From the NCBI GenBank assembly GCA_963757355.1, contig CAVWRG010000003.1:2818165-2882164 (forward strand): DNA of 64,000 bases, written 5' to 3'. Shown here one piece after another: positions 1 to 64,000 of the stretch. A model generated the notes under the pieces. The model saw only the letters and a list, made by a program, of their open reading frames with translations. It had not been told where the DNA came from and did no database searches. Origin of the DNA: an uncultured Acidobacteriota bacterium (lineage in GTDB: Bacteria; Acidobacteriota; Vicinamibacteria; Vicinamibacterales; CAVVIG01). The translations under genes and the position numbers were made by a program. Numbering within the stretch: position 1 is the stretch's first letter; the number at the start of each line of letters is the position of its first letter.

Positions 1-3000
1 AACTCGCCGACACCTTCTTTTCTGTCCGCGATCGTCAGGTCGACGCCGGCGGGACTCATCAACGTCAGCCCGGGACTGACGCGTGCTTCCAGGTGGACCG
101 GGCCGTTGCCGGTCGTGTTGTTGAACACACCGACGCTGACGACGAATTCATCGCCGGGGGTTGTCGTCTCCGGAACGTTTGGCGTGAGGATGAAGTCGCC
201 TTTCACTTCCGTCGCGGTTTCTGCGACACCCATCCGATGTGCGCCCACCGCGATCGCCACGATCCGGAGCCGGCCGTTGAAGTAGTCCGGCACTGTGTAC
301 CGGATGTCGCGCCCCTCGACGCCGACGTTGACAATGCCTGACCAGAAAGCGACTGGCGCCTTGTGCTTTCGCGCGAACGGGTTCAACTGCCGCGCGAAGT
401 CGGGGCCGGCATCGCCGCCCGGAGCGGCGAGCGCGAGGAACCTCGAATACTCCGGCAGGATCAGGTCGAGGATCTGTCGTGTATCGACTTCGAGCATCCT
501 CTTCTGAAAGAAAAACGCGAGCGGATCGGGATTCTTGTACCGCGCGACTTGAAGAATCCCTTCGTCCACGGCGAGGAGGGCGACCCGCGACGCATCGCCG
601 GGCGTCACGTGCATCGTCAGCGTCTGACCCGGTTTGACCAGCTTCGGCGCCGTGAGCGACACCGTTTCCCGCCGGGCCGACAGGTTTGGCGCGAACGCGG
701 CGACCCCGTACGAGAGCGGGCTGACGAAGATTTCGTCCGACGAAGGATCGCGGACGAACTGCACGCTCACGTAGCCGTTTCCCTCGAAGTCCCGGGGCAG
801 CACGATCTTCTGCACTGTGCTCGTCGTGGTTGTCTTGAACCATTGATGGGCGAACACCCGTTCCCGTTCGACGGTGATCAGGCCGGCGCCGCTGTAAGGT
901 GCGCGGATGCTCACCTGGATCGTGTCGCCGCCGCTGTACGCGGGTTTGTCGAGCTGCACCTGCAGCTCCGCGTTCCGTTCGAGTGAACGCGAGACATTGG
1001 CCTGTCCCGCGACGGTGTAGCTCACGCGATTGAGCTCGGTGCCTGCGCCGTCGCGCAGCACCAGGACGAAGTCGCCCGGCTCCTGCGTCGGCAAGGCGAA
1101 GTCGGTGCCACCCGGCGCCACCGACACCTTCTTCGTATCGCGCACGGTTTCCTTGAGCCGCGACACGTAGCGGAACGTGTGGTTGTTTTGTTCCGACAGG
1201 ACCGACACGTACTTGCGTTGCATCCAGTCGAGCGACAGCCCGGTCGCGGCCACCGGTGTGAGCTGCTGGTTGACCGCCAGGAATCGCGCGGCCCGCCTGG
1301 TGCCTCGCGAAATGAATGAAAGGTCGCCATCCGGCTTCACGCCCACGAGATAGGGAGCGCCAGAGACAATCGCGCTGTTCTGTGCGCCGACGTTGCGACC
1401 GCCGTCGGCTTCAAAGGCGCGGACGAGCAGGTTCACGCGATACGCATGGCCGACAAAGCGTTTGAGATCGAGGTTGAGATCCGCGCTGCCGTGATCGTCG
1501 GTGCGTACCGGCGCGAGCTGCTCGCGATACGGCTCCGGGAGCGATTCGCCGATTTGGAAGCGATAATCGGCAAACTGAGCGAAGCGGGGCAGCGCCGGTG
1601 TGAGGCTCAGCTCCGCTTCGACGCGACGGCCGCCGGCGGCGTCGCCGAACAGATGGTTCACCGTCACGCGCGCTTTCACGTCGTCTGGCTTCAGCCATGC
1701 GGCCGTGGTCTTGTCCGAATCGGCCAGGTCGAGGCGCACCGTCAGCCGATCCGGCTCGAATTCCTGAACCTTGAAGGTCGTGCTGCCGAGCGTATCGCGC
1801 TGGCGGTTCGGTTTGACGATGTACGCCAGTGCCTCGTACGTGCCGGTCGGCGCCGATTCCTGCGTGGTGTAGCTGATTTCGTCGAAGGGGTTGTCGGTCA
1901 GCTTGACGTCCGTGCGGTTGACGATGAGCCCCCGTGGATCGTGGACCTCCACAGTGATCGGCAGGCTGGCCAGCGAGGTGTTCCAGTCGGCCGTGCGCGT
2001 GATCATGCCGAGGTGTGTCGTCTCTCCGGGCCGGTAGATGCCGCGATCGGAAAAGAGATACGACGTGAGCTGCCGCGCTGAGGAGGCGTTTTCGATCCCA
2101 CCCACGTCGAAGCGCGAAAGGTTGAGGCCGCGGTCGCCCGTGTTCAGCGGCACGAACGACATGTCATCGTCTTTGCGCACGAGCACCAGCTCGGGCCGCT
2201 TCTCCCTTCGAGAGGTCTGGGGATCCGGCTCGGCCAGTGTCGCGCGGCCTGACGCGCTCGTGATTGCGGACGTCACAGGCTGCCCGTTCGCCCCGTCGAT
2301 TTCCACGCGCGCCCCCTCCACCGGGAGGCCGGTGCGAAGCGACTGCACGAAGACGTCTCGGGTTCCGTCCTTCGCGCGCTTGATCAAGATTCCCAGGTCT
2401 GTGACGAGGATGAGGCGTGAGTCCTGGATCTGGGATCCTTCTCCGTGGAGATGAAGCAGAAAGAGGCCCCGCCTCGTCTGCGCCTTGTCGGTGAGGTACT
2501 GCCCCATGTCCACGAAGTCGTATGTCGGCTTGCCTGGCGCTTTCCCCTTGAAGTCGTGCTTGGAGATGAACCGTTCGACAATCCGATCTTCATTGAAATT
2601 GAACTCGTACCCCCCTGGGCGCGAGAAGTTATAGAGGAGCGGCGACAAGTGCTGCAGTTGATCCGGCAGCACACGCCCGACCTCGACGTCCACCGTGTCC
2701 ACGTCACGCACCAGAAACCCGACCTTCCTGTCGCCGGTCAGCGAGAGGAGCGAGCCCTCACCGAGGAACGTCAGCTTCGGCTCGTACGGCTCCACCTTGA
2801 CCGTGGCAACGTATCGTTTGCCCGACACGTAGCCACCGACGCCCTGCACGCCGTCGTTGACCACGATGTGCAGCCATCGGCCGACCGGCGCGAGAAACTT
2901 GAAGCCATGATTCGTGTTGCCGCCTTCCTCGGACGGGACGTACGTGAGCTTCACCGCCTGGCTCGCCGAGAGGATGTCGTCCCCGATCTCCTCCTCGTTG

Positions 3001-4112
3001 GTCCAGCTCCAGAGGCGCCTGTCTTCGGGGCGCTGCTTTGGATGCCGCGCCGGCAGCAGGCGCACGATGATGCCGCTCCCGATCGAACTCTCGAGCACCG
3101 GCGACGAACTGGCGAGCACCAGAACCTGCTCAGGCTCGTAGCGCGCGTTGTCGACGATGGTCATGCGGGCGTCCGAGAAGCGGAGGCTCGAACGCCCGGG
3201 AATCATGACGACCGACTGGAGGCGGTCGCTCGTCTCGTTGCCGCCACGCGCGGCGCGCACGCCTTTCTCGACGTTCAGCGTCATCGGCGTGTCGTCTCTC
3301 GGCATCGCCAGCGCTGCGGAGTGGATCACAGCCGAGAGCTTCAGCTTGTCGTACACGACGCTGAAGTGGCGGCTATCGGGGGTGAGGCCGAGATAGTCGG
3401 CGTCCTTCGCGACGGCGAGCGAGACGAGGCGCTCGAAGCGTTCGGTGTCCACCGGGTGAGTGAATTTCACGGTGGCGACGAGCTTCTTCATGTTGGGATC
3501 GCGAGGGTCCTGATAGAACTCGCTCTTGGCGATCGTCGCGGAGAACGGGTGCGACTTGAAGGTGAAGCCGTAGTTCTCGAGGATGACCTGTTCGGCGATG
3601 AACCCCTTCTTCGCGAGCCTGACGGAAAAGTGTCCGTCGACCGGCCAGTCGTTCTTCGGCGTGAACGTGAGCACCTTGTCGGTCGTCCAGGTCCACGTGC
3701 CGGGCATGGCCGGCGACATATCGATGCCCGTGGTCACCGCCTTGTCGAGCATCTTCAACGGTGCGGCCGACTGGGAGAAGGTGACGGTCAGGCGTTTGAT
3801 CGAGATGTTCCCCTTGTCGTCGTACTCGGTGAGCCCTGGCTCGGAAACCGTGAGCGTGGCGTAGTGAGGCTTGGGACGGGTGAGGATCCAGTAGCCGCTG
3901 GCGGTTGCGAAGGTCAGGGTGAGCATCAGCCCGACGGCGTGCAGCGGGTGGCTGCCCAGATAACGGAACGCCCGATTCGTGGCCGATCGTGTCCGCGCCA
4001 TCCATGGAGGCGCCTGCCAACTCCACCTGCCGAACAGGGCGGCGAAGAGCAGCGACGTCACGCGCTCGAGGAATCTACGCAGGGCTGCGACGCGGGCCAG
4101 TATCTTGGTCAT
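1..4112 (-). CDS. Alpha-2-macroglobulin family (MG2) large protein; 3' end runs off the window
   Basis: Not in the ORF track because it is open at the edge. ATG at 4112 gives MTKILARVAALRRFLERV...; the same frame is open where checked at ~2400 (RLILVTDLGILIK) and at positions 1-60. Contains bacterial A2M-type segments such as YLFSDRGIYRPGET. Confidence 0.85.
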   Translation of the reverse strand, partial: MTKILARVAALRRFLERVTSLLFAALFGRWSWQAPPWMARTRSATNRAFRYLGSHPLHAVGLMLTLTFATASGYWILTRPKPHYATLTVSEPGLTEYDDKGNISIKRLTVTFSQSAAPLKMLDKAVTTGIDMSPAMPGTWTWTTDKVLTFTPKNDWPVDGHFSVRLAKKGFIAEQVILENYGFTFKSHPFSATIAKSEFYQDPRDPNMKKLVATVKFTHPVDTERFERLVSLAVAKDADYLGLTPDSRHFSVVYDKLKLSAVIHSAALAMPRDDTPMTLNVEKGVRAARGGNETSDRLQSVVMIPGRSSLRFSDARMTIVDNARYEPEQVLVLASSSPVLESSIGSGIIVRLLPARHPKQRPEDRRLWSWTNEEEIGDDILSASQAVKLTYVPSEEGGNTNHGFKFLAPVGRWLHIVVNDGVQGVGGYVSGKRYVATVKVEPYEPKLTFLGEGSLLSLTGDRKVGFLVRDVDTVDVEVGRVLPDQLQHLSPLLYNFSRPGGYEFNFNEDRIVERFISKHDFKGKAPGKPTYDFVDMGQYLTDKAQTRRGLFLLHLHGEGSQIQDSRLILVTDLGILIKRAKDGTRDVFVQSLRTGLPVEGARVEIDGANGQPVTSAITSASGRATLAEPDPQTSRREKRPELVLVRKDDDMSFVPLNTGDRGLNLSRFDVGGIENASSARQLTSYLFSDRGIYRPGETTHLGMITRTADWNTSLASLPITVEVHDPRGLIVNRTDVKLTDNPFDEISYTTQESAPTGTYEALAYIVKPNRQRDTLGSTTFKVQEFEPDRLTVRLDLADSDKTTAAWLKPDDVKARVTVNHLFGDAAGGRRVEAELSLTPALPRFAQFADYRFQIGESLPEPYREQLAPVRTDDHGSADLNLDLKRFVGHAYRVNLLVRAFEADGGRNVGAQNSAIVSGAPYLVGVKPDGDLSFISRGTRRAARFLAVNQQLTPVAATGLSLDWMQRKYVSVLSEQNNHTFRYVSRLKETVRDTKKVSVAPGGTDFALPTQEPGDFVLVLRDGAGTELNRVSYTVAGQANVSRSLERNAELQVQLDKPAYSGGDTIQVSIRAPYSGAGLITVERERVFAHQWFKTTTTSTVQKIVLPRDFEGNGYVSVQFVRDPSSDEIFVSPLSYGVAAFAPNLSARRETVSLTAPKLVKPGQTLTMHVTPGDASRVALLAVDEGILQVARYKNPDPLAFFFQKRMLEVDTRQILDLILPEYSRFLALAAPGGDAGPDFARQLNPFARKHKAPVAFWSGIVNVGVEGRDIRYTVPDYFNGRLRIVAIAVGAHRMGVAETATEVKGDFILTPNVPETTTPGDEFVVSVGVFNNTTGNGPVHLEARVSPGLTLMSPAGVDLTIADRKEGVGE

Positions 4113-4385
4113 AGATCAAAGGAATGAGGTGGGAACTCCCTCTTGGGATATCGGCCCGAAGTGACATTCGCCTTATAGCTTTGCCTTCTCGTTACGGCGC
4201 ACGGATACCGTGACCATCGATGAGCGTCGGCGGTCGCACGTGTCAAGCGATGAGTGGCAGGAACACGAAGACAAGGCCGCTGGTGGTCGTTGACGTCAAC
4301 TTCTTCGCGAGCGGCATTCCGTCGGAGGAGCGAGGCGCGCGTGTGGAGCGCCTTCGGGATGCAGCGGCCGTGTCAGGCTGTGCCA

Positions 4386-4673
4386 CTATCGTGGCGATCG
4401 TCGGCCGATCGTGGAGCAGAGACCGACGATCAAGCCGATCGCTACCAGCGGCAGGTCAACGATGAAGATATCGAGTCGAATTGGCCCATGTACTGACGGT
4501 TCTCACACAAAGTGCATGTAGCTCTCATACGCCGCCGCAGCCATGACGATCAGTCCTCCCGCCAGCAATAGGGATGGACGGGGGACGAGGCGCTTCGAGT
4601 ACAACCCGCCAAACAGTATTGCGACGATCACGGATGTGGCAATGATCGCACCTTGCGGATCGACCCTCCCCAT
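4386..4673 (-). pseudogene. Small membrane protein pseudogene (frameshift plus internal stop)
   Basis: GGAGG RBS, then MGRVDPQGAIIATSVIVAILFGGLY...; frame switch to LLLAGGLIVMAAAAYESYMHFV*EPSVHGPIRLDIFIVDLPLVAIGLIVG. Confidence 0.5.
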
Positions 4674-4730
4674 GGCTCACCTCCCAGGCTCCGTGCCGGC
4701 AGCACTGTCGGCACGCCGTACTTGCGCGGT

Positions 4731-5549
4731 CTATTCCCGATCAAACACCAGAATGCTCTTGGGCCTGCGTTGACCCACCAGGCGCTCGGTCATCGTCAAG
4801 GTCTTGAGATCTGTAGAAAGCTCGACCTGCAGAGTACCCGTAAGTTTGCCTTTGGACTTGTATGTGATTTCCAGGCTGCGCTCGTCCATGCGGCGGCCCG
4901 AATATGTCGTGCCTTTATCCCCGCCCTTCGGATCGAGGTCCGGATGATCGTTCCCATCGAACGTGATCTTCTTGACCATTTCTTCATCGGAACGTTTAAA
5001 TGACAGGCCGGCACCTTCGTAGGCCTGGATCTGGAGTTCCATCCCCGCCTTCACTTTCGCGCTCTCGCTGTCCCAGGTGCCGAGAAAACCTGAATCTCCC
5101 GCCGTCCGCTCGTACACATAGGGCAAGAACAATGTCGAACCGTCGGGCAACGGTTGCGAGAACAATGTCGTACCGCTGGGCAAATATTGTGTAAAGGCGT
5201 CGTTCAGCGTCCTGCCGTCGGCAGAAAGCGTCCAATCGGCGGAGAGGAGTATGCGGCCGTCTTTCTTACGAACAACCGTCCAGTTGTTGGGTTTCTTCAC
5301 GGTGATGGAAAACGTGGTCCCGCTCAGGGCTGGCTGGTCACTCCCGTCGGCGACGATGGTGTCGACCAAGCCGGGCTCAAAGGTGAGTTTGTATCTGTTG
5401 GCGCCCGCAGCCTCAACCGTCATTTCGTCGGTGAGTGTGCTCTTGCCCGGGTTCACCTTCCATGTGCCGACGAAGGGATCGCCCGCTGCCCATAACGTAC
5501 CGGTAATCAGACAAGCCATCAGCAGCAACTGAGAAACACGATTTAACAT
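4731..5549 (-). CDS. Secreted protein with two repeated beta-rich domains
   Basis: Signal peptide MLNRVSQLLLMACLITGTLWA; repeats DPFVGTWKVN / SGFLGTWDSE and LSADGRTL / LSTDLKTL. Confidence 0.75.
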   Translation of the reverse strand: MLNRVSQLLLMACLITGTLWAAGDPFVGTWKVNPGKSTLTDEMTVEAAGANRYKLTFEPGLVDTIVADGSDQPALSGTTFSITVKKPNNWTVVRKKDGRILLSADWTLSADGRTLNDAFTQYLPSGTTLFSQPLPDGSTLFLPYVYERTAGDSGFLGTWDSESAKVKAGMELQIQAYEGAGLSFKRSDEEMVKKITFDGNDHPDLDPKGGDKGTTYSGRRMDERSLEITYKSKGKLTGTLQVELSTDLKTLTMTERLVGQRRPKSILVFDRE

Positions 5550-5927
5550 TTCGTTCCCCCTACATGCATTTGAGCGAACGCTCAAGAACTTCAGACTCCA
5601 CGCCCGTGGGTGACAAACGATGTCGATGGCATGCGACATCAGATAATCTGCAACTCGTTAGTACAAGCCATTAGCGGCATCATGCGGTACACGTCGCCAG
5701 AACGTCTGTGATCGAGGAGAACCTGAGTGAAGTTGTCCAGATGTCAGTAAGCGCATTCGCATCGCCGTTAGGATTTCTCATCATTGACGATGCTCGCTCG
5801 CGCAGCGTGCCAATAATGTGCGGCTCCGAGAAGGAATCGGATCGCGGGGCGTCAAGAACAGGTCCGCGTCTGTCAGGGTGGTTGACGCGATTGAGGTCGA
5901 CTGTGACGTAGGACATAGTATGTCATG

Positions 5928-5950
5928 CTCAGGTTAAATGTCTACCCAAG
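5928..5950 (+). promoter_or_regulatory. PadR1-type operator copy followed by mini-ORF MSTQEATQRHKADRR* (5938-5985)
   Basis: CTCAGGTTAAATGTCTACCCAAG vs CTCGGGTTAAATGTCTACCCGAG at 16420 (21/23). Confidence 0.7.
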
Positions 5951-5988
5951 AAGCCACGCAACGACATAAGGCCGACAGGCGCTAGCGC

Positions 5989-6102
5989 GGCGCCGCGGCG
6001 ACGATGATTAGCGCTAGGTACGCCAGCGCCGCCACCGCTCCGGTGCCGAGGCGCACCACGCGCCCGGGCGGCCGCCGATCCGGAGGAAGCCGGCGAGGCG
6101 CG
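5989..6102 (-). pseudogene. Duplicated 3' fragment of the membrane-protein gene at 14966-15445
   Basis: Near-identical to 14970-15086; encodes RLGTGAVAALAYLALIIVAAAP. Confidence 0.8.
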
Positions 6103-6157
6103 TCCGCGTGGGTCTGAATCGAGGACGTTACACTGCTGGCCCAATAATGAAGCTCGT

Positions 6158-7168
6158 TCAGCCAGACGGGTGCAGTCCGATGGCGCTGAAGTCCTCCACC
6201 GTGTGGATCCAACCTTCCTTGCCGTCGATGCGCACCTTGAGCCAGAGGTCGTCGGTCACACCAAGGTTCACGGAGTCCGGTCCTTGATCCCATGTCGTGA
6301 ACACCTTGCCGGCAAGAATGTCGACCGAAGCATCGCGCTTGACAACGACGTGGGCGGGGATTCCGCCGGGCTCGTGTGGTTCCGCAAAGAGCCGTACGAA
6401 CGTCAGGTCCTCGTCAGCTGGCAGCCGTTCCACATGCTGCACTGGCACTTCGCAGCCGTCTTCGGCGAAGCCGTGGCCGGTTTGGTAGAAGCAGTGCTGC
6501 GCCATGGTAAGGGAGCCTTGTGACCAATCGATGCGGACCGGGATCGTGGCGAAGAAGTAGCCGGTCCACACCCGAACGTTGAGCGTATCGGGCAGAATCT
6601 GCGTCGCCGTGCCGATGCGCCTGATTGCGCCCGGCACAAACCCGCCCATTTCACCCTCCGTGGTCAACGGTTTGGCGAACGGTACGAGCCGGCCGTTCAC
6701 CAGGCCGAGAATCTTCCAAGGGCCTCCGCTCAGCGGGGCCGAAGGCAGACATTGGCTGTCGATGAGGAACCCCTTGCCGTTGCTGCCGTCGAGACGCTCG
6801 ACGTCTGCTGAGCAGCTTTCAGAGAATTCTCCACGTTCAATCGAGTACGGAAAACTCTCGTGATGCTCGACCGTGCCGCCGGCACCGACCACTTCGAGGG
6901 ATGCCAGTGCTTGGGCGTCGGGACCGTTCTTCCCAGGCAATCGCTTGTAATGGTGGACGATCGTAAAGCTCTTTCCGCCGACCACGAACGGACCGTCCCG
7001 CTCGTCCACGTCCTCGAGTCGCGGTGATGTGGCAAGCGGTTGCGCTTGAGGCTGACCGTTCGCGAATCGCGTGCGGGAGACGACCAACAAGACCAGCGCC
7101 GCCATGCCGAAGGAGCGGGCTCGTTCCCTGGAAATCCACCGCCGCGGTCGCTCGATGACGATAGGCAC
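6158..7168 (-). CDS. Hypothetical exported protein
   Basis: GTG at 7168 after AAAGGA; hydrophobic signal-like segment MAALVLLVVS; C-terminal WLKVRIDGKEGWI resembles an SH3-like end. Confidence 0.65.
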   Translation of the reverse strand: MPIVIERPRRWISRERARSFGMAALVLLVVSRTRFANGQPQAQPLATSPRLEDVDERDGPFVVGGKSFTIVHHYKRLPGKNGPDAQALASLEVVGAGGTVEHHESFPYSIERGEFSESCSADVERLDGSNGKGFLIDSQCLPSAPLSGGPWKILGLVNGRLVPFAKPLTTEGEMGGFVPGAIRRIGTATQILPDTLNVRVWTGYFFATIPVRIDWSQGSLTMAQHCFYQTGHGFAEDGCEVPVQHVERLPADEDLTFVRLFAEPHEPGGIPAHVVVKRDASVDILAGKVFTTWDQGPDSVNLGVTDDLWLKVRIDGKEGWIHTVEDFSAIGLHPSG

Positions 7169-7191
7169 ACTGGATCCTTTGGTCGTTGCCT

Positions 7192-10100
7192 CTAAGGAAT
7201 CACGCTGACGCCCTGTCCCGTCGAGCCGCCCAGATTGCTCTTGATGCTCACCGACGAAAGCGACGCCATCGTCGTCTGGAACGAGAAGCTTCCGTTGCCG
7301 AGGCTGCTCATCGTGCCAAGTGGCACATTCCCATTCGCGTTGAGCACCGCGATGATCGCCTGGGCATTCGTGCTCGTGGCGGTGACGGTCAGCACCTGCG
7401 CGGACGTGGACCATGTCGCCTTCGTGACGTGCAGCACGTCGGTGGGAGCCACCGTCAGAACGGCGCTCGCCACCGTCCCGCTCGGCGACAATGCACCGGT
7501 GTAGGACGCACTCAGTGTCACAGTGGAGATGGCGGAGACGCCATTTCCCTGAACGTTGAATGTGGCGGACGTTTGCCCTGGGGCGACCGTCACCGTGGCC
7601 GGGAACTTCGCCGGTTTCGTGTCGCTCGCCGATAGCGCGACCACCACGCCTCCGGCAGGCGCCTGTTGATTCAACACGATTGTGCCGATCGTCACGACGC
7701 CGGATCCAATCGTGGAGTACGGACTGAGCGTGTAGCTCGTAATCGCGAGCGGTGGAATTACCGAGAACGTCAGGCCCGGAATGTCGGCCTTGGCCACTTT
7801 GACGGTCTGACTCGACGGCGCGAGGACCACGCCAGCACTCGTCGGCGTAATCGTGTACGTCCCTCCTGGGAGACCTGCCAGAGCGAATTGACCGTTCACG
7901 CCGGTGACCGTCGTCGCGCTGATGGCGCCCTGGGCGGTGACCGTCACGCCGGCCAGCCCGACACCATTCGCGCCCGTTACCTGTCCACTGACAGTGAACG
8001 TCGGCGCTGCCGTGAAACTCACGCCCGTAACGTTCGCGTCGACCACCGTGACGCTTTGAGACGCCGGCGTATAGAGAAACGCAGTCGTCGCCGGGACGAT
8101 GGTGTAGATGCCGGTGGGGAAGCCTGTAAGTGCGAATTGACCGGCGGCGTCAGTGATCGCTGTTGTTGTCACCGCGCCCTGGCTGACAACGGTGATTCCC
8201 GGTAACCCGGCGCCCGCCGCATCGACGATCTGTCCGCTGATGCTGAAGCTGGGTACGGCCGTGAACGTCACGTCTGTCAGACTCGCGTCGGCCACCGTCA
8301 GCGTTCTTACCGCCGGCTGGAAGACGAAGCTCGTACTCTTCGGGGTGATCGTGTAGGTGCCCGGCGTGAGGCGCGGCACGGTGAAGAGACCAGTGGCATC
8401 CGTTGTCACGGTGGTGACGATTGGGCCGGCGATGGCCACCGTGATGCCCGCGATCCCGGTGCCGGCGCTGCTGAGGATGCTGCCGCTGACGCTGACACTC
8501 GGCGGCACCCCTCTGAAGACGTCCACGAAACCAGCCGGTGAGCCACCCGGCAAATGCGGGTCCGGTCGAGTGCTGGCGATGTACACCGTGTTGGTGCTCT
8601 CGTTCACCGCGACCGCCGATTGCTGGGCGCCAGGCGTGCCGAACGTGCTGAGGGACGTGTCGGTCCGGCCGTCGATAGCCATGCAGTAGCCGCCACACGC
8701 ATAGACGACGTCGGTCGCTGTGTCGATCGCCATCTGGCCCCGCGGACCCTTGATGGTCGCGAGATGCGCCAGCGCCGCGCCGTCGAACACTTCGATCGCG
8801 GGATCCTCGAAGTTCACCGATCCGCCGAAGTTCAATAGCCGAATGTTCTCCACGTACACTTTGTTGGTCCGAGTATTCACGCCCAGGTTGCCGAACCCGA
8901 AGTTGGATCCTGCGGTGATGAACGCACCAAGACTTACTTGTTGGAGCAGGGAGTTCGTCGCGCCGTCGAACAGCGCCAGCGTCTGCCCGTTCACCTGGCA
9001 TTTCCCGGCGACGAAAATCTGATTGGTCGCCGCGTTCACACCGATTCCGGTGATCTGGCAGACGTCGGCTCCTGTGCCGCTCAGATCGGCACCGGTAAAG
9101 GTTCTCGAGCCGGTCGAGAGATCGACCGCATACCACTGGGTGCCGTTTGCGAAATACGCGATGTTCGTCACCGGATTGACGGCCACAGGACTCGTGGCCG
9201 CCGCCTCGAGTGGCCTCACGACGGATTCGGAGATACCGTCCAGCAAGAACGCTCCCTGGACCTGATTTGGATCAGCGGTGTGGTCGGACGGTCCGGCCAT
9301 GATGACCTGGTTGGTGGCTGGATTGACCGCCACGTACGGTCCGGCGCCTGCCTGCACCTGGGGACGGGTCGCGTTGGTCGCGCCATCGATGATATTCAGC
9401 GTCTTGGACGTGCGGTCGCCGACATAGATGGTGTTGGTCGCAGCGTTGACTGCCAGACCGGCCGGCGTATTCCCCAACAGCTGCGAGGACAGCGCCGGGA
9501 CCGCCGGATCAACGCCGGTCAGCATGTTCTCGGCGGTGGTGAAGAATAGCGCGCGGTGCGTCGATGGGTCCACCGTGATGTGCGTCGCATTCGTCAGGAA
9601 CTCAGCATCGAAAATAGCTGTAACCTTCGTCGGCAGGTTGGCCACCCAGTGGGCGCTCAACGAAGGCGGGACCGTCGGCGCCGGAGCGGCGCCGAAGTCG
9701 GCCTTACCCACGATGAGTTCAGCCGGATGTGCCGACGTACAGTCTTCTTGGGCCCGGTACAGATTGCCGCCGCTGACGTCGGCGCCCACGAACTGAAAAT
9801 ATCCGAGCCCGCAGCTCACGCCGTTCGTAAATCCGGCCGTGAACTGAAATCCCGTCGTGTTCACCGCGATGAGACTCGCAGGATTGGCCGGGTCGAAGGC
9901 CACCAGGTTTTCAGCGTTGAAGCCGGTCGTGTTGGTGATCGAGCAGGGGTCCTTCTGCAGGCTCGGGGGCGCGACACCGGTGGTCGGAATGCACCCGCCG
10001 GTACCGATATACCTCCCGCTCGCGGGGTCGAATCCGATCCCCGTGAAGAGTCCGAACGTCGTAAACGTCGTCACCTGGTCGGTCCGGCCGTCGATGCGAT

Positions 10101-10914
10101 AGAAGTCCGTTCGGGCGGGCGTCGACAGAATCGTGCCGTCGGCCGCGAGCACCGACGTCTGGACGATCGACGCGATCCAGACGCTGTTGTCCGCGGGGTT
10201 GATGTGATAGCTCTGGAAATATCCTCGAAGGATGTCCGTGGCTTGCTGCCCTGCGAACTCGCTCCCGGCGATCCGCGTGTTGGTGGCGCCGTCATACACC
10301 TCGTACCCGCCGACGGTGCTCGAGGTCCCGGACGCGATCGCGTAGATCTTATTGGTCGCGGGGTTGACGATCTGCGCGCCAACAAATGGTACCGTCGGAC
10401 TCCCTGTCGCCACCACAGCCAATTCGGCGCCGGTCGTGCCGTCAAGGGCGACGAGCCCCTGCGGCGCGCTGACATAGAGCGTGTTGGTGACGGGATTGTA
10501 GCCGCCGCTCGCATATTGAGGGGGGACGAGAGGATCCGCTCCCGGTATCGGCGGAGGCGTGAAGGTGCGCACGATCGTATCGGTCGTGCTGTCGATCACC
10601 TGAATCGTCCCGCCGATCAAGTAGATTTCGTTCGCCGACGGACTCAGGAGCATGCCATATCTCGCACCGTTGGTATTGGCGAGATGGGTGATCGTCGTGT
10701 TCGTGAGGGCGTCGATGACGCCGATCGTGCCGAAGTCCCCGACCACATAGAGTTTGTGGTTCGCCGGATTCAGCAACATCTGTGTCGGATTGGTCAGTGC
10801 GGGCTGAGGCCCGATCGGAACCGACGCCACCGAGGTTTGAGCGTGCACCGCGATCGGCGTCACTATCGCGGCGAGCGCCGACACCACCCGCACCATCGTC
10901 CAGCGGAACCGCAT
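7192..10914 (-). CDS. Large secreted YVTN/YncE-type beta-propeller protein with three carboxypeptidase-regulatory-like (Ig-like) repeats
   Basis: 1240 aa; signal peptide; repeated AVNPATNxIYV; three SISGxIxxxxGxGLxGITV...TYTIxP repeats. Confidence 0.85.
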   Translation of the reverse strand: MRFRWTMVRVVSALAAIVTPIAVHAQTSVASVPIGPQPALTNPTQMLLNPANHKLYVVGDFGTIGVIDALTNTTITHLANTNGARYGMLLSPSANEIYLIGGTIQVIDSTTDTIVRTFTPPPIPGADPLVPPQYASGGYNPVTNTLYVSAPQGLVALDGTTGAELAVVATGSPTVPFVGAQIVNPATNKIYAIASGTSSTVGGYEVYDGATNTRIAGSEFAGQQATDILRGYFQSYHINPADNSVWIASIVQTSVLAADGTILSTPARTDFYRIDGRTDQVTTFTTFGLFTGIGFDPASGRYIGTGGCIPTTGVAPPSLQKDPCSITNTTGFNAENLVAFDPANPASLIAVNTTGFQFTAGFTNGVSCGLGYFQFVGADVSGGNLYRAQEDCTSAHPAELIVGKADFGAAPAPTVPPSLSAHWVANLPTKVTAIFDAEFLTNATHITVDPSTHRALFFTTAENMLTGVDPAVPALSSQLLGNTPAGLAVNAATNTIYVGDRTSKTLNIIDGATNATRPQVQAGAGPYVAVNPATNQVIMAGPSDHTADPNQVQGAFLLDGISESVVRPLEAAATSPVAVNPVTNIAYFANGTQWYAVDLSTGSRTFTGADLSGTGADVCQITGIGVNAATNQIFVAGKCQVNGQTLALFDGATNSLLQQVSLGAFITAGSNFGFGNLGVNTRTNKVYVENIRLLNFGGSVNFEDPAIEVFDGAALAHLATIKGPRGQMAIDTATDVVYACGGYCMAIDGRTDTSLSTFGTPGAQQSAVAVNESTNTVYIASTRPDPHLPGGSPAGFVDVFRGVPPSVSVSGSILSSAGTGIAGITVAIAGPIVTTVTTDATGLFTVPRLTPGTYTITPKSTSFVFQPAVRTLTVADASLTDVTFTAVPSFSISGQIVDAAGAGLPGITVVSQGAVTTTAITDAAGQFALTGFPTGIYTIVPATTAFLYTPASQSVTVVDANVTGVSFTAAPTFTVSGQVTGANGVGLAGVTVTAQGAISATTVTGVNGQFALAGLPGGTYTITPTSAGVVLAPSSQTVKVAKADIPGLTFSVIPPLAITSYTLSPYSTIGSGVVTIGTIVLNQQAPAGGVVVALSASDTKPAKFPATVTVAPGQTSATFNVQGNGVSAISTVTLSASYTGALSPSGTVASAVLTVAPTDVLHVTKATWSTSAQVLTVTATSTNAQAIIAVLNANGNVPLGTMSSLGNGSFSFQTTMASLSSVSIKSNLGGSTGQGVSVIP

Positions 10915-11009
10915 GTCTGTATTCTCCTGACGCGCATCCGCTGGGGGCGGGACACGCCACGTCGTGAATGGCTTGGATCGTCTCGGTTAGAGAGGTTGCC
11001 GGAGGGCTC

Positions 11010-11025
11010 AGCAATACGACTGCCA
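11010..11025 (-). promoter_or_regulatory. Putative sigma-54 promoter of the 1240-aa gene
   Basis: Minus strand TGGCAGTCGTATTGCT with correct GG(-24)/GC(-12) spacing, ~95 bp upstream of the ATG. Confidence 0.55.
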
Positions 11026-11388
11026 AAGATGCGGCGTGATCGTTCGATTGCTTCCGCGTTTTTTTGCCGCGGAAATATTCGAAGAAGTGGTGCGTTCCGG
11101 CTCACGCCGTAATCAGCGCGCAGGCGCGGGGCGCACGAATTGCGAAAGGGTTTCCGTAACCTGAAACCGCGTCGCGACTCCGGCGTTGACTCGAGACGGA
11201 AACGGAATCAAGCAGTGTGGCGCCTTTGGTGTACTCTCGCCAGGTACCTCCGAGTACCTCCAAGTGCGGACGAAGCGTCCACGGGCATCGGATTGATCGG
11301 ATGCCCTCTCGGACGCCGTGAATGCGTGTTTAGCATTCGCTAAGTCGCGCTCGGTCGCCATATGCCGACCGAGGCAAGCCGAGAGACC

Positions 11389-11787
11389 TCAACGCGGATC
11401 GGGGCCCAAGAGGTCCCACCGGTTGCCCTCGAGGTCGAGAAACACGGCGAGCTTTCCGTACGGCTCGTGGCGAGGCGACGACACGAATCGCACACCTGCG
11501 TCGACCATGCGCTGATGAGACGCATCGAAGTCGTCCACGCGGAGAAACAGCCCGACGCGACCAGCGAATTGCTGGCCGACGATGCTGCCCTGGTGCCCGT
11601 CGGCACGCGCGAGGAGGATGCCCGTCTGCCCGCCATGGGGGCGCACGACGACCCAGCGCTTAGGGCGTCCATCGTTGGTCAGCGACGGAGTGTCTTCCAC
11701 TAGCTCGAATTGCAGCGCCTGCACGAAGAACTGGATCGCGGCATCGTAGTCCCGCACGACGAGGGCCACGAGTTCAAGATTCGACAT
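11389..11787 (-). CDS. VOC/glyoxalase family protein
   Basis: MSNLELVALVVRDYDAAIQFF...EPYGKLAVFLDLEGNRWDL. Confidence 0.9.
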   Translation of the reverse strand: MSNLELVALVVRDYDAAIQFFVQALQFELVEDTPSLTNDGRPKRWVVVRPHGGQTGILLARADGHQGSIVGQQFAGRVGLFLRVDDFDASHQRMVDAGVRFVSSPRHEPYGKLAVFLDLEGNRWDLLGPDPR

Positions 11788-11938
11788 CGAGGCGTAGATT
11801 ACTCTCGCGCAGTCGCCCAGTGTTGAGTAATCCGCATGGAGGCACCCACCCGACGGGTAGCGATGTGGGGTGTTGTTACAGGCTCTTAGGGTTATCAATC
11901 GCCAGCCGCCGTGCGATCGCTGTTTACCAGCACATGAT

Positions 11939-11995
11939 GTCAGGTTGACATCTGACCTGAGTGTACGCGATTCTCGGGTGACATGTCTACCCAAC
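11939..11995 (+). promoter_or_regulatory. Dual inverted PadR1-type operator pair
   Basis: GTCAGGTTGACATCTGACCTGAG (11939-11961, contains TTGACA), 11-bp gap, CTCGGGTGACATGTCTACCCAAC (11973-11995). Confidence 0.75.
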
Positions 11996-12075
11996 ACGGC
12001 CGGCTTGGGGCCTGTTACGTGCCGGCAGAGCGCGCGGTGCGCTCGGATTCGATGATCGCGCTGAGAGACGAATAG
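11983..12075 (+). pseudogene. In-frame fusion of a PadR N-terminus to an ADOP permease C-terminus (deletion scar)
   Basis: MSTQHGRLGACYVPAERAVRSDSMIALRDE*; tail matches [21 protein letters not shown] of the permeases in this window. Confidence 0.75.
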
Positions 12076-12103
12076 ACCACGCGAAGTCACTCGAGGCGAA
12101 GAA

Positions 12104-13174
12104 ATGAAACAAACCCGAATCGTGCTCTTAGCCGTGCTCATCTCCGCAGCCGCGGTCTCCGGCCAGCAAGTGGCGAACAGCGGCAGCGCTCCCGCGGACA
12201 TTGTTTATGGACAATCCGGCCAGCTCGTTGACGTCGGGGGATTTCGGCTGAATCTCTACTGCATGGGGAGCGGCTCGCCCACGGTCGTCTTCGATTCCGG
12301 ATGGGGAGACTGGGCGCCCGCGTGGTCGAAGGTGCAGCCACAGATCGCAAAGTGGACGCGCGCCTGCAGCTATGACCGTGCCGGCACGGGATTCAGCGAT
12401 CCGGGTCCCATGCCGCGCACCAGCGTGCGCATCGCCAAGGAGCTGCGCACTGCGCTTCACCATGCCGGCATCGCGGGCCCCTACATTCTGGTAGGAAGCT
12501 CCTTCGGCGGCGACAACATGCGAACGTTTGCGGACCTGTACATGGGTGAGGTTGCGGGGCTCGTCTTGGATGACGCCGATCCCGACGACCTCGAACCGAG
12601 GGAGATGCGAGAAGAGGCACATCGAGCACACGCTGGGATTCCCTCGGGTCTGCGCGACTGTCGCAACGCGATTGCCGAGCACAAGCCTTTGCCCGCGCCA
12701 AATCCTCGCCAGCCACAACAGACCTGCGCTCAGCGGTTTTTTTTCCGGGGTTTGCCGGAAGCCGAGTGGTCTCCGGAATTGAACGCCAAACTATTGGAAA
12801 TCGCGCAAACCAAAGTTGCCATGTATGACGCTTATTCCTCGGAGATGGAACAAACAGCGGCGGACGAAACCTATCTGCAACAGCGCCGCCGCTCGTTCGG
12901 CTCGCGGCCTATCCGCGTGCTCACCTCCGGCAACCACGGTGTCGGCCACCTGGGGATGAAGCCTGCAGACACGCCGGAACACGTCAAATATGAGCACGAG
13001 ACCACGCTGGCCCAGGCGCGCTGGCTCGGACTGTCTTCGAACGCGAAACAGATCTTCGCCCGCAATAGCTCGGAATATATCCAGTTCGACGAGCCGGAGA
13101 CCGTGATTGACGCCATCCGTGAAGTGTATGACCAGACAAGACGACCCCTGGCTGCGCACCGCGACCAAAAGTGA
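12104..13174 (+). CDS. Secreted alpha/beta hydrolase
   Basis: Signal peptide; CSYDRAGTG; nucleophile elbow LVGSSFGG. Confidence 0.9.
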   Translation: MKQTRIVLLAVLISAAAVSGQQVANSGSAPADIVYGQSGQLVDVGGFRLNLYCMGSGSPTVVFDSGWGDWAPAWSKVQPQIAKWTRACSYDRAGTGFSDPGPMPRTSVRIAKELRTALHHAGIAGPYILVGSSFGGDNMRTFADLYMGEVAGLVLDDADPDDLEPREMREEAHRAHAGIPSGLRDCRNAIAEHKPLPAPNPRQPQQTCAQRFFFRGLPEAEWSPELNAKLLEIAQTKVAMYDAYSSEMEQTAADETYLQQRRRSFGSRPIRVLTSGNHGVGHLGMKPADTPEHVKYEHETTLAQARWLGLSSNAKQIFARNSSEYIQFDEPETVIDAIREVYDQTRRPLAAHRDQK

Positions 13175-13290
13175 CGGCCAAAGAGTGTTGTCCAAGCCCT
13201 GCGACATGACGTGAGCAGCAAGGGTTCGCCGACATCACCGTGAAGAGTGCGCCGATGTGTCGGGTCCTCGACGCGCGCGCCACCGTCCGC

Positions 13291-14799
13291 CTAGTACTTC
13301 GGCGGCTTCGCGCTGTCGACGACCTTCGCCCAGTCAAGGACGTCGTAGTGCATCCCGAACGCCCTCTTCACGCTCAAGTGCTCGCGGTTCACCGCATCCA
13401 CCGCTTCCGAGACTTGTTGCGGCAGGAAGATCCGCTCTCCCGCAATCGTGAAGAGATCGCTCGTGTATAACAGCTCGTACTCGGGAAAGTACACCATCAT
13501 CTGACGCTCGCCGGTCACCGTGCGCAGCGGGTAGAGCTCGATCCGGTTCGCTCCAGTGCCGAGCGTCGTCTTCGTGGAGATGGGGTGCATGCGCGCCGGC
13601 TTCGCCGCCTTCGCGAGCGCGTCAGGAAACGATCGATACGTCGCCGCGAACAGCCGGTTGAGAATCGGGACGTTCAGATCGAGCGCGTAAATCGGGACAC
13701 CGCGCGCGACGTACTCGCGCATCCCGCCAATGTGCGGCCACGAATCTGACGTCGTGACGACCGCTTTGATTGCCGCTCCGTCAAAACGCTTGCCTGCGTC
13801 CTCGATCACCCTCGCCGAGTAATCGGACACGAGTGGCCCTTCGAGAATCACGACCCCATCGTCCTGCCGCACCTCCGTGATGTCCCAGTTGGCCGGGACC
13901 TTGACGATGCCTGGCGCGAGCTCCACGGCCGGCCGCTCCGGGCTGCCGAAGGGGATCTCGGCGATGCGGCGGCGGTTGGCGATGAAGGTCTGACGCACGT
14001 CTGCGGGAATCGAAAAGGCTGCCGGATCGACGGCGGCGTTCATGCGGACGCGCGTGATGTCGACGCGGCCATCCGGCCGGCCTCCGGTTGAAAAATCCCA
14101 CAGCCGCGGAAATCTGATCCCGTCGGGTTCGAGGATCCACACGCCGAAGGTGACGCGCTGCGTGACGTCGCCCCACGGCGCCCAGAACGTCTCGAACGGC
14201 CTCGCGCGCGTGATTTCCACAGCCTTCGGCAGCAGGCTCGGCGGGTTGAGCAGAATCCGCACGCGGGTCGAGCCGCTGGTGAACGCGACGACATGATGCG
14301 TGTATCCGTGCAGCTGAACGTCCGGCTCCGCGTGCAGATCGGCCGCGTCGAGCGCGGTGAGGACGACGCGCTCGGGCTCGAACGCAAGCGGCAGCGTCGC
14401 GATTTCCCAGGGCGTTCGAGCCGGTAGCCAGCGATCGTTGCTCTTCTCCAGACCGACTCCCGAAACGGTGAGCGTCGTACCGGGCGGCAGCCATTCGCGG
14501 TTGTTGACCCAGTCGGGCGTCGAATAACCGCGCACCCGGGCGGTCCGCCGAACGGCGTCGGCCGCGAAGTCCCGGACGTCGGTGAAGTCCGAGTACGTGG
14601 CGACCCACGGTCCTTCCGGCCGCTCTGATTGCTCGCGCTGGTACAGCGTCGAAACACCGTCCAGTTCGATGGCGGTCAGTGTGCGCAGCTTTTCTTCACC
14701 GCCGAGCGCAGCCGCCGAAGCCTTGAGCCACGATCGCGCCTGGTCGGCGGGCGCAGCGGCCGCGAGAAGCACGAGAATCAGCGTGAGAAGTTGCGACAC
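13291..14799 (-). CDS. Secreted MBL-fold metallo-hydrolase-like protein
   Basis: Signal peptide; C-terminal VVTTSDSWPHIGG (degenerate metal motif), LLYTSDL, GMH. Confidence 0.7.
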   Translation of the reverse strand: MSQLLTLILVLLAAAAPADQARSWLKASAAALGGEEKLRTLTAIELDGVSTLYQREQSERPEGPWVATYSDFTDVRDFAADAVRRTARVRGYSTPDWVNNREWLPPGTTLTVSGVGLEKSNDRWLPARTPWEIATLPLAFEPERVVLTALDAADLHAEPDVQLHGYTHHVVAFTSGSTRVRILLNPPSLLPKAVEITRARPFETFWAPWGDVTQRVTFGVWILEPDGIRFPRLWDFSTGGRPDGRVDITRVRMNAAVDPAAFSIPADVRQTFIANRRRIAEIPFGSPERPAVELAPGIVKVPANWDITEVRQDDGVVILEGPLVSDYSARVIEDAGKRFDGAAIKAVVTTSDSWPHIGGMREYVARGVPIYALDLNVPILNRLFAATYRSFPDALAKAAKPARMHPISTKTTLGTGANRIELYPLRTVTGERQMMVYFPEYELLYTSDLFTIAGERIFLPQQVSEAVDAVNREHLSVKRAFGMHYDVLDWAKVVDSAKPPKY

Positions 14800-14965
14800 C
14801 GGGGGCCTCCAAATAGATGAGCGGTTAGATTAGACGTGGATCTTCTGAATACGGTTGGGAACCGCGTTTCGCGCGTGAGGGATCTGCGTCATCGAGACGA
14901 TCCCGATGTCAGCGCTCTCGCCGGCAACTACCGCATCCGATTTGCGGCGTCAGCGGGAACGATGA

Positions 14966-15445
14966 TCATGGCGCCGCGGCGACGATGATCAGCGCCAGGT
15001 ACGCCAGCGCCGCCACCGCGCCGCTGCCGAGCCGCCACCACGCGCCCGGGCGGCCGCCGATCCGGAGGAAGGCGGCGAGGCACGCGACGATCAAGATGAA
15101 GTGACCGAGGCTGCCGAGGGCCACCATCATCGTATCGACCCGCTGCACGTGCCCCGTCGCCAACAGCGACCAGAACTCGCGTGTGCCGGCCTGTGTCAAG
15201 TGCGTGATGAACAGGTTCAGACTGTTCCAGGCGATGGCGACCGCGATCGCCGCGCCGAACACCTCCGGCCTGTTCCGGCGGCTGAGAATGATGATCGCCA
15301 CGTAAATCAGCGCCTGCAGAAGGTGCAGCACGCGCAGCTGCGGTACCACGATGGCGGATCCCGCCAAGGCGACGATGAAAAGCGACGAGCCGACGTCGAT
15401 AGCGACGCGCGTCCAGCGTGCCGGGACGTCCGGAGTTGTTCGCAT
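14966..15445 (-). CDS. Hypothetical multi-pass membrane protein
   Basis: 159 aa with about 5 hydrophobic segments. Confidence 0.75.
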   Translation of the reverse strand: MRTTPDVPARWTRVAIDVGSSLFIVALAGSAIVVPQLRVLHLLQALIYVAIIILSRRNRPEVFGAAIAVAIAWNSLNLFITHLTQAGTREFWSLLATGHVQRVDTMMVALGSLGHFILIVACLAAFLRIGGRPGAWWRLGSGAVAALAYLALIIVAAAP

Positions 15446-15480
15446 GCTGAACCTTACGGGAATGCGAGCGCCCGAGTTCC

Positions 15481-15537
15481 GTCAGGTTTGACGTACGGCC
15501 TCAAAATACCGATACTCGGGTGAAGTGTCTACCCGAG
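15481..15537 (+). promoter_or_regulatory. PadR1-type promoter/operator module
   Basis: TTGACG (15488) - 17 bp - GATACT (15511); CTCGGGTGAAGTGTCTACCCGAG (15515-15537) overlaps the GTG start. Confidence 0.75.
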
Positions 15538-16352
15538 TCACATGGGGTCGGATCGAGTGGCCGAGCGGAAGCCGTCGTTCGATCGACCTCGACCTGCCCT
15601 ATGGTGGCCAATCAATTGTGTACTTCGACCGCCCAGGTCCTGAGGTGCCGATTCTGTTCGTGCACGGCCTGGGGAATGCCGCCGCGAATTTCGAGGAGAT
15701 GCTCGAACAGCCGGCGCTGGAGCAAAATCGGCTGGTTGCGCTCGATCTGCCCGGTTGTGGGCAGAGTCCGTATCCGTCCGATCACGCACTCGACATCGAT
15801 GCGCTGGTGTCGATCGTGGAGGGCTTTCAAGAGGCAGTCGATCTCGGGCGGCACCTGATCGTCGGTGCCAGTATGGGAGGCCTTGTCGCCCTTCTCTGTG
15901 CCGAGCGTCACCCCGAACGTCTCGTCGGCTTCCTGAACGTGGAGGGCAACCTCGCGCCCGAGGATTGCATGTTCTCGCGTCTCGTCGTGCCGCATTCCTT
16001 CGACGAGTTCAATCGCGAGGTCTTCCCGCGGATAAAAAAGGATCTACAGGCTCAGGACGGACGTGGCCCTGCCAGGCATCTTGGCGTGCTCGCCGCCGCC
16101 AACCCTCGGGCCTACTATGACTTCAGTTTTCAGACGGTCTCATATTCCGATGAGGGAAGACTGCTCGACCGATTCGTGGCGTTGCCGACTCGGTGTCACT
16201 TTGTCTATGGGTCGATGAACCGTCATCTCAGTTATCTTTCGCGCCTGCGGCGGTCGGCCTGCATCGTCACGGAGATTGAGGGAGCCGGCCATTTCCTGTT
16301 CTACGACGCGCCTGAGTATTTTGCGATCGCCGTCGCGGCAGCTGCGCGATGA
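15525..16352 (+). CDS. Alpha/beta hydrolase
   Basis: ILFVHGLG, ALDLPGCGQS, GASMGG, GAGHF; start uncertain. Confidence 0.9.
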   Translation: MSTRVTWGRIEWPSGSRRSIDLDLPYGGQSIVYFDRPGPEVPILFVHGLGNAAANFEEMLEQPALEQNRLVALDLPGCGQSPYPSDHALDIDALVSIVEGFQEAVDLGRHLIVGASMGGLVALLCAERHPERLVGFLNVEGNLAPEDCMFSRLVVPHSFDEFNREVFPRIKKDLQAQDGRGPARHLGVLAAANPRAYYDFSFQTVSYSDEGRLLDRFVALPTRCHFVYGSMNRHLSYLSRLRRSACIVTEIEGAGHFLFYDAPEYFAIAVAAAAR

Positions 16353-16385
16353 TCGGCCGCGTCGCCCTTGGCAGGCGTTTCCGCA

Positions 16386-16442
16386 TTCGGATTGACAGGC
16401 TACGCGAAGAAGCTTCATACTCGGGTTAAATGTCTACCCGAG
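16386..16442 (+). promoter_or_regulatory. padR1 promoter with autoregulatory palindromic operator
   Basis: TTGACA (16392) - 18 bp - CATACT (16416); palindrome CTCGGGT-N9-ACCCGAG (16420-16442) covers the ATG at 16430 (leaderless-type geometry). Confidence 0.8.
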
Positions 16443-16780
16443 ATACCAAGGATCGACTCGAACTGCTGCAGGGCACCCTCGACCTGTTGATCCTGCGCAC
16501 GCTGCTCTTCGGACCGCAGCACGGGCAGGGCATTGCGCGCGCCATCAAGCACACGTCGCTCGAGGAACTGCTCGTGGAGCATGGGGCACTGTATCCTGCC
16601 CTTCAACGGCTCGAAGACCGCGACTGGATCCGCGCGAAATGGGGCACTTCGAAGAACAATCGTCGGGCCCGGTTTTATGCGCTGACGCCGGCCGGGCGCA
16701 AGCAGCTCGTGCGCGAGACGACGAAGTGGAAGCGTCTCGCGACCGCCATCGGCCGCATCCTGGGATCCGCAGCGAGTTAG
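16430..16780 (+). CDS. PadR family transcriptional regulator (acidobacterial type), PadR1
   Basis: [11 protein letters not shown]...HGQGIA...[11 protein letters not shown]...[11 protein letters not shown]. Confidence 0.95.
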
Positions 16781-16783
16781 GCG

Positions 16784-19441
16784 ATGCATCGACGTCGCCG
16801 CCCATCCCGCGACTTCGCTGCCGAAATCGAGGCGCACCTCGAGTTGGAGTCTGAGGGCCTTCAAGAGGAAGGCCTCAGTGTCGAACAAGCGCGTGCCGAG
16901 GCCCGTCGCCTGTTCGGCAACGTGACCCACGCACAGGAGCGCTTTTACGAAGCGGGCCGCTGGCTGTGGTGGGATCGCGTCTGCCGGGACGTCGGCTACG
17001 CTGCGCGCATGCTCCGCCGATCGCCCGGATTCACTCTGGTCGCCATGCTGACGATGGCGTTCGGCATCGGCGCGAGCACCGCGATTTTCACCCTGGTCGA
17101 CGCCACGCTCCTGCGTCCGCTGCCGTATCCGCACGCCGAGCGCCTGGTCGTTCTCCAGGACGATCTGCCCGGCGTCGGGACGACGGACGTGGGCATGTCG
17201 ACGCCCGAGTGGAAGGACTTTCAGCGTTCCGGCATTTTCGAGCTCGTCTCGCCCACGTGGTACGACGATAACAATCTGACGGGCTCGTCGCAGCCCGAGC
17301 GCGTGCGCCAGCTCAGCGTCGCACCGAACTATTTCTCCCTGCTCGGTGTGGCGCCTCAGCTCGGCCGAACGTTCAATCCCGACGACCTCACGCCGGGCTA
17401 CAACCTCGAAGTCGTCATCAGCGACGGCATCTGGAAGCGCGGCTTCGCAGCCGATCCGCACGTGATCGGCCAGACCATTCATGTCGATTCCGACGCGTAC
17501 CGCATCGTTGGCGTGATGCCGCCGGATTTCCGAGCGCCCGGACGCACGATCGCGGAGCGGAACATCGACGTCTGGTCCGCGGGCGGTTTCTCCGCGACGC
17601 CGTTCGCCGATCCGCCGACGCGCAGCAGCCACTTTCCGGAAGCGATCGGCCGGCTGAAAGCGGGGCTGTCGATCACGGAGGCGCAGAGCCGCGTCGATGC
17701 CGTCGTCGCGTCGCTGCGGCAACGGTTTCCTGACGACTATCCGCCGCAGAGCCGGTGGACCGTGCGGCTGGTGCCGCTGAAGGATCGTGTCGTCGGCGAC
17801 GTGCGCCGGCCGTTGCTGCTGCTGTTCGGCGCCGTCGCGCTCGTGCTGCTCATCGTCTATGTCAACGTCGGCAACCTGCTGCTCGCGCGCGCCAGCGCGA
17901 GAGCGCGTGAGATGGCCGTCCGCCAGGCGCTCGGCGCCGCCCGCTCGCGGCTCGTGCGCCAGTTGCTGACCGAGAGCCTGCTGCTCTCGAGCCTTGGTGG
18001 GATCGCCGGCCTGATGATGCTGGTGGCGACGAAGAGCATCCTGCTGCGCCTGGTGCCGGAGAGCCTGCCGCAGCTGAACGTCCTCTCGGTGAGCTGGCGC
18101 GTGCTGCTCTTTGCGCTCATCGCCGCGGTGTCCGCGGGCGTGATCTTCGGGCTCGCGCCCGCCTGGCAAACGGGGCAGCTCGACGTCGCGGGGACGCTCA
18201 AACAAGAAGGCCGCGGATCGAGCGGCCCGGGAGGGGCGCGCACGAGACGCGTCCTCGTGGCGGCGGAGTTCGCCCTCTCGCTCATGCTGATGGTGGCCGC
18301 CGGTCTCCTGCTGCGCAGTTTTTCGGATCTGCTCAACGTCCGCCTTGGGTTTCGCCCGGAAGGCGTGATGACCGTGAAGACGCGGCTGCCTTATCCGAAC
18401 GATCCGACGCTGGACCGCTACTTCACCGTTCCGCAGCAGGCCGTCTTTTTCCGCGACGTGCTTCGCCGCGCGCAGACGCTGCCCGGCGTGGCGGAGGCCG
18501 CGCTCGGCAACACGACGGCGGTCCCGCTCGATCACGCCGAGAAGGACCAGAATCGATGGTCGCTCGTGATCGAAGGCCGAGCGACGATCGCGAGCCAGGC
18601 GCCGCTCGTCGATCAATCCATCGTGACGTCCCAATATTTTCACCTGATGGGGATGGTGCTTGATCGCGGACGCCTTTTTACCGAGTTCGACGATGAGAAG
18701 GCACCGCCGGTGGCGGTGATTAACGAGGCGATGGCGCAGGCGTTCTGGCCGAACGAGAACGCCGTGGGGCAGCACATCCGCCTGGGGCGGCTCGCCAAGG
18801 GATGGACAACCGTCGTCGGCATCGTGGCCGACATGCACACGGAGTCGCTCGCTGCCGCACGCGTGCCGCATGTCTATGCGAATCTCTATCAGAGCGGCGC
18901 GAAACGCCTGGCGATCTTTCTGCGAGGGCATCTCGACGCGGCGACGCTGCCCGATCAGGTGCGACGCGAGGTTCAGGCCAGCGATCCTTCTCTGCCGGTG
19001 TTCGGCGGGCAGATGCTCGAGGATACGGTATCGGCCTCGCTCGCGCAGCGGCGCTTCGCGATGGAAATCGTCGCGCTTCTTGCGCTGACGGCGCTGCTCC
19101 TCGCCACGCTGGGCATTTACGGCGTGATGTCGTTTCTCGTCCGCGAGCGGACGCGCGAGATCGGCATCCGTCTCGCGCTCGGCGCGGGGCGGCGGAGCAT
19201 TCTCGGCATGATCGTGCGCGAGGGCCTGAGGCTCGCCTTCGCGGGCGCCCTCGCCGGGCTCGCCGGGGCCGTGCTCGTGTCGCGCCTCATGGCTGGCGTC
19301 TTGTACGGCGTGAGACCGAGCGATCCGCTGACATTCGGCGGTGTCGCGCTCCTGTTCATCGTCGTCGCACTGCTGGCGTGTTACATTCCGGCGCGCCGCG
19401 CGGTATGCGTCGACCCGCTCATGGCGCTGCGATACGAGTGA
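16784..19441 (+). CDS. ADOP duplicated ABC permease (MacB/FtsX-like)
   Basis: [57 protein letters not shown]. Confidence 0.95.
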
Positions 19442-19461
19442 CTCCGAAAAGGATGGATTGG

Positions 19462-20694
19462 ATGCGAAGTATCTCCGGCATCCTCTTGGCAGGCGTTCTG
19501 TTCGCGGCCGCGGCGCGTCAGGGACAGCAGCCGCGAATCGTGGACCTGAAGGCGCCCGACGGCGTGGCGCTCAGGGCGAGTTACTTCGCGGCGGGGAAGC
19601 GTGGCCCCGGTGTACTGCTCTTGCATCAAGTCAACCGCGACCGCACGGCGTGGGACGACGTTGCGCGCCGCCTGGCGGCTGCGGGCATCAACACGCTGAC
19701 GCTCGACATGCGCGGGCACGGCGACAGCAGTGACGTGCCGTTCGAGAAGCTCCCGCCGCTCGAGCAGCGCAAGGCATGGCTCGGATGGCCGGACGATGTC
19801 GAGACGGCGTTTCAGTTTCTGGTGTCGCAGCCTGACGTGAACCGCGACGTCATCGGCCTTGGAGGCGCGGGGCTGCTCGGCGTCGACAACTCCGTGAAAG
19901 CCGCGCGCAGGCATGCGCCGCAATTGAAATCGCTCGCGCTGCTATCCGGCGAAACGTTCCTTCCTGAATTGCAGTTCCTGCACGAGGCGACGCAGTTGCC
20001 GGGCCTTTTTGTCGTGGCGGACGACGACGAGTATCCGCCGACGGTGGAAGCGATGGAGCTGCTGTACGCCACATCGTTGAATCCCGGCAAGAAACTGGTG
20101 CACTACTCGGCGCGCACGGAAGCGCCGTGGCTCTGGTATGAGCCCTTCGACATTGGCAAGGTGACCGCGACCGGGGGCCACGGCACGGACTTGTTCAAGG
20201 GGCATCCCGAGCTGCCCGGCATCATCGCCGATTGGTTTGTCACCACGCTGGTGAAGACGCCCGGGCATGCTCCAGCCGACACGCTGGCGGCGGCGGCGAT
20301 TCTCAACGAGGTCGATCAGCCCGGCGGAGTTGCGCACGTGACGCAGCAGTTGACGGAAGCGCGGGCGAAGGATCCGCACATCCAGCTGTTTCCAGAAATC
20401 TCCATGGCGATCAAAGGACACGATCAATTGCGCGCCGGAGCCCCGACGTCGGCAATCCCGATCTACGAGCTGAATCTGCTCGCGTATCCGGAGTCGCCGG
20501 ACGCGCATGACGATCTCGCCGGCGCCTACATGGCGGCTGGACAGAAGGAGCTGGCGCGCCAGCACGCGGAGAAGGTCCTGGCTCTTCTGGACGCGGGGGC
20601 GCCCGCGTCGTCGTGGTCCGACACGGCGCCACGGCGAAGCGAGATTCGTCGCGACGCCGAGCAAGTGCTTAAAAAGGTGGATGCGTCGCGTTGA
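19462..20694 (+). CDS. Secreted alpha/beta-hydrolase-fold protein with C-terminal TPR-like helices
   Basis: GVLLLHQ, LDMRGHGDS, GHGTDL; YPESPDAHDDLAGAY; atypical nucleophile elbow (GGAG). Confidence 0.8.
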   Translation: MRSISGILLAGVLFAAAARQGQQPRIVDLKAPDGVALRASYFAAGKRGPGVLLLHQVNRDRTAWDDVARRLAAAGINTLTLDMRGHGDSSDVPFEKLPPLEQRKAWLGWPDDVETAFQFLVSQPDVNRDVIGLGGAGLLGVDNSVKAARRHAPQLKSLALLSGETFLPELQFLHEATQLPGLFVVADDDEYPPTVEAMELLYATSLNPGKKLVHYSARTEAPWLWYEPFDIGKVTATGGHGTDLFKGHPELPGIIADWFVTTLVKTPGHAPADTLAAAAILNEVDQPGGVAHVTQQLTEARAKDPHIQLFPEISMAIKGHDQLRAGAPTSAIPIYELNLLAYPESPDAHDDLAGAYMAAGQKELARQHAEKVLALLDAGAPASSWSDTAPRRSEIRRDAEQVLKKVDASR

Positions 20695-20792
20695 CGCGAT
20701 CCATGAGCGACGATGGGCCTCGAGCGTCCATGCGGGCCGCACAGTCACACGCCCGTGGGCCGATTGCGATTTCGCGATGAGCCGGAGCTAAC

Positions 20793-22397
20793 ATGGTGGC
20801 GCTCTCCCAGAGGGTGTTTATGCGCTGGCAGACTGCGGCGGTTCTCCTTTGGCTGGCCACGGTGACGCCTCGAGCCGTTATCGCCGCGGGCGTGCTCTCT
20901 GGGTCCGTCGTGGACGACAACAGCGTTCCCCTGACCGGCGCGACGGTCTACCTCCTCGTCGAAAAAGGCGGTTGCCCTTCCGTCGTCACGACGACCGACG
21001 CCAACGGTCGGTTTGAGTTCACGGGGGCTCAGCCTGGCAGTTACCGCGTGAGGGCCGAGAAGACCGGTTATCTCACGCAGATGCTTCGGGACAAGGAAAC
21101 CGGCTCTCACGGCTTCGGGCGGTCAATCGTCTTGACGCCCTCTCATCTGCGCGAGGACGTGGAAGTTGTGTTGCCGCGGGCCGCCGCTACCGTGAGCGGC
21201 ACCGTCTACGGGGAGGACGGCAAGCCGCTACCGAACGGCGGCTGGGTGTTCTTCGAGGACGAGCAACACCACGACGTTCACACAACAGGCCTGCCGAAGG
21301 GGCGGTACTCTGTTTCTAATCTGGCTCGTGGTCGCTACTACATCAGCGCTCAACGGTATTCGTCCGAGGCACACCAGGTTGTCGGCGAGCAATGGTATTA
21401 CCCCGATACTGCGGACAAGGATCAGGCCGCGCTCGTCACCTTGGGCGACGCTCCAGCGTATGTCGACATCCATTTCGGGCAACAACGACCTCCCGCCATC
21501 ACCGTTCGCGTACGGACAGGGCAAGGTCTTCCTGTGGCGCGAGCGGAGGTGTTCGTCGAGCGGCGCGGGGACAGTGCTCAGCAAGCTGGCCGGTTGCCGG
21601 GGAACCGGCCGTGGGAATACGTCCAAGCGCTCCGAACGGACGCCGCCGGCGTCGCGACGCTCCGCAGGTTGAAGGGTGGAAACTACTGCGCATTCGTCGC
21701 GAAAGCGCCTTCCCCGCTTTCGCCGTGGCGAAACACAAACGCGCTGCCCACGTCGCTGGACTACTACGCCATATCTTTTCGGGTCGCCGACGACGGGATA
21801 CCTGTGCATGTTGATTTCGTTGTCACGCCCGGCGAGAGGTTAGAGGGCCGCTTCCTCATGCGCGACGGCACGCGACCGCTCGCGCACGGTGTCACGATTG
21901 ACTTGTTGAGTGCGCCGCTCGTGGGTGGATTTCGCGGCAACATGAGCTTTCGAGTTGAGCCGCGCCGAATCGACGACCTGCAGTTTGAGTTCGAAGGCTT
22001 ATCGCCACACGAGTCGTACTCCGTTCGCGAGTTCGATGCAGACCCGCTTAAGCCGGTGGTCATTGTCGGTCTCCGCATGAACGGTGTGCCGCTGAAGGGG
22101 AATGATATCGTGGCGTCGTCGGTCGACCCAGCGCACCAACTGTTGGAGGTCATTCTGGACTGGGCAGGCACCGTCGCGGGCGCGACCACAGATCACAAAA
22201 CCAGCCGTGTGACGGCGCAGCGCGTTTCCGAAAATATCCCCGCTTCGTTTCCAGCCTCTTTCGTGACGGACGTCATCGACGGCCGCTTCGTGCTCCGCGG
22301 GCTCCCGCCTGGCGCATATGACTTGAGCCTTGAAGGCAGAACCGGGCTGCGAAGGGTTCGTGTCGCGGCGGGCGAAGTGATCGATCTGGTCCTCTAG
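20793..22397 (+). CDS. Carboxypeptidase-regulatory-like domain secreted protein
   Basis: SGSVVDD..PL.GATV, TTDANGRFEF..PGSYRVRAEKTGY; repeated domains. Confidence 0.8.
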   Translation: MVALSQRVFMRWQTAAVLLWLATVTPRAVIAAGVLSGSVVDDNSVPLTGATVYLLVEKGGCPSVVTTTDANGRFEFTGAQPGSYRVRAEKTGYLTQMLRDKETGSHGFGRSIVLTPSHLREDVEVVLPRAAATVSGTVYGEDGKPLPNGGWVFFEDEQHHDVHTTGLPKGRYSVSNLARGRYYISAQRYSSEAHQVVGEQWYYPDTADKDQAALVTLGDAPAYVDIHFGQQRPPAITVRVRTGQGLPVARAEVFVERRGDSAQQAGRLPGNRPWEYVQALRTDAAGVATLRRLKGGNYCAFVAKAPSPLSPWRNTNALPTSLDYYAISFRVADDGIPVHVDFVVTPGERLEGRFLMRDGTRPLAHGVTIDLLSAPLVGGFRGNMSFRVEPRRIDDLQFEFEGLSPHESYSVREFDADPLKPVVIVGLRMNGVPLKGNDIVASSVDPAHQLLEVILDWAGTVAGATTDHKTSRVTAQRVSENIPASFPASFVTDVIDGRFVLRGLPPGAYDLSLEGRTGLRRVRVAAGEVIDLVL

Positions 22398-22414
22398 CGT
22401 GCTGAAGAAGTTGC

Positions 22415-23020
22415 ATGAATCCACTTGCTGCCGGCATGGGCCGTGTCTGTCTGGCTGCTCTCGTGATGGGGAGCGTGCAGGCCGGGCCGTTCGTCTTTGC
22501 GGGATTCCGCCGCGACATGGATCTGGCGACCCTGCTCGATCGGTATCCTCGATCGTCGCACGAGCTGACGCCCGGCGCGGGGGTTCGACACCGCACCTCC
22601 AAGGACGACGAGAAAGCGTGGATGCGCGAGTTCTTCCACTCTCGAGGCTCCGGTACGTACGTTCTTCGCCTCACGCAGATGGAATCGCACGACCGCGTGT
22701 ATTACGTGCAGGCGTGGATTCAGGACGGTGTCACGGAGCGGCTCTGGGTGTCGTTGGAGTTGCCGGTCGAATGGGTCAAGGGGAGAGCGTCGCCGCGAAG
22801 CAATGAGGCACGTTATCCAGCCTGTCACGACGTGTTAGACCCGCTCGTCGTCACCTACGGCCGCCCGGTCACGCTCCCACCAAGCTGGGAAGAGGCTGTT
22901 CAATCATTCACGTACGAATGGATGCATGGATCGGAAATGATGACGCTCGAATGCGGCCAATATCGCGGGCGAAAGGCCGTGTTCGCCATGGGCGTGACGA
23001 TGGCTCGCTCCGGTCGATGA
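22415..23020 (+). CDS. Hypothetical exported protein
   Basis: 201-aa ORF following the previous gene; signal-like N-terminus. Confidence 0.55.
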   Translation: MNPLAAGMGRVCLAALVMGSVQAGPFVFAGFRRDMDLATLLDRYPRSSHELTPGAGVRHRTSKDDEKAWMREFFHSRGSGTYVLRLTQMESHDRVYYVQAWIQDGVTERLWVSLELPVEWVKGRASPRSNEARYPACHDVLDPLVVTYGRPVTLPPSWEEAVQSFTYEWMHGSEMMTLECGQYRGRKAVFAMGVTMARSGR

Positions 23021-23139
23021 ATGCGCGGTAGTCTCCGGTATCGACATACGCGCCGCCGCCGGCGCCGCCAGCTCGGATAGGAAGGGAACCCGTGGCGTAG
23101 GTTGACCGCCGCGGTCACGCGTATTGTGGAGACGGCGTC

Positions 23140-25638
23140 ATGAATGTGAGCAAACAGATCTTTCGCGCGTTCGCCGAAACATTTCTGCAGGACGCGAGGT
23201 TCGCGCTTCGCCTGATGCGGAAGGATGCGGCGTTCAGCGCGATCGCGATCCTGACGATGGCGCTGGGCGTCGGCGCGACCACGGCGGTGTTCAGCGTCGT
23301 GAACGCCATACTCTTGAAGCCGTTGCCGTACCCCTCGGCCGAGGAAATCGTGCTGGTGTGGGCATTGCCGCCGCACGGGGTCAATTATCTAGGGTTCAAC
23401 GAACTTCCGTGGAGCCGCACCGAGTTCCTGACGTTTTCCGGGCAAACGAAGACGTTCGCGTCGCTTGGCGCGTTTGTCGGCGATTCGTTTAACCTGACCG
23501 GCGCTGGTGAACCGATTCGACTCGAAGGCGTTCGCGCGTCCGCCGGTCTGTTCCCGTCGCTCGGCGTCGCGCCGGCTCTCGGGCGCATGTTCACCGCTGA
23601 CGAAGAACGCGGCGGCCGCGACCACGAAGTTGTGTTGAGCCATCGTCTGTGGCTGGAGCGGTTCGGCGGCGATCCCGCCGTTGTGGATCGCAGCGTGAAT
23701 CTGGATGGCGCGGCGTACACCGTCGTGGGCGTGATGCCGCCGGGCTTCGCCTTTCCGCGCGCCGCCGAAATGCCCGGGAGCTTCACACTCCCGAGGGAGG
23801 CGCAGGTGTGGGTACCGCTCGCCCTGCCAGTCGGACCGAGAAAGCGAGGCGAGCCGAGCGAACTCGCCGTCGTCGGCCGTCTTCGCCGCGGAGTGTCAAT
23901 GAACGCTGCGCAGGCTGAACTCGACCTGTTCGCCACCCAGATGGATCGGCAAGTGCCGCAAGCGAAGGGCTGGTTCACCTCAAAGGTCGTCCCGCTCCGG
24001 ACGCAGATTGCCGGCGAGACGGTGCGGCCGCTTCTGCTGATGCTCGCAGCCGTGGGGGTCGTGCTGTTGATTGCGTGTTCCAACATGGCCAACCTGCTGT
24101 TGACGCGATCGATTGCGCGCGCCCGCGAGCTGTCCCTCCGCGCAGCGCTCGGCGCGTCTAACGCACGCCTCGTTCGCCAACTGGTGACTGAAAGTATGCT
24201 GCTATCGATCGCCGGCGGCGCGGCAGGCGCTGTCGTTGCGCTCGCGGGCATTCGATTCGCTCAGAGGTTCGGGCCACCGAACGTTCCGCGGCTTGCAGAC
24301 GTCACGCTTGATTGGCCCGTTCTGGCGTTTGCTCTCGCCGCATCGGCGCTGACCGGCGTTGCGTTCGGGCTCGTGCCGGCTGTCGTCAGCGCCCGCGGCG
24401 CTGCCGGCCAGGCGTTGAAAGAGGGAAGTCTGCGATCGACGGCCGGGACCCGCAGCTCACGGTTGCGCAACGTCCTGCTCGTCGCGGAGGTGGCGCTGGC
24501 GCTTGTTCTCGTGCTCGCCTCGAGCCTCTTGGCCCAGACATTTGTGCACCTGCTGCACGTTGACGCGGGTTTCGATCCCGAGCACGTCGTGACGTTCGAG
24601 ATGACGTTGCCGGCGTCGCGCTACGCGGATCTGGATCGCATCGTGGCGCTCTATCGAACTGCGCTCGAGCGGCTGCGGACACTTCCAGGTGTCGAGGCCG
24701 CCGGCATCGGAGAAACAGTGCCTCTGGCCGGCACTGGCGAGAGCACGGTAGTCCGAATTGCGGGCCGCGCGACGTCGCGCGACCAGGAGCGGCCTTTCGC
24801 CAACTACACCATTGCGTCGCCCGGCTACTTCGCTTCCGTGGGCGCGCCTCTTCTGCGGGGACGAGATTTCAATGAGGCCGACGTGGCCGATTCGATGCCC
24901 GTCGCGATCGTGAACCGGGCGATGGCCGAGAAGTTCTGGCCGGGGCAGACCGCCGTTGGAAAGGCGGTCGGGATGCCAATCGCCTCCTTTGACATGACCA
25001 TCATCGGCGTGGTCGCAAACGTGAAGCACTCATCCGTGCGCGAAGAGGCGACGCCGGAAATGTACGTGCCGTACACGCAGAAGCCATGGCCATCAATGTT
25101 GACGATGCACGCGGTGATCCGGACGCGCGGAGAACCGGCGGCGCTGCTGTCGAGCGTCCGCGGCGCGATCCGCGTGATCGATCCGGATTTGCCACTGGCC
25201 AACATCGCCATGTTGTCGTCCATCGCGGACGGCGCGATGGCACAGGCTCGTTTCTCGATGCTGTTGGTGTCCGCCTTCGGCGCGCTCGCGCTGACGCTCG
25301 CCTGCGTCGGTCTGTACGGCGCCGTCTCTTACGCAGTGCTTGATCGCACGCCCGAGATCGGCATGCGGCTCGCGCTCGGCGCCGGACGTCGACGCATCAT
25401 GGCCATGGTGCTGCTGCAGGCGGCGCGCGTAACCGGCGCGGGCATCGCGATCGGCGTGATGGTCGCGTTCGCGACGTTGCGGATGATGGCGAGTTTTCTG
25501 TACGGAATCGAATCGACTGATGCACTGACGTTCGTCGGCGTGGCTCTGTCCCTCTTGATCGTCGCTTTGCTCGCCTGCTACATTCCGGCCCGGCGAGCCA
25601 CCCGCGTCGATCCGATGGTTGCCATGCGCGGGGAATAA
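23140..25638 (+). CDS. ADOP duplicated ABC permease
   Basis: [43 protein letters not shown]. Confidence 0.95.
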   Translation: MNVSKQIFRAFAETFLQDARFALRLMRKDAAFSAIAILTMALGVGATTAVFSVVNAILLKPLPYPSAEEIVLVWALPPHGVNYLGFNELPWSRTEFLTFSGQTKTFASLGAFVGDSFNLTGAGEPIRLEGVRASAGLFPSLGVAPALGRMFTADEERGGRDHEVVLSHRLWLERFGGDPAVVDRSVNLDGAAYTVVGVMPPGFAFPRAAEMPGSFTLPREAQVWVPLALPVGPRKRGEPSELAVVGRLRRGVSMNAAQAELDLFATQMDRQVPQAKGWFTSKVVPLRTQIAGETVRPLLLMLAAVGVVLLIACSNMANLLLTRSIARARELSLRAALGASNARLVRQLVTESMLLSIAGGAAGAVVALAGIRFAQRFGPPNVPRLADVTLDWPVLAFALAASALTGVAFGLVPAVVSARGAAGQALKEGSLRSTAGTRSSRLRNVLLVAEVALALVLVLASSLLAQTFVHLLHVDAGFDPEHVVTFEMTLPASRYADLDRIVALYRTALERLRTLPGVEAAGIGETVPLAGTGESTVVRIAGRATSRDQERPFANYTIASPGYFASVGAPLLRGRDFNEADVADSMPVAIVNRAMAEKFWPGQTAVGKAVGMPIASFDMTIIGVVANVKHSSVREEATPEMYVPYTQKPWPSMLTMHAVIRTRGEPAALLSSVRGAIRVIDPDLPLANIAMLSSIADGAMAQARFSMLLVSAFGALALTLACVGLYGAVSYAVLDRTPEIGMRLALGAGRRRIMAMVLLQAARVTGAGIAIGVMVAFATLRMMASFLYGIESTDALTFVGVALSLLIVALLACYIPARRATRVDPMVAMRGE

Positions 25639-25642
25639 GGGC

Positions 25643-25741
25643 ATGACGCGCGGAATGTGGGGCTGGCGCTGGCCGGAGCGGCTCGCGCAGGATGCCCGCT
25701 ACACCGTCCGGCTGCTGCGCAGAAATCCCGGCTTCACGACT
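25643..25741 (+). pseudogene. Truncated 5' remnant of another ADOP permease
   Basis: MTRGMWGWRWPERLAQDARYTVRLLRRNPGFTT, then similarity ends. Confidence 0.75.
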
Positions 25742-25780
25742 GAGTACACACCCGGAAGTGGTGAGGACCGATCTCGATTG

Positions 25781-28459
25781 TCACTCGTGCCGCAACGCAA
25801 CCATTGGATCGATCTTCGTTGCCCGTCGCGCCGGAATGTAGCAGGCGAGCAGAGCGGTCCCCACGAGGAGCACTGTCACGCCGCCGAACGTCAGCGGATC
25901 GGTGGCCGTGACGCCGAAGAGCAGCGACTCCACGGCGCGCGTCAGGACGAGTGCCCCGGCAAACCCCGTCGCCACTCCGATGACGATCGTGCGCATCCCT
26001 TGGCCGAGAATCATCTGTAGCACCGCGCCGGTCGAGGCACCGAGCGCGACGCGCACGCCAATTTCGCGCGTGCGGCGGCTGACGGAATACGCCACAACGC
26101 CAAACACCCCACTCGTCGCGAGCAGCATCGCAACGATGGCGAAGAAGCCGATGAGCATGACGTTGAATCGCCGCGAGCCGAGCGACGCGGCGTAGATCTG
26201 CGAGAACGTCCGAAACTTCGTCGGAACCTCTGGGTCGAGACGCTGCAGGATCCCCCGGGCGGCCGCTGTGAGTGACTGTGGGTCCGCATCGCTCAGCATC
26301 GTCACCGTCATTTCCGCGCGGGGCCGCTGGACCATGTTCACGTACACTGTCGGACGTGGCGGCGCATCGAGCCCATATTCGTGCGTGTCGCCGACGATCC
26401 CGACGATTGTCAGCAGGCGCAGGTCGCCATCCATGTTGCCGAACTCAATGGTGTGGCCGATCGGGTCCTGATTCGGCCATCGCTCGCGCGCCAGCGATTC
26501 GGTGATCACAGCGACGTGCGGAGTGTTCGCGCCGTCGCGCCCGTCGAACATGCGCCCGCGAACGAGCGGAATGCCGAGCACCTGGAAGTAGCCCTCCGTG
26601 GCGACGCAGAAATCCGCGCTGCCGACGCGGGCTTTCAGCCGGCCCATCGCCAGCAGATCGTCCACCGTCTTGGGAGCCTCATTTTGGGTCGCCAGGACGA
26701 ACATCCCATCCGGAAGGCCGCCCTCCATCAGCGGCAGCGCGCTCGCCGCGCCGACCTTGCGGACGCCGGGAATTTGCGCGAGCCCGTCAAGCAGCCGCGA
26801 GAAGAACAGCGCCTGGCCGGCTTTGGCGTTCGCATCCGTCAACCACGGCAGGGAGACGTCCATCGCGACGATCTTGTCCACGCGGAACCCGGGATTCACG
26901 TCGAGCACCTTCATCAGGCTGCGTCCGAGCAATCCCGCTCCTACGACGAGCACCATCGTGATCGCCATCTGCGCCGCCACGATGACGCGGCCGACGCGCT
27001 GGCTGCCGTGCGAGCCCGCCTGTCCACGGCCGCCTTCCGAGAGGCTGTCGCGTCCGTCGCCGGAGGTCGCGCGAACGGCGGTGAACGCGCCGAGGCCGGC
27101 CGCGATCGCCGTACACAGGAGGAACGCGAACGCCAGGACGGGAATGCTGATCGTGACGCTGTCCAGCCGCGGTAGATTGGCCGGCGCTGCGGCGACCAAT
27201 CCCGACACGGCCCACAGCGCGCCCAGCAGGCCAAGCGCTCCGCCGACCAGCGACAGAATGAATGCTTCGGTGAGGAATTGGCGGATCAGCCGTCCGCGCC
27301 CCGCGCCGAGCGCACTGCGCACGGCGAGCTCGCGCGCTCTCACCGACGCGTGCGCCAGCAGCAGGTTCGCGACGTTCGCGCAGGCGACCAGCAGCAAAAA
27401 TCCCACCGCGCCGAGCAGGACCAGCAGGGGAGCGCGCGCGGTGCCCGTAATCGAGTCCTGCAGGGGGATGACCATACCGTCTTTGAGGAGGTACTCGCCC
27501 TGCTCGCTCGAGGTATCGTGAATGCGCCGTGCAATCGCGCTGATGTCTCGATTGGCCTGCTCGACAGAGATCCCCTCGCGGAGTCGCGCGACCGCACGGG
27601 AGTTATGCGACGTCCTGCTCGGACTTTCGCCGTCGAGATCGGCCGGCATCCACAGTTCGACGTCCGCGGGGAAACGAAATCCCGCGGGCAGCACGCCGAT
27701 GACAGAGAAGATATTGCCGCCAATCTTCAAATGGGCCTGCGAGAGGTCCCGCGGCGACCCGAGAGCCTGACGCCAGTAACCCTCACTCACCACGACAGTG
27801 CGTGCGACCCCTGTTCTCGAGTCGTCGGCGCTGAACCCTCGTCCGAGGATCGGCTGAGTGCCGAAGACCTTGAAAAAATCGGGCGAAACCACCGCCACCA
27901 TCGTGCGCGTCGGCTGCGACGCGCCCGACACGGACACGACGTAGGCGCTGTATTTCGCAATCGCCTGAAAGCTGTGGCTCTGGTCGCGGAAGTCGTCGAA
28001 GTTCGGATCCGCAAGGCGCGCCGGCCGACCTTTCGAATTGACCTCGAAGACGGCCACGATCTGATTTGGCGCCGGGTATGGCAGCGGCCGCAGCAGCACG
28101 CCGTAAACGACGCTGAAGATGGCCGTCGTCGCGCCGATGCCGAGAGCAAGCGTGAAAACGGCGACCACCGTAAAACCGGGATTCTTGCGGAGCTGGCGAA
28201 GCGCGTAGCGGCAGTCGGCGAGTACGGACTGGAGCCACTGACCGAGGCGTGCGTCGCGAACCTGTTCCTTCACTTGCTCGATCCCCTCGAGCTCGATCCG
28301 TGCGGCACGTTGCGCATCGCCCGCCGCCATGCCCGTTCGCACGTGTTCATCCGTCAACATGTCGAGGTGGGAGCGAATCTCCTCGTCCAAGTCGCGTTCC
28401 AAGCGCCCGGAGGCCAACAGATTTCGCAGAAAGCTTCTGGCCTTCACAAGGAACCACAT
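25781..28459 (-). CDS. ADOP duplicated ABC permease
   Basis: [48 protein letters not shown]. Confidence 0.95.
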   Translation of the reverse strand: MWFLVKARSFLRNLLASGRLERDLDEEIRSHLDMLTDEHVRTGMAAGDAQRAARIELEGIEQVKEQVRDARLGQWLQSVLADCRYALRQLRKNPGFTVVAVFTLALGIGATTAIFSVVYGVLLRPLPYPAPNQIVAVFEVNSKGRPARLADPNFDDFRDQSHSFQAIAKYSAYVVSVSGASQPTRTMVAVVSPDFFKVFGTQPILGRGFSADDSRTGVARTVVVSEGYWRQALGSPRDLSQAHLKIGGNIFSVIGVLPAGFRFPADVELWMPADLDGESPSRTSHNSRAVARLREGISVEQANRDISAIARRIHDTSSEQGEYLLKDGMVIPLQDSITGTARAPLLVLLGAVGFLLLVACANVANLLLAHASVRARELAVRSALGAGRGRLIRQFLTEAFILSLVGGALGLLGALWAVSGLVAAAPANLPRLDSVTISIPVLAFAFLLCTAIAAGLGAFTAVRATSGDGRDSLSEGGRGQAGSHGSQRVGRVIVAAQMAITMVLVVGAGLLGRSLMKVLDVNPGFRVDKIVAMDVSLPWLTDANAKAGQALFFSRLLDGLAQIPGVRKVGAASALPLMEGGLPDGMFVLATQNEAPKTVDDLLAMGRLKARVGSADFCVATEGYFQVLGIPLVRGRMFDGRDGANTPHVAVITESLARERWPNQDPIGHTIEFGNMDGDLRLLTIVGIVGDTHEYGLDAPPRPTVYVNMVQRPRAEMTVTMLSDADPQSLTAAARGILQRLDPEVPTKFRTFSQIYAASLGSRRFNVMLIGFFAIVAMLLATSGVFGVVAYSVSRRTREIGVRVALGASTGAVLQMILGQGMRTIVIGVATGFAGALVLTRAVESLLFGVTATDPLTFGGVTVLLVGTALLACYIPARRATKIDPMVALRHE

Positions 28460-28474
28460 GCGAAACCTGGCTTC

Positions 28475-28822
28475 CTATGCTTCCAACGCTCGAGCGATAG
28501 CTAACGAGATACGGCCCCATTGCTTGGTTTCGACGTCGAGGTGCTTCCGTCCCGCTTTGGTCAAGCGGTAGTACTTCGCGCGGCGGTTGTTCTCAGACTC
28601 GCCCCAGAAAGAGGAAATAGAACCTCCTTCTTCCATCCGGTGCAGCGCGGGAAACAGCGAGCCGGGCTTGACCACAAACGTGCCGCGGGTGATCTGCTGG
28701 ATTCGGCGCGAAATTCCCAATCCGTGCATTTCGCCGGCGACGAGCGATTTCAAGATCAGCAGGTCCAACGTTCCTTGAAGGAGGGCTGCTGGCTGAGACG
28801 TCGAGTCTGCTCCTACAGGCAT
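28475..28822 (-). CDS. PadR family transcriptional regulator, PadR2
   Basis: [12 protein letters not shown]...GSLFPALHRME...SENNRRAKYYRLT. Confidence 0.95.
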   Translation of the reverse strand: MPVGADSTSQPAALLQGTLDLLILKSLVAGEMHGLGISRRIQQITRGTFVVKPGSLFPALHRMEEGGSISSFWGESENNRRAKYYRLTKAGRKHLDVETKQWGRISLAIARALEA

Positions 28823-28871
28823 TCGATATGAACGAATCGTATCGATCCTACATATCGAATGTCAATAGGAG
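28810..28871 (-). promoter_or_regulatory. padR2 inverted-repeat operator pair
   Basis: CTCCTACAGGCATTCGATATG (28810-28830) and CATATCGAATGTCAATAGGAG (28851-28871) are inverted repeats (18/21); one holds the ATG, the other TTGACA. Confidence 0.75.
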
Positions 28872-28986
28872 GTCAGCGCTGACGAAATGCCTATGGTGAT
28901 GTGATTGAGCGTATGAGTCTTCTCTGGGAGATCGCGTGGGCACGAGCGACAACGCTGCGAAGTGCGTCTGGTCCTCGGCCGCGGCG

Positions 28987-29748
28987 TCAGCGCGGATTGA
29001 CGCGGATCGACGGCGGCGCCCGCAGAACGAGCGCATCGTCTCGAACCGCGAGATCGGCGGCGAGCGTTTCCGATGGACAGCAGTTGGGATCCGCGTCGCC
29101 GTAGAAGCCGGCTTCCGCGTGCAGCGTGCGCGCATCGATTCGCACGCCGTGGCGGATCCGTCCTGAATAGCCGGCCGGTAGGTGATCGAGCCACGTCTGC
29201 CGGACTGGAAACCATCGGCCGTCAGGGTGGCGGTGCAGAAAATCCTGGCTGCAGCCGCCGGTGCCGTTGACGCACAACATCACGCTCAAGAGCGCATCGC
29301 CCTCGCTCGTGGCGCCGATTTCAGGCGTGACGGAGCGCCACACCCCATACTCGCCGGTGTCGATGCGCGCGTGCCAGACCGGCCGCACGCGTCCGGGTTG
29401 CACGGCCTCGAAGAGCACGACTTCCTCCTCCTTCGCCGTATCGCGCGCGTCCGTGCCTCTCGCGGCGTCTTCGGCAGTGAAGATCGACACCCACGCGTAA
29501 CGCGCGACCATCCATTTCTCCGGCTGGGCGCCGCCGAGATCTGTGAACTCGGTCACCTCGCATCTGGAGCTCACGAGCGTGTCGCCATGCGGCCCCTGCA
29601 GCCGATCGTTCGGCGGATCGACCGGGAGCGTGAGGCACTCGTGCTGCGCGCGGGTCACCGGAACGACCGCCTGCCCCTTCAGGAGCCCGAGCGGCAGGTT
29701 CGCGGCGGACTGCGCCATCAGCAGAAGGGCGAGACACCAGACGCGCAT
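28987..29748 (-). CDS. Hypothetical secreted protein
   Basis: MRVWCLALLLMAQ signal; CVNGTGGC and DPNCCPS motifs. Confidence 0.7.
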   Translation of the reverse strand: MRVWCLALLLMAQSAANLPLGLLKGQAVVPVTRAQHECLTLPVDPPNDRLQGPHGDTLVSSRCEVTEFTDLGGAQPEKWMVARYAWVSIFTAEDAARGTDARDTAKEEEVVLFEAVQPGRVRPVWHARIDTGEYGVWRSVTPEIGATSEGDALLSVMLCVNGTGGCSQDFLHRHPDGRWFPVRQTWLDHLPAGYSGRIRHGVRIDARTLHAEAGFYGDADPNCCPSETLAADLAVRDDALVLRAPPSIRVNPR

Positions 29749-29889
29749 CACATCCTTATGTATCGGCAGATCTCGCATCAGCTTGCACAAGGCGTCGCCG
29801 CTTTCGACCGACAATGGTTCGCGGCTCGGATGCGTGCTCTACGAGGTCGCGTCGCGTTGACCGCCCCGGAGCCGTGCGAAGGCCACTAC

Positions 29890-32316
29890 TCACTCAATCC
29901 GCAGCGCCGACAACGGATCGAGGCGCGCCGCGCGTGCGGCGGGCACGCTGCACGCCAAGAGCGCCGCACCGAGAAGCACAAGGGCGACGACGGTGATCGT
30001 CAGCGGATCCGACGGGCTGACGGAGAAGAGCAGCGCGCGCAGCAGCCGGCCGGAAGGAATCGCTGCGACGAGGCCCGCGATGAGTCCCGCCGCCACTGGC
30101 GTCAGTCCCTCGCGCGCGACGAGGCGCCACACGTCGGCGCGGCTCGCGCCGAGCGCCATGCGGATGCCGATCTCCTGCGTGCGCCGCGCGATGGACTGCG
30201 ACACCACACCGTACACACCGACGGCCGAGAGAAACAGCGCCGCGATCCCGAAGAAGATCACGATCTCGAGCTGAAACCGCCGGGCGGCCACCGACGCATC
30301 GAGAATCTCGCCGCCTGTCGAGACGCGGGGCAACGGATCGCCGGGCCGCATCGCGTGGACGGCCGCCTGGACCGCCGTCGCGACCGAGCGAGGATCGCCG
30401 GCCGCGCGCACGGCAAGTCCAACCGGCGATCGGAAGCGCTGCCAGTACGGCACGTAGACGGTGAGGTTTGGTGTCTTTTGCAGACTGACGCGCACGTCAC
30501 CCACGATGCCGACGACCTCGATGGAGGGCTCGGAGTCCGCGCCGAGTTTGAACGACTGGCCGACAGGATCCGTTCCGGGCCACAGGCGTCGAGCCGTGCT
30601 GGCGGACACGACCGCGACGGGATGATCGCCGTCGCTGTCCTGAATCAGCCGGCCGGCAACGAGCGGAATGCCAATCGCTGAAAAGTAGCCGGGCGTGACG
30701 CACCGATAATCGGTCGTCGGCCACTCGTTCGCGCCGAGCGCGACGCCGTCGATATGGATTCCAAGATTGCTGCCTTCGCCCGACAGTGGCAGCCGGTTTG
30801 CGACGCCGGCGGCCGTGACGCCGGGCAGCGCCTCGACTCGTGCAAGCAACGCACGGACGAACGCCACGCCGGCGTCAGCCTTTCCGGATACCGTCACGTT
30901 CGTGGTGAGCACATGATCGGCGGCGAAGCCGGCATCGACGTGCGTCAGCCGGACGAAGCTCACCAGAAGCAGGCCTGTGATCGCGAGCGCGACCGTGCAC
31001 AATGCGGCCTCTGCGCCAATGAGCACGCGGCGAAACACTCCGCGTCCGTCACCGGTCAGCGCGCGGCCGGCCGACGCGAGCGCGAGCTGCGGATCGGACG
31101 TGGCCGATCGCCAGGCGGGAACGGCGCCCGTGACCAGCGCGACCATCAACGTCAGCGCCGCTGCGGCTGCCCACGCCGGCAGGTCCATGCCGATGGGGCG
31201 GAGCTGCGGCAGGCTCAGCGCGCGGCTCGCAAGCACCGCGCGAAGCGACCAATCGGCAAACAGCAAGCCGACGACGCTTGCGGCCGCCGCAATCGTCACC
31301 GTTTCCGTCAACGCCTGCTGCACCAGTCGGCCGCGGCTCGCGCCGATCGCCGCCCGGATCGAGAATTCGCGCCGCCGGCCGAGCGCCCGCACCAGCAACA
31401 GGTTCGACACGTTCACGCAGACGATCAGCATCACGATGGCGCACGCCGTCAGCAGGACGACGATGCTTGTGTGGACCTGCGAGGCGGCCTGCGCCTGCAG
31501 CGGCCTGATGATGATGTGCAGCTCCGCGTCGGCGCCGGCGGACCTGGCGATGTCGCGCTCGATCGTTTCGAGATCGTCGTGCGTCTGAGCGAGCGTGACC
31601 GCGGGCTTGATGCGTCCGATGCAGGCGTAGTTGAACTCGGCCATGCGCGTGAGGTCTGGCTCGCGCACGACGAAGGGAAACCAGACATCTGCAGGCAGGT
31701 CGCCGGACAGCATCGCGGTAAGATGACTCGCGCGCGGCACGGCCACGCCCTCCGGCAGCACGCCGATCACTTCGTATGACACGCCGCTGAGGGACAGCGT
31801 GCGTCCGACGACGCCCGGATCGGAACCAAATTCACGAACCCACAGGCCGTGGCTCAGGATGGCGACGTGCTCGTGTCCAGGCTGCTCGTCGTCCTCCACG
31901 AACCCACGTCCAAGCGCCGGCCGGATGCCGAGAAGGGAGAAGAAATTGGCCGATACCAACTGTGCTGTGAACCGTTTCGGAGGTCCAGACGGTGACGACA
32001 GCACGACGCTGCTTCCGGCGACGAGCGCGACGCCATCGAGCGTTCGGCTCCGCAGCCGCCACTGTCGAAAGTCGTACGCGTTGACGGGCAGCTCGGGAGA
32101 GATGCTCGAGAATCGCGGCACCTGCTCCTGGATGGCGACCAACTGGTTGGCGTCGGCGTATGGCAGCGGCCGCAGCAGCACGTCGTTCACGGCCGCGAGC
32201 ATCGCCGTGCTGGTGCCGATGCCGAGCGCGAGCGACAAAACGGCCAGCACGCCGAAACCGGGCTGTCGCAGAAGTGACCGGCAGGTCAGCCGGATGTCCC
32301 AGAGCACTGGACGCAT
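29890..32316 (-). CDS. ADOP duplicated ABC permease
   Basis: LRQPGF, LLRPLPY, CVNVSNLLL, PAARAARLDPLSALRIE. Confidence 0.95.
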   Translation of the reverse strand: MRPVLWDIRLTCRSLLRQPGFGVLAVLSLALGIGTSTAMLAAVNDVLLRPLPYADANQLVAIQEQVPRFSSISPELPVNAYDFRQWRLRSRTLDGVALVAGSSVVLSSPSGPPKRFTAQLVSANFFSLLGIRPALGRGFVEDDEQPGHEHVAILSHGLWVREFGSDPGVVGRTLSLSGVSYEVIGVLPEGVAVPRASHLTAMLSGDLPADVWFPFVVREPDLTRMAEFNYACIGRIKPAVTLAQTHDDLETIERDIARSAGADAELHIIIRPLQAQAASQVHTSIVVLLTACAIVMLIVCVNVSNLLLVRALGRRREFSIRAAIGASRGRLVQQALTETVTIAAAASVVGLLFADWSLRAVLASRALSLPQLRPIGMDLPAWAAAAALTLMVALVTGAVPAWRSATSDPQLALASAGRALTGDGRGVFRRVLIGAEAALCTVALAITGLLLVSFVRLTHVDAGFAADHVLTTNVTVSGKADAGVAFVRALLARVEALPGVTAAGVANRLPLSGEGSNLGIHIDGVALGANEWPTTDYRCVTPGYFSAIGIPLVAGRLIQDSDGDHPVAVVSASTARRLWPGTDPVGQSFKLGADSEPSIEVVGIVGDVRVSLQKTPNLTVYVPYWQRFRSPVGLAVRAAGDPRSVATAVQAAVHAMRPGDPLPRVSTGGEILDASVAARRFQLEIVIFFGIAALFLSAVGVYGVVSQSIARRTQEIGIRMALGASRADVWRLVAREGLTPVAAGLIAGLVAAIPSGRLLRALLFSVSPSDPLTITVVALVLLGAALLACSVPAARAARLDPLSALRIE

Positions 32317-32424
32317 GATGTCTCTCCTCCACCTCGCCTGGGCCCGCCCATCGATCTGCAAGCATTCAGATTGCTACGGACGGTCGAGGCGAGCTCTCTG
32401 ACATCGGTCGGAGTATCCGTAATA

Positions 32425-32447
32425 CTCGGGTAATATGTCAACCTGAG
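32425..32447 (+). promoter_or_regulatory. PadR1-type operator copy (reads MST*)
   Basis: CTCGGGTAATATGTCAACCTGAG, overlapped by AATACT; lies between the divergent ADOP and oxidoreductase genes. Confidence 0.75.
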
Positions 32448-32510
32448 TCGCGCGTTTCACCTTATACTTGGCGGCAACCTGCACGGACTTCATCCCGTCT
32501 AAGCCGATCA

Positions 32511-33953
32511 ATGTCGATCACTCGACGTACCTTTCTCGCCGGCGCGGGCCTCGTGTCGCTTCGAACAGCACGATACGGAGATCCGCTCGCCAAATTCAGG
32601 AAATCGTTCAAGGGCTCGATCGTGGTCCGCGGTGATGCCGACTACGATCGCATCCGTGCGGTTGCCAGCGTCAACCCTTCCACCGACAAGCGCCCGCGTC
32701 TGATCGCTCGCTGCTCGAATGCCGACGATGTCGCCCGTGCGATAGAGTTTGGCCGGGCGCAAGCGCTGGAGATCGCGGTGCGCGCTGGTGGACACGACGT
32801 GCTGGGCGCGTCCGTCTGCGAGGACGGGATTGTCATCGACGTATCGCGGATGAAAGCCATCGCGATTGATGCCGCACACCGCACGGCGCGCGTCGAGTCG
32901 GGCGTCCGTTCGAGTGAGTTGAACGCGGCGACGAGTCCCTACGGTCTTGCGGCCGTCCTCGGATGCAACCCTGCGGTCGGCGTGGCAGGAGTCACGCTCG
33001 GCGGCGGGCTGGGGTGGTTTCTCGGACGATTCGGCGCAGCCTGCGACAATCTCATCGCGGCGGACGTCGTCGATGCGCACGGCACATATCGGCGCGCGAA
33101 CGCCGACGCATACGCCGATCTCTTCTGGGCACTGCGCGGCGGCGGCGGCAACTTCGGCATCGTCACGGCCTTCGAGTATCGCCTCCACCCGGTTGATCGC
33201 GTGCTGGGAGGCCTGATCGCGTTTCGTACGGACATTGCGCCGTTTCTGCGCTTCTACCGCGACTTCATGAAAGCGGCGCCGGACGCTCTTGCCGTCGAGG
33301 CGAGCATCGTGATACTCGAACGGCCAACCGTGTTCTGCACCGTCTGCTGGAGCGGCGATTCCGCCGACGGCGAACGCGCGATCCGTCCGCTGCGCGAGTT
33401 CGGTCCACCGGTGGCCGACGCCATCGGCCTGACACCGTACGCGCATTTAACTGATCGGCCGGGTCCGGAGTTTTCGGCTCGCGTGTTCGGACCGCCCCCC
33501 ACAACCGCGCCGCCGGCCGGCCAGGTATACGACTACTGGCGAGGCGGCTCACTTCCCGAACTCTCGGACGGGGCGATCGATCAGATGGACGTCGCGATTC
33601 AAGCGGCATCGAGAGGCATGTCGATGGGGCTCGGGCACTACATGCATGGTCAGATTTGCCAGGTGCCGCCCGCTGCCACGCCGCTGCCACGTACGCCCGG
33701 ACAGTTCACATATTTCTTCGACGCCAACTGGCGTAACTCCGCGCGCGCGGACCTGGCGATGGGGTGGGTGAACGACGCGATGGCGGCGATGCGGCCGTGG
33801 TCGAAGGCCGGCGCCTACGTCAACTACTTGTCCAGCGATAACGACGAAGCCGTGCGCGGCGCCTACGGCGCCAACTACTCGAGGCTCGTCGCGCTGAAGC
33901 GAAAGTACGATCCCTCGAATGCCTTTCACGGTAACCGAAATATCCGGCCCTAG
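32511..33953 (+). CDS. Tat-exported FAD-binding oxidoreductase (berberine-bridge/VAO family)
   Basis: TRRTFL Tat motif; VRAGGH; LFWALRGGGGNFGIVT; AYVNY; LKRKYDPSN. Confidence 0.93.
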   Translation: MSITRRTFLAGAGLVSLRTARYGDPLAKFRKSFKGSIVVRGDADYDRIRAVASVNPSTDKRPRLIARCSNADDVARAIEFGRAQALEIAVRAGGHDVLGASVCEDGIVIDVSRMKAIAIDAAHRTARVESGVRSSELNAATSPYGLAAVLGCNPAVGVAGVTLGGGLGWFLGRFGAACDNLIAADVVDAHGTYRRANADAYADLFWALRGGGGNFGIVTAFEYRLHPVDRVLGGLIAFRTDIAPFLRFYRDFMKAAPDALAVEASIVILERPTVFCTVCWSGDSADGERAIRPLREFGPPVADAIGLTPYAHLTDRPGPEFSARVFGPPPTTAPPAGQVYDYWRGGSLPELSDGAIDQMDVAIQAASRGMSMGLGHYMHGQICQVPPAATPLPRTPGQFTYFFDANWRNSARADLAMGWVNDAMAAMRPWSKAGAYVNYLSSDNDEAVRGAYGANYSRLVALKRKYDPSNAFHGNRNIRP

Positions 33954-34162
33954 CTCTTCTTGCCGCTCGCTGGAATTCCCAGCCACGCGCCCTGGTTCGT
34001 GCCCTCCATCAGCAGTTGCATCACCACTCGATCGCCTTCACTCAACACCCGTTCGATGCTGAAGGGGAGATCGGGGGAGCTGGCGATCCCGCCCGCAACA
34101 TGCTCCTTGATCGCCTGAGGGCCGCGCGTCGCTGCATCAGCTGGCGCGGCTGTTTGGGTCAT
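33950..34162 (-). pseudogene. SnoaL-like ester cyclase fragment
   Basis: PDLPFSIERVLSEGDRVV...GTNQGAWLGIPASGK; internally deleted and truncated. Confidence 0.7.
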
Positions 34163-34232
34163 CCATCGCGCTCACTCGATATCGCCATTCAGTCTCTAAG
34201 CGACGGCACGTGCGTTCATCTTCATCTCCTGC

Positions 34233-35615
34233 TCAGGGCTTCTTTCGGGCAGGTATCTCAGCCAAGTCATTCCTTACGACCTGACCGTTTTTCATCACGA
34301 ATCGGACGCGCTCGAGTTCGCTGACGTCGGCGATCGGATCGCCAGACACGGCCACGAGATCGGCGAACGTGCCGGGCTCGATGGCGCCCACGCGATCCGG
34401 CCAACCCAACATGTCCGCGGCGCTGGTCGTGATCGCGCGAATGATATCGAGCGGCGGCATCCCGGCGTCGCGCAGATTCACGAACGTAGCGGCGCTGGCT
34501 TGCCCGCGCGTCTTGCCCGGATAGAGCCAGCACATGTCAGATCCCGCCGCAAACTTTACGCCCGACTTCAAGACCCGTCGTACCAGGTCGGCGTATCGTT
34601 GTTGGGTGCGAGCCGCCGAGTCGGTGTTCGACGCGCGAAAGGACGGGGACATCACGATGCTGGGCTCCATGATCGTGATGAGGAAGCGGTTGTAGAAGGT
34701 CGGCGTCAGATCCAGAAACATCCCCCTGTCGCGCATCTGCTCGAGCTGCTCGTCGGTCACCTGGTTGCCGTGCTCGATGGAATCGACGCCGGAGTCGATA
34801 GCCGTTTGGATGCTCGCCGTATCGGCCGCATGAACGGCCACCCTGAGATGTTGGCGATGTGCGGTCTCGACAACCGCCGTCAGTGCGGCGACGGAGAAGT
34901 CTTCGCCGACCGTCACCTTGATGAGATCGACGTTGTAAAAGACGTTCTGTTGCACCGCTCGTCGCGCCAGGTCGGGGCTGTCAACCGGAAGGAATTCCTG
35001 CTCGACGATCGCCTGCGAAAGAGCCGGATTGAGGCTTTGGACATATGAGCCCAGCGCAATCAGCTTGCGCGCCGACGCCAGGACTCGCGGACCCGGCACG
35101 CGGCCGGCATTGATGGCGTCGCGCAGTGCCGTGTCGCCGTCGATACCAGAGTGGCCGAGATTCCGGACCGTCGTAAAGCCGCTCTCCAGGTCTTCGCGCG
35201 CCAGTTGCGCCCCCAGTAGCACCCGCTTCGAGGGAGATTCGGCGACGGCCAACAGGAGGCTGGGAGCAAACATGCCATTGCCCCGGCGCCCGATCTCGGC
35301 TTCCGGCGGGACGACCACGTCGAGCAGCAAGTGGGTATGGCTGTCGATCAGTCCGGGGAGGAGAGTGGCGTTTCCGAGGTCGACGATCGTCGCGCCGGCC
35401 GGTACGTGCGGCTGCACCTCCGAAGGGGAGCCGACTTCTTTGATCGTGCCATTCTCAATTCGCACTGCGGCGGGCGAGAGTACCGAGCCGGTCTTCGGCG
35501 CCAGCAGCCGGGCTGCTTTGACGAGAGTGACGGAACCAGGCGATTGGGCCACCATTCTCCCAACTGATGACAGTGCGAGGGACGACACCGCCAAAACGAC
35601 AACCAGTTTGTGCAT
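34233..35615 (-). CDS. Amidohydrolase family protein (secreted)
   Basis: LLPGLIDSHTH, AVHA, SIEHG, AAGSD, GAIEPGTFADLVAV. Confidence 0.93.
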   Translation of the reverse strand: MHKLVVVLAVSSLALSSVGRMVAQSPGSVTLVKAARLLAPKTGSVLSPAAVRIENGTIKEVGSPSEVQPHVPAGATIVDLGNATLLPGLIDSHTHLLLDVVVPPEAEIGRRGNGMFAPSLLLAVAESPSKRVLLGAQLAREDLESGFTTVRNLGHSGIDGDTALRDAINAGRVPGPRVLASARKLIALGSYVQSLNPALSQAIVEQEFLPVDSPDLARRAVQQNVFYNVDLIKVTVGEDFSVAALTAVVETAHRQHLRVAVHAADTASIQTAIDSGVDSIEHGNQVTDEQLEQMRDRGMFLDLTPTFYNRFLITIMEPSIVMSPSFRASNTDSAARTQQRYADLVRRVLKSGVKFAAGSDMCWLYPGKTRGQASAATFVNLRDAGMPPLDIIRAITTSAADMLGWPDRVGAIEPGTFADLVAVSGDPIADVSELERVRFVMKNGQVVRNDLAEIPARKKP

Positions 35616-35624
35616 CGCGCTCTC

Positions 35625-35681
35625 CACAGATAGACGCCTGACCCAAGGCTACGCCATGCTCAGGTAATATGTCTACCCGAC
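35625..35681 (+). promoter_or_regulatory. PadR1-type dual operator module
   Basis: Inverted weak site ending ...GACGCCTGACCCAAG (35647), 11-bp gap, CTCAGGTAATATGTCTACCCGAC (35659-35681). Confidence 0.75.
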
Positions 35682-36095
35682 AGCTATCGAGCCGTCGACA
35701 GACTTCACGGAGTCGATCGCGTCTCGGCCGACTCCGCCGGCCAACAGTGCGATCTCGAAAACTCACACGCGTCGAGCAAGAACGGATTCTCGAAGACATC
35801 GAGGCGACGAGCTTTGACACGCCGGATTCCTGGTTGGATGAACTGCGCGTGAGGCGCGTCTCGTTGGGCGACGCCGACGGCCTGGTGATCAGGGCAACGC
35901 GACTCCTCTGTGGAGCGACCGGAAACTGCGAGACGTGGGTGTTTCGACACGCGGCGGGCAAATGAGTCAACGCTCTCGACGGTGAGGCCCCCGTCGCGTC
36001 AAGCATCGGTTGTGTTCGACAGACCGCCGGAACCAAAGACCTGGTCATCACGGCGAACCAGTCCGCGTCAGCCGAAAGGTGGACGCAGTACTTTG
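35669..36095 (+). pseudogene. Hypothetical gene with internal stop, next to the IS insertion
   Basis: LCGATGNCETWVFRHAAGK*VNALDGEAP...KDLVITANQSA; TGA at 35963 probably from TGG. Confidence 0.55.
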
Positions 36096-36147
36096 AGATC
36101 ATCAGTTCGCTGTGGTGCTGTTCCCAAGATCCATATCGCGCCATTCG

Positions 36148-37636
36148 TGTTGTGACTCGCTGATAGTGTCCCCTCGCGGACTCGTTGGAAATGTCCCCCT
36201 AAGCTTACGACCTCCGAGGAGGTCGTGGATTGGGACGGACAGCGATGAGCACGAGGGAGCTGCAGCGCGCGGGCGTGTTGGCGCGGGTGGTGGCGGGGAC
36301 GTTGGGGCTGGGTTCGGCGGCGGCGTTGATGGACGTGAGCTATCGCCAGGCGAAGCGGTTGGCTCGGCGGTACCGGCGTGAGGGGGCCGCGGGGCTGAAA
36401 CATCAGAGCGCTGGACGCGTGTCGACGCACGCGATGGCGGCGACGATGCGGGCGCGGGTGCTGGCGCTCGTCCGCGAAAAATACAGCGGCGGGGTGGACG
36501 TGCGGTTTGGGCCGACGCTGGCGGCCGAGCATCTGGCGAGTGAAGACGGCCTGACCGTCGACCACGAGACGCTGCGGCGGTGGATGCTGACGGCGGGGCT
36601 GTGGAGTCGCGCGCGGAAACGCAGCCTGCATCGCCGGCGCCGCGAGCGCAAGGCGCACTTCGGCGAGCTGGTCCAGATGGATGGCAGCTTTCACCCGTGG
36701 TTCGAAGGTCGCGGGCCGCAGAGCTGTTTGCTGACGCTGGTCGACGATGCCACCGGCCGGACCCTGGGACGCTTCGGCGCGCAGGAAACGATCTGGGCGG
36801 CGGTCGGCGTGCTCCGCGCCTGGATCGAACGCTATGGGCTGCCGCACGCGCTGTACACCGACTGGAAGAATGTGTATGTGCGCCCGCCGAATGCGGCCGA
36901 GCGTGTCACGGGCGCCGAGCCGTTGACGCAATTCGGGCGGATGTGTGCGACGTTGGGGATCCAGATCATCCCCGCGAGTTCGCCCCAAGCCAAAGGGCGG
37001 ATCGAACGGAATCACGGCACGCAACAAGATCGTCTGGTGAAAAAACTCCGCCGCCGCGGCATCGCCGACGTCGCGACCGCGAATGCGTTTCTCGAGGCGG
37101 CATATTGGGCCGACCACAACCGCCGCTTCGCGCAGGCGCCCGCGGCCGTAGACGATTTTCACGTGGCGCGGCCGGGCGGGCGGCAACTCGATCGCGTGTT
37201 TCGCCTCGAAGAAACGCGCACGGTCTCCAACGATTGGGTCGTGCGCTATGCCAACCGCCACCTCCAACTCGAACGGCAGACTGGCCTGGCGCCGGCGCGC
37301 AGCACGGTGATCGTGTCCGAAGACCGCGCGGGGCAGATCGAAATCCGGTATCGCGATCGCGTGATGCGGTGGACCGACGTGCCGGTGGGGGCACTGGGCC
37401 GCCCGACGGCGTCCCCCGCGACTCCGATTCCCGTCCGTCGACCCGACGCGTCGGCGCGCGGGCCGCGCGCGGGTGGCGATCACCCATGGCGCCATGCCGT
37501 CGAGGATCATCGTGTCGCGCGGCAGCTGGCGAAGGATCGCCGGCCGTGGATGGCCAGTCAGCCGTGACCGCGTCCTCGTCGAAAAGGGACATTTCTATCG
37601 AGTTAAGAGTGGGGACATTTCTAACGAGTCTTGACA
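36148..37636 (+). mobile_element. IS1202-like (ISNCY) insertion sequence
   Basis: TGT...ACA ends, each with two ACTCG.TAGAAATGTCCC-like repeats; 16-bp target duplication CATATCGCGCCATTCG (36132-36147 and 37637-37652). Confidence 0.9.
36245..37567 (+). CDS. ISNCY/IS1202-family DDE transposase
   Basis: FGELVQMDGSFH, LVDDATG, LYTD, SPQAKGRIER. Confidence 0.93.
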   Translation: MSTRELQRAGVLARVVAGTLGLGSAAALMDVSYRQAKRLARRYRREGAAGLKHQSAGRVSTHAMAATMRARVLALVREKYSGGVDVRFGPTLAAEHLASEDGLTVDHETLRRWMLTAGLWSRARKRSLHRRRRERKAHFGELVQMDGSFHPWFEGRGPQSCLLTLVDDATGRTLGRFGAQETIWAAVGVLRAWIERYGLPHALYTDWKNVYVRPPNAAERVTGAEPLTQFGRMCATLGIQIIPASSPQAKGRIERNHGTQQDRLVKKLRRRGIADVATANAFLEAAYWADHNRRFAQAPAAVDDFHVARPGGRQLDRVFRLEETRTVSNDWVVRYANRHLQLERQTGLAPARSTVIVSEDRAGQIEIRYRDRVMRWTDVPVGALGRPTASPATPIPVRRPDASARGPRAGGDHPWRHAVEDHRVARQLAKDRRPWMASQP

Positions 37637-37652
37637 CATATCGCGCCATTCG

Positions 37653-37709
37653 TTGACAGCGTCGTCACCGAATGTTACGGTTACTCCCCGGAGAATATCC
37701 GGGGAGTAA
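37653..37709 (+). promoter_or_regulatory. padR3 promoter and perfect palindromic operator
   Basis: TTGACA (37653) - 17 bp - TACGGT (37676); TTACTCCCCGGA-GAATA-TCCGGGGAGTAA (37681-37709). Confidence 0.8.
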
Positions 37710-37715
37710 GACACG

Positions 37716-38063
37716 ATGGCCAAGGCAACCGAGGAGCTGCTCCGCGGCACGCTCGACGCATTGATCTTGAAAGCGCTCACGTGGGGCCCGCGCCACGGTT
37801 ACGGGATTGCCGGCTGGATCAAAGACACGTCGGGCGAGGCTCTCGCCGTCGAGGATCGCGCCCTGTATCTCGCCCTGCACCGCCTCGAGGACCAAGGCTG
37901 GGTCGACAGCGACTGGGGCGTCTCCGAAAACAACCGGCGCGCGAAGTTCTACCGCCTGACCGCGCACGGTCGCGTGCAGCTGCGGGCCGAATCCTCTCGG
38001 CTGGCCCGATACGCCGAAGGCTTGTTCCGCGTATTGAACTCATCCGCCTGGGAGAACCGCTGA
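37716..38063 (+). CDS. PadR family transcriptional regulator, PadR3
   Basis: LLRGTLDALILK...HGYGIA...SENNRRAKFYRLT. Confidence 0.95.
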   Translation: MAKATEELLRGTLDALILKALTWGPRHGYGIAGWIKDTSGEALAVEDRALYLALHRLEDQGWVDSDWGVSENNRRAKFYRLTAHGRVQLRAESSRLARYAEGLFRVLNSSAWENR

Positions 38064-40760
38064 TGCCGCACGAGCCGCGCACCGTCGACGGACGCATCGA
38101 GCGCGATGTGGACGATGAGATCGCGTTCCACATCGAGAGCCGCGTGAGCGCGTTGGTGGCGCACGGACAGTCGGAAGCAACAGCGCGGCGAATGGCCGAG
38201 GCCGAGTTTGGCGACGTCCGCGCCTCACGGCGCGAGCTCACCTCTGTGGACCGCCATCGGCGGCGGCGCGAGCGGATCACGCAGTGGCTCGACGCGGCCG
38301 CGCAAGATGTCCGCCACGGCGTCCGCTCGCTTCGACGGTCGCCCGCGTTCACGATCGCCGCCGTGCTTACGCTGGTCATCGGCATCGGGGCCAGCGTCGC
38401 GATCTTTGCGGTCGTGGACGGCGTGCTGCTCCGTCCCCTCCCATATGGAAATCCCGAACGGCTCGTTGCCGCCTGGCACGACATGCCGTCAATCGGGTTG
38501 ATCCACCAGCCGCAATCGCCGCCGACCTACTTCACGTATCTCCGGCTCGCGCGGACCATCGAGGGTATCGGCGTCTACCGCGAAGGCGAAGTGAACGTCG
38601 CCGACCCTCGCGGCGGCGTCGAGCCGCAGCGTGTCATCTCGGCATCGATCTCGGCGACTCTCATTCCGGTGCTCCAACTGCCGCCGATCCTCGGCCACGC
38701 GTTCACCGACGCCGAAGATCGCCCCGGCGCACCGCCCGTCATGCTCATCGGTGAGGCGATGTGGCGCGTGCGTTTCGGCGCCGATCCCGGCATCATCGGC
38801 CGCCGGCTCGATGTGAACGGTGTCAGTCGTGAGATCACGGGTGTCCTGCCGGCGCGCTTTCAGATGCCGACCGCCGCGACCCAGCTGTGGATGCCGCTCC
38901 AGCTCGACGCCGTCAATCCGCCGGCCACGGCATTTGCCTACAACGCCATCGTTCGCCTGAAGCCTGGCGTGACGGTCGCCGACGCGCAGCGCGATTTCGC
39001 GGCGGTGCTCCCGCGGGCGCCAGATGTCGTGCCGCTGTTCGTCCCCGGTATGTCGACGCGGCAGATCATGGATCAGGCGCGGCCAACGCCCGTGCTGGTG
39101 CCGCTGCGGGCGGACATCACGAGCGGAATCGCCGGGACGCTCTGGGCGGTTGCCGGCGCCGCGGCGCTGTTGCTGCTTGTCGCCTGCGCCAACGTCGCGA
39201 ACCTGACGCTCGTGAGGGCCGACGCCCGTCAGCGTGAACTCGCCGTCCGTGACGCGCTCGGCGCCGGGCGCGGACGGATCGCGCTGCACTTCGTGACCGA
39301 GTCCGCGATTGTCGCGGCGGTCGCGTCCCTGATCGGACTCCTGCTCGCGGCGGCTGCGGTCCGAGCCTTCGTGAGCGGAGGACCCGCCGGCGTCCCGCGA
39401 CTCGCCGAGGTGCGCATCGACGCGACGACCATGCTGTTCACACTCGTCGTCGCCGTGTTCGTGGCGATGGCGTGCAGTCTGATGCCGGCGATCCGCGCGG
39501 CGCGCGGCGCTCTCGCGATCCGCGAGGGCGGGCGGAGCGGCACGGCTGGGCGCGGTCAACATCGCTTACGCGGCGGACTGGTGGCGGCGCAAATCGCGCT
39601 CGCGCTCGTGGCGCTCTCGGGGGCCGGCCTGCTGGTGCGGACGTTCCAGCGTCTCAACGCGATCCATCCGGGCTGGAATCCCGATCACGTCTCGACCTTC
39701 TGGCTGTCGCTGCCCCGCGCCACCTACCAGACAGACGCGTCCGTCGTCCAGTTCTACTCGCGGCTGGTCCAGCATGTCGCCGCGCTGCCCGGCGTGCAGA
39801 CGGTCGGGCTGACATCGCGGCTGCCGCTCGAGGCGCACGGGGTCAATCCGAACCCGCTCTATCCCGAAGACGATCCATCGGTACGCGACCAAGCTGCCGC
39901 CGCTGCAACTGTTCGGCGCCGTGAACGGCGATTACTTCCGCGCGATGGGCATCCCGCTGTTGACGGGCAGGACCTTCGATCAGATAGAGGCGCAGCGCGA
40001 GGGCGACGCGATTATCTCGCGCCGTACCGCGGAGGTCTTCTGGAAAGACCCGACGGGCGTCGCCGCGTTGGGAAGGCGCTTTCGCCCGTTGCCGACGGCC
40101 CGCTGGTATACGGTCATCGGCGTTGTTGGCGATACCCGCGAGACAACGCTCGCCGGCGAGCCCTCACAGGCGGTGTATTTCCCGCTGACAGCGGAGCCGA
40201 AGACGCTCGCGACAGGGCAGCGCACGCTGGCGCTGGTGGTTCGCACGACCGGCGAACCCACGTCGATTGCTCCGGCCGTGCAGCAAGCCGTGCGCGAGCT
40301 CGATCCGACCCAGCCCATTTTCGACGTGCGGCCGATGACGGCGGTGTTCAGCGCGGCGACCGCGCAATTGTCGTTCATCATTCTGCTCCTCGGCGGCGCC
40401 GCGGCGGTGACGCTGATGCTCGGCGCCGTCGGACTCTATGGTGTGCTGGCGTACGTGGTCACGCTGCGCCGACGCGAATTGGGCATTCGCATGGCGCTCG
40501 GTGCCTCACCACGCGCGGTGGCGATGGCGATGACGCGCTATGGCGTCGCGCTGACCGGCGTTGGCATCATGTGCGGGCTGGCAATCTTCGCGCTCGTCGC
40601 GCGATTCCTGCGCCTGCTGCTGTTCGGCGTGGCGCCGAGCGATCCGCTCACGCTCGGCAGCTCGGCGCTGATTCTCGTCGCGATTGCGATGTTGGCGAGT
40701 TGGGTGCCGGCACGACGGGCGGCGCGCGTCGATCCGGCAGACGCGTTACGGGCCGAATAG
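38063..40760 (+). pseudogene. ADOP permease with +1 frameshift near 39880 (real or sequencing error)
   Basis: TGATG coupling to padR3; removing one G in TCGGTAC restores PEDDPSYATKLPPLQLFGAVNGDYF and joins ORF 39921-40760. Confidence 0.85.
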
Positions 40761-40849
40761 CGCGCAATGAACCGCTGAGTTATTGCGATGGCGCGGAGTC
40801 AGTCGCGGCATCGCCGGCGGCAGATCGCCCGAAGGAGTCAGCCGTGCAT

Positions 40850-40883
40850 GCAGGACTCGAACCTTCGGCCCCCGGCTTAGAAG
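40850..40883 (-). repeat. Degenerate tRNA-Arg 3'-half copy (att site)
   Basis: GGACTCGAACCTTCGGCCCCCGGCTTAGAAG vs tRNA GACTCGAACGCGGGACCCCCGGCTTAGAAG; displaced TGGCGCG at 40789. Confidence 0.7.
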
Positions 40884-40938
40884 TTCCGCGAACCCCGAGC
40901 CGCTACGCATTGTCAGTCATTTGTCAGTCGACTTTCGC

Positions 40939-41235
40939 CTACTCCCGGAACAGCGCTTCGAGATCGCGGCTGCCTCGGGCGACGCGAACGATCGCCACAT
41001 CGGCGCCCTCGACGCGGTACAGAACGACGTAATCGCCCACAGGAAAACCGCGTATGCCGGGCCGGAGATCATCACGAGATCGACCAGCCTGCGGGTACGC
41101 GTCAAGTAAATCGAACCGCTCGGCTATCGACTGGATCACGCGCTCGGCGATCTCGACATTGCCGCTTTCGAGATACACGTAGAAGGCGATGTCCTCGAGG
41201 TCCGCGTCCGCTTGCGGTGAGAGCCGATATGCCAT
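40939..41235 (-). CDS. parE: RelE/ParE family toxin
   Basis: YRLSPQADADLEDI...GRSRDDLRPGIRGFPVGDYVVLYR...IVRVARGSRDL. Confidence 0.9.
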   Translation of the reverse strand: MAYRLSPQADADLEDIAFYVYLESGNVEIAERVIQSIAERFDLLDAYPQAGRSRDDLRPGIRGFPVGDYVVLYRVEGADVAIVRVARGSRDLEALFRE

Positions 41236-41519
41236 CAGCGCGAGGCGTCGGAACGCTCGGCTGCGATTCGGCGACGGAGGCGCTGCTTGATTTCATCGAC
41301 CAGAGCCGGTGTCGACTCCTTCGTGAACACCCGTCCTTCGCCGCGTGCCAGCGAAGCGTCGGCTTCATCGATCATCGAGATGATCTCAATCCGCCTGCGC
41401 TCGCGTTCTTCCCACAGCGCCAACGCCTCGCGTACCGCTTCTTCCTCACGGCTGAACCGGCCGGTGTCGATCGCTCGCTGAACGAAGGCGCGCTGGTCGG
41501 GGGTCAGTTCGACGTTCAT
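41235..41519 (-). CDS. parD: ParD-like ribbon-helix-helix antitoxin
   Basis: MNVELTPDQRAFVQRAIDTGRF...VREAL; coupled to the toxin. Confidence 0.85.
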   Translation of the reverse strand: MNVELTPDQRAFVQRAIDTGRFSREEEAVREALALWEERERRRIEIISMIDEADASLARGEGRVFTKESTPALVDEIKQRLRRRIAAERSDASR

Positions 41520-41531
41520 GCACTCACCTCG

Positions 41532-41732
41532 TCACAGCCGCCCTGTTGCGAATTGCAGGACTGCCGGGATGTCTTCGGCTTCGAGGTAGGGATAATCGGC
41601 CAGGATCTCTTCCCGCGTCGCTCCGGCCGCGAGGAGATCGAGCACGTCCTTCACGCGAATGCGAAGGCCGCGAATGCACGGCCGGCCGCCACAGACGTCC
41701 GAACTCATCGTGATTCGGTCTATCGCGCTCAT
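41532..41732 (-). CDS. DUF433 domain protein
   Basis: CGGRPCIRGLRIRVKDVLDLLAAGATREEILADYPYLEAEDI. Confidence 0.9.
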   Translation of the reverse strand: MSAIDRITMSSDVCGGRPCIRGLRIRVKDVLDLLAAGATREEILADYPYLEAEDIPAVLQFATGRL

Positions 41733-41792
41733 GTTATCTCCACCGGCCGAGTGACCTCGACTATGGCCATTGTAACGCGTCCATTACGCCAT

Positions 41793-41885
41793 CTACCGGT
41801 CTTCTGCATAACGCATCGCCGTCTGAATGTCCTCACGCGTAAGGCGCGGATACGCGTCGAGGAGATCTCCGAGACCACAACGATC
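41793..41885 (-). pseudogene. Second DUF433 C-terminal fragment
   Basis: DLLDAYPRLTREDIQTAMRYAED*. Confidence 0.6.
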
Positions 41886-42073
41886 GCCCAGCCGATCCGC
41901 GTTCGGGCGACCTTCGACATCTCCGTGAGCTGGGGCTGATGGAGACAACCCGTGTGCCCGGCTCGCGGGACTACGCTGTGTCCCTGACGAAGGAGGGCCG
42001 CAGCCTGCTCGAGAGCCATCGTGACCGCGACATGGGCGGCAGCCAGACCTTCTACGCGGGCGCCAAACGCGAG

Positions 42074-42161
42074 CGGGCTCGCCTTCCTGCACGACTGGGA
42101 GAGCGGTCAGTGGTCGATCACGGAGCTGTGCGAGCGCTACGGCGTGAGCCGCCCCACGGGC
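42074..42161 (+). pseudogene. IS481-like transposase N-terminal HTH fragment
   Basis: LAFLHDWESGQWSITELCERYGVSRPTG. Confidence 0.65.
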
Positions 42162-42229
42162 CAATACATGCGGTGGATGCACCAAGCCGAACAGCGGTTT
42201 CATCAACTGCGGATCTGACAAAGTCGGTA

Positions 42230-43282
42230 CTAGTGGACCGTACTCGCTGAAGTACTACCAATGTGACGCGCCGGATTGCGGTAGGCCCAGCGGATCGGCT
42301 TTGGTGCCTGGTTATAGCGATGGATATATCGCCGAATCTTGCGAGCCAAATCGGCGACGGATGTAAAGATGCCGCGCGCGAGGAGGTCTCGCTCAATCTT
42401 CGAAAACCAGAGTTCGACTTGGTTGAGCCATGACGAATAGGTGGGCGTGAAGTGCAGCTGCACGTTCGGATGCGCGAGCAGGAAGGTGCGCACCGCTTGC
42501 GTTTTGTGGGTCGAGAGATTGTCCGCGATGACGTGAATCTCGCGCCGCCTGGGCTGACTGGCGACGATGTCGCCGAGGAAGTCGACAAACGCGGCGCTAG
42601 TGTGCCGCGGTACCGTCTGACCGAGCACTTCGCCGGACTGAGTATTCAGCGCGGCGAAGAGCGACAACGTACCGTGCCGGTAGTACTCGAAGCCGTGTCG
42701 CTCGGCGCGGCCGGGCGAGAGCGGCAGCACGGGATCGCGGCGATCGAGCGCCTGAATGGCCGTCTTCTCGTCGACCGCGAAGACGGCCGCATGGTCCGGC
42801 GGATTGACGTACAGCCCGATCACGTCGGCCGCTTTCGGTTCGAAGTCGGGGTCGTCCGACTGCATGTACCGCTCGAACCGATGCGGCTGCAATCGGGCGC
42901 GCCGCCACGCTTTGGCCACGAGGTTATGGTGAATCTTCAACACGCGACCGAGCTTGCGCGTGCTCCAGTGCGTACTGCCGTCGGACGGCGGCTGCCGCGT
43001 TTTCTCGAGAATGCGGGCCTCCATCGCCGGGGTCAGCACCGTGGGCGGTTGGCCGCGATAGCGCGGCTGCAGCCCGTCGAGTCGCTGCGCGAGAAATCGT
43101 TTCCGCCAACGGTTGATGTAGTCACGAAAGCACGGGACCGTCGTTTCGATCATCGAGTACGGCGCGCCGTCGGCCAGCATCAGAATCACGCGTGCGCGCC
43201 GCGCGTCCTCCGCGCGAATCTTGAGACTCCGCAGACGACGCTCCAATTCAGCTCGTTCATCAACAGTCAGTGTCAGCGCCAT
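42230..43282 (-). CDS. IS630-family transposase
   Basis: THWSTRKL, VDEKTAIQAL, EYYRHGT, IADNLSTHK, PTYSSWLNQVELWF. Confidence 0.95.
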   Translation of the reverse strand: MALTLTVDERAELERRLRSLKIRAEDARRARVILMLADGAPYSMIETTVPCFRDYINRWRKRFLAQRLDGLQPRYRGQPPTVLTPAMEARILEKTRQPPSDGSTHWSTRKLGRVLKIHHNLVAKAWRRARLQPHRFERYMQSDDPDFEPKAADVIGLYVNPPDHAAVFAVDEKTAIQALDRRDPVLPLSPGRAERHGFEYYRHGTLSLFAALNTQSGEVLGQTVPRHTSAAFVDFLGDIVASQPRRREIHVIADNLSTHKTQAVRTFLLAHPNVQLHFTPTYSSWLNQVELWFSKIERDLLARGIFTSVADLARKIRRYIHRYNQAPKPIRWAYRNPARHIGSTSASTVH

Positions 43283-43332
43283 ATGGCGCGACAGCGTACC
43301 AGGTACCTACTTCAGTGAGTACAAGCCACTAG
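42230..43332 (-). mobile_element. IS630-family insertion sequence
   Basis: Inverted ends CTAGTGGACCGTACTCGCTGAAGTA / TACTTCAGTGAGTACAAGCCACTAG, with CTAG (TA) junctions. Confidence 0.9.
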
Positions 43333-43353
43333 TGGCTGGCTCGCCATGAGGCC

Positions 43354-43506
43354 GGTGGCGCCAGCAGCGGCATCGGTCTCGCGACGGCCAGGCTCTTCGC
43401 GGATGAGGGTGCACGCGTGTTCGTGACCGGCCGACGGCAGACGGAGCTCGATGCGGCGGTCACGAAGATCGGAGGTGGCGTTACCGCCGTCCAAAGTGAC
43501 ATCACC
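43354..43506 (+). pseudogene. SDR oxidoreductase N-terminal fragment
   Basis: [36 protein letters not shown]. Confidence 0.8.
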
Positions 43507-43666
43507 TACTCGTCGCAGCAGCGATCGGCGGGCTTGTCATCGTTGTATGGATCCGGCGAGGCCAGGGCGGCAGGAAACCCCAGGCGGGACGCGGGTGAGC
43601 GTCCCGCTATGGCCCCCCGGTCCTGTTCGCTTTAGCGGCAGGAGGCGCGGTGAGCCCGGTTGCCGC

Positions 43667-46138
43667 TTAGTCTTGGCGCAACGCGTTCATTGGGTCGATG
43701 AGCGAGGCGCGCCAGGCTGGCACAAGCGACGCGATCACGCCGATGACGAGAAATGTGGCGGAAGCCGCGATGGTGATCGCGGGATCATTCGGGCCGACGC
43801 CGTATAGCTGCGATCGTATGAGCCTCGCCCCCGCAAGCGCGCACGGAACGCCGATGGCGACGCCGGACACCACGATGGTCAACCCCTCGCGCAGAATCAT
43901 CCGCACGACTCGTCCGCGGGTTGCGCCTAACGCGAGCCGAACACCAATTTCGCGGAGACGCGAAACCACGGCGTACGCCAGCAGGCCATACACCCCGATG
44001 CACGCGAGTATCAGGGTCAGCACGGCAGCGAAGGTCGACAATCCTGCGGTCAGCCGTTCCTGCAGCAGCGCGTGGTCGACCCACTGATCTACTGTGAAGA
44101 CAGCCCGCACGAAATGCCGCCCCTGTGATGCCACCACTCGCGCGTACCCGGCCCGTACGGTCTTCACATCACCCGTGACGCGCACGTGCGCGAGGGGGTA
44201 CAGCGCCTTCGCCGGCTCCTGCAGAATCGGCCTGAACACGACCGGCTGATGCGGCTCACGAATCGTGCCGATCGCGGTGTCCGCGACCACTCCGATGATG
44301 TCGAATTCCTTCGTGGTTTGACCGGAGGTTGTGCGGAGGCGACGACCGACTGCTTCGTCGCCGGAAAACAGTCGGTGGGCGAGGCTCTCGCTGACCATCG
44401 CGACCGAGGGCGCGCTCCCGTCGTCTGCCCACGTGAAGTCGCGTCCTCTCAGCCGCGGAATGCCGACCGTGCTGAAGAAGCCCGGCGACACAAATTCCGT
44501 CAGCCCCGCGATCTCGGCCGACGCGCGGGCATCGGTACGCGAATACCGATCCGTGGGGAGCTGACCTGGAAATCCGAGATACGCAGGGAAGTACACGGAG
44601 AGCGCAGCGGCATCCGCCCCCGGAAGCGCCTCGAGGTTCCGAAGCAACGCCTGTAAATACACCCCGTTAATCCGCTCGTGATCGCCGGGCGTGGGGTCGA
44701 GGGGTGCCCACACAATGCGGCGTGTATGGAGCGAGCCGTCGTTGGCCCGCAATCGTGTCAACGTGCTCACGAATAAACCGGCCCCAACAAGCAGGACCAG
44801 CGACAGCGCCACTTGCGCGATGAGCAGCAGCCGGCCTGACCGGCCGAGCGTTCCGGCGATCGCGCGACCCGGTCGCAAACCGTCCGCCATCCGACTGCGC
44901 ACAGATTGACACGCTGGAGGGATGCCAATCGCGACGCCGATCACGAGCGTGAGCACAGTCAGGACACCGAGGACGCGCACATCTGGAGCCAGGCTCCGTA
45001 GCAGCGGTGTGGCGCGGGCGATTGTCATCATCGCTGTGAGGACTCTGATCGTCCACCAAGTCAAGGGCAGCGCGGCCACGAGTCCGCCGAACGCCAGCAG
45101 AACACCGTCGATCAGAATCTGCTGAACGATACGACCACGACTGGCACCGAGCGCGAGTCTCACCGCAATCTGATGGCGTCGTCTGAGCGAGCGTGCGAAC
45201 AGCAAACCGGCGAGGTTGATGCACCCAATCGCCAACAGCACGCCGGCGAGCGCCACCAGCACCACGAGAGTGGTTCCGTACAGTACGCGGAACCCCGAGA
45301 ATCCCGACGCGAGCGACTCCACCTCGAGGCGTTGCGAGCGTAATGCCTGTTCTTCGGCCGCCGGCAGCGACGGTGGCGCGGTGGCTTCCTGAATGGCGGG
45401 CCAGCGGGCACCCAGTTCGGCGCGGGCCTGGGCCAACGTGGCGCCGGGCCCGAGTCGACCAACCATGTATCTCGCGCGCAAGGCTCGCGTATCTCCGGAC
45501 AGCGATCGCGCGACCGCAATCGGCAGGAACACGTCGGCCCCGCTGTCGGATTCCAGCCCATTGAATCCAGCGGCCGTCACGCCCACGATCGTGACCGGCT
45601 TCCCGTCCATCCTGACCGTTTCGCCGATCATGGGCGCGTCGCCGAAGAGCCGTTGACGAAATCGATCGCTGATCACCGCGACCGATTCGCGTGCGCTGTC
45701 GGCGTCCGTAAAGAATCGCCCCGTTCCGACTCTTGCGCCCAGCAAGCCGAAGTACTCCGGCGTCACGCTTTCAAAGACGGCGTCGGCCGTCCCGTTGGGA
45801 GCTTCGACGCGCAGGAGTCCCGACGAATACAGCGACATTCCCGAGAACGCGTGCTGCACACGCCGGTACGCGTCGAACGCATCGGCGAAAATCAGCCGAG
45901 CCTGGTTCGTTCGAACGTCGGTGGCTGAAATCGAGACGAGCCGACCCGGATCCGCTGCGGAGACGCGTCGCAGCACAATGGCGTTCACCAGACTACCGAT
46001 GGTGGTCGTCGCGCCAATCGCAAGGGCGACCGTCAGGGTCACAGCGAGCGTAAAGCCCGGTGACTGACGAAGCCCTCGCAGCGAATAACGGACGTCGACC
46101 CGCAGCGCATCCCATATGGAATCGAAATATCGATGCAT
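43667..46138 (-). CDS. ADOP duplicated ABC permease
   Basis: DVRYSLRGLRQSPGF, GCINLAGLL, PAWRASLIDPMNALRQD. Confidence 0.93.
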   Translation of the reverse strand: MHRYFDSIWDALRVDVRYSLRGLRQSPGFTLAVTLTVALAIGATTTIGSLVNAIVLRRVSAADPGRLVSISATDVRTNQARLIFADAFDAYRRVQHAFSGMSLYSSGLLRVEAPNGTADAVFESVTPEYFGLLGARVGTGRFFTDADSARESVAVISDRFRQRLFGDAPMIGETVRMDGKPVTIVGVTAAGFNGLESDSGADVFLPIAVARSLSGDTRALRARYMVGRLGPGATLAQARAELGARWPAIQEATAPPSLPAAEEQALRSQRLEVESLASGFSGFRVLYGTTLVVLVALAGVLLAIGCINLAGLLFARSLRRRHQIAVRLALGASRGRIVQQILIDGVLLAFGGLVAALPLTWWTIRVLTAMMTIARATPLLRSLAPDVRVLGVLTVLTLVIGVAIGIPPACQSVRSRMADGLRPGRAIAGTLGRSGRLLLIAQVALSLVLLVGAGLFVSTLTRLRANDGSLHTRRIVWAPLDPTPGDHERINGVYLQALLRNLEALPGADAAALSVYFPAYLGFPGQLPTDRYSRTDARASAEIAGLTEFVSPGFFSTVGIPRLRGRDFTWADDGSAPSVAMVSESLAHRLFSGDEAVGRRLRTTSGQTTKEFDIIGVVADTAIGTIREPHQPVVFRPILQEPAKALYPLAHVRVTGDVKTVRAGYARVVASQGRHFVRAVFTVDQWVDHALLQERLTAGLSTFAAVLTLILACIGVYGLLAYAVVSRLREIGVRLALGATRGRVVRMILREGLTIVVSGVAIGVPCALAGARLIRSQLYGVGPNDPAITIAASATFLVIGVIASLVPAWRASLIDPMNALRQD

Positions 46139-46143
46139 GCGCT

Positions 46144-46656
46144 TCAACCGCCGTTCAACGACAACGCCTTGAGACCCAACCACGTTTCCAGGCAGAGCGC
46201 AGTCATCGCGATTCTTGTGTTCGACCCCCGATATCCCGCCCTCATCGCTTCGAGCGCGGTTTGGAACGGTTTGCGCTCGACGACCCGCAGTTCGGCCAAC
46301 TGGTCACCGGTCACGAAGTGTGAGATTCGTGGCCACGCAGCGCGTAGACCCTCAAGAAGCGCGGAAGAAAACGCGATTTGACAGTGCCCTGTCCGCACGG
46401 CTTCCGGCAAGATCCCACGCAAACCGCGGCGCATTAGGAGGCGCTCCTCGTTGGGCCGGACGATATGGGCCCAGTCAAGGGCGAGCATGAATTCGACGAG
46501 CGGCCGGTACGCAAAGGGCAAGCGTTCATCGGGCAGCGACCGGTTATATGGAAGGAAAGACAAGGTCCACCGATATGCACGTTCCCGCGCGTCATCCGCC
46601 ATAGCGCGGTTGACTGCTCCCATCGAAACGAACCCCAGTGGGAATTTCTGTATCAC
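46144..46656 (-). pseudogene. C-terminal fragment of an asparagine-synthetase-like (lasso cyclase-like) protein
   Basis: RLPFAYRPLVEFMLAL...ERLLMRRGLRGILPEAVR...LCLETWL; N-terminal part absent. Confidence 0.65.
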
Positions 46657-46752
46657 TAAAGCATTGAAAGGGCAAGTGACGGTCTATATCGAGCGCGTGC
46701 GAGTCAATCTGCTACCGATTGTTAGTCACTTGTCAGTCGGACCTTCAAAAAG

Positions 46753-46853
46753 TGGCGCGCCCGGCCCGCCTTCGTTCATGAACAACGCAGAACTTCGGCG
46801 CGCCTCGGGTGGCCTGCCAACCATAGCTCGCCTAAAAATCCGTGAGCGAAGGT
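46753..46853. repeat. ~100-bp palindromic micro-element in the att/tRNA 3' end
   Basis: TGGCGCGCCCG duplicated (46753, 46854); hairpins CGCCTTCGTTC..GAACTTCGGCG and GCCAACCATAGCTCGC..GTGAGCGAAGGTTGGC. Confidence 0.6.
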
Positions 46854-46897
46854 TGGCGCGCCCGCAGTGACTCGAACGCGGACCCCCGGCTTAGAAG
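46854..46897 (-). repeat. tRNA-Arg 3'-half duplication (att site)
   Basis: TGGCGCGCCCGCAGTGACTCGAACGCGGACCCCCGGCTTAGAAG nearly identical to 58098-58142; ends at the anticodon loop. Confidence 0.9.
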
Positions 46898-47145
46898 ACA
46901 GTGGCATATGCTCGAAGGCTATGCGCGTCAGCGCCTTGCGGCGCTACCCACCCGGGCTACCCACGCGAACGTGTTACGCGGCGGGCCACTGATTCTCAGA
47001 CGAAATCGTGGTGCCTTGGTTAGGCACGATCTTATGCGTTGTGCTAGCCTGCCACGTCTTCGCGTCTGGCGAGGCCTGCTGATCGACGTCCTTGGGGAGG
47101 AGCGATCAACAACCGGCCGCTTCGAGGATCTGCCAAGGAGGCTCC

Positions 47146-47728
47146 ATGATTCGCGCGGGATTCGAGACGACAGATCCACGGACTCAGACTCGAACAGGTC
47201 CTGGTCAAGGCCGCGGAGGAGACTGGCGGACGTGGGTGGGTCCTCGAGGTGCATTGTCCGGAGGGTGCACCTGCAGCTTCTCCCGCTCATATCCATGACA
47301 CCTGGGTCGAGACGTTCGAGATCCTCGAGGGGACGGCTGCGTATCTGTTGGGGGGCGAGCAGCGGACGTTGAGGAAAGGCGAGAACGTTCTCATGCCGGC
47401 AGGCGTTCCGCACGTCCACCCGTGGAACACGGGGGCAGAAGAGATGGTCTACCGTCAGACCAATGACGGAGCGACGACTCCTGATGCAGCGACAGAGGTG
47501 CTGGGCGCGCTTGCAACTTTGAATGGACTGGCTCGCGAAGGGCGCGTTGGGAAGAGCGGCTTACCAAAGAATCCCCTTCAGTTTGTTGCGACAGGCCGGA
47601 TTTACATGAAGCACGGCGTGTACGACGCAGCGGTCCCTATTCCGATCCAGAAGGGGTTCGCCGCCGCACTCGGACCACTGGCGGAAGCGCTTGGGTACCG
47701 AGGCGTCTACGATCGGTACTTGCGTTAG
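47146..47728 (+). pseudogene. Cupin-domain protein with +1 frameshift near 47197
   Basis: AAGGAGG RBS; MIRAGFETTDPRTQTRT(+G)VLVKAAEETGGRGWVLE...AHIH...ETFEILEG...PAGVPHVHPWN. Confidence 0.75.
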
Positions 47729-47858
47729 GCAGGAGTGGCCGAAAACGCACGGCCTAAGCGCTCGCAGCCATTGGCGGCCAACACACCTTCAGATCCGCAG
47801 CTGAGGTCGACGTCTCCCGTTCCTTCGCGTGGGCACATTCTGGTGAGCGGGTCCAGAC

Positions 47859-47950
47859 GCCGATTTCGGTCAGGATGCTGACATAATCCGGTCCGCCATC
47901 CAGCGATGGCACTCGCGAGTTTAGTCGTGACTAAAATCCAAGCGCATGAC
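47859..47950 (+). repeat. 92-bp direct repeat, copy 1
   Basis: 76/92 identical to 50848-50939 by manual alignment; contains palindrome TTTAGTCGTGACTAAA. Confidence 0.9.
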
Positions 47951-48057
47951 GCCATCACAGTGCGGTTCTGATCTGCGGGCCTGCGCGCGTCTTGTCGTCG
48001 TTCGCCGGGTGATACCAGTCGTGGGTTTTGCCCGACAGTAACACCGTCTCCTCTTAG

Positions 48058-50520
48058 TTACGCATCTCGAAGGACTTCCGCTGGATCGATCCGCGATGCG
48101 CGCCATGCCGGCAGACCACCGGCCACCGCGCCGACCGCGGCGAGCGTCACCGCCGCACCGATCAGCGTTGCGGGATCCCGGGGTGCGAGTCCATACAGCA
48201 ATGACGCCACGAACGTCGACGCCCATAGACTGACGCTGGCGCCGACGATTACGCCAAGGCCGATCAGCAAGGCCACGCGGCTCAGCACAAGCCGGACCAC
48301 ACGGGTCGGAGCCGCGCCGAGCGCCATCCGAATGCCGATCTCGCCGCGCCGACGCGCGACGGCATAGGCGGTGACACCGTAGAGCCCAAGACCGGCAAGC
48401 AGCAATGCCAGTGCTCCGAAGAATCCCGCAAGCGCAGCGATCAGACGATCCTGCGCCAGCGATTCATCGACGATCGCGGTCAGCGGACGAAATGTCATCG
48501 TCATGTCGGGATTGACGGCCGTCAACGCGGCGGCGATGGCGCGCGACAGGAGCGCCGGCGAGCCTCTGGAAGACCGCACCGCGATATAGAAATACGTAAA
48601 CTGAAGCGGATCTTCACGCTGTGCCAGTGGGAGATAGATCGTGGGCCGCATCGGCGTCCGGATCGACCGATACGCCGCGTCACCGGTGACACCGACGATC
48701 GTTCGCGCACCGAGCGGGATGTCGCCGGATGAACCGCTGCGGAATGTGAGGGCGAGCGGCATGCCGATCACGTCCCGTCCCGGGAAGAAGCGCCGCACGA
48801 ACGCCTCGTTCACCAACATCACCTTCGGCGCCGTCTCCGTGTCGCTATCGTCGAAATCGCGGCCCGCGCGAACAGGGGTGCCGTACGACGCCAGCGTGTC
48901 GGGAGTGATATCGATGTTCTGCGAGACGGCTTCTGCGTCCGGCCCCGGCACGACGCCAGGAGTCGTCACAATGATGTCGGCGACCAGAAATCCGGCGAAC
49001 GGCGGATTCAGTGAACCTCCTGCGTGTGCAACACCCGGCACGGACGCCACCGCGCGCACGAGCCGGTGATAGAACGGATTGCGGTCCGCCGCCGGGACGG
49101 TCGGCGCCGTGATGGTGACCAGGAGGACACGATCGCGATCGAACCCGAGTGGCGCCCTGGCAAGTCGTTCGAAACTCCGCACGAACAGCCCCGCAGCGAC
49201 GACGAGTAACAACGACAGCGCGACCTGAACGACGATGAGACCGCTTCCAAGACGGCCGTCCGCGGCGCGCGCGACACCCCCGTGTTCGCGCAGCGTATCG
49301 ACGGGCACCACGCGAGTGGCGCGAAACGCTGGCGCCATCCCGAACACCAGCACGGCCGTCACCATCGTCGTCGCGGTGAACGCCAGAACCCGCCAGTCGA
49401 GTGAGAGGTTCAACACAATAGGCGTCGTCGAGGTCGACAACTCCTTTACCAGGAGTCCGGCACCCCATTTTGCAAACACGAGCCCGAACATCGTGCCGAC
49501 CCCTGCGAGCACGATGCCCTCTGCCAGCAGCTGGCGCACAAGGTGCCAGCGCGACGCGCCAAGTGCGAGACGGACGCTCCATTCGTGCCGGCGCGCGGCG
49601 CCGCGCGCGAGCATCAGGTTCGCGATGTTCGCGCAGGCAATCAGCAACACCAGCGCGACGACCGCGAGGATCGCGACCAACGGGCGTTCGAACCGTTCGC
49701 GAAGCGTGGAGGTGCCCGCGCCAGCAGATTCGAGGGTGAACGGGTCGCTCAGAAATGCCCGCTTGAAGCGCTTCGGCACGGCGCCTGCGCGGATTTGCGG
49801 CTGCACGGCGCGGAGCGCAGCGGTGGCGGCGGAGAGCGACATGCCCGGTTTCAGCCGCAGCATGATACTCAACCAGGGCACGTCATCGTCGAAGGCGGAA
49901 CCGGGAAGCGTCGTCTTCAGCGGAAGGATCATGTCGAACGTGGATCCGACCTCGACGCCGAGGAAGTCGGGCGGCGTCACGCCCACGATCGTGACCGCGG
50001 TGCCTCCGAGGCTGACGGGCGCGCCGATGATGCTAACGGCGCCGTCGAAACGCTCCTTCCATAGCCGGTAGCCAATGACGGCCACCAGCCCGTTCGGACC
50101 GCGGGAGGCCACTTCGTCGGCGGGTGTCAGCAGCCTGCCGACGAGAGGGGAGACGCCGAGCGTGTCGAAGAAGTCGCCGCTAACAAAGAAACGATCCACC
50201 GGCAACGACTCGGCGCCGACGGTCAGGGTCCCCTTGCCGCGATTGCTGAACGCCAGCGCCCCGGCGAATGCCTGGCCGTGTTGGCGGATCTGGTCGAACG
50301 TCGCAAAGCTGAAGGGCGGTCGGTAGGAGGTGTTCGAACTGACTGATACCAGCACGAGGCGCTGGGGATCTGCGACCGGCAGTGTCCGCAAGAGCAGGGC
50401 ATCTACGAGCGAAAAAATGGCCGTGTTCGCACCGATGCCGAGCGCCAGCGACAGGATAGCGACGGCGGTGACGATGGGCGTGGCGCGCAGCGCGCGAATG
50501 GCGAGGCGGAGATCCGGCAT
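48058..50520 (-). CDS. ADOP duplicated ABC permease
   Basis: MPDLRLAIRALRATP, ACANIANLMLARG, PAWRASRIDPAEVLRDA. Confidence 0.95.
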   Translation of the reverse strand: MPDLRLAIRALRATPIVTAVAILSLALGIGANTAIFSLVDALLLRTLPVADPQRLVLVSVSSNTSYRPPFSFATFDQIRQHGQAFAGALAFSNRGKGTLTVGAESLPVDRFFVSGDFFDTLGVSPLVGRLLTPADEVASRGPNGLVAVIGYRLWKERFDGAVSIIGAPVSLGGTAVTIVGVTPPDFLGVEVGSTFDMILPLKTTLPGSAFDDDVPWLSIMLRLKPGMSLSAATAALRAVQPQIRAGAVPKRFKRAFLSDPFTLESAGAGTSTLRERFERPLVAILAVVALVLLIACANIANLMLARGAARRHEWSVRLALGASRWHLVRQLLAEGIVLAGVGTMFGLVFAKWGAGLLVKELSTSTTPIVLNLSLDWRVLAFTATTMVTAVLVFGMAPAFRATRVVPVDTLREHGGVARAADGRLGSGLIVVQVALSLLLVVAAGLFVRSFERLARAPLGFDRDRVLLVTITAPTVPAADRNPFYHRLVRAVASVPGVAHAGGSLNPPFAGFLVADIIVTTPGVVPGPDAEAVSQNIDITPDTLASYGTPVRAGRDFDDSDTETAPKVMLVNEAFVRRFFPGRDVIGMPLALTFRSGSSGDIPLGARTIVGVTGDAAYRSIRTPMRPTIYLPLAQREDPLQFTYFYIAVRSSRGSPALLSRAIAAALTAVNPDMTMTFRPLTAIVDESLAQDRLIAALAGFFGALALLLAGLGLYGVTAYAVARRRGEIGIRMALGAAPTRVVRLVLSRVALLIGLGVIVGASVSLWASTFVASLLYGLAPRDPATLIGAAVTLAAVGAVAGGLPAWRASRIDPAEVLRDA

Positions 50521-50847
50521 TCGGCCTCCAGGAAATCGGCGAGTTCCATTGTAGAGAGGGGATCGAGAAAAGTCTCCCCGGAAACGAGGCGTTCGCGAGA
50601 GGCGGGTCAATAGCTTGGGTACGCGTTGCCTCGCGAAGACGCAGTCAATGCCAGCCGGCGGTAAACGCGCACAAGGCGCGAAGCGATAATTCGTCAGTGC
50701 AATTCTGCCGACCACGCGCCAAAACTGCCACGCTCATTTCTACGCGGTGTGGACGCTCTGGACGTGGGAGAGTTGCACGGCGGCAGCGAAGCTGCGCCAC
50801 CGAGACAACCAGACAGGCGGGTGACGACACCACGGCGTGGCTCCAAG

Positions 50848-50939
50848 GCCGATTTCGGTCAGGATGCCGGCGCAGTCCGGTTTGCCATCCAGCGAGGGCA
50901 CTCCCGATTTTAGTCGTGACTAAAAATTCGGCACATGAC
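50848..50939 (+). repeat. 92-bp direct repeat, copy 2
   Basis: See copy 1; TTTTAGTCGTGACTAAAA at 50908-50925. Confidence 0.9.
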
Positions 50940-51038
50940 CGGCTGCAAGGTATCGCCGGCGCCGCGAAGGCACCTAAGTGCGCGTAGACCCGTGACGCAG
51001 ACGGTCGGCCTCTTCTACCACCGATAGCCGCGTCACCT

Positions 51039-52238
51039 TTAAGGATTACCGGTAGAGCGACGCAGATTTGGCCACATGTTTTCAATGACTGCCCAGCCTA
51101 GATCGGTGGCGTGCATGCCGAAAGCGTCACCACCTGCAACCGCTCCAGGTGCGTAGTCGGTCCACAGCAGTTTCCTATCGCGCAGCTCGCGGGTCGCGGC
51201 ATCAAATCGTGAGCGACCGTCGGCTCCGTCGAAGTGCGGCCCGAGATTTCCAGCATGAAGCGAGTTTGCGATGTGTTCGCGCTGCAGCCGACCGTACCAG
51301 TTCAGAGCCAAAATGGCCTCCGGGCTCAAAGTTCTCGTGACCGTATGAAGATTGTCTTGGGCCTCCTTCCGCTCTGGTTCACGTGACTTCTGCGTGGGCG
51401 TAGCCTCACCGAAAATGCGGACAAGGTCTCGCCCACGATCCTTGGCATCGTACGCGGCTGTATCCGCCGCCGTCTTCAGTCCGGCGAAGTCGGTAGCGTG
51501 AGTCGGGAACATCGCGACACCGATGCTAAGGCTTACAGGCAGCGACCGGGACGTGAGCGGTTGGCGATTCACAGCGATTCTTAGCCGTTCAGATATAACA
51601 ACCGCCTCAGGTTCTGAATAATTCGGAAGGACAAGTGCGAACTCGTCGCCTCCAACGCGGTACGCCGTTCCCTTGCCTTTGACGCACGCTTGAGCAATAT
51701 CAGCGATGGCGCTTAGCGCCTCGTCGCCAGTGTCGTGACCGCCGTGATCGTCGTTGATGCTCTTGAAATGGTCGACGTCAAACCAGATCAGTGCCAGTTC
51801 TTCGCCGGCTGTGCGAGCACTTTCAACGAAGCTTCGTAATTCATCGTCAAACGCCCGGCGGTTTCTTAATGGCACAAGAACATCGACCATGGCCGCATCG
51901 ATCTTCGTGGTTGGAAATGCCTCGCGGTCTGCAGGACCTCTTCTAGACAGTTCGATGCGTAGGTCCGCATCGAGCATGTCCCAGATCACATGTGCTTGAT
52001 CATAGGCTGGAGCCCCTGCCCCTTGGCAGCTGGCCATGATTGCCGACGCTTCTGCCATCGCGGCTCGGATTTCATCCACCGTTTGTGGTCGAGGTTCCGT
52101 CACGACATAGCCACGGTAGTCCTGCTTCTGAATCCATTTCCGCTCGTCTGGACACTGTTCCAAAACGGCCCTCAATTCCCGAATTTCGCGCCGCTGATGT
52201 AGTGGCGTCGGCTGTCCAACTCCCACGCGGAATTGCAC
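51039..52238 (-). CDS. GGDEF diguanylate cyclase with extra C-terminal domain (start may be GTG ~52103)
   Basis: NRRAF, DVDHFKSINDDHGGHDTGDEAL, YRVGGDEFAL, SIGVA. Confidence 0.88.
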   Translation of the reverse strand: MQFRVGVGQPTPLHQRREIRELRAVLEQCPDERKWIQKQDYRGYVVTEPRPQTVDEIRAAMAEASAIMASCQGAGAPAYDQAHVIWDMLDADLRIELSRRGPADREAFPTTKIDAAMVDVLVPLRNRRAFDDELRSFVESARTAGEELALIWFDVDHFKSINDDHGGHDTGDEALSAIADIAQACVKGKGTAYRVGGDEFALVLPNYSEPEAVVISERLRIAVNRQPLTSRSLPVSLSIGVAMFPTHATDFAGLKTAADTAAYDAKDRGRDLVRIFGEATPTQKSREPERKEAQDNLHTVTRTLSPEAILALNWYGRLQREHIANSLHAGNLGPHFDGADGRSRFDAATRELRDRKLLWTDYAPGAVAGGDAFGMHATDLGWAVIENMWPNLRRSTGNP

Positions 52239-52258
52239 TCCGGATCGTCCGGCAGGCC

Positions 52259-54430
52259 CTAAGCGCCAGGGCTGATGGCCTCGAGTTCCTCGTCGTCGAT
52301 CAGGCGCAAAGTCGAAGCCCCTTTGCTAAGGCGAAAGGAGACGAGCAAGATATCGTTGGCGTCTGCCCCCCGTCGAGCCAAGAATGCGTTGTAACCATAG
52401 GATGTTCCTTCGGTGTTGATTCGAACAATGCCTGCGTCAGTGCCGCTTTCGTCCGTCGCTGGGAATTCCCGTCCGACAACGAAACGACGAATGGCCGACG
52501 GAATTCCTAACACAAAATGGGACGGGAGGTCTGGAAGCCTGGCCGCTAGCCAGAGATCACCGCGTTCGGTCCAACCGTGGTCGATGATACGTTTTTCGTT
52601 GGGCCTTGACGCGTTTGCTTCCCGAAGGGCCTCGACGGCGGCCGCATCTAGTCTGGTTCCTCGCAATGACCACATGTCGGTGCCGACGTGGGCGATAACG
52701 GGGCTCGCTGTCAGGTACTGAGAGAACGTGTTCGGATTCATCCCCAACTCGGTGCAACTTCTGGCCAAACTGGCACGGTCAAGTAAGCACGCTGGCGATG
52801 ATCGAAGGACCTCGAAGAGAACGCGTTCCGTCGGATTCAGTTCGCTGGCGTACTCGAGCTGGCCGATAGAGCCAACATAGCCGCCGGCGTCAATCGAGAA
52901 CTCGGGATGAACGCGATAGAACTCCTGAAGAACGGCACGGGGTGGTGTCACAAGAGACCACGAACCCATGCCGCGCGTTCGGCGTATTTTGTAGTGGCGA
53001 TGGACGCCCTCCCGAATTTCACCGACGGGAATAGGCGAGGTCACAGACAGCATTTTTCGGGTGACGTTTCGCAAGCGGTTCCTATCCGGGATGCCGGCTT
53101 TGTACCAAAACCAATCCTCATTCAAGAATTCGATTTCCTGGCAGTCTTTCAGCAATCGTCGGACTCTCTGATGGTCGGCGTCGGAGTGGCCTCGAGACGC
53201 TAACTCCGTTGCCACCTCCTGCACGTTGGTGGCACCAGAAGCCTCCGCCTGGCGACAGGCTACGGACAACGTAGCCCGTTCAAACTCCAGCCTCTGCTCG
53301 ACAATCACGCGCGGCAGTCCGACCGAGCTCTCGAGTTCGAAAGGCTGAGGTCGGCCGCAGAATTCGGCAACTGCCAACAGGCTCTTTGGGTGGAAGGGGC
53401 GCGAACTGATGCTCTTGGCTTTGAGGAGTTCTGCGGCGCGGTCGACGCCTATGGGAGCAGCCTGTCGAAGCGTTCGAATCGCCTCATCGAGTTGAGGCAT
53501 GAAAATCGGGTGGTTCGGCAACCGACCAGTAAACTTCGTTTGAATCTGCCGCATTCGTTCTCTGGTAACACCCAGTATTGAAGCTGCCTCCTCCAAGGTT
53601 GCCGGTTCCTCACCGTCGCATCCGAGACGACGCACAAGCGCTCGGAGTCTTACGCCATTGTGCCGTGTCAATTGCGCCACGAGGTCTTCCAGAGCCACGT
53701 CAAGTGGAACCTGTGACAATCTCGTCAGCCTTTCCCGCACGGCGATCAGCGACCGCGCCAATTGCATCTCCGCGAGTGGAGGGTCTTCCGGCTCCGCGGT
53801 CAGTTGCTCCAGTCGTTCGAAGATGGTCAGGTGCCCGGGAGGAAGTAGATCCGAGAATCGCGGATCCTGGTTGCTGATCTGTCCGGACCAAACGGCATCA
53901 ATTGCCTCGAGCAACTGCGCGGCAGGATCGTCGCACACCGGCACTCCTTCCCTCATAGCCTGGTGCGTCGGCGTCAAGGCAGCCTCTGCCACACAAGCGA
54001 AGTCGAGAACTGAAGCTGCGCCCAGGGCTGGAATCGACAGTAAGTCTCCGAACGACATGTTGGAGAGGCGGGAAATATCTGAAAGGAGCCCCGCATTTCG
54101 GAGGCAATTACGAGTGCGACTCGACCAGGGCAGGAACGCAGGATCCAGTGAGCGTGGCAAGGGCCGTACGAACACTTGAAGGTCGGCAATGGGCAAGCGC
54201 CGCATAGAGATGACGTTGATCAAGAACCTTCGGACTGATTCTGGGAGTTCGTCGTGGCGACAGCGCAACCATGCGCCGACATCAAGTGCGGAAAACGTCG
54301 CATCTGGCTCGAGGCCCAGCTCGAGCGCAACCCACTGCGGCACAGCCTCAACATCCCAAAGCATGCGAAGGCTTTCCGGCAGGAGGGGGCATCCTCGTTC
54401 GCCCCACGCCGGTATTCCTAGGTTTTCCAT
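52259..54430 (-). CDS. Multidomain protein with RNAP alpha-CTD-like and sigma70 region-4 HTH domains
   Basis: SSRTRNCLRNAGL...FGDLLSIPALGAASVLD (alpha-CTD pattern); RRLGCDGEEPATLEEAASILGVTRERMRQIQ (sigma-4 pattern); no sigma region 2 seen. Confidence 0.8.
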   Translation of the reverse strand: MENLGIPAWGERGCPLLPESLRMLWDVEAVPQWVALELGLEPDATFSALDVGAWLRCRHDELPESVRRFLINVISMRRLPIADLQVFVRPLPRSLDPAFLPWSSRTRNCLRNAGLLSDISRLSNMSFGDLLSIPALGAASVLDFACVAEAALTPTHQAMREGVPVCDDPAAQLLEAIDAVWSGQISNQDPRFSDLLPPGHLTIFERLEQLTAEPEDPPLAEMQLARSLIAVRERLTRLSQVPLDVALEDLVAQLTRHNGVRLRALVRRLGCDGEEPATLEEAASILGVTRERMRQIQTKFTGRLPNHPIFMPQLDEAIRTLRQAAPIGVDRAAELLKAKSISSRPFHPKSLLAVAEFCGRPQPFELESSVGLPRVIVEQRLEFERATLSVACRQAEASGATNVQEVATELASRGHSDADHQRVRRLLKDCQEIEFLNEDWFWYKAGIPDRNRLRNVTRKMLSVTSPIPVGEIREGVHRHYKIRRTRGMGSWSLVTPPRAVLQEFYRVHPEFSIDAGGYVGSIGQLEYASELNPTERVLFEVLRSSPACLLDRASLARSCTELGMNPNTFSQYLTASPVIAHVGTDMWSLRGTRLDAAAVEALREANASRPNEKRIIDHGWTERGDLWLAARLPDLPSHFVLGIPSAIRRFVVGREFPATDESGTDAGIVRINTEGTSYGYNAFLARRGADANDILLVSFRLSKGASTLRLIDDEELEAISPGA

Positions 54431-54491
54431 GTTCAATAAAGCATTCTTCAGTTAAGGAAGATGCCGATATGGTATCATGTCAAGCATTTTT

Positions 54492-55109
54492 ATGGCTAAA
54501 AAATCGTTGACATCTACGACAACAACGGCGGAGTTGGTGACCTGGGCGGTGTACATCCTCGGAGGCGACCAAAAGCGTATTGATACGGAAGACGTGGCGG
54601 TCAAGGCGTTTGAGCTGGCGCCGAAGCGCTTTAGTTGGCGCAAGTATCCCCAGCAGATCAACCTCGAGCTGGTGCGTGTCTACCTTTCAGACGCAAAGAA
54701 AGCTGAACACGGCGAGCTTCTGACAGGCTCCGGGAGGACCGGCTGGTCGCTAACGCGGAAAGGCTTGGCTTGGCTTCGCTCGGCCCGGTCGAAGCTCCAG
54801 TCACTTGGAACGGACGAACCGCAGAGGCGTGAGTCCCGAGCCGGGTCCGTCGATTCAAGTCGCCGCGACCGCGAGCGCAAGCGCATTCTGTCCCTTCCCG
54901 CTTGGGCGCGGTGGTCCCAGGGTGAACGATCGGTTGTTCTCGCGGAGGCGCGAGAGGTGTTTCGACTTGACAGCTATTCAACGTTCTCAGTTCGCGAGGG
55001 GAAGCTCACGCGACTGCGCGCCATGTTTGGGGACGACGATGAGCTGAGTCCGTTCTTGACGCGCCTTTCGGACGAGATTGACAAGGAGAAGATCGATGGC
55101 CCGAGTTAA
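54492..55109 (+). CDS. Hypothetical protein with N-terminal winged-helix-like domain
   Basis: AVYILGG...DTEDVAVKAFELAP...GWSLTRKG; stop overlaps the ATPase start. Confidence 0.75.
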   Translation: MAKKSLTSTTTTAELVTWAVYILGGDQKRIDTEDVAVKAFELAPKRFSWRKYPQQINLELVRVYLSDAKKAEHGELLTGSGRTGWSLTRKGLAWLRSARSKLQSLGTDEPQRRESRAGSVDSSRRDRERKRILSLPAWARWSQGERSVVLAEAREVFRLDSYSTFSVREGKLTRLRAMFGDDDELSPFLTRLSDEIDKEKIDGPS

Positions 55110-56742
55110 TGACATGAAAGTCACGTCCCACGTTGGACGGGACCTGTTGGCCTCAGCCGCGGCGTTCAAGACAGAGGCGGCGGCGGTTTGGGAATACGTG
55201 GTCAACGGGCTTCAGTACGTCGATCGAGGCACCACTCCTCGCATATCCGTCAGCGTCAGCCAAGCTGACCGTGCGATTGCGATCAGCGACAACGGTCGGG
55301 GGATGGCCGACAAGGATCTCCAGCACTTCTTTACGATGCACGGCGAGAACGTTGATCGCCTCGCGGGTCGGGCCGGCCGCGGGAAGTTTGGCACCGGAAA
55401 ATCTGCCGCGTTCGGCATTGCCACACTTCTGCGCGTCGACACCGTCAGGGATGGCCTTCGCAACGTGGCCGCGTTGACGCGCGACATGATCGAACGTTCG
55501 GGCGGTAAAGAAATAATTGTTGACTGGTTGGCACGAAACGAACGGGTTGATTCACCAAACGGCACCACGGTCTTCATCGAGGGCGTCTTGCTCAGGCAGA
55601 TCCGAACGGCGCCGATCATCGAGTACATAGAGCGCCACCTTCAAGCGTTTCGGGCAGTGGCTCCAGAGGTCGCCGTCAACGATCATGTCTGCGCCTACCG
55701 AGAGCCCGAGATTGAGGCGCAGCACAGATTCGAACCGTCCCCCGAACAGGCTGAGATACTGGGCCCCGTAAGCTTACTGATCAAGGTCGCGCGCGCCCCA
55801 CTTCCGGAGGCCGAACAAGGAGTCATCATAACGGCCGGACTAGGGAACCTGGTGGCCGTTGAGAGGGCCGGCACCGAGAACAAGGAGTTCGGCACGTACC
55901 TGTTCGGGGAGATCGATGTCATCGCCCTCGACAACGCCGCGATCCCCATCGCACCCTACGACTCTAGCCGGTCGCTGCAGCTCAATCTGGAGCACCCGGT
56001 GGCAAGCGTGCTAATCGGATTCATCGGCTCGAAGCTCGAACAGGTTCGAGCCGATCTCGTGCGGCGCGGCAAAGAGGCTCGCAAGAGCGAGCAGGCGCGT
56101 CGACTTGAAGTTCAGGCTCAGAAGATAGCCGAGTTATTGAATAGCGATTTCAATAGTGTTCGAGACCGCTTGACGAGCATTAAGACCGTCGCAGCGAAAC
56201 CAGGTTCGGCAGGTGCTCGATTTGGAAGCGGCACGACGGGAGACGATAGCCCGGATTCCTGGGTGAGTGGAACGCAACAGAGGGGAAAGCTTGAGCGTTC
56301 ACGGAAAGACCCCAGCCCCGGCGAGGGCCACGGGCGAACTGCACCGCACGTCGCGGTGTCAGGAGAACCGAATCGAGATGGAAAGGACCCGATCGACCCG
56401 GCTGGCTCAAGTGAAGGAGCTCGCCGTCGTCCGAGAGGTGGTTTTCAAGTTGTTTACCGGAATCTTGGTCGAACCGAACATCGGTCGCGTTATGAGGAGC
56501 GCTCGTTGAGCATTCTGATCAACCTGGATCACCCAGTGCTGTCGGCAGCCATTTCAGATGGCAGCGTGGAGGAGGCAGGTGTTCGTCGGCTTTCCTACGA
56601 GATTGCTTTCAGCGAGTACGCAATGGCCCTCGGATACGAACTTCTGAAGCAAGACCCCAACATGCCGGCTGACGACCTCTTGTACGAGGTCCGGTCCAGC
56701 CTCAATCGAGTTGCACTTTCGGCCGCTCCGCTTTATCGCTGA
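55096..56742 (+). CDS. GHKL/MORC-type ATPase
   Basis: Bergerat motifs EYVVNGLQ, ISDNGRGM, GKFGTGKSAA, NGTTV; AAGGAG RBS. Confidence 0.9.
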   Translation: MARVNDMKVTSHVGRDLLASAAAFKTEAAAVWEYVVNGLQYVDRGTTPRISVSVSQADRAIAISDNGRGMADKDLQHFFTMHGENVDRLAGRAGRGKFGTGKSAAFGIATLLRVDTVRDGLRNVAALTRDMIERSGGKEIIVDWLARNERVDSPNGTTVFIEGVLLRQIRTAPIIEYIERHLQAFRAVAPEVAVNDHVCAYREPEIEAQHRFEPSPEQAEILGPVSLLIKVARAPLPEAEQGVIITAGLGNLVAVERAGTENKEFGTYLFGEIDVIALDNAAIPIAPYDSSRSLQLNLEHPVASVLIGFIGSKLEQVRADLVRRGKEARKSEQARRLEVQAQKIAELLNSDFNSVRDRLTSIKTVAAKPGSAGARFGSGTTGDDSPDSWVSGTQQRGKLERSRKDPSPGEGHGRTAPHVAVSGEPNRDGKDPIDPAGSSEGARRRPRGGFQVVYRNLGRTEHRSRYEERSLSILINLDHPVLSAAISDGSVEEAGVRRLSYEIAFSEYAMALGYELLKQDPNMPADDLLYEVRSSLNRVALSAAPLYR

Positions 56743-56788
56743 GTGAAGTGTAGAGAATCGCGCGAAAGCCGTGGCGGCCAAACGCATC

Positions 56789-56875
56789 TACCCACGTGCT
56801 GACCCACTCGAACTGGCTACCCACGCCAAGCGGGAAGGGTTCTGACGGGGTGGGGCTGCGCCGATTGGCTAGGAA
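56789..56875 (+). repeat. Internal copy of the island A right end
   Basis: ACCCAC repeats with the same 12/17-bp spacing as 57968-57997; GGTTCTGACGG and GCCGATTGGCTAGGAA shared with 58028-58085. Confidence 0.8.
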
Positions 56876-57336
56876 CCGGCAAGCGGGTGCTGCCGGTTCC
56901 GGAAAGTTGCCGAAACGAGCCACGGGAGATCGGCGGATCGAGCACGACTGGGTGAGCGCGCTCGCGGGCACGGTCGTACGCTCTTGTCAAGTCTGCCGCT
57001 GATCCCGAGGTCACCTGTGGCGGACTTTGCCAAGGGGGTAAAGGGCGAAACGTCAAATCGTTTGGTGCGATTTTGCCGACTACGCGCCGAACTCGCCAGG
57101 TTCCTGTACGCGCTGTGTGGACTCAACAGGCAAGGAGGCGTTCATGATGCGAGTTCTCTTGTCGCTTGCTGCTGTGAGTCGGTTCAAACGCCCGGTTCTC
57201 CGTCTTTTTTTGGTGTTATCGTGCGGCGTGACGCTTCGGCGCAGACCTGCATGGGCGGCCCGACCATCACCGTGCGACTCGCTAGCAATCGACCATTTGT
57301 TTGGTAGCAAGACGCTCGAGAAAGGACAACCCTCAC

Positions 57337-57672
57337 ATGGCCAAGAAAGTCCGAAAGTCGTCGTCTCTGGTCAGCAAGTCGTCGGTCGCCTCGAACAAGA
57401 AGTCTTCGGGCGTTACCTCCGGGACGAAGATGCCTGCGAGCGCGAAGCAGTCCGTCACGAGGGGACTGATCGCGCGGGGTCAGCGGGCCGCAGCAGTGGC
57501 AAGCGGAAAGAGAGCCATTGCGAATATGAAGATCAACGCGACAAAAGCGGAAGCGATCATCGAGATGGCAAGGAAGGGTAGATGGCCCTCCGAGGAATTG
57601 AACAACATGCTGAAAACCCTTGGCGAGACGAGCAACCCGACCGCTGAGAAGACTACCGCAAAGAAAGCATAA
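57337..57672 (+). CDS. Small Lys/Ser/Ala-rich basic protein
   Basis: AAAGGA RBS; MAKKVRKSS...EKTTAKKA. Confidence 0.65.
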   Translation: MAKKVRKSSSLVSKSSVASNKKSSGVTSGTKMPASAKQSVTRGLIARGQRAAAVASGKRAIANMKINATKAEAIIEMARKGRWPSEELNNMLKTLGETSNPTAEKTTAKKA

Positions 57673-58097
57673 TCTGGGAAAGGGACAACGATCATGCAGA
57701 ATGATGGACCTCGTTCGAAAGCGTCGATCAAGCGTCCATGGATTGCGAGACGAAGTCGACATTCTCGATCGCTTCGTCAAGTCTCCGCGAGCCATCGATT
57801 TCAGCTTGGCCTTCCTGACCATCTCGTTCGGACTGATTGATGCCCCTTCGAGCCAGCGTTGAATCTGCAGCACAGTGACTTCATGTTTCACGGCTAAGTG
57901 CGCGTTGGGCTCCAAGTAGTGGCGGTGGAGGAACGAACGCGACCAAGTTGGCAGCATTTCGGCACTCTACCCACGCGGTTACCCACGCGAACCCCGTACC
58001 CACGCGCGTACCCACGCAACTCGGACAGGTTCTGACGGCTTCTGACCGAATACGACGGAGTGGGAATGTGCCGATTGGCTAGGAAATCCGCAAATAT

Positions 58098-58174
58098 TGG
58101 CGCGCCCGCCGCGACTCGAACGCGGGACCCCCGGCTTAGAAGGCCGGTGCTCTATCCAACTGAGCTACGGGCGC
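58098..58174 (-). tRNA. tRNA-Arg (anticodon UCU)
   Basis: GCGCCCGTAGCTCAGTTGGATAGAGCA-CCGGC-CTTCTAA-GCCGG...GTTCGAGTC...CGGGCGCGCCA; 77 nt with encoded CCA. Confidence 0.97.
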
Positions 58175-58296
58175 CTGCCGTCATCCTAGCAGAACACACG
58201 CGCGCGGCTGGCCCCGTCTCGCGTCGCGCAACAGCGCGGTGCGCCGAGCGCCCTCAAGAACGACGGGATTAAAGTCCTGCGCCACGAATGCGCCCG

Positions 58297-60744
58297 TCAT
58301 TCCGCGCGCAGCGCGTACACCGGATCCACCGTCGTCGCCTGCCGCGCCGGGACGTAGCTGGCCAGCCCCGCCGCGCCCGCCAGTCCCAGCGCGACCGCGA
58401 CGTACGTGAGCGGGTCGGTGGCGCTCACGTCGAAGAGCAGCGACGACAGCACCCGCGTCAGCGTGATCGCAACCGCCAGCCCGCACGCGACGCCGATCGC
58501 GGCGAGCCGCACGCCGTGCCCCACGAACAGGCGCGTCACCTCGCCGGCGCGCGCGCCGAGCGCGATCCGGATGCCGATCTCGCGCGTGCGCTGCGACACC
58601 GAGTACGCGATCACGCCATACACGCCCGCCACGCCGAGCAGCAGCGCCATTGCGCCGGCAATCGCGAGCATCACGAGCGTGAACGACGTCCGCGCCATCG
58701 ATTGCCGGAACACGTCCTGCAGCGTCCGGACGCTCGCCAGCGGCAGATTCGGATTCACCGCCCAGACGGCGCGGCCGATCTCATCGACGAAGCCGCTCGA
58801 TCCCGTGCGGCGGCTGCGAACCAGATAGACGACCGTCCGGCGGACCGATACGGCGTCGCCCGAGAAATCCGACATCAGGATCGGCCAGTAGATGGTGCTC
58901 GGCGCGGGCTGATCGAGGCCGTCATCGCGTTCGTCGCCGACGACGCCGACGACTTCGCGCCAGGGCGCTTTTGGACTGTCGCGGACGCGCTTGCCGATGG
59001 CCGCGCCCGGATCGTGCCAGAGCTCGCGCGCGAGGTTCTCGGACACCATCACGACGGGGCGCTTGTCGTACACCTCTTCCCACGTCAAATCGCGCCCCGC
59101 AATCAGCGGCACGCCCAGGGTCGCCCGTGCCCCGGGCGCCACGAACCTGAAGCGGCGCAGCGGCGGAATCTTCGATTCGGCGTAGACGTGATCTTCCGCG
59201 AACACCGCATCGCGCCGTCCGTTGCTCAACATCGGCACGTCGCTGGTGATACCGACCGAGGCGACGCCGGGAATCGCGGCGATTTTGTCGGCGATGCTCT
59301 GCTCCATACGGATCGTCTGCGCCGGATCTGGCACCTGCGCTTCGGGAATGTACAAGCGCAGCGTCTGGACTTCTTCGGGCGCGGAGAACCCGGGATTCAC
59401 GCGCTTCAACGCTTGAAACGTCCGGATCATCAGCCCCGAGCCGACCAGCAGCACCATCGCCAGCGCCACCTGGACGATGACGAGCGTGTTGCGCGCGCGA
59501 TGCCGTTCTTTGCTCTGACTGATGGTGCGTCCACCCGCGCGCAGCGATCCGGCCAGCTGCGGCCGCACGTACTTGACGACCGGAATCAGTCCGAACAGCA
59601 GACCCGCAACGATCGAGATCGCGAATGTGAACGCCAGCACCGCGCCATCGATGCCGATCTCGTCGAGGCGCGGCAGGCTGGCCGGCGCGACGACGACGAG
59701 TACGCGCAGAGCGGCGGCGGCGATGCCGAGTCCGAGCACGCCGCCGAGCACGCCCAGCGTGACGCTTTCGAGCAGCAGCTCGCGCGCAATCTGCGGCCAG
59801 CCGGCGCCCAGCGCCGCGCGAATCGCGAGCTCCTGCTGGCGTCCTTCGGCGCGCACGAGCAACAGGTTGGCAACGTTGGCGCACGCGATGAGCAGCACGA
59901 GCGCAATCGTGCCCATCAAGACCCAGAGCACTCCGCCGATGTCGCCGATCAGCTGATCTTTCAGCGGACGCAGCGCCGGCATCAGACGCGCGTCGCCGAA
60001 CATCTTGGCGTTGAAGCCGGGATACGGCGGGTAGCGCTGGAGCGCGATCGGCACGAGCCGCGCGGCGTCGGCATTGGCCTTCGCGAGAGTCACTCCTGGC
60101 GCGAGCCGCGCGATGGCGGAGAAGCTGAAGTTCCCGAGATAAATCTTGGCCGGATCCATGCGCATCGGTTTGAAGAAGGCCGGCTTTCGATCGAGGAACC
60201 GAAAGCTCTCGGGCAGGACGCCGATGATCTCGCGAGGCCGGCCGTCGACCATGAGCGACTGGCCGATCGCGCCGGCATCGCCGCCGAACTTCGTCTGCCA
60301 GTAGCCGTGCGACAGCACCACCGTCTCGGCGCCGCCCGGCGAATCATCCTCGCGCGTGAAGACGCGGCCGAGCGCCGGCCGGGCACCGAGAATCGGGAGT
60401 ATGCCGTCGGTTACGGCGATGCAGACAACCTCTTCGGGGTCGGCACGCCCCGTGACCGATGCCGTGTCGTTGACCCACAGCCCGATGTCTTCGAACGATC
60501 GCTCCTGCTCGCGATAGATCGCATAGAGAAATGGCGCAGCGCCCCCATGCGCGACGCCGATGCCGAGCGCTGAGTGGTCGACGTCCACGAGCCGATCGGC
60601 CTGTGGGTACGGCAGCGGCTTCAGCAGCACGCCTTGAATCACGCTGAAGATCGCCGTGTTCGCCCCGATGCCGATCCCGAGCGTCGCCACCGCCACCGCC
60701 GTGAAAATCGGCAGCTGGACCAAGCGCCGAATCACATGTCGCAT
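58297..60744 (-). CDS. ADOP duplicated ABC permease
   Basis: LLKPLPY, ACANVANLLLVRAEGRQQELAIRAALGA, PARQATTVDPVYALRAE. Confidence 0.95.
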   Translation of the reverse strand: MRHVIRRLVQLPIFTAVAVATLGIGIGANTAIFSVIQGVLLKPLPYPQADRLVDVDHSALGIGVAHGGAAPFLYAIYREQERSFEDIGLWVNDTASVTGRADPEEVVCIAVTDGILPILGARPALGRVFTREDDSPGGAETVVLSHGYWQTKFGGDAGAIGQSLMVDGRPREIIGVLPESFRFLDRKPAFFKPMRMDPAKIYLGNFSFSAIARLAPGVTLAKANADAARLVPIALQRYPPYPGFNAKMFGDARLMPALRPLKDQLIGDIGGVLWVLMGTIALVLLIACANVANLLLVRAEGRQQELAIRAALGAGWPQIARELLLESVTLGVLGGVLGLGIAAAALRVLVVVAPASLPRLDEIGIDGAVLAFTFAISIVAGLLFGLIPVVKYVRPQLAGSLRAGGRTISQSKERHRARNTLVIVQVALAMVLLVGSGLMIRTFQALKRVNPGFSAPEEVQTLRLYIPEAQVPDPAQTIRMEQSIADKIAAIPGVASVGITSDVPMLSNGRRDAVFAEDHVYAESKIPPLRRFRFVAPGARATLGVPLIAGRDLTWEEVYDKRPVVMVSENLARELWHDPGAAIGKRVRDSPKAPWREVVGVVGDERDDGLDQPAPSTIYWPILMSDFSGDAVSVRRTVVYLVRSRRTGSSGFVDEIGRAVWAVNPNLPLASVRTLQDVFRQSMARTSFTLVMLAIAGAMALLLGVAGVYGVIAYSVSQRTREIGIRIALGARAGEVTRLFVGHGVRLAAIGVACGLAVAITLTRVLSSLLFDVSATDPLTYVAVALGLAGAAGLASYVPARQATTVDPVYALRAE

Positions 60745-60802
60745 GCGTGTAGATACGCAATCGACAATCGCTTTGTTGCCTCGCCGCCGGTTGATCGCCG
60801 CG

Positions 60803-60818
60803 TGGCACCGCGATTGCT
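60803..60818 (+). promoter_or_regulatory. Strong sigma-54 consensus with no evident downstream CDS
   Basis: TGGCACCGCGATTGCT. Confidence 0.55.
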
Positions 60819-60922
60819 CTCATCAAAGCGACCGCGCCCGTTCGGCTCTCTGCCGCACGGCAACACACCCGCCTCACGAACGGAGGGCCGCACCAGAAGC
60901 CCTCCGGCTCGCCATGTACATG

Positions 60923-60982
60923 GAAAAAGGGACCGTACCCCTTTTTCTCGCGATCAACTGAAAAAGGGGTACGGCCCCTTTC
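60923..60982. repeat. Inverted pair of REP-like palindromes (possible terminator)
   Basis: AAAGGGACCGTACCCCTTTTTC ... GAAAAAGGGGTACGGCCCCTTT (21/22 complementary). Confidence 0.7.
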
Positions 60983-61030
60983 GGGGGCGCCACACACGCG
61001 CGTGTGATGGACGTGTGTGGTTATCGCGGC

Positions 61031-61813
61031 TTATCGCGGCGGGCAGTTACCCGATATCGCCATCACGCTCTGTACGCGGAATTCTGGCAACGCGGCTGGT
61101 GCCGTCGCGGCGCCAGGCGTCCCAGTGCTCGCCGCGCCGGTGGCGCTAGTCGCACTCGCCGGCGGCGCCAATGTACCGACCATCTGCACGCGCTGACCGC
61201 GGAAGCCCGAGACGTCGACGCCGCTCAGCTGATAACCCGCAGGTGTGGATCCCGCCGGCGTTGTGACGCCGGGAGTCGGCGATCCAACCGCTGGCGATCC
61301 AGCCGCCGGCGTCGTTGGCGACGTCGTGGTTGGTGGCATCGTCGTCGTTGGCGGCATCGTGCCTGCGGTTCCGGTCGTGCCGCTCGTCCCGGCCGTTTCA
61401 GCCGTTCCGGTTGCGCCGGCTGTCGCGGCCGTGCCAGCGCCGGTGCCCGCGGTTCCAGTCGTTCCGGTCGCCGTTCCGGTGCCGGTGGTTCCGGCTGTTC
61501 CAGTCGGCGGCGTTGGGACAGCGCCCGATGAGCCTGCCGCGCCGGCCGTGCCGGCTGCGCCCGTTGACGCCGGCGGCACTGCACCGCTCGCCATCTGGCC
61601 AGGTGCTGCCGTACCAGCTCCGGCCGTCACGTTCGAGAGCGTGAACGGATCAGACGACGAGGCGCCGCCGCCGACGCAGCCGATGAGCGTCATCGTTTGC
61701 GTCGGCGATCCCGTCATGGATCCGGTCTGGCTCGTGGGCGTTTGCGTACTCTGGCCCGCGAAGGCGGCCGCTGCGCAGGCAAATGCGAGTCCAGTCAGCA
61801 GAGGTGTTTTCAT
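61031..61813 (-). CDS. Secreted Thr/Gly/Ala/Pro-rich low-complexity protein
   Basis: AAGGGAG RBS; signal MKTPLLTGLAFACAAAAFA; small domain (MTLIGCV...YQLSG...QRVQMVGTL...ISGNC) split by a long linker. Confidence 0.8.
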   Translation of the reverse strand: MKTPLLTGLAFACAAAAFAGQSTQTPTSQTGSMTGSPTQTMTLIGCVGGGASSSDPFTLSNVTAGAGTAAPGQMASGAVPPASTGAAGTAGAAGSSGAVPTPPTGTAGTTGTGTATGTTGTAGTGAGTAATAGATGTAETAGTSGTTGTAGTMPPTTTMPPTTTSPTTPAAGSPAVGSPTPGVTTPAGSTPAGYQLSGVDVSGFRGQRVQMVGTLAPPASATSATGAASTGTPGAATAPAALPEFRVQSVMAISGNCPPR

Positions 61814-61845
61814 GAGTTGCTCCCTTGATGACACAGCCGATTGAC

Positions 61846-61861
61846 TGCAATCACACCGCCA
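61846..61861 (-). promoter_or_regulatory. Putative sigma-54 promoter
   Basis: Minus strand TGGCGGTGTGATTGCA, 32 bp upstream of the ATG at 61813. Confidence 0.5.
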
Positions 61862-61895
61862 CCGGAGCGAACGGCTGGGCACACCGACCTCAGGA

Positions 61896-62534
61896 TTACC
61901 GGCCGGTGTGTCTGAAGCGCCTCACTTTGTTGCGATTGCCACAGGCTTTCATGTCGCACCACCGCCGCGTGTGGCTGCGCGTGGTATCGAGGAACAGCCA
62001 CCGGCAGGTGTCGTCGGCGCAGGCGCGCACGCGCGCGATGGCGTCGGTCGTCAACAGCTCGACGGCGGCGCGAATCACCGGCCCGATTATCTCGTCGCCG
62101 AGCGACCGTGCACGATCGCCCTGCGTGATCAGCGCGAGGCCGCTGCCGCGCGGCGTCAGGCGCAGGCGCGACAGCGCGGTGTGAACGTGGCCGTTGAGCA
62201 GGTCGAGATCTGCGGCGGCAGGCTGGCGTGTCTGGGCGGCGGCGGCGATGGCTCGATACAGCGCCTCCCGTAATTCAAGTGCGTCCGACAGCGCCGCGCG
62301 CGCTGCCGCCGGCTTCTGCGCGGCCGTGCGGCGCAGCCGCTGCGCGCCCGTGCGCGCGAGAACCCCGCGCGCTTCAGCCCACGCCACCAGATCGCCGAAC
62401 GTCCGCAGATGCTCCTCCGGCTCGGCGCCGCGCGATCCGACGGTGTTCGTGAAGTCGATGGCGAGGTGGCCGCCGCAGAAATCGAACGTGTAGCCAGGCT
62501 CCGAGCGCTGCGCGGCCGCTGGTGATGTAACCAT
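61896..62534 (-). CDS. ABATE / CGNR zinc-finger protein
   Basis: LAIDFTNT; RVRACADDTCRWLFLDTTRSHTRRWCDMKACGNRNKVRRFR. Confidence 0.95.
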   Translation of the reverse strand: MVTSPAAAQRSEPGYTFDFCGGHLAIDFTNTVGSRGAEPEEHLRTFGDLVAWAEARGVLARTGAQRLRRTAAQKPAAARAALSDALELREALYRAIAAAAQTRQPAAADLDLLNGHVHTALSRLRLTPRGSGLALITQGDRARSLGDEIIGPVIRAAVELLTTDAIARVRACADDTCRWLFLDTTRSHTRRWCDMKACGNRNKVRRFRHTGR

Positions 62535-62598
62535 CAAAATGTACTTGACAGGTTACCATCCAGAAGGTGTAACCTTCAACAATTGTTTTGGAGGTTAC
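62527..62598. promoter_or_regulatory. Two GTAACC-N18-GGTTAC palindromic sites
   Basis: 62527-62556 and 62569-62598, identical spacing; TTGACA inside the first. Confidence 0.75.
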
Positions 62599-62604
62599 AC
62601 GCCC

Positions 62605-63498
62605 GTGACGACCGCCGCCTACGCCGCGATTTACCTGATCTGGGGCTCGACCTTCCTCGCCATCAGCCTGGCGGTCCGGTCGATTCCGCCGCTGCTGATG
62701 ATGGGCGTCCGCTGCACCGCCGCCGGCGTGCTGCTGCTTGCGTGGGCGCTCGCCCGGCGCGAGCTCGCCGCGCCGCGGCACTGGGGGCACGCCGCCGTCG
62801 CCGGCACACTGATGTTCGCCGGCGCCTACGGCACGCTTGCGTGGGCAGAGCAGCAGCTCACCTCCGGCATCGCCGCGCTGCTGTCGGCGACGACGCCGTT
62901 CTGGCTCGTGGCGTTCGAGTGGTCGAGCGGCTCGAGGCCGAGCACGCGCACGATGGCGGGATTGGTCATCGGCCTGGTGGGCGTCGCGCTGCTCGTCGAC
63001 GGCGCATCGGCGCACCCGCTGCGAGTCGCGCCGATCGTCGCCATTCTCGCGGGGACCGGCGCGTGGGCAGCGGGATCGCTCTACGCGCGTCCGCCGCGCG
63101 TGCCCTGCTCGCTGGCGCTCTCGGCTGGCATCTCGCTCGTCGCTGGCGGCGCAGGTCTGCTGCTGGCGTCCTGGGGGACGCACGAGCTTGCCGGTTTCGA
63201 TCTGCGGATGGTGTCGCCGGTCTCCGCCGCGGCGCTCGCGTATCTCGTCGTCTTTGGCTCGATCGTGGCGTTCACCGCGTATTCGTTTCTGATGCGCGTC
63301 GCCCCGCCCGCACGGGTCGCCACGTACGCGTACGTCAACCCGATCGTGGCGGTGGGGCTTGGATCGGCGCTTGCGGGCGAGCAGTTGTCGGCCGGTATGG
63401 TCTCAGCGGGCCTGGTGATTGCCGCCGGGGTTGCAATCACGATCGCAGGGCGGCGCCTTACTGGCCGGGAGGGGCAGGAAGGGCAGGAGGGGGCATGA
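62605..63498 (+). CDS. EamA/DMT family transporter
   Basis: IYLIWGSTFLAI, YLVVFGSIVAFTAY, TYAYVNPIVAV; GGAGG RBS before GTG. Confidence 0.93.
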   Translation: MTTAAYAAIYLIWGSTFLAISLAVRSIPPLLMMGVRCTAAGVLLLAWALARRELAAPRHWGHAAVAGTLMFAGAYGTLAWAEQQLTSGIAALLSATTPFWLVAFEWSSGSRPSTRTMAGLVIGLVGVALLVDGASAHPLRVAPIVAILAGTGAWAAGSLYARPPRVPCSLALSAGISLVAGGAGLLLASWGTHELAGFDLRMVSPVSAAALAYLVVFGSIVAFTAYSFLMRVAPPARVATYAYVNPIVAVGLGSALAGEQLSAGMVSAGLVIAAGVAITIAGRRLTGREGQEGQEGA

Positions 63499-63953
63499 CG
63501 CCGATCGATGTTCTGTTGTCGTTGATTGACGAAGCGTTCGACCACAAAGCGTGGCACGGTCCGACGCTGCTTGGGGCGATTCGCGGCGTGACCGCCGCGC
63601 AGGCCGAGCGGCGACCGGCGCGCGGACGCCACAGCATCCGGGAGCTCACGGTCCACGCCGCGTATTGGAAATATGCCGTGCGGCGCCGCCTCACCGGAGC
63701 CAAGCGCGCGTCGTTCGCGCTCGAGGGCAGCAACTGGTTCGAGGGCGGCGGCACGCGTGCGTGGAAAGACGATGTGCGGCTGCTGGTGGACGAGCACGCG
63801 AAGCTGCGTGCGGCCGTTGCCGCGTTTCCGGTGCGCGCGCTCGACAAACCGGTGGACGCGAAGCAGCAGACAGCCGTCTACACGATCCGCGGCATCGCTG
63901 CGCACGACATCTATCACGCGGGGCAGATTCAGTTGATCAAGAAGCTGGTCTAA
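63495..63953 (+). CDS. DinB family protein
   Basis: AWHGP, HSIRELTVH, HDIYHAGQI; ATGA overlap with the EamA gene. Confidence 0.9.
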   Translation: MTPIDVLLSLIDEAFDHKAWHGPTLLGAIRGVTAAQAERRPARGRHSIRELTVHAAYWKYAVRRRLTGAKRASFALEGSNWFEGGGTRAWKDDVRLLVDEHAKLRAAVAAFPVRALDKPVDAKQQTAVYTIRGIAAHDIYHAGQIQLIKKLV

Positions 63954-64000
63954 GGGCAGGTAGGGCAGGTAGGGCAGGTAGGGCAGGTTGGGCAGGTAGG
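63954..64000 (+). repeat. 9-bp tandem repeat GGGCAGGTA (at least 5 copies, runs off the window)
   Basis: Directly visible; related GGGCAGGAA/GGGCAGGAG units at 63472-63489. Confidence 0.9.

Follow-up and report, generated by a model that had tools for sequence, protein, structure and literature searches.

The 64-kb window, that is, the whole stretch of 64,000 nucleotides of an uncultured Acidobacteriota bacterium that was analysed, contains repeated copies of an imperfect 23-bp palindrome. By sequence comparison this palindrome is probably the operator of the repressor PadR1, and its copies would form a local regulon that represses itself and consists mostly of two-way promoters; it appears to have grown by copying of the 5′ end of the padR gene.

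The 23-bp consensus was matched exactly on the plus strand at 5928, 11973, 15515, 16420, 32425 and 35659, the six positions given in the initial annotation. A seventh exact match lies inverted at 11939–11961 (−), and no further match with up to three mismatches was found in the window. The palindrome is symmetric at 10–16 of its 23 positions, with a core that reads RGGTNA-N5-WACCY one way and begins RGGTWGACA the other. In the 6.55-Mb genome all seven matches with no or one mismatch fall inside the window; two mismatches add one match, C3:1749423, at the 5′ end of the most closely related padR paralogue. With a score matrix trained on 137 sites of other genomes (74 start-side and 63 upstream; the window sites supplied the pattern from which its B-site half derives), the seven window sites scored 24–32 bits, with 5.6 bits for the best of all other window positions. 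Genome-wide, ten matches reached at least 12 bits: seven in the window, on 30 kb of DNA, two at the C3 paralogue, which is the only other cognate one, and one on its own (C2:1216666). A genome-wide search, as proposed in the initial annotation, thus found the motif concentrated in the island, with the remainder mainly at the nearest padR paralogue. Near-identical contigs of two public runs span 11792–11992 (no differences) and 15151–15552 (one difference), so the modules at 11939/11973 and 15515 are not assembly errors. The copies do not look like a mobile repeat (MITE, REP or cassette site): they are confined to 30 kb and the likeness between them ends within about 45 bp. Features of the window are listed in the table.

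Table. Candidate operators, predicted promoters and neighbouring genes in the window (dot: no strand assigned).
Feature	Position	Strand	Remarks
Predicted secreted protein	4731..5549	-	About 360 nt from predicted leftward start; no Pfam match; 95.7% identical copy at C3:2752167-2753006, without operator
Candidate operator copy	5928..5950	+	Leftward -35 TAGACA 5939-5944, -10 TACTAT 5915-5920; rightward -35 absent
padR 5′ coding relic, MSTQEATQR...	5938..5965	+	Open for 15 codons; 43 nt 81% identical to 16415-16457
VOC/glyoxalase gene, putative leftward target	11389..11787	-	
Complete 57-bp module	11939..11995	.	Inverted site 11939-11961, 11-bp spacer, site 11973-11995; predicted promoters rightward TTGACA-18-GATTCT, leftward TAGACA-18-TACACT
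Alpha/beta hydrolase, putative rightward target	12104..13174	+	Own ATG; signal-peptide-like N-terminus
Metallo-beta-lactamase-fold-like ORF after the 14966..15445 gene	13291-14799		Weak match
Small hydrophobic protein, putative leftward target	14966..15445	-	No family match
Module	15481..15537	.	Site 15515-15537, weak left site; rightward TTGACG-17-GATACT, leftward TAGACA-17-TATTTT
Alpha/beta hydrolase	15525..16352	+	GTG start inside operator
padR1 promoter module	16386..16442	+	Degenerate left site; TTGACA-18-CATACT; site 16420-16442 on start codon; leftward -10 absent
padR1	16430..16780	+	TIGR03433 (143 bits, cut-off 101.8); Gln33, His51-Gly-Ala53 variant; predicted near-leaderless
ADOP1 permease	16784..19441	+	TIGR03434 (882 bits, cut-off 622.3); N-terminal prefix domain NF038403 (36.9 bits, cut-off 30)
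Hydrolase + TPR-like protein after ADOP1	19462..20694	+	Homologues in L106 and L145 with own module
ADOP permease without own padR, putative leftward target	29890..32316	-	
Promoter/operator region, site 32425-32447	32398..32447	.	Rightward CTGACA-17-AATACT, leftward TTGACA-18-GATACT; no recognisable second operator
FAD-binding/BBE oxidase, putative rightward target	32511..33953	+	Own ATG
Amidohydrolase, putative leftward target	34233..35615	-	Signal-peptide-like N-terminus
Module	35625..35681	.	Degenerate left site, site 35659-35681; rightward TAGACG-18-CATGCT, leftward TAGACA-18-TAGCCT
98-codon ORF starting in operator, probably a pseudogene	35669..35965	+	Stop at codon 99; IS 36147-37644 just downstream

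The genome encodes 31 TIGR03433 PadR proteins above the cut-off and more than 60 ADOP permeases. At the −35 box and close to the start, many of the padR paralogues have a different palindrome of their own, which likewise has a spacer of 5 bp. The 23-bp site accompanies two of the 32 paralogues of the genome that were examined, namely the pair whose helix 2 contains HGQG and whose helix 3 contains EHGALYPAL, and overlaps the promoter of the operon of padR1 itself. A motif scan of GTDB gave 87 matches (72 of the 80 titled records are from Acidobacteriota), of which 73 lie at the start of a padR gene of the PadR1 orthogroup and one more at a truncated padR; among the other 13, seven have an inverted partner site and six look like chance matches. 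Since 73 of the 87 matches start the genes of one orthogroup, the 23-bp site is most likely the PadR1 operator. The GTDB set was selected by motif, and padR genes were therefore also sampled by similarity (28 loci, three unparsed): a site of at least 16.7 bits was present in 13/13 members with HGQ (operator inside the alignment for six, outside for seven) and in 0/12 others. A 60-protein tree places the site-bearing PadRs on one side of a branch (86/83). The exception, L281, is a nested member in which His replaces Gln and a half-site is changed, a single event. The attribution of the palindrome to PadR1 in the initial annotation is therefore well supported comparatively, by the orthogroup starts and by the tracking of the site with paralogues and with HGQ.

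Within the orthogroup M-S-T is invariant, the −35 and −10 boxes are conserved with a 17/18 spacer in 65/74 padR orthologues, and the non-coding left site is also conserved in 65/74. PadR1 departs from the canonical two-tyrosine DNA-binding motif (Tyr20 and Tyr42 in B. subtilis): Tyr55 is kept, with Gln33, invariant in all 34 aligned orthologues, at the first position. By our reading of the motif, Gln33 would correspond to the Tyr20 position of B. subtilis PadR, which makes it a candidate specificity residue.

The sequence ATGTCTA, which carries the M-S-T codons, is the reverse complement of TAGACA, a sigma70 −35 box. Because the reverse reading of the core holds TAGACA or TTGACA, every site carries such a box. 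When two sites stand in inverted order with an offset of 34 bp, they make a dyad of 57 bp, and each site then holds the −35 box of one promoter and the predicted start of the opposite one. Pairs of −35 and −10 elements with 17–18 bp spacing were found rightward at 11973, 15515, 16420, 32425 and 35659 and leftward at 5928, 11973, 15515, 32425 and 35659, that is, in 10/10 directions with a gene or ORF ahead and in 0/2 without (rightward at 5928, leftward at 16420). Four modules have promoter elements on both strands, with divergent starts predicted 27–28 bp apart; predicted starts lie 2 nt upstream of the codons at 15525, 16430 and 35669. In an independent promoter scan of 4.5–20 kb, six of the seven promoter-like matches fell in modules (shuffles: 3.1 ± 2.0 matches), and by our reading each of the four head-to-head gene pairs from 4.7 to 36 kb has a module.

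The −10-like hexamer that had been described as overlapping each site is present at all six. The rightward −10 is partly dictated by the motif and occurs also at 5928, where no gene follows. A leftward TAnnnT −10 box at the right distance was found at 4/5 cargo sites, compared with 0/74 padR orthologues (Fisher p=3e-6), and a leftward xAnnnT at 5/5 compared with 15/74 (Fisher p=7e-4); by this comparison the predicted leftward promoter is not ancestral to the padR promoter. The modules would thus mostly be two-way promoters, a property missed in the initial annotation.

Each site had also been described as containing a start codon that reads M-S-T. Codons for M/V-S-T do occur at all six sites, and site 16420 overlies the padR1 start codon as described, but a shared start codon is an overstatement: the codons are the reverse strand of the −35 box together with padR inheritance. 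The start at 15525 is GTG instead of ATG. The M-S-T frame is three codons long at 32425, 15 at 5928 and 30 at 11973, so it is not the start codon of the neighbouring genes there; the targets have their own starts, and M-S-T as a common functional start was rejected. It is predicted to act as start only in padR1, in the 15525 hydrolase and in the ORF at 35669, a probable pseudogene. In the homologous pair L096/L102, just one of the two genomes has M-S-T in frame. The second, inverted site, which had been reported upstream of five copies, is strong at 11939 (26.8 bits). At 35625 (5.6) and 16386 (1.6) it is significant although degenerate, and at 15481 it is weak (about 0.006 over seven shifts). 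At 32391 it is at background level (about 0.2); a second operator of the 5928 module, at 5894, was not above background either, and both of these were rejected.

At orthologous loci padR is directly followed by an ADOP gene in 40/40 cases, as in the window (16430–19441). Three of these 40 operons run on into homologues of the hydrolase–TPR protein and of the amidohydrolase, and two of them also into a homologue of the 15525 hydrolase. The module itself is found directly at amidohydrolase homologues (L098, L145) and at hydrolase–TPR homologues (L106 and, divergently, L145). Most of the 50 motif-bearing genomes have a single module; six were found in genome G088 and three each in G050 and G045, with one intact cognate padR in each. 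The window is the richest single module cluster seen. Among class relatives, 24/400 have the site, at most two each; among close relatives 1/40 has it, at its padR.

Amidohydrolase relatives from metagenomes were scored at 57 of 80 loci, those with enough upstream DNA, and the site was present at 1/26 close (65–78%, some of them duplicates) and 0/31 distant relatives. The sole site-bearing close relative is the sister of the window gene in the tree (100/98), with 76% protein identity. No site was found at four loci with VOC and MBL homologues. With one of 26 amidohydrolase relatives and no VOC or MBL locus carrying the site, regulon membership appears lineage-specific. Homologues of the FAD oxidase and of the 12104 hydrolase were not found at strict thresholds in 300 phylum genomes each, and their sites were thus not comparable.

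The copies look like a working local regulon, in which promoter elements are kept in those directions where a gene points away from the module. A local regulon and relics of padR 5′ ends had been put forward as alternatives; both hold in part and are not mutually exclusive, whereas the 1/26 amidohydrolases speak against a stable regulon. The regulon had moreover been described as one of detoxifying or processing enzymes plus permeases; "detoxifying" is just a family-level label. The putative targets are largely secreted or membrane proteins, which at the level of families suggests a response to the envelope or to small molecules. Two targets are doubtful: the gene at 4731–5549, because of its distance, and the ORF at 35669, which looks broken.

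At least some copies appear to be remnants of the 5′ parts of repressor genes that were deleted. Beyond the site at 5928, 15 nt match orthologous padR codons (p=1e-4), and the padR-coding likeness at 15515 is borderline (p about 0.017); past the sites at 11973, 32425 and 35659 no padR-coding relic was found. The 15525 hydrolase has about 12 extra N-terminal residues compared with relatives of 69–79% identity, and shares this extension with a 90% relative, in which it starts MSTQ. No relic of the padR tail was found at any window copy; of 19 cases tested, L096 alone was significant (p=0.001). Relics of padR coding sequence also occur at L015, a decayed padR, and L016. A module without padR lies 60–100 bp upstream of a cognate ADOP gene at L096, L097, L105, L113, L120 and L139. 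Two other paralogues of the genome have left the same kind of copy (C3:1965819 and C3:2035508), one of them with padR head and tail fused; the palindrome and BLAST surveys of other paralogues were noisy, and of the three candidate copies followed two were supported and C2:677693 was not settled. All three recognisable site pairs of the window have a 34-bp offset, compared with 9/74 orthologues (53 have 33 bp), and this shared minority offset fits local copying. Duplication and loss of padR are thus evident as a process from one or two of the five window copies and from other genomes, and may by extension account for the other cargo copies.

Three other explanations were weighed. It is unlikely that the copies are neutral scars, debris of padR duplications and deletions that regulates nothing. 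The island does rearrange (IS elements are present, one gene was duplicated recently, and 5989–6102 is a 93% copy of the end of a gene), and both the relic codons at 5928 and the rarity of the site among amidohydrolase relatives would fit such debris. However, the operators hold 24–32 bits while the DNA directly after them is without any likeness at 3/5 copies, the cargo sites have leftward −10 boxes that are missing from 74 padR promoters, and the sister amidohydrolase shares the site at 76% protein identity. An ordinary regulon, with sites that evolved in place by point mutation and a geometry set by the constraints of repression, is quite unlikely: the padR codons past the site at 5928 and probably 15515, the 34-bp offset of the window pairs and the padR-less copies before cognate ADOPs at six other loci all argue against it. 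It would suit the three copies without coding relic, and local autoregulated regulons are described as the norm (PMC4052901).

We regard it as very improbable that the motif is read by another regulator or a sigma factor, or is conserved for its promoter and N-terminal codons alone. It is true that one half of the site is a −35 box and encodes the invariant M-S-T, and that the Tyr20 equivalent is lost in PadR1; yet the non-coding left copy is conserved, the site tracks the recognition residues across paralogues, and the corresponding position in other paralogues has N5 palindromes of another sequence.

Under control by PadR1, a dimer on either site would block RNA polymerase both ways, as is expected from the behaviour of B. 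subtilis PadR, and the C3:1749078 paralogue may share this repression. Since each copy overlaps predicted promoters, most of them both ways, a single repressor would control some ten transcription units in the neighbourhood: besides the padR1-ADOP1 operon, up to nine others, with three hydrolases, the VOC protein, the FAD oxidase, the amidohydrolase, a second ADOP and small membrane or secreted proteins, would be released together. The most plausible route of release, at about even odds, would follow the HAAS-PadR proposal: the N-terminal prefix domain of ADOP1 would act in response to a signal from the envelope or a small molecule. The NF038403 prefix would be a HAAS-type domain by analogy with the FtsX/MacB example in PMC11237479. 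For the growth of the regulon, a padR-ADOP unit would duplicate and lose its padR, which would leave promoter, operator and a few codons before new genes; the latent reverse −35 box would then gain a −10 box and drive the leftward gene.

Autoregulated PadR repressors, local regulons (PMC6624303, PMC4052901) and promoter capture (PMC3590769) are already known in kind. The B. subtilis PadR/padC system (PMC5728393) shares the winged-helix dimer family, two palindromic operators per promoter region and the alpha3 tyrosine (Tyr55 here). PadR1 differs in being of the short 116-aa type, with Gln for Tyr20 and a spacer of 5 bp instead of 6, and its candidate operator, known here from sequence, includes the −35 box and the padR start codon. 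Like the dyad of HAAS and PadR-like wHTH proteins with FtsX/MacB fusions (Ravi et al. 2024, PMC11237479), the locus has a stand-alone PadR next to a MacB/FtsX permease whose N-terminus carries a helical prefix; the main text of that paper contains neither "operator" nor "Acidobacteria", and no target genes or sites were found in the passages considered. Listeria LftR, LltR, LstR and LadR (PMC6624303) are likewise small autoregulated PadR repressors of membrane-protein genes, and a single operator between the divergent ladR and mdrL has been suggested; here, in contrast, one site stands at six promoters, there are 31 paralogues above the cut-off, and there are signs of copying from the repressor gene.

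Bidirectional promoters with divergent starts from symmetric elements, enriched in acquired DNA, have been described (Warman et al., bioRxiv 10.1101/2020.01.31.928960), and the 27–28 bp predicted here are near their 29-bp class. The symmetry differs in that it comes from an inverted operator pair that holds both −35 boxes, with predicted starts. As in promoter capture (PMC3590769), rearrangement puts a gene under an existing regulated promoter, but the donor here would repeatedly be the repressor's own gene, which is then deleted and leaves control in trans. No paper on operators of the acidobacterial PadR-ADOP family was found in the literature searched, which covered few subscription journals.

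These results provide a concrete candidate operator, predicted promoter positions and putative targets for one member of a regulator-permease expansion that is large and unstudied, in a phylum dominant in soil. The proposal of HAAS-PadR signalling thereby becomes directly testable with a 57-bp reporter. They also offer snapshots of how a regulon may grow by promoter capture from the repressor's own gene. More tentatively, acidobacterial padR genes could generate portable cassettes, in which duplication followed by deletion of the repressor yields a symmetric 57-bp promoter-operator with a leaderless start that wires flanking genes to the surviving repressor; we consider this possible, with the balance somewhat against it. 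If true, about 30 paralogues with a private palindrome each would give these genomes a general way to build many regulons that are orthogonal to one another, and would amount to a natural set of orthogonal two-way switches.

The island was judged from its sequence to be one with cassette-like gene shuffling, as seen in two copies. Window positions 4720-5559 were 95.7% identical to C3:2752167-2753006 (C2, C3 and C4 being contigs of G000, apparently the window's own genome), with the similarity stopping at the ribosome-binding site, and the 3' end of ORF 14966, which encodes a small hydrophobic protein, had a 93% copy at positions 5989-6102. A 130 bp intergenic stretch (11077-11207) shared 89% identity with C3:2801271-2801402. 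Insertion sequences and a partial ADOP permease match are listed below.

IS elements and partial ADOP match in the window
Feature	Position	Remarks
IS	36147-37644	two copies at 97% on C2
IS630 transposase	42230-43282	
ORF with ADOP match, downstream of padR3	37631-41032	match spans profile positions 2-552 of 803 only

A 21-bp REP-like palindrome, AAAAGGGG-N5-CCCCTTTT, was also found throughout G000, for example in C4:79051-225000 (177 occurrences genome-wide at ≤3 mismatches, the two orientations being pooled by position), and was frequently paired at short distance.

By tree analysis, padR1 (16430-16780) and its paralogue were placed with L224, L250, L275 and L276, loci from other genomes (support 99/88), and not with homologues from the same order, which hints at a horizontal origin.

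Secreted proteins of similar kind, judged by eye and presumably DinB-like, were encoded downstream of ADOP in four operons (L246, L249, L250 and L262) and under their own module in genome G088 (L099:4085-4687); a Tat-like exported enzyme under a module was common to L096 and L102. At the amidohydrolase homologues of L144, L147, L148, L149 and L152, the PadR1 site was replaced by a conserved pair of TGTAGTAG repeats (∼22 bp spacing), located 30-110 bp upstream of the gene. These repeats resemble BlaI/CopY half-sites, which suggests that the same cargo may be controlled by a different regulator at these loci.

Follow-up and report, generated by a model that had tools for sequence, protein, structure and literature searches.

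Whether the four genes at 51039-56742 of the window (the whole stretch of 64,000 nucleotides that was analysed) form a single undescribed defence module is the question raised by this locus. The first-pass annotation had read two divergent gene pairs as such a module, possibly with nucleotide signalling. All four open reading frames are present and uninterrupted, as it had said, and the features of the island are as follows:

46853..46897: 3′ half of tRNA-Arg as a direct repeat, 43/46 identical to 58097-58142, at the far end of the segment
51039..52238, minus strand: GGDEF gene with an intact GGDEF motif, outside the conserved module
52259..54430, minus strand: gene A, 723 aa, predicted multi-domain DNA reader
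54492..55109, plus strand: gene B, 205 aa, with a winged helix at the N-terminus and a helical C-terminal domain
55096..56742, plus strand: gene C, 548 aa, GHKL ATPase
56787..56875: degenerate copy of the island-end sequence next to the tRNA, on its island side (matches 57966-58005 and 58054-58085)
58098..58174, minus strand: tRNA-Arg(TCT), the integration site

The gap between A and B, given earlier as about 60 bp, measures 61 bp from ATG 54430 to ATG 54492 (B has an alternative in-frame ATG at 54477), and B overlaps the start of C by 14 bp. The proposed tRNA-integrated island is borne out by the repeated tRNA-Arg 3′ half, which bounds an 11.3-kb segment. The block is indeed less GC-rich than its surroundings (0.585 for 51039-56742 versus 0.651 genome-wide and 0.64/0.68 in the flanks), and directly after C it abuts the degenerate end copy at 56787-56875, likely the scar of an earlier tandem insertion. 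The description of the region as otherwise decayed holds in part, but an ABC permease ORF in the same segment is intact, and a cupin lies there too. Three integrase queries detected no integrase in the 11.3-kb segment; their sole match was a 46-residue fragment at 40082-40216.

The GGDEF domain was recovered as claimed (Pfam, E 1e-35). No GGDEF gene lies near the A/B/C core in other loci, and a tblastn search against 126 loci gave only two 33% matches, both in one locus and about 6.5 kb past C; the N- and C-terminal extensions of the protein have no match in the loci or in the rest of the genome. Since the gene does not travel with A, B and C in the 126 loci, it was rejected as a module member and the two gene pairs do not make up one module. 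On this comparison of loci the GGDEF gene is a passenger, and hence the idea of nucleotide signalling is unsupported.

The three-gene unit and its domains

The conserved unit consists of three genes, A, B and C, rather than four, and is spread over at least 11 bacterial phyla, at a frequency of about 1% of the genomes sampled per phylum. Two outcomes had been named as fatal to the module, namely homologues that do not co-occur and homologues that are always accessory to a known restriction-modification (R-M) locus. Neither was found: 50 of 55 GTDB loci collected via C carry all three genes (contig ends cut four of the other five), and a methylase is near only 11 of 52 loci. In the reverse search led by A, metagenome loci with at least 250 nt upstream had B in 51 of 56 cases, and those with at least 1200 nt had C in 44 of 45. 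The linkage survives rearrangement, as the genes occur in three orders among the 50 GTDB loci (divergent in 39, A>B>C in 7, B>C>A in 4). Compared with two relatives, the cassette is under purifying selection (pN 0.09-0.20, pS 0.68-0.78). The module matched no PADLOC or NCBIfam system, in agreement with the view that it fits no standard one, and no description of the three-gene unit was found in the searched literature, whose scope excludes most subscription journals. In summary, the comparison of loci supports A, B and C as a conserved, mobile and self-contained cassette of a polymerase-like reader, a winged-helix protein and a GHKL ATPase.

Fold searches of A returned nucleic-acid-binding folds and nothing else, and its domains are (approximate residues):

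95-150: alphaCTD-like HhH
245-305: sigma70 region 4 HTH
381-595: tandem winged helices
620-715: predicted B3/EcoRII-N pseudobarrel

Both polymerase-derived domains had been recognised in the first reading. The sigma70 region 4 is matched by Pfam at E 1.8e-5, whereas the alphaCTD match of the protein taken singly is weak (E 0.005) and that of the family profile to RNAP alpha is clear (E 5.9e-10). All 64 aligned members have the HhH glycine and the arginine equivalent to alphaCTD R265, and each position of the sigma4 helix T-R-E-R-x-R-Q is kept in 67-70 of 70 members. The number of alphaCTD copies in relatives ranges from none up to four or five (P0327, P0333, L026, L216). Over residues 620-723, A matches the B3/EcoRII-N pseudobarrel fold, with LlaJI.R1-N as the best match (Z 7.8, rmsd 3.3, 98 aligned), followed by At1g16640 (Z 7.5), VRN1 (7.2), EcoRII-N (6.8), FUS3 (6.8) and RAV1 (6.4), and with a Foldseek probability of 1.00 to 1yel and 6j9b. 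All Z scores are below 8, and the predicted B3 domain is carried by the agreement of these six relatives.

The winged-helix fold suspected in B was borne out by fold analysis. B belongs to no family in Pfam, NCBIfam or PADLOC; its own family comprises 658 clusters at 50% identity, none of them annotated, and it retains D31/E33/D34/K51. No nuclease fusion of B was seen among 13 longer matches, which include one DUF6508 fusion and tandem winged-helix forms. In complex prediction, B and C scored 0.44 versus 0.00 for the best control; the runs shared at least 78% of contacts, and the pLDDT of the partners was 78 or higher. On the benchmark, 116 of 157 solved pairs and 2 of 215 mismatched pairs reached the mark, but scores of 0.60 or less include only 18 of the 157 solved pairs and both mismatches that reached it. 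This modelling hints that B may bind C.

C consists of a GHKL domain, a presumed S5 domain, a coiled linker and a conserved C-terminal domain. The GHKL ATPase called earlier was recovered at E 4.9e-13 with intact motifs, and C belongs to the superfamily by its ExxxN, DxGxG, GxxGxG and GT motifs and a Pfam HATPase_c_3 match above the cut-off. E33, N37, D65, G69, G96, G99, G101, G156 and T157 are invariant in 36 diverse members, the motifs spanning D65-x-G-x-G69, G96-x-F-G99-T-G101 and G156-T157. Among Atlas neighbours of C, Morc6_S5 occurs in 20-27% of members, which is a lead only for the S5 domain. The C-terminal domain has invariant polar residues (R463, N476, D478 and E502) and showed no recognised nuclease motif in a PDB profile search. 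Similarly, no cryptic nuclease emerged from fold searches of A and B (in which the C-terminal half of B was barely covered) or from PDB profiles of B, of the C-terminal domain of C and of the third winged helix of A. The invariant polar residues of C and the D31/E33/D34/K51 set of B might still form part of a cryptic catalytic site.

Genomic neighbourhood of A, B and C

The claimed defence setting holds insofar as the cassette often lies beside defence genes, and here in a tRNA island. Of 52 loci, 21 have a recognised defence gene within about 3.5 kb, compared with 1-3 of 20 control windows from the host (Fisher p 0.004-0.052), and 25 to 31 have no recognised defence neighbour. Related loci in this comparison are not independent, and the control windows come from a single genome, where gene calling was lossy and the E-value applied was stricter. 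From this context, an anti-phage or other defence role may be inferred for A, B and C.

The cassette has no constant partner among nucleases, helicases or methylases, and no such family is common to more than 8 of 55 loci. This bears on whether the cassette is an R-M accessory, in which C would be a looping ATPase of the paraMORC type and A and B its readers, aiding a nuclease or methylase nearby or elsewhere, with the copy studied here an orphan. Prokaryotic MORC and paraMORC ATPases act chiefly in R-M operons, according to the part of PMC2292703 drawn on here, and the N-terminus of C matches BbrUII-type restriction enzymes (E 2e-10), with 19 of 36 C members matching the PADLOC REase_II model. 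The C-terminal fold of A resembles EcoRII-N and LlaJI.R1. An Eco57I-like methylase is a recurrent neighbour, with 8 loci in a single BLAST cluster, and one copy of the cassette lies within a SNF2/DUF1156/DUF499 restriction-like operon. However, the restriction enzyme matches of C are confined to the shared GHKL region, the methylases at the 11 loci are of several unrelated types, many copies are intact amid housekeeping genes, and copies lacking R-M neighbours are under strong purifying selection. We therefore consider an R-M accessory decidedly unlikely.

Several copies are flanked by integrases and transposases, which would suit a selfish module, or one for island maintenance, whose role is to regulate or organise mobile-element DNA as a repressor, an addiction system or a chromatin-like factor. 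That all the domains are DNA binders or an ATPase, and that a conjugative plasmid carries a distant A-like XRE fusion without B or C, would also fit such a non-defence role. Against it, there is no fixed tie to any integrase or replicon, defence neighbours are enriched, and 72,556 plasmids gave a single distant match for A and a single one for C. Pattern scans of IMG/VR found no full-length relative of either protein (362 matches for C, none confirmed; matches of sigma4 length only for A), for which reason a phage origin was also rejected. A non-defence role is thus very unlikely in our judgement.

Two further candidates were set aside. The gene after a distant Rhizobium ATPase looks A-like by eye, but at E 0.19 and missed by the A profile it was not counted; the gene after a Rhodoferax A-like protein is not C-like.

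A candidate operator in the A-B gap

The gap between A and B and the first codons of B contain two elements:

54478..54512: candidate operator, an inverted repeat (TGTCAA-N23-TTGACA) whose spacer holds T- and A-tracts
54470..54478, plus strand: extended -10-like TG-N-TATCAT, likely the promoter of the B-C transcript, missed by a strict scan

The right half of the operator combines an A-tract with a consensus -35, lacks a -10 and lies within codons of B; the exact sequence of 54478-54512 occurs nowhere else in the genome. Among 47 non-redundant divergent loci, 42 have TTGAC at one fixed position, with A at -8 to -4 of the site in 29-38 of these 42 and CAA 23 nt upstream in 32. The site is usually an inverted repeat placed in the first codons of B; in many loci the left half-site overlaps the start codon or transcription start, which explains part of its conservation. 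A -10 follows the conserved -35 in none of the 42 loci, ruling out an ordinary internal promoter. At the site, TTG encodes 39 of 39 Leu and ACA 36 of 40 Thr, versus 1/34 to 13/32 for TTG and 5/28 to 9/41 for ACA in other conserved columns of B, whose fourfold sites are saturated (median identity 0.27). This codon control, together with the absence of the site in co-linear copies, rules out a protein-level constraint. The site is also missing from the inspected divergent loci without an alphaCTD, which makes it a clade feature. To judge from the loci compared, this conserved A-tract and -35 without a -10 is what is new here.

The A-tract occupies the position of the proximal UP subsite, which is found around -43, next to the -35 motif (PMC3326320 and PMC4390567, each used in part). 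Such a site is what an alphaCTD-sigma4 protein should bind. We infer that A, rather than B, binds it and represses the cassette promoters, although B, also a winged-helix protein, could be an alternative binder, and the TTG of the site could serve as a start codon. The conserved site is evidence of how the cassette is regulated, as far as sequence can tell, and not of what it attacks.

Since the DNA-contact residues of A are conserved and a matching site lies in its own control region, A reads first as a DNA reader. The earlier view of A as a sensor mimicking the RNAP surface does not stand as the primary reading, but it is kept as the main rival, in which the sigma4 and alphaCTD domains bait phage proteins that attack RNAP and, once the bait is bound or modified, A would leave its operator or change shape, so that B and C are induced or activated and arrest the infected cell. 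Phage proteins targeting sigma4 and alphaCTD are well known, the varying number of alphaCTDs resembles that of integrated decoys, and the conserved site would suit an autorepressor that can be tripped. However, a toxic effector domain was identified in neither A, B nor C, the conserved residues of A are the DNA-facing ones, and a bait would not need the four further DNA-binding domains of A. This decoy reading is, in our view, unlikely.

Possible action and relation to known systems

Our tentative preference, held at rather less than an even chance, is for an autoregulated, nuclease-free, mobile defence cassette that grips the promoter DNA of foreign elements. A would bind A-tract and TTGACA sites via its alphaCTD and sigma4 domains, B would link the ATPase to the A-bound DNA, and C would close as an ATP-gated clamp, so that transcription is blocked or the DNA compacted. 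At its own site, A would repress the cassette; the same promoter reading might be directed at phages or further incoming elements, namely at their strong sigma70-type promoters, with silencing as the output if eukaryotic MORCs are a guide. Host promoters, too, would be met by a protein that reads consensus -35/UP sites, and no mark of self versus non-self is evident.

Among known systems, the anti-phage system MZA (MzaABCDE) likewise combines a sigma70-like protein and an ATPase of the MutL/MORC kind (PMC9523054, in part). The cassette falls far below the MZA cut-offs (MzaA 26.7 versus 800, through sigma4 only at the C-terminus of the model; MzaB 12.7 versus 850), and none of the partners Z1, PD-(D/E)xK and AIPR was found in the scanned neighbourhoods, nor Z1 or AIPR in the flanking ORFs or the block in the window. 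C likewise stays below the BbrUII/HgiDII-type threshold (39.8 versus 550 bits, over residues 12-170 only).

The cassette resembles the prokaryotic MORC and paraMORC1-5 families, as covered in part of PMC2292703, in the N-terminal GHKL domain with intact motifs, the C-terminal extension, the sporadic wide distribution and the tendency to sit in mobile hotspots. In the same portion of that paper, a VP1/RAV (B3) protein, comparable to the B3 fold of A, also belongs to one type of MORC operon. The strict MORC motif of the S5 domain given there, GhXhhpXXRhl, is present in 0 of 36 C members. Unlike the R-M operons, the cassette has no fixed SF2 helicase, nuclease or methylase, and its partners, an alphaCTD-sigma4-wHTH-B3 protein and an unnamed winged-helix protein, are undescribed for MORC/paraMORC operons in that portion.

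In eukaryotes, MORC and SMCHD1 proteins are GHKL clamps that are recruited by DNA or chromatin readers and silence mobile DNA by compaction (PMC2292703; bioRxiv 10.64898/2026.09.30.754977; both in part). Detectable similarity of C to MORC1-4 and SMCHD1 is limited to the GHKL region (MORC3, E 0.36); in the cassette, the MORC motif is absent and the readers are polymerase-derived. It is rather doubtful, yet conceivable, that the cassette is a bacterial, nuclease-free counterpart of MORC silencing, in which A would recognise the UP/-35 signature as the mark of an aggressive foreign promoter and recruit the GHKL clamp to shut it down, while the decoy site lacking a -10, in the cassette's own first codons, would maintain repression up to the point where infection titrates or trips it. 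Prokaryotic MORC-like ATPases are generally regarded as helpers of nucleases in restriction, whereas the eukaryotic proteins that descend from them silence mobile DNA; a widespread bacterial cassette of a GHKL ATPase and DNA readers without a nuclease would directly model clamp action without cutting, and promoter recognition would be an added means of detecting foreign DNA.

A last comparison concerns gene A. Aravind and Iyer reportedly described, in 2012, "polymerase mimic" proteins with alphaCTD, sigma and HARE-HTH domains, said to have been proposed to occupy promoters and inhibit RNA polymerase. A similarly joins an alphaCTD HhH, a sigma4 HTH and winged helices in one chain. HARE-HTH (PF05066) was found neither in 70 A members at E<=0.05 nor in the genome, the winged helices being assigned by fold, and one weak Atlas neighbour has it (score 0.77). 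Unlike those proteins, A carries a B3 fold at its C-terminus and has B-C as an obligate partner, and through A the long-predicted alpha/sigma mimics would gain a concrete candidate site of 35 bp and a handful of residues.

The three-gene unit and its setting

The first-pass annotation described a block of four genes (51039-56742) as a candidate module, and all four reading frames are present in the window and uninterrupted.

Features of the block, and a repeated palindrome elsewhere in the window
51039-52238, minus strand, GGDEF gene, intact ORF
52259-54430, minus strand, A (putative multi-domain DNA reader), intact ORF, 723 aa
54492-55109, plus strand, B (winged helix-turn-helix protein, wHTH), intact ORF, 205 aa
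55096-56742, plus strand, C (GHKL ATPase), intact ORF, 548 aa
5923-5965, 11968-12014, 15512-15556, 16415-16461, 32422-32466, 35654-35700, copies of a ~25-bp palindrome

The starts of A and B are separated by 61 bp, in agreement with the gap of about 60 bp reported earlier, and the described overlap of B with C amounts to 14 bp. The block is indeed less GC-rich than its surroundings (0.585 vs 0.651 genome-wide), with a GC3 of 0.58-0.69 in its genes vs 0.76-0.86 in the flanking permeases. The 3′ half of a tRNA-Arg (58097-58142) has a repeat at 46853-46897, and the two bound an 11.3-kb segment, inside which an integrase was looked for and not found; the island-end repeat said to adjoin the block is a degenerate copy at 56787-56875, 3′ of C. 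In a same-genus genome, the right flank matches at 96% and the block is absent. Judging by its nearest named relatives, the source of the window is probably an acidobacterium.

Several other features were observed. A second tRNA-Arg(TCT) of divergent sequence lies elsewhere in the source genome (G000:C3:660107-660184), and part of the arm-binding domain of a phage integrase (40082-40216) points to an older, nested island further to the left. The interval from C to the tRNA contains a basic, Lys/Ser/Ala-rich ORF of 123 aa (57301-57672), histone-like in composition and without a family. An unexplained 92-bp direct repeat (47859-47950 and 50848-50939, 83%), containing a palindrome around GTCGTGAC, has its copies upstream of the cupin/permease region and 3′ of the GGDEF gene. 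PadR-type regulators, controlling the many ABC permease genes, probably use the six copies of the imperfect ~25-bp palindrome (CTCGGGT...TGTCTACCC) as operators.

We then examined which genes travel together. Co-occurrence of A, B and C homologues had been set beforehand as a test, and 50 of the 55 GTDB loci collected with C, which span at least eleven phyla by record titles and include two near-duplicate pairs (L027/L028 and L048/L049), have all three; of the other five, four are truncated where a contig stops and L045 has only C. The order is divergent as in the window in 39 of these 50, A>B>C in 7 and B>C>A in 4. A reverse metagenome search with A gave 70 loci, with B in 51 of the 56 where 250 nt or more lay upstream, and C in 44 of the 45 where 1200 nt or more did. 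The GGDEF gene, taken earlier for a module member, is near the core in 0/126 loci. The unit is A+B+C, three genes, hereafter the cassette.

Independent phylum samples place the family in ~1% of genomes (B in 6/401, C in 4/401 and 5/401, counts that include the centre genome). Their new complete loci (L216, L239, L240 and L241) all have A, B and C, and L242 has B and C; five weaker B matches had no A or C inside ~8 kb, so distant B-like proteins occur alone too. Synonymous sites in the cassette genes are saturated while pN is 0.09-0.20. Genes are split in ~8/55 loci, some carrying an inserted element, and a same-family genome (L208:9106-10017, G023:C91) holds a deletion remnant in which the A 3′ end is fused directly to the C 3′ half. 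The cassette is real, conserved and unnamed.

Domains of the proteins and the site at the A/B junction

A contains sigma70 region 4 (Pfam, E 1.8e-5; 68/70 members) and an alphaCTD (family profile against RNAP alpha, E 5.9e-10). Its alphaCTD glycine and the arginine aligned with that of SVRSYNCL, which is R265 in E. coli numbering (PMC3326320), are kept in 64/64 aligned members, and T289, R290, E291, R292, R294 and Q295 of the sigma4 helix each in 67-70/70. In the AlphaFold model (pLDDT 91, pTM 0.51), residues 381-525 form SelB-like tandem winged helices (Z 9.8, rmsd 3.5, 116 aligned), 526-595 a further winged helix and 620-723 a B3/EcoRII-N fold matched by six B3-type structures (Z 6.4-7.8). 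B has a helical domain besides a winged helix (8-106, pLDDT 92), whose best fold match (Z 8.7, rmsd 2.9, 83 aligned) ties with many MarR/PadR-type structures; its homologues form 658 clusters at E<=1e-10, and searches of Pfam, NCBIfam and PADLOC profiles gave no family. In C, every GHKL motif is invariant among members, the strict MORC motif occurs in 0/36, and a PDB search with the C-terminal domain gave no match.

The density of TTGAC/GTCAA across 47 non-redundant divergent loci is 12.5 per kb at the A/B junction vs 2.4 per kb in gene bodies, both orientations being present at the junction in 39 loci (shuffles: mean 1.3, max 4). A TTGAC stands at a fixed position in 42 of the 47, with A as base six in 39, an A-tract at -8 to -4, another A/T tract spanning -21 to -15 and, in 32, CAA 23 nt upstream; the A-tract lies, relative to -35, where PMC3326320 and PMC4390567 put the proximal UP subsite. 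None of the site-bearing divergent loci has a -10 element 16-18 nt behind the TTGAC. The TTGAC(A) is in frame within B and encodes Leu-Thr, by TTG in 39/39 and ACA in 36/40, while conserved Leu/Thr columns elsewhere in B draw on every codon and its fourfold sites are saturated. On sequence comparison, an UP/-35-like site without a -10 is thereby shown to be under selection at the DNA level. Its TTG might be a start codon, and the left half-site overlaps the start codon in many loci; such use or overlap leaves unexplained both the ACA and, in the clade of the window, the exact complement. A mirror copy on the A side (GTCAA, 22-24 nt, TTG) occurs 20 times, and that of the window is degenerate. 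The window copy, TGTCAA-N23-TTGACA (54478-54512), is the sole exact match in 6.55 Mb, as expected of so AT-rich a pattern. Among the loci listed, 16 co-linear or A-less and 7 divergent ones without alphaCTD have no strong copy, and in six actinobacterial loci (L031, L035, L038, L039, L040 and L053) a ~14-bp GTAGTAAGTGTGCG-like direct repeat of ~25-nt period, downstream of TTGACA, replaces the site.

Variant loci were also seen. The six actinobacterial ones have two A-like genes upstream of B, one with sigma4 and no alphaCTD, the other shorter, with wHTH and B3. In a low-GC Pelagibacteraceae single-cell genome (L054:9399-13307, order B-C-A), A starts with an extra winged-helix-like domain in place of alphaCTD and its region 4 is very sigma70-like. 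A Rhizobium megaplasmid (L222:7941-10619) has a distant C (28%), then a 360-aa ORF that by eye resembles A's wHTH+B3 end (not significant, E 0.19). Two unrelated loci carry, immediately 5′ of B, members of a second unannotated family of ~200 aa (L043:8789-9412 and L218:7990-8583, 26% identical); one of the two loci has neither A nor C.

Possible action, neighbours and known systems

We propose that A would bind the UP/-35-like site as back-to-back alphaCTD-sigma4 units and repress both divergent promoters, that B would couple C to this DNA, and that C may close as an ATP-gated clamp, as PMC2292703 describes for other GHKL+S5 engines. The B-C complex prediction is weak (0.44 vs 0.00 for the highest-scoring of three controls; contact agreement 78%, partner pLDDT at least 78), and most passes at such scores are false except where the pair was already likely, as gene adjacency makes this one. 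Since the unit has no nuclease or methylase, our tentative reading is that the cassette silences or compacts invader promoters. That it is a polymerase-decoy guard is a rather doubtful alternative, which can be combined with silencing: a phage anti-sigma factor on A would lift repression.

Neighbours bear on two further readings, and were surveyed in 52 loci, three duplicates or fragments being left out (candidate ORFs up to 3.5 kb; 252 scanned of 260 selected). Recognised defence genes flank the cassette in 21/52 (27/52 by looser counting): Eco57I-like and type ISP R-M, XhoI, McrBC, GmrSD, SIR2, Schlafen helicase, Cas1, HNH, HepT, HipA and ABC-3C CTD7. Of 20 windows of 7 kb, placed at regular intervals along the host genome, 1 was a clear case and 2 were doubtful (Fisher p 0.004 for 21/52 v 1/20, 0.052 for 21/52 v 3/20, 0.007 for 27/52 v 3/20). 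This control comes from one genome and 61 ORFs at a stricter threshold than that for the loci, and related loci are not independent. With these neighbours, a non-defence island regulator appears improbable. The cassette is not always an accessory of an R-M locus, a methylase being near in only 11/52, and the most frequent partner family reaches no more than 8 loci; an R-M accessory role seems unlikely.

Two arrangements beside methylases were observed. One locus (L216:1-14816, G394) has B-C-A co-directional within a DUF499 restriction-like operon, between an SNF2 helicase-nuclease and a DUF1156 methylase. In Chloroflexota/Actinomycetota hosts (L024, L027/L028, L033, L042 and L242), an Eco57I-like methylase and an unannotated ~300-aa partner, likely a restriction endonuclease, recurrently adjoin the cassette; L024 and L242 also have a DndB-like gene upstream.

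PADLOC and NCBIfam matches to the cassette proteins are limited to GHKL or sigma4 regions, far under cut-offs, and no description of the three-gene unit was found in the literature searched. The cassette falls outside strict MORC, MZA and the BbrUII-type enzymes. The closest known systems are the paraMORC R-M operons, MZA and, presumably, the alphaCTD-sigma-HARE-HTH proteins.
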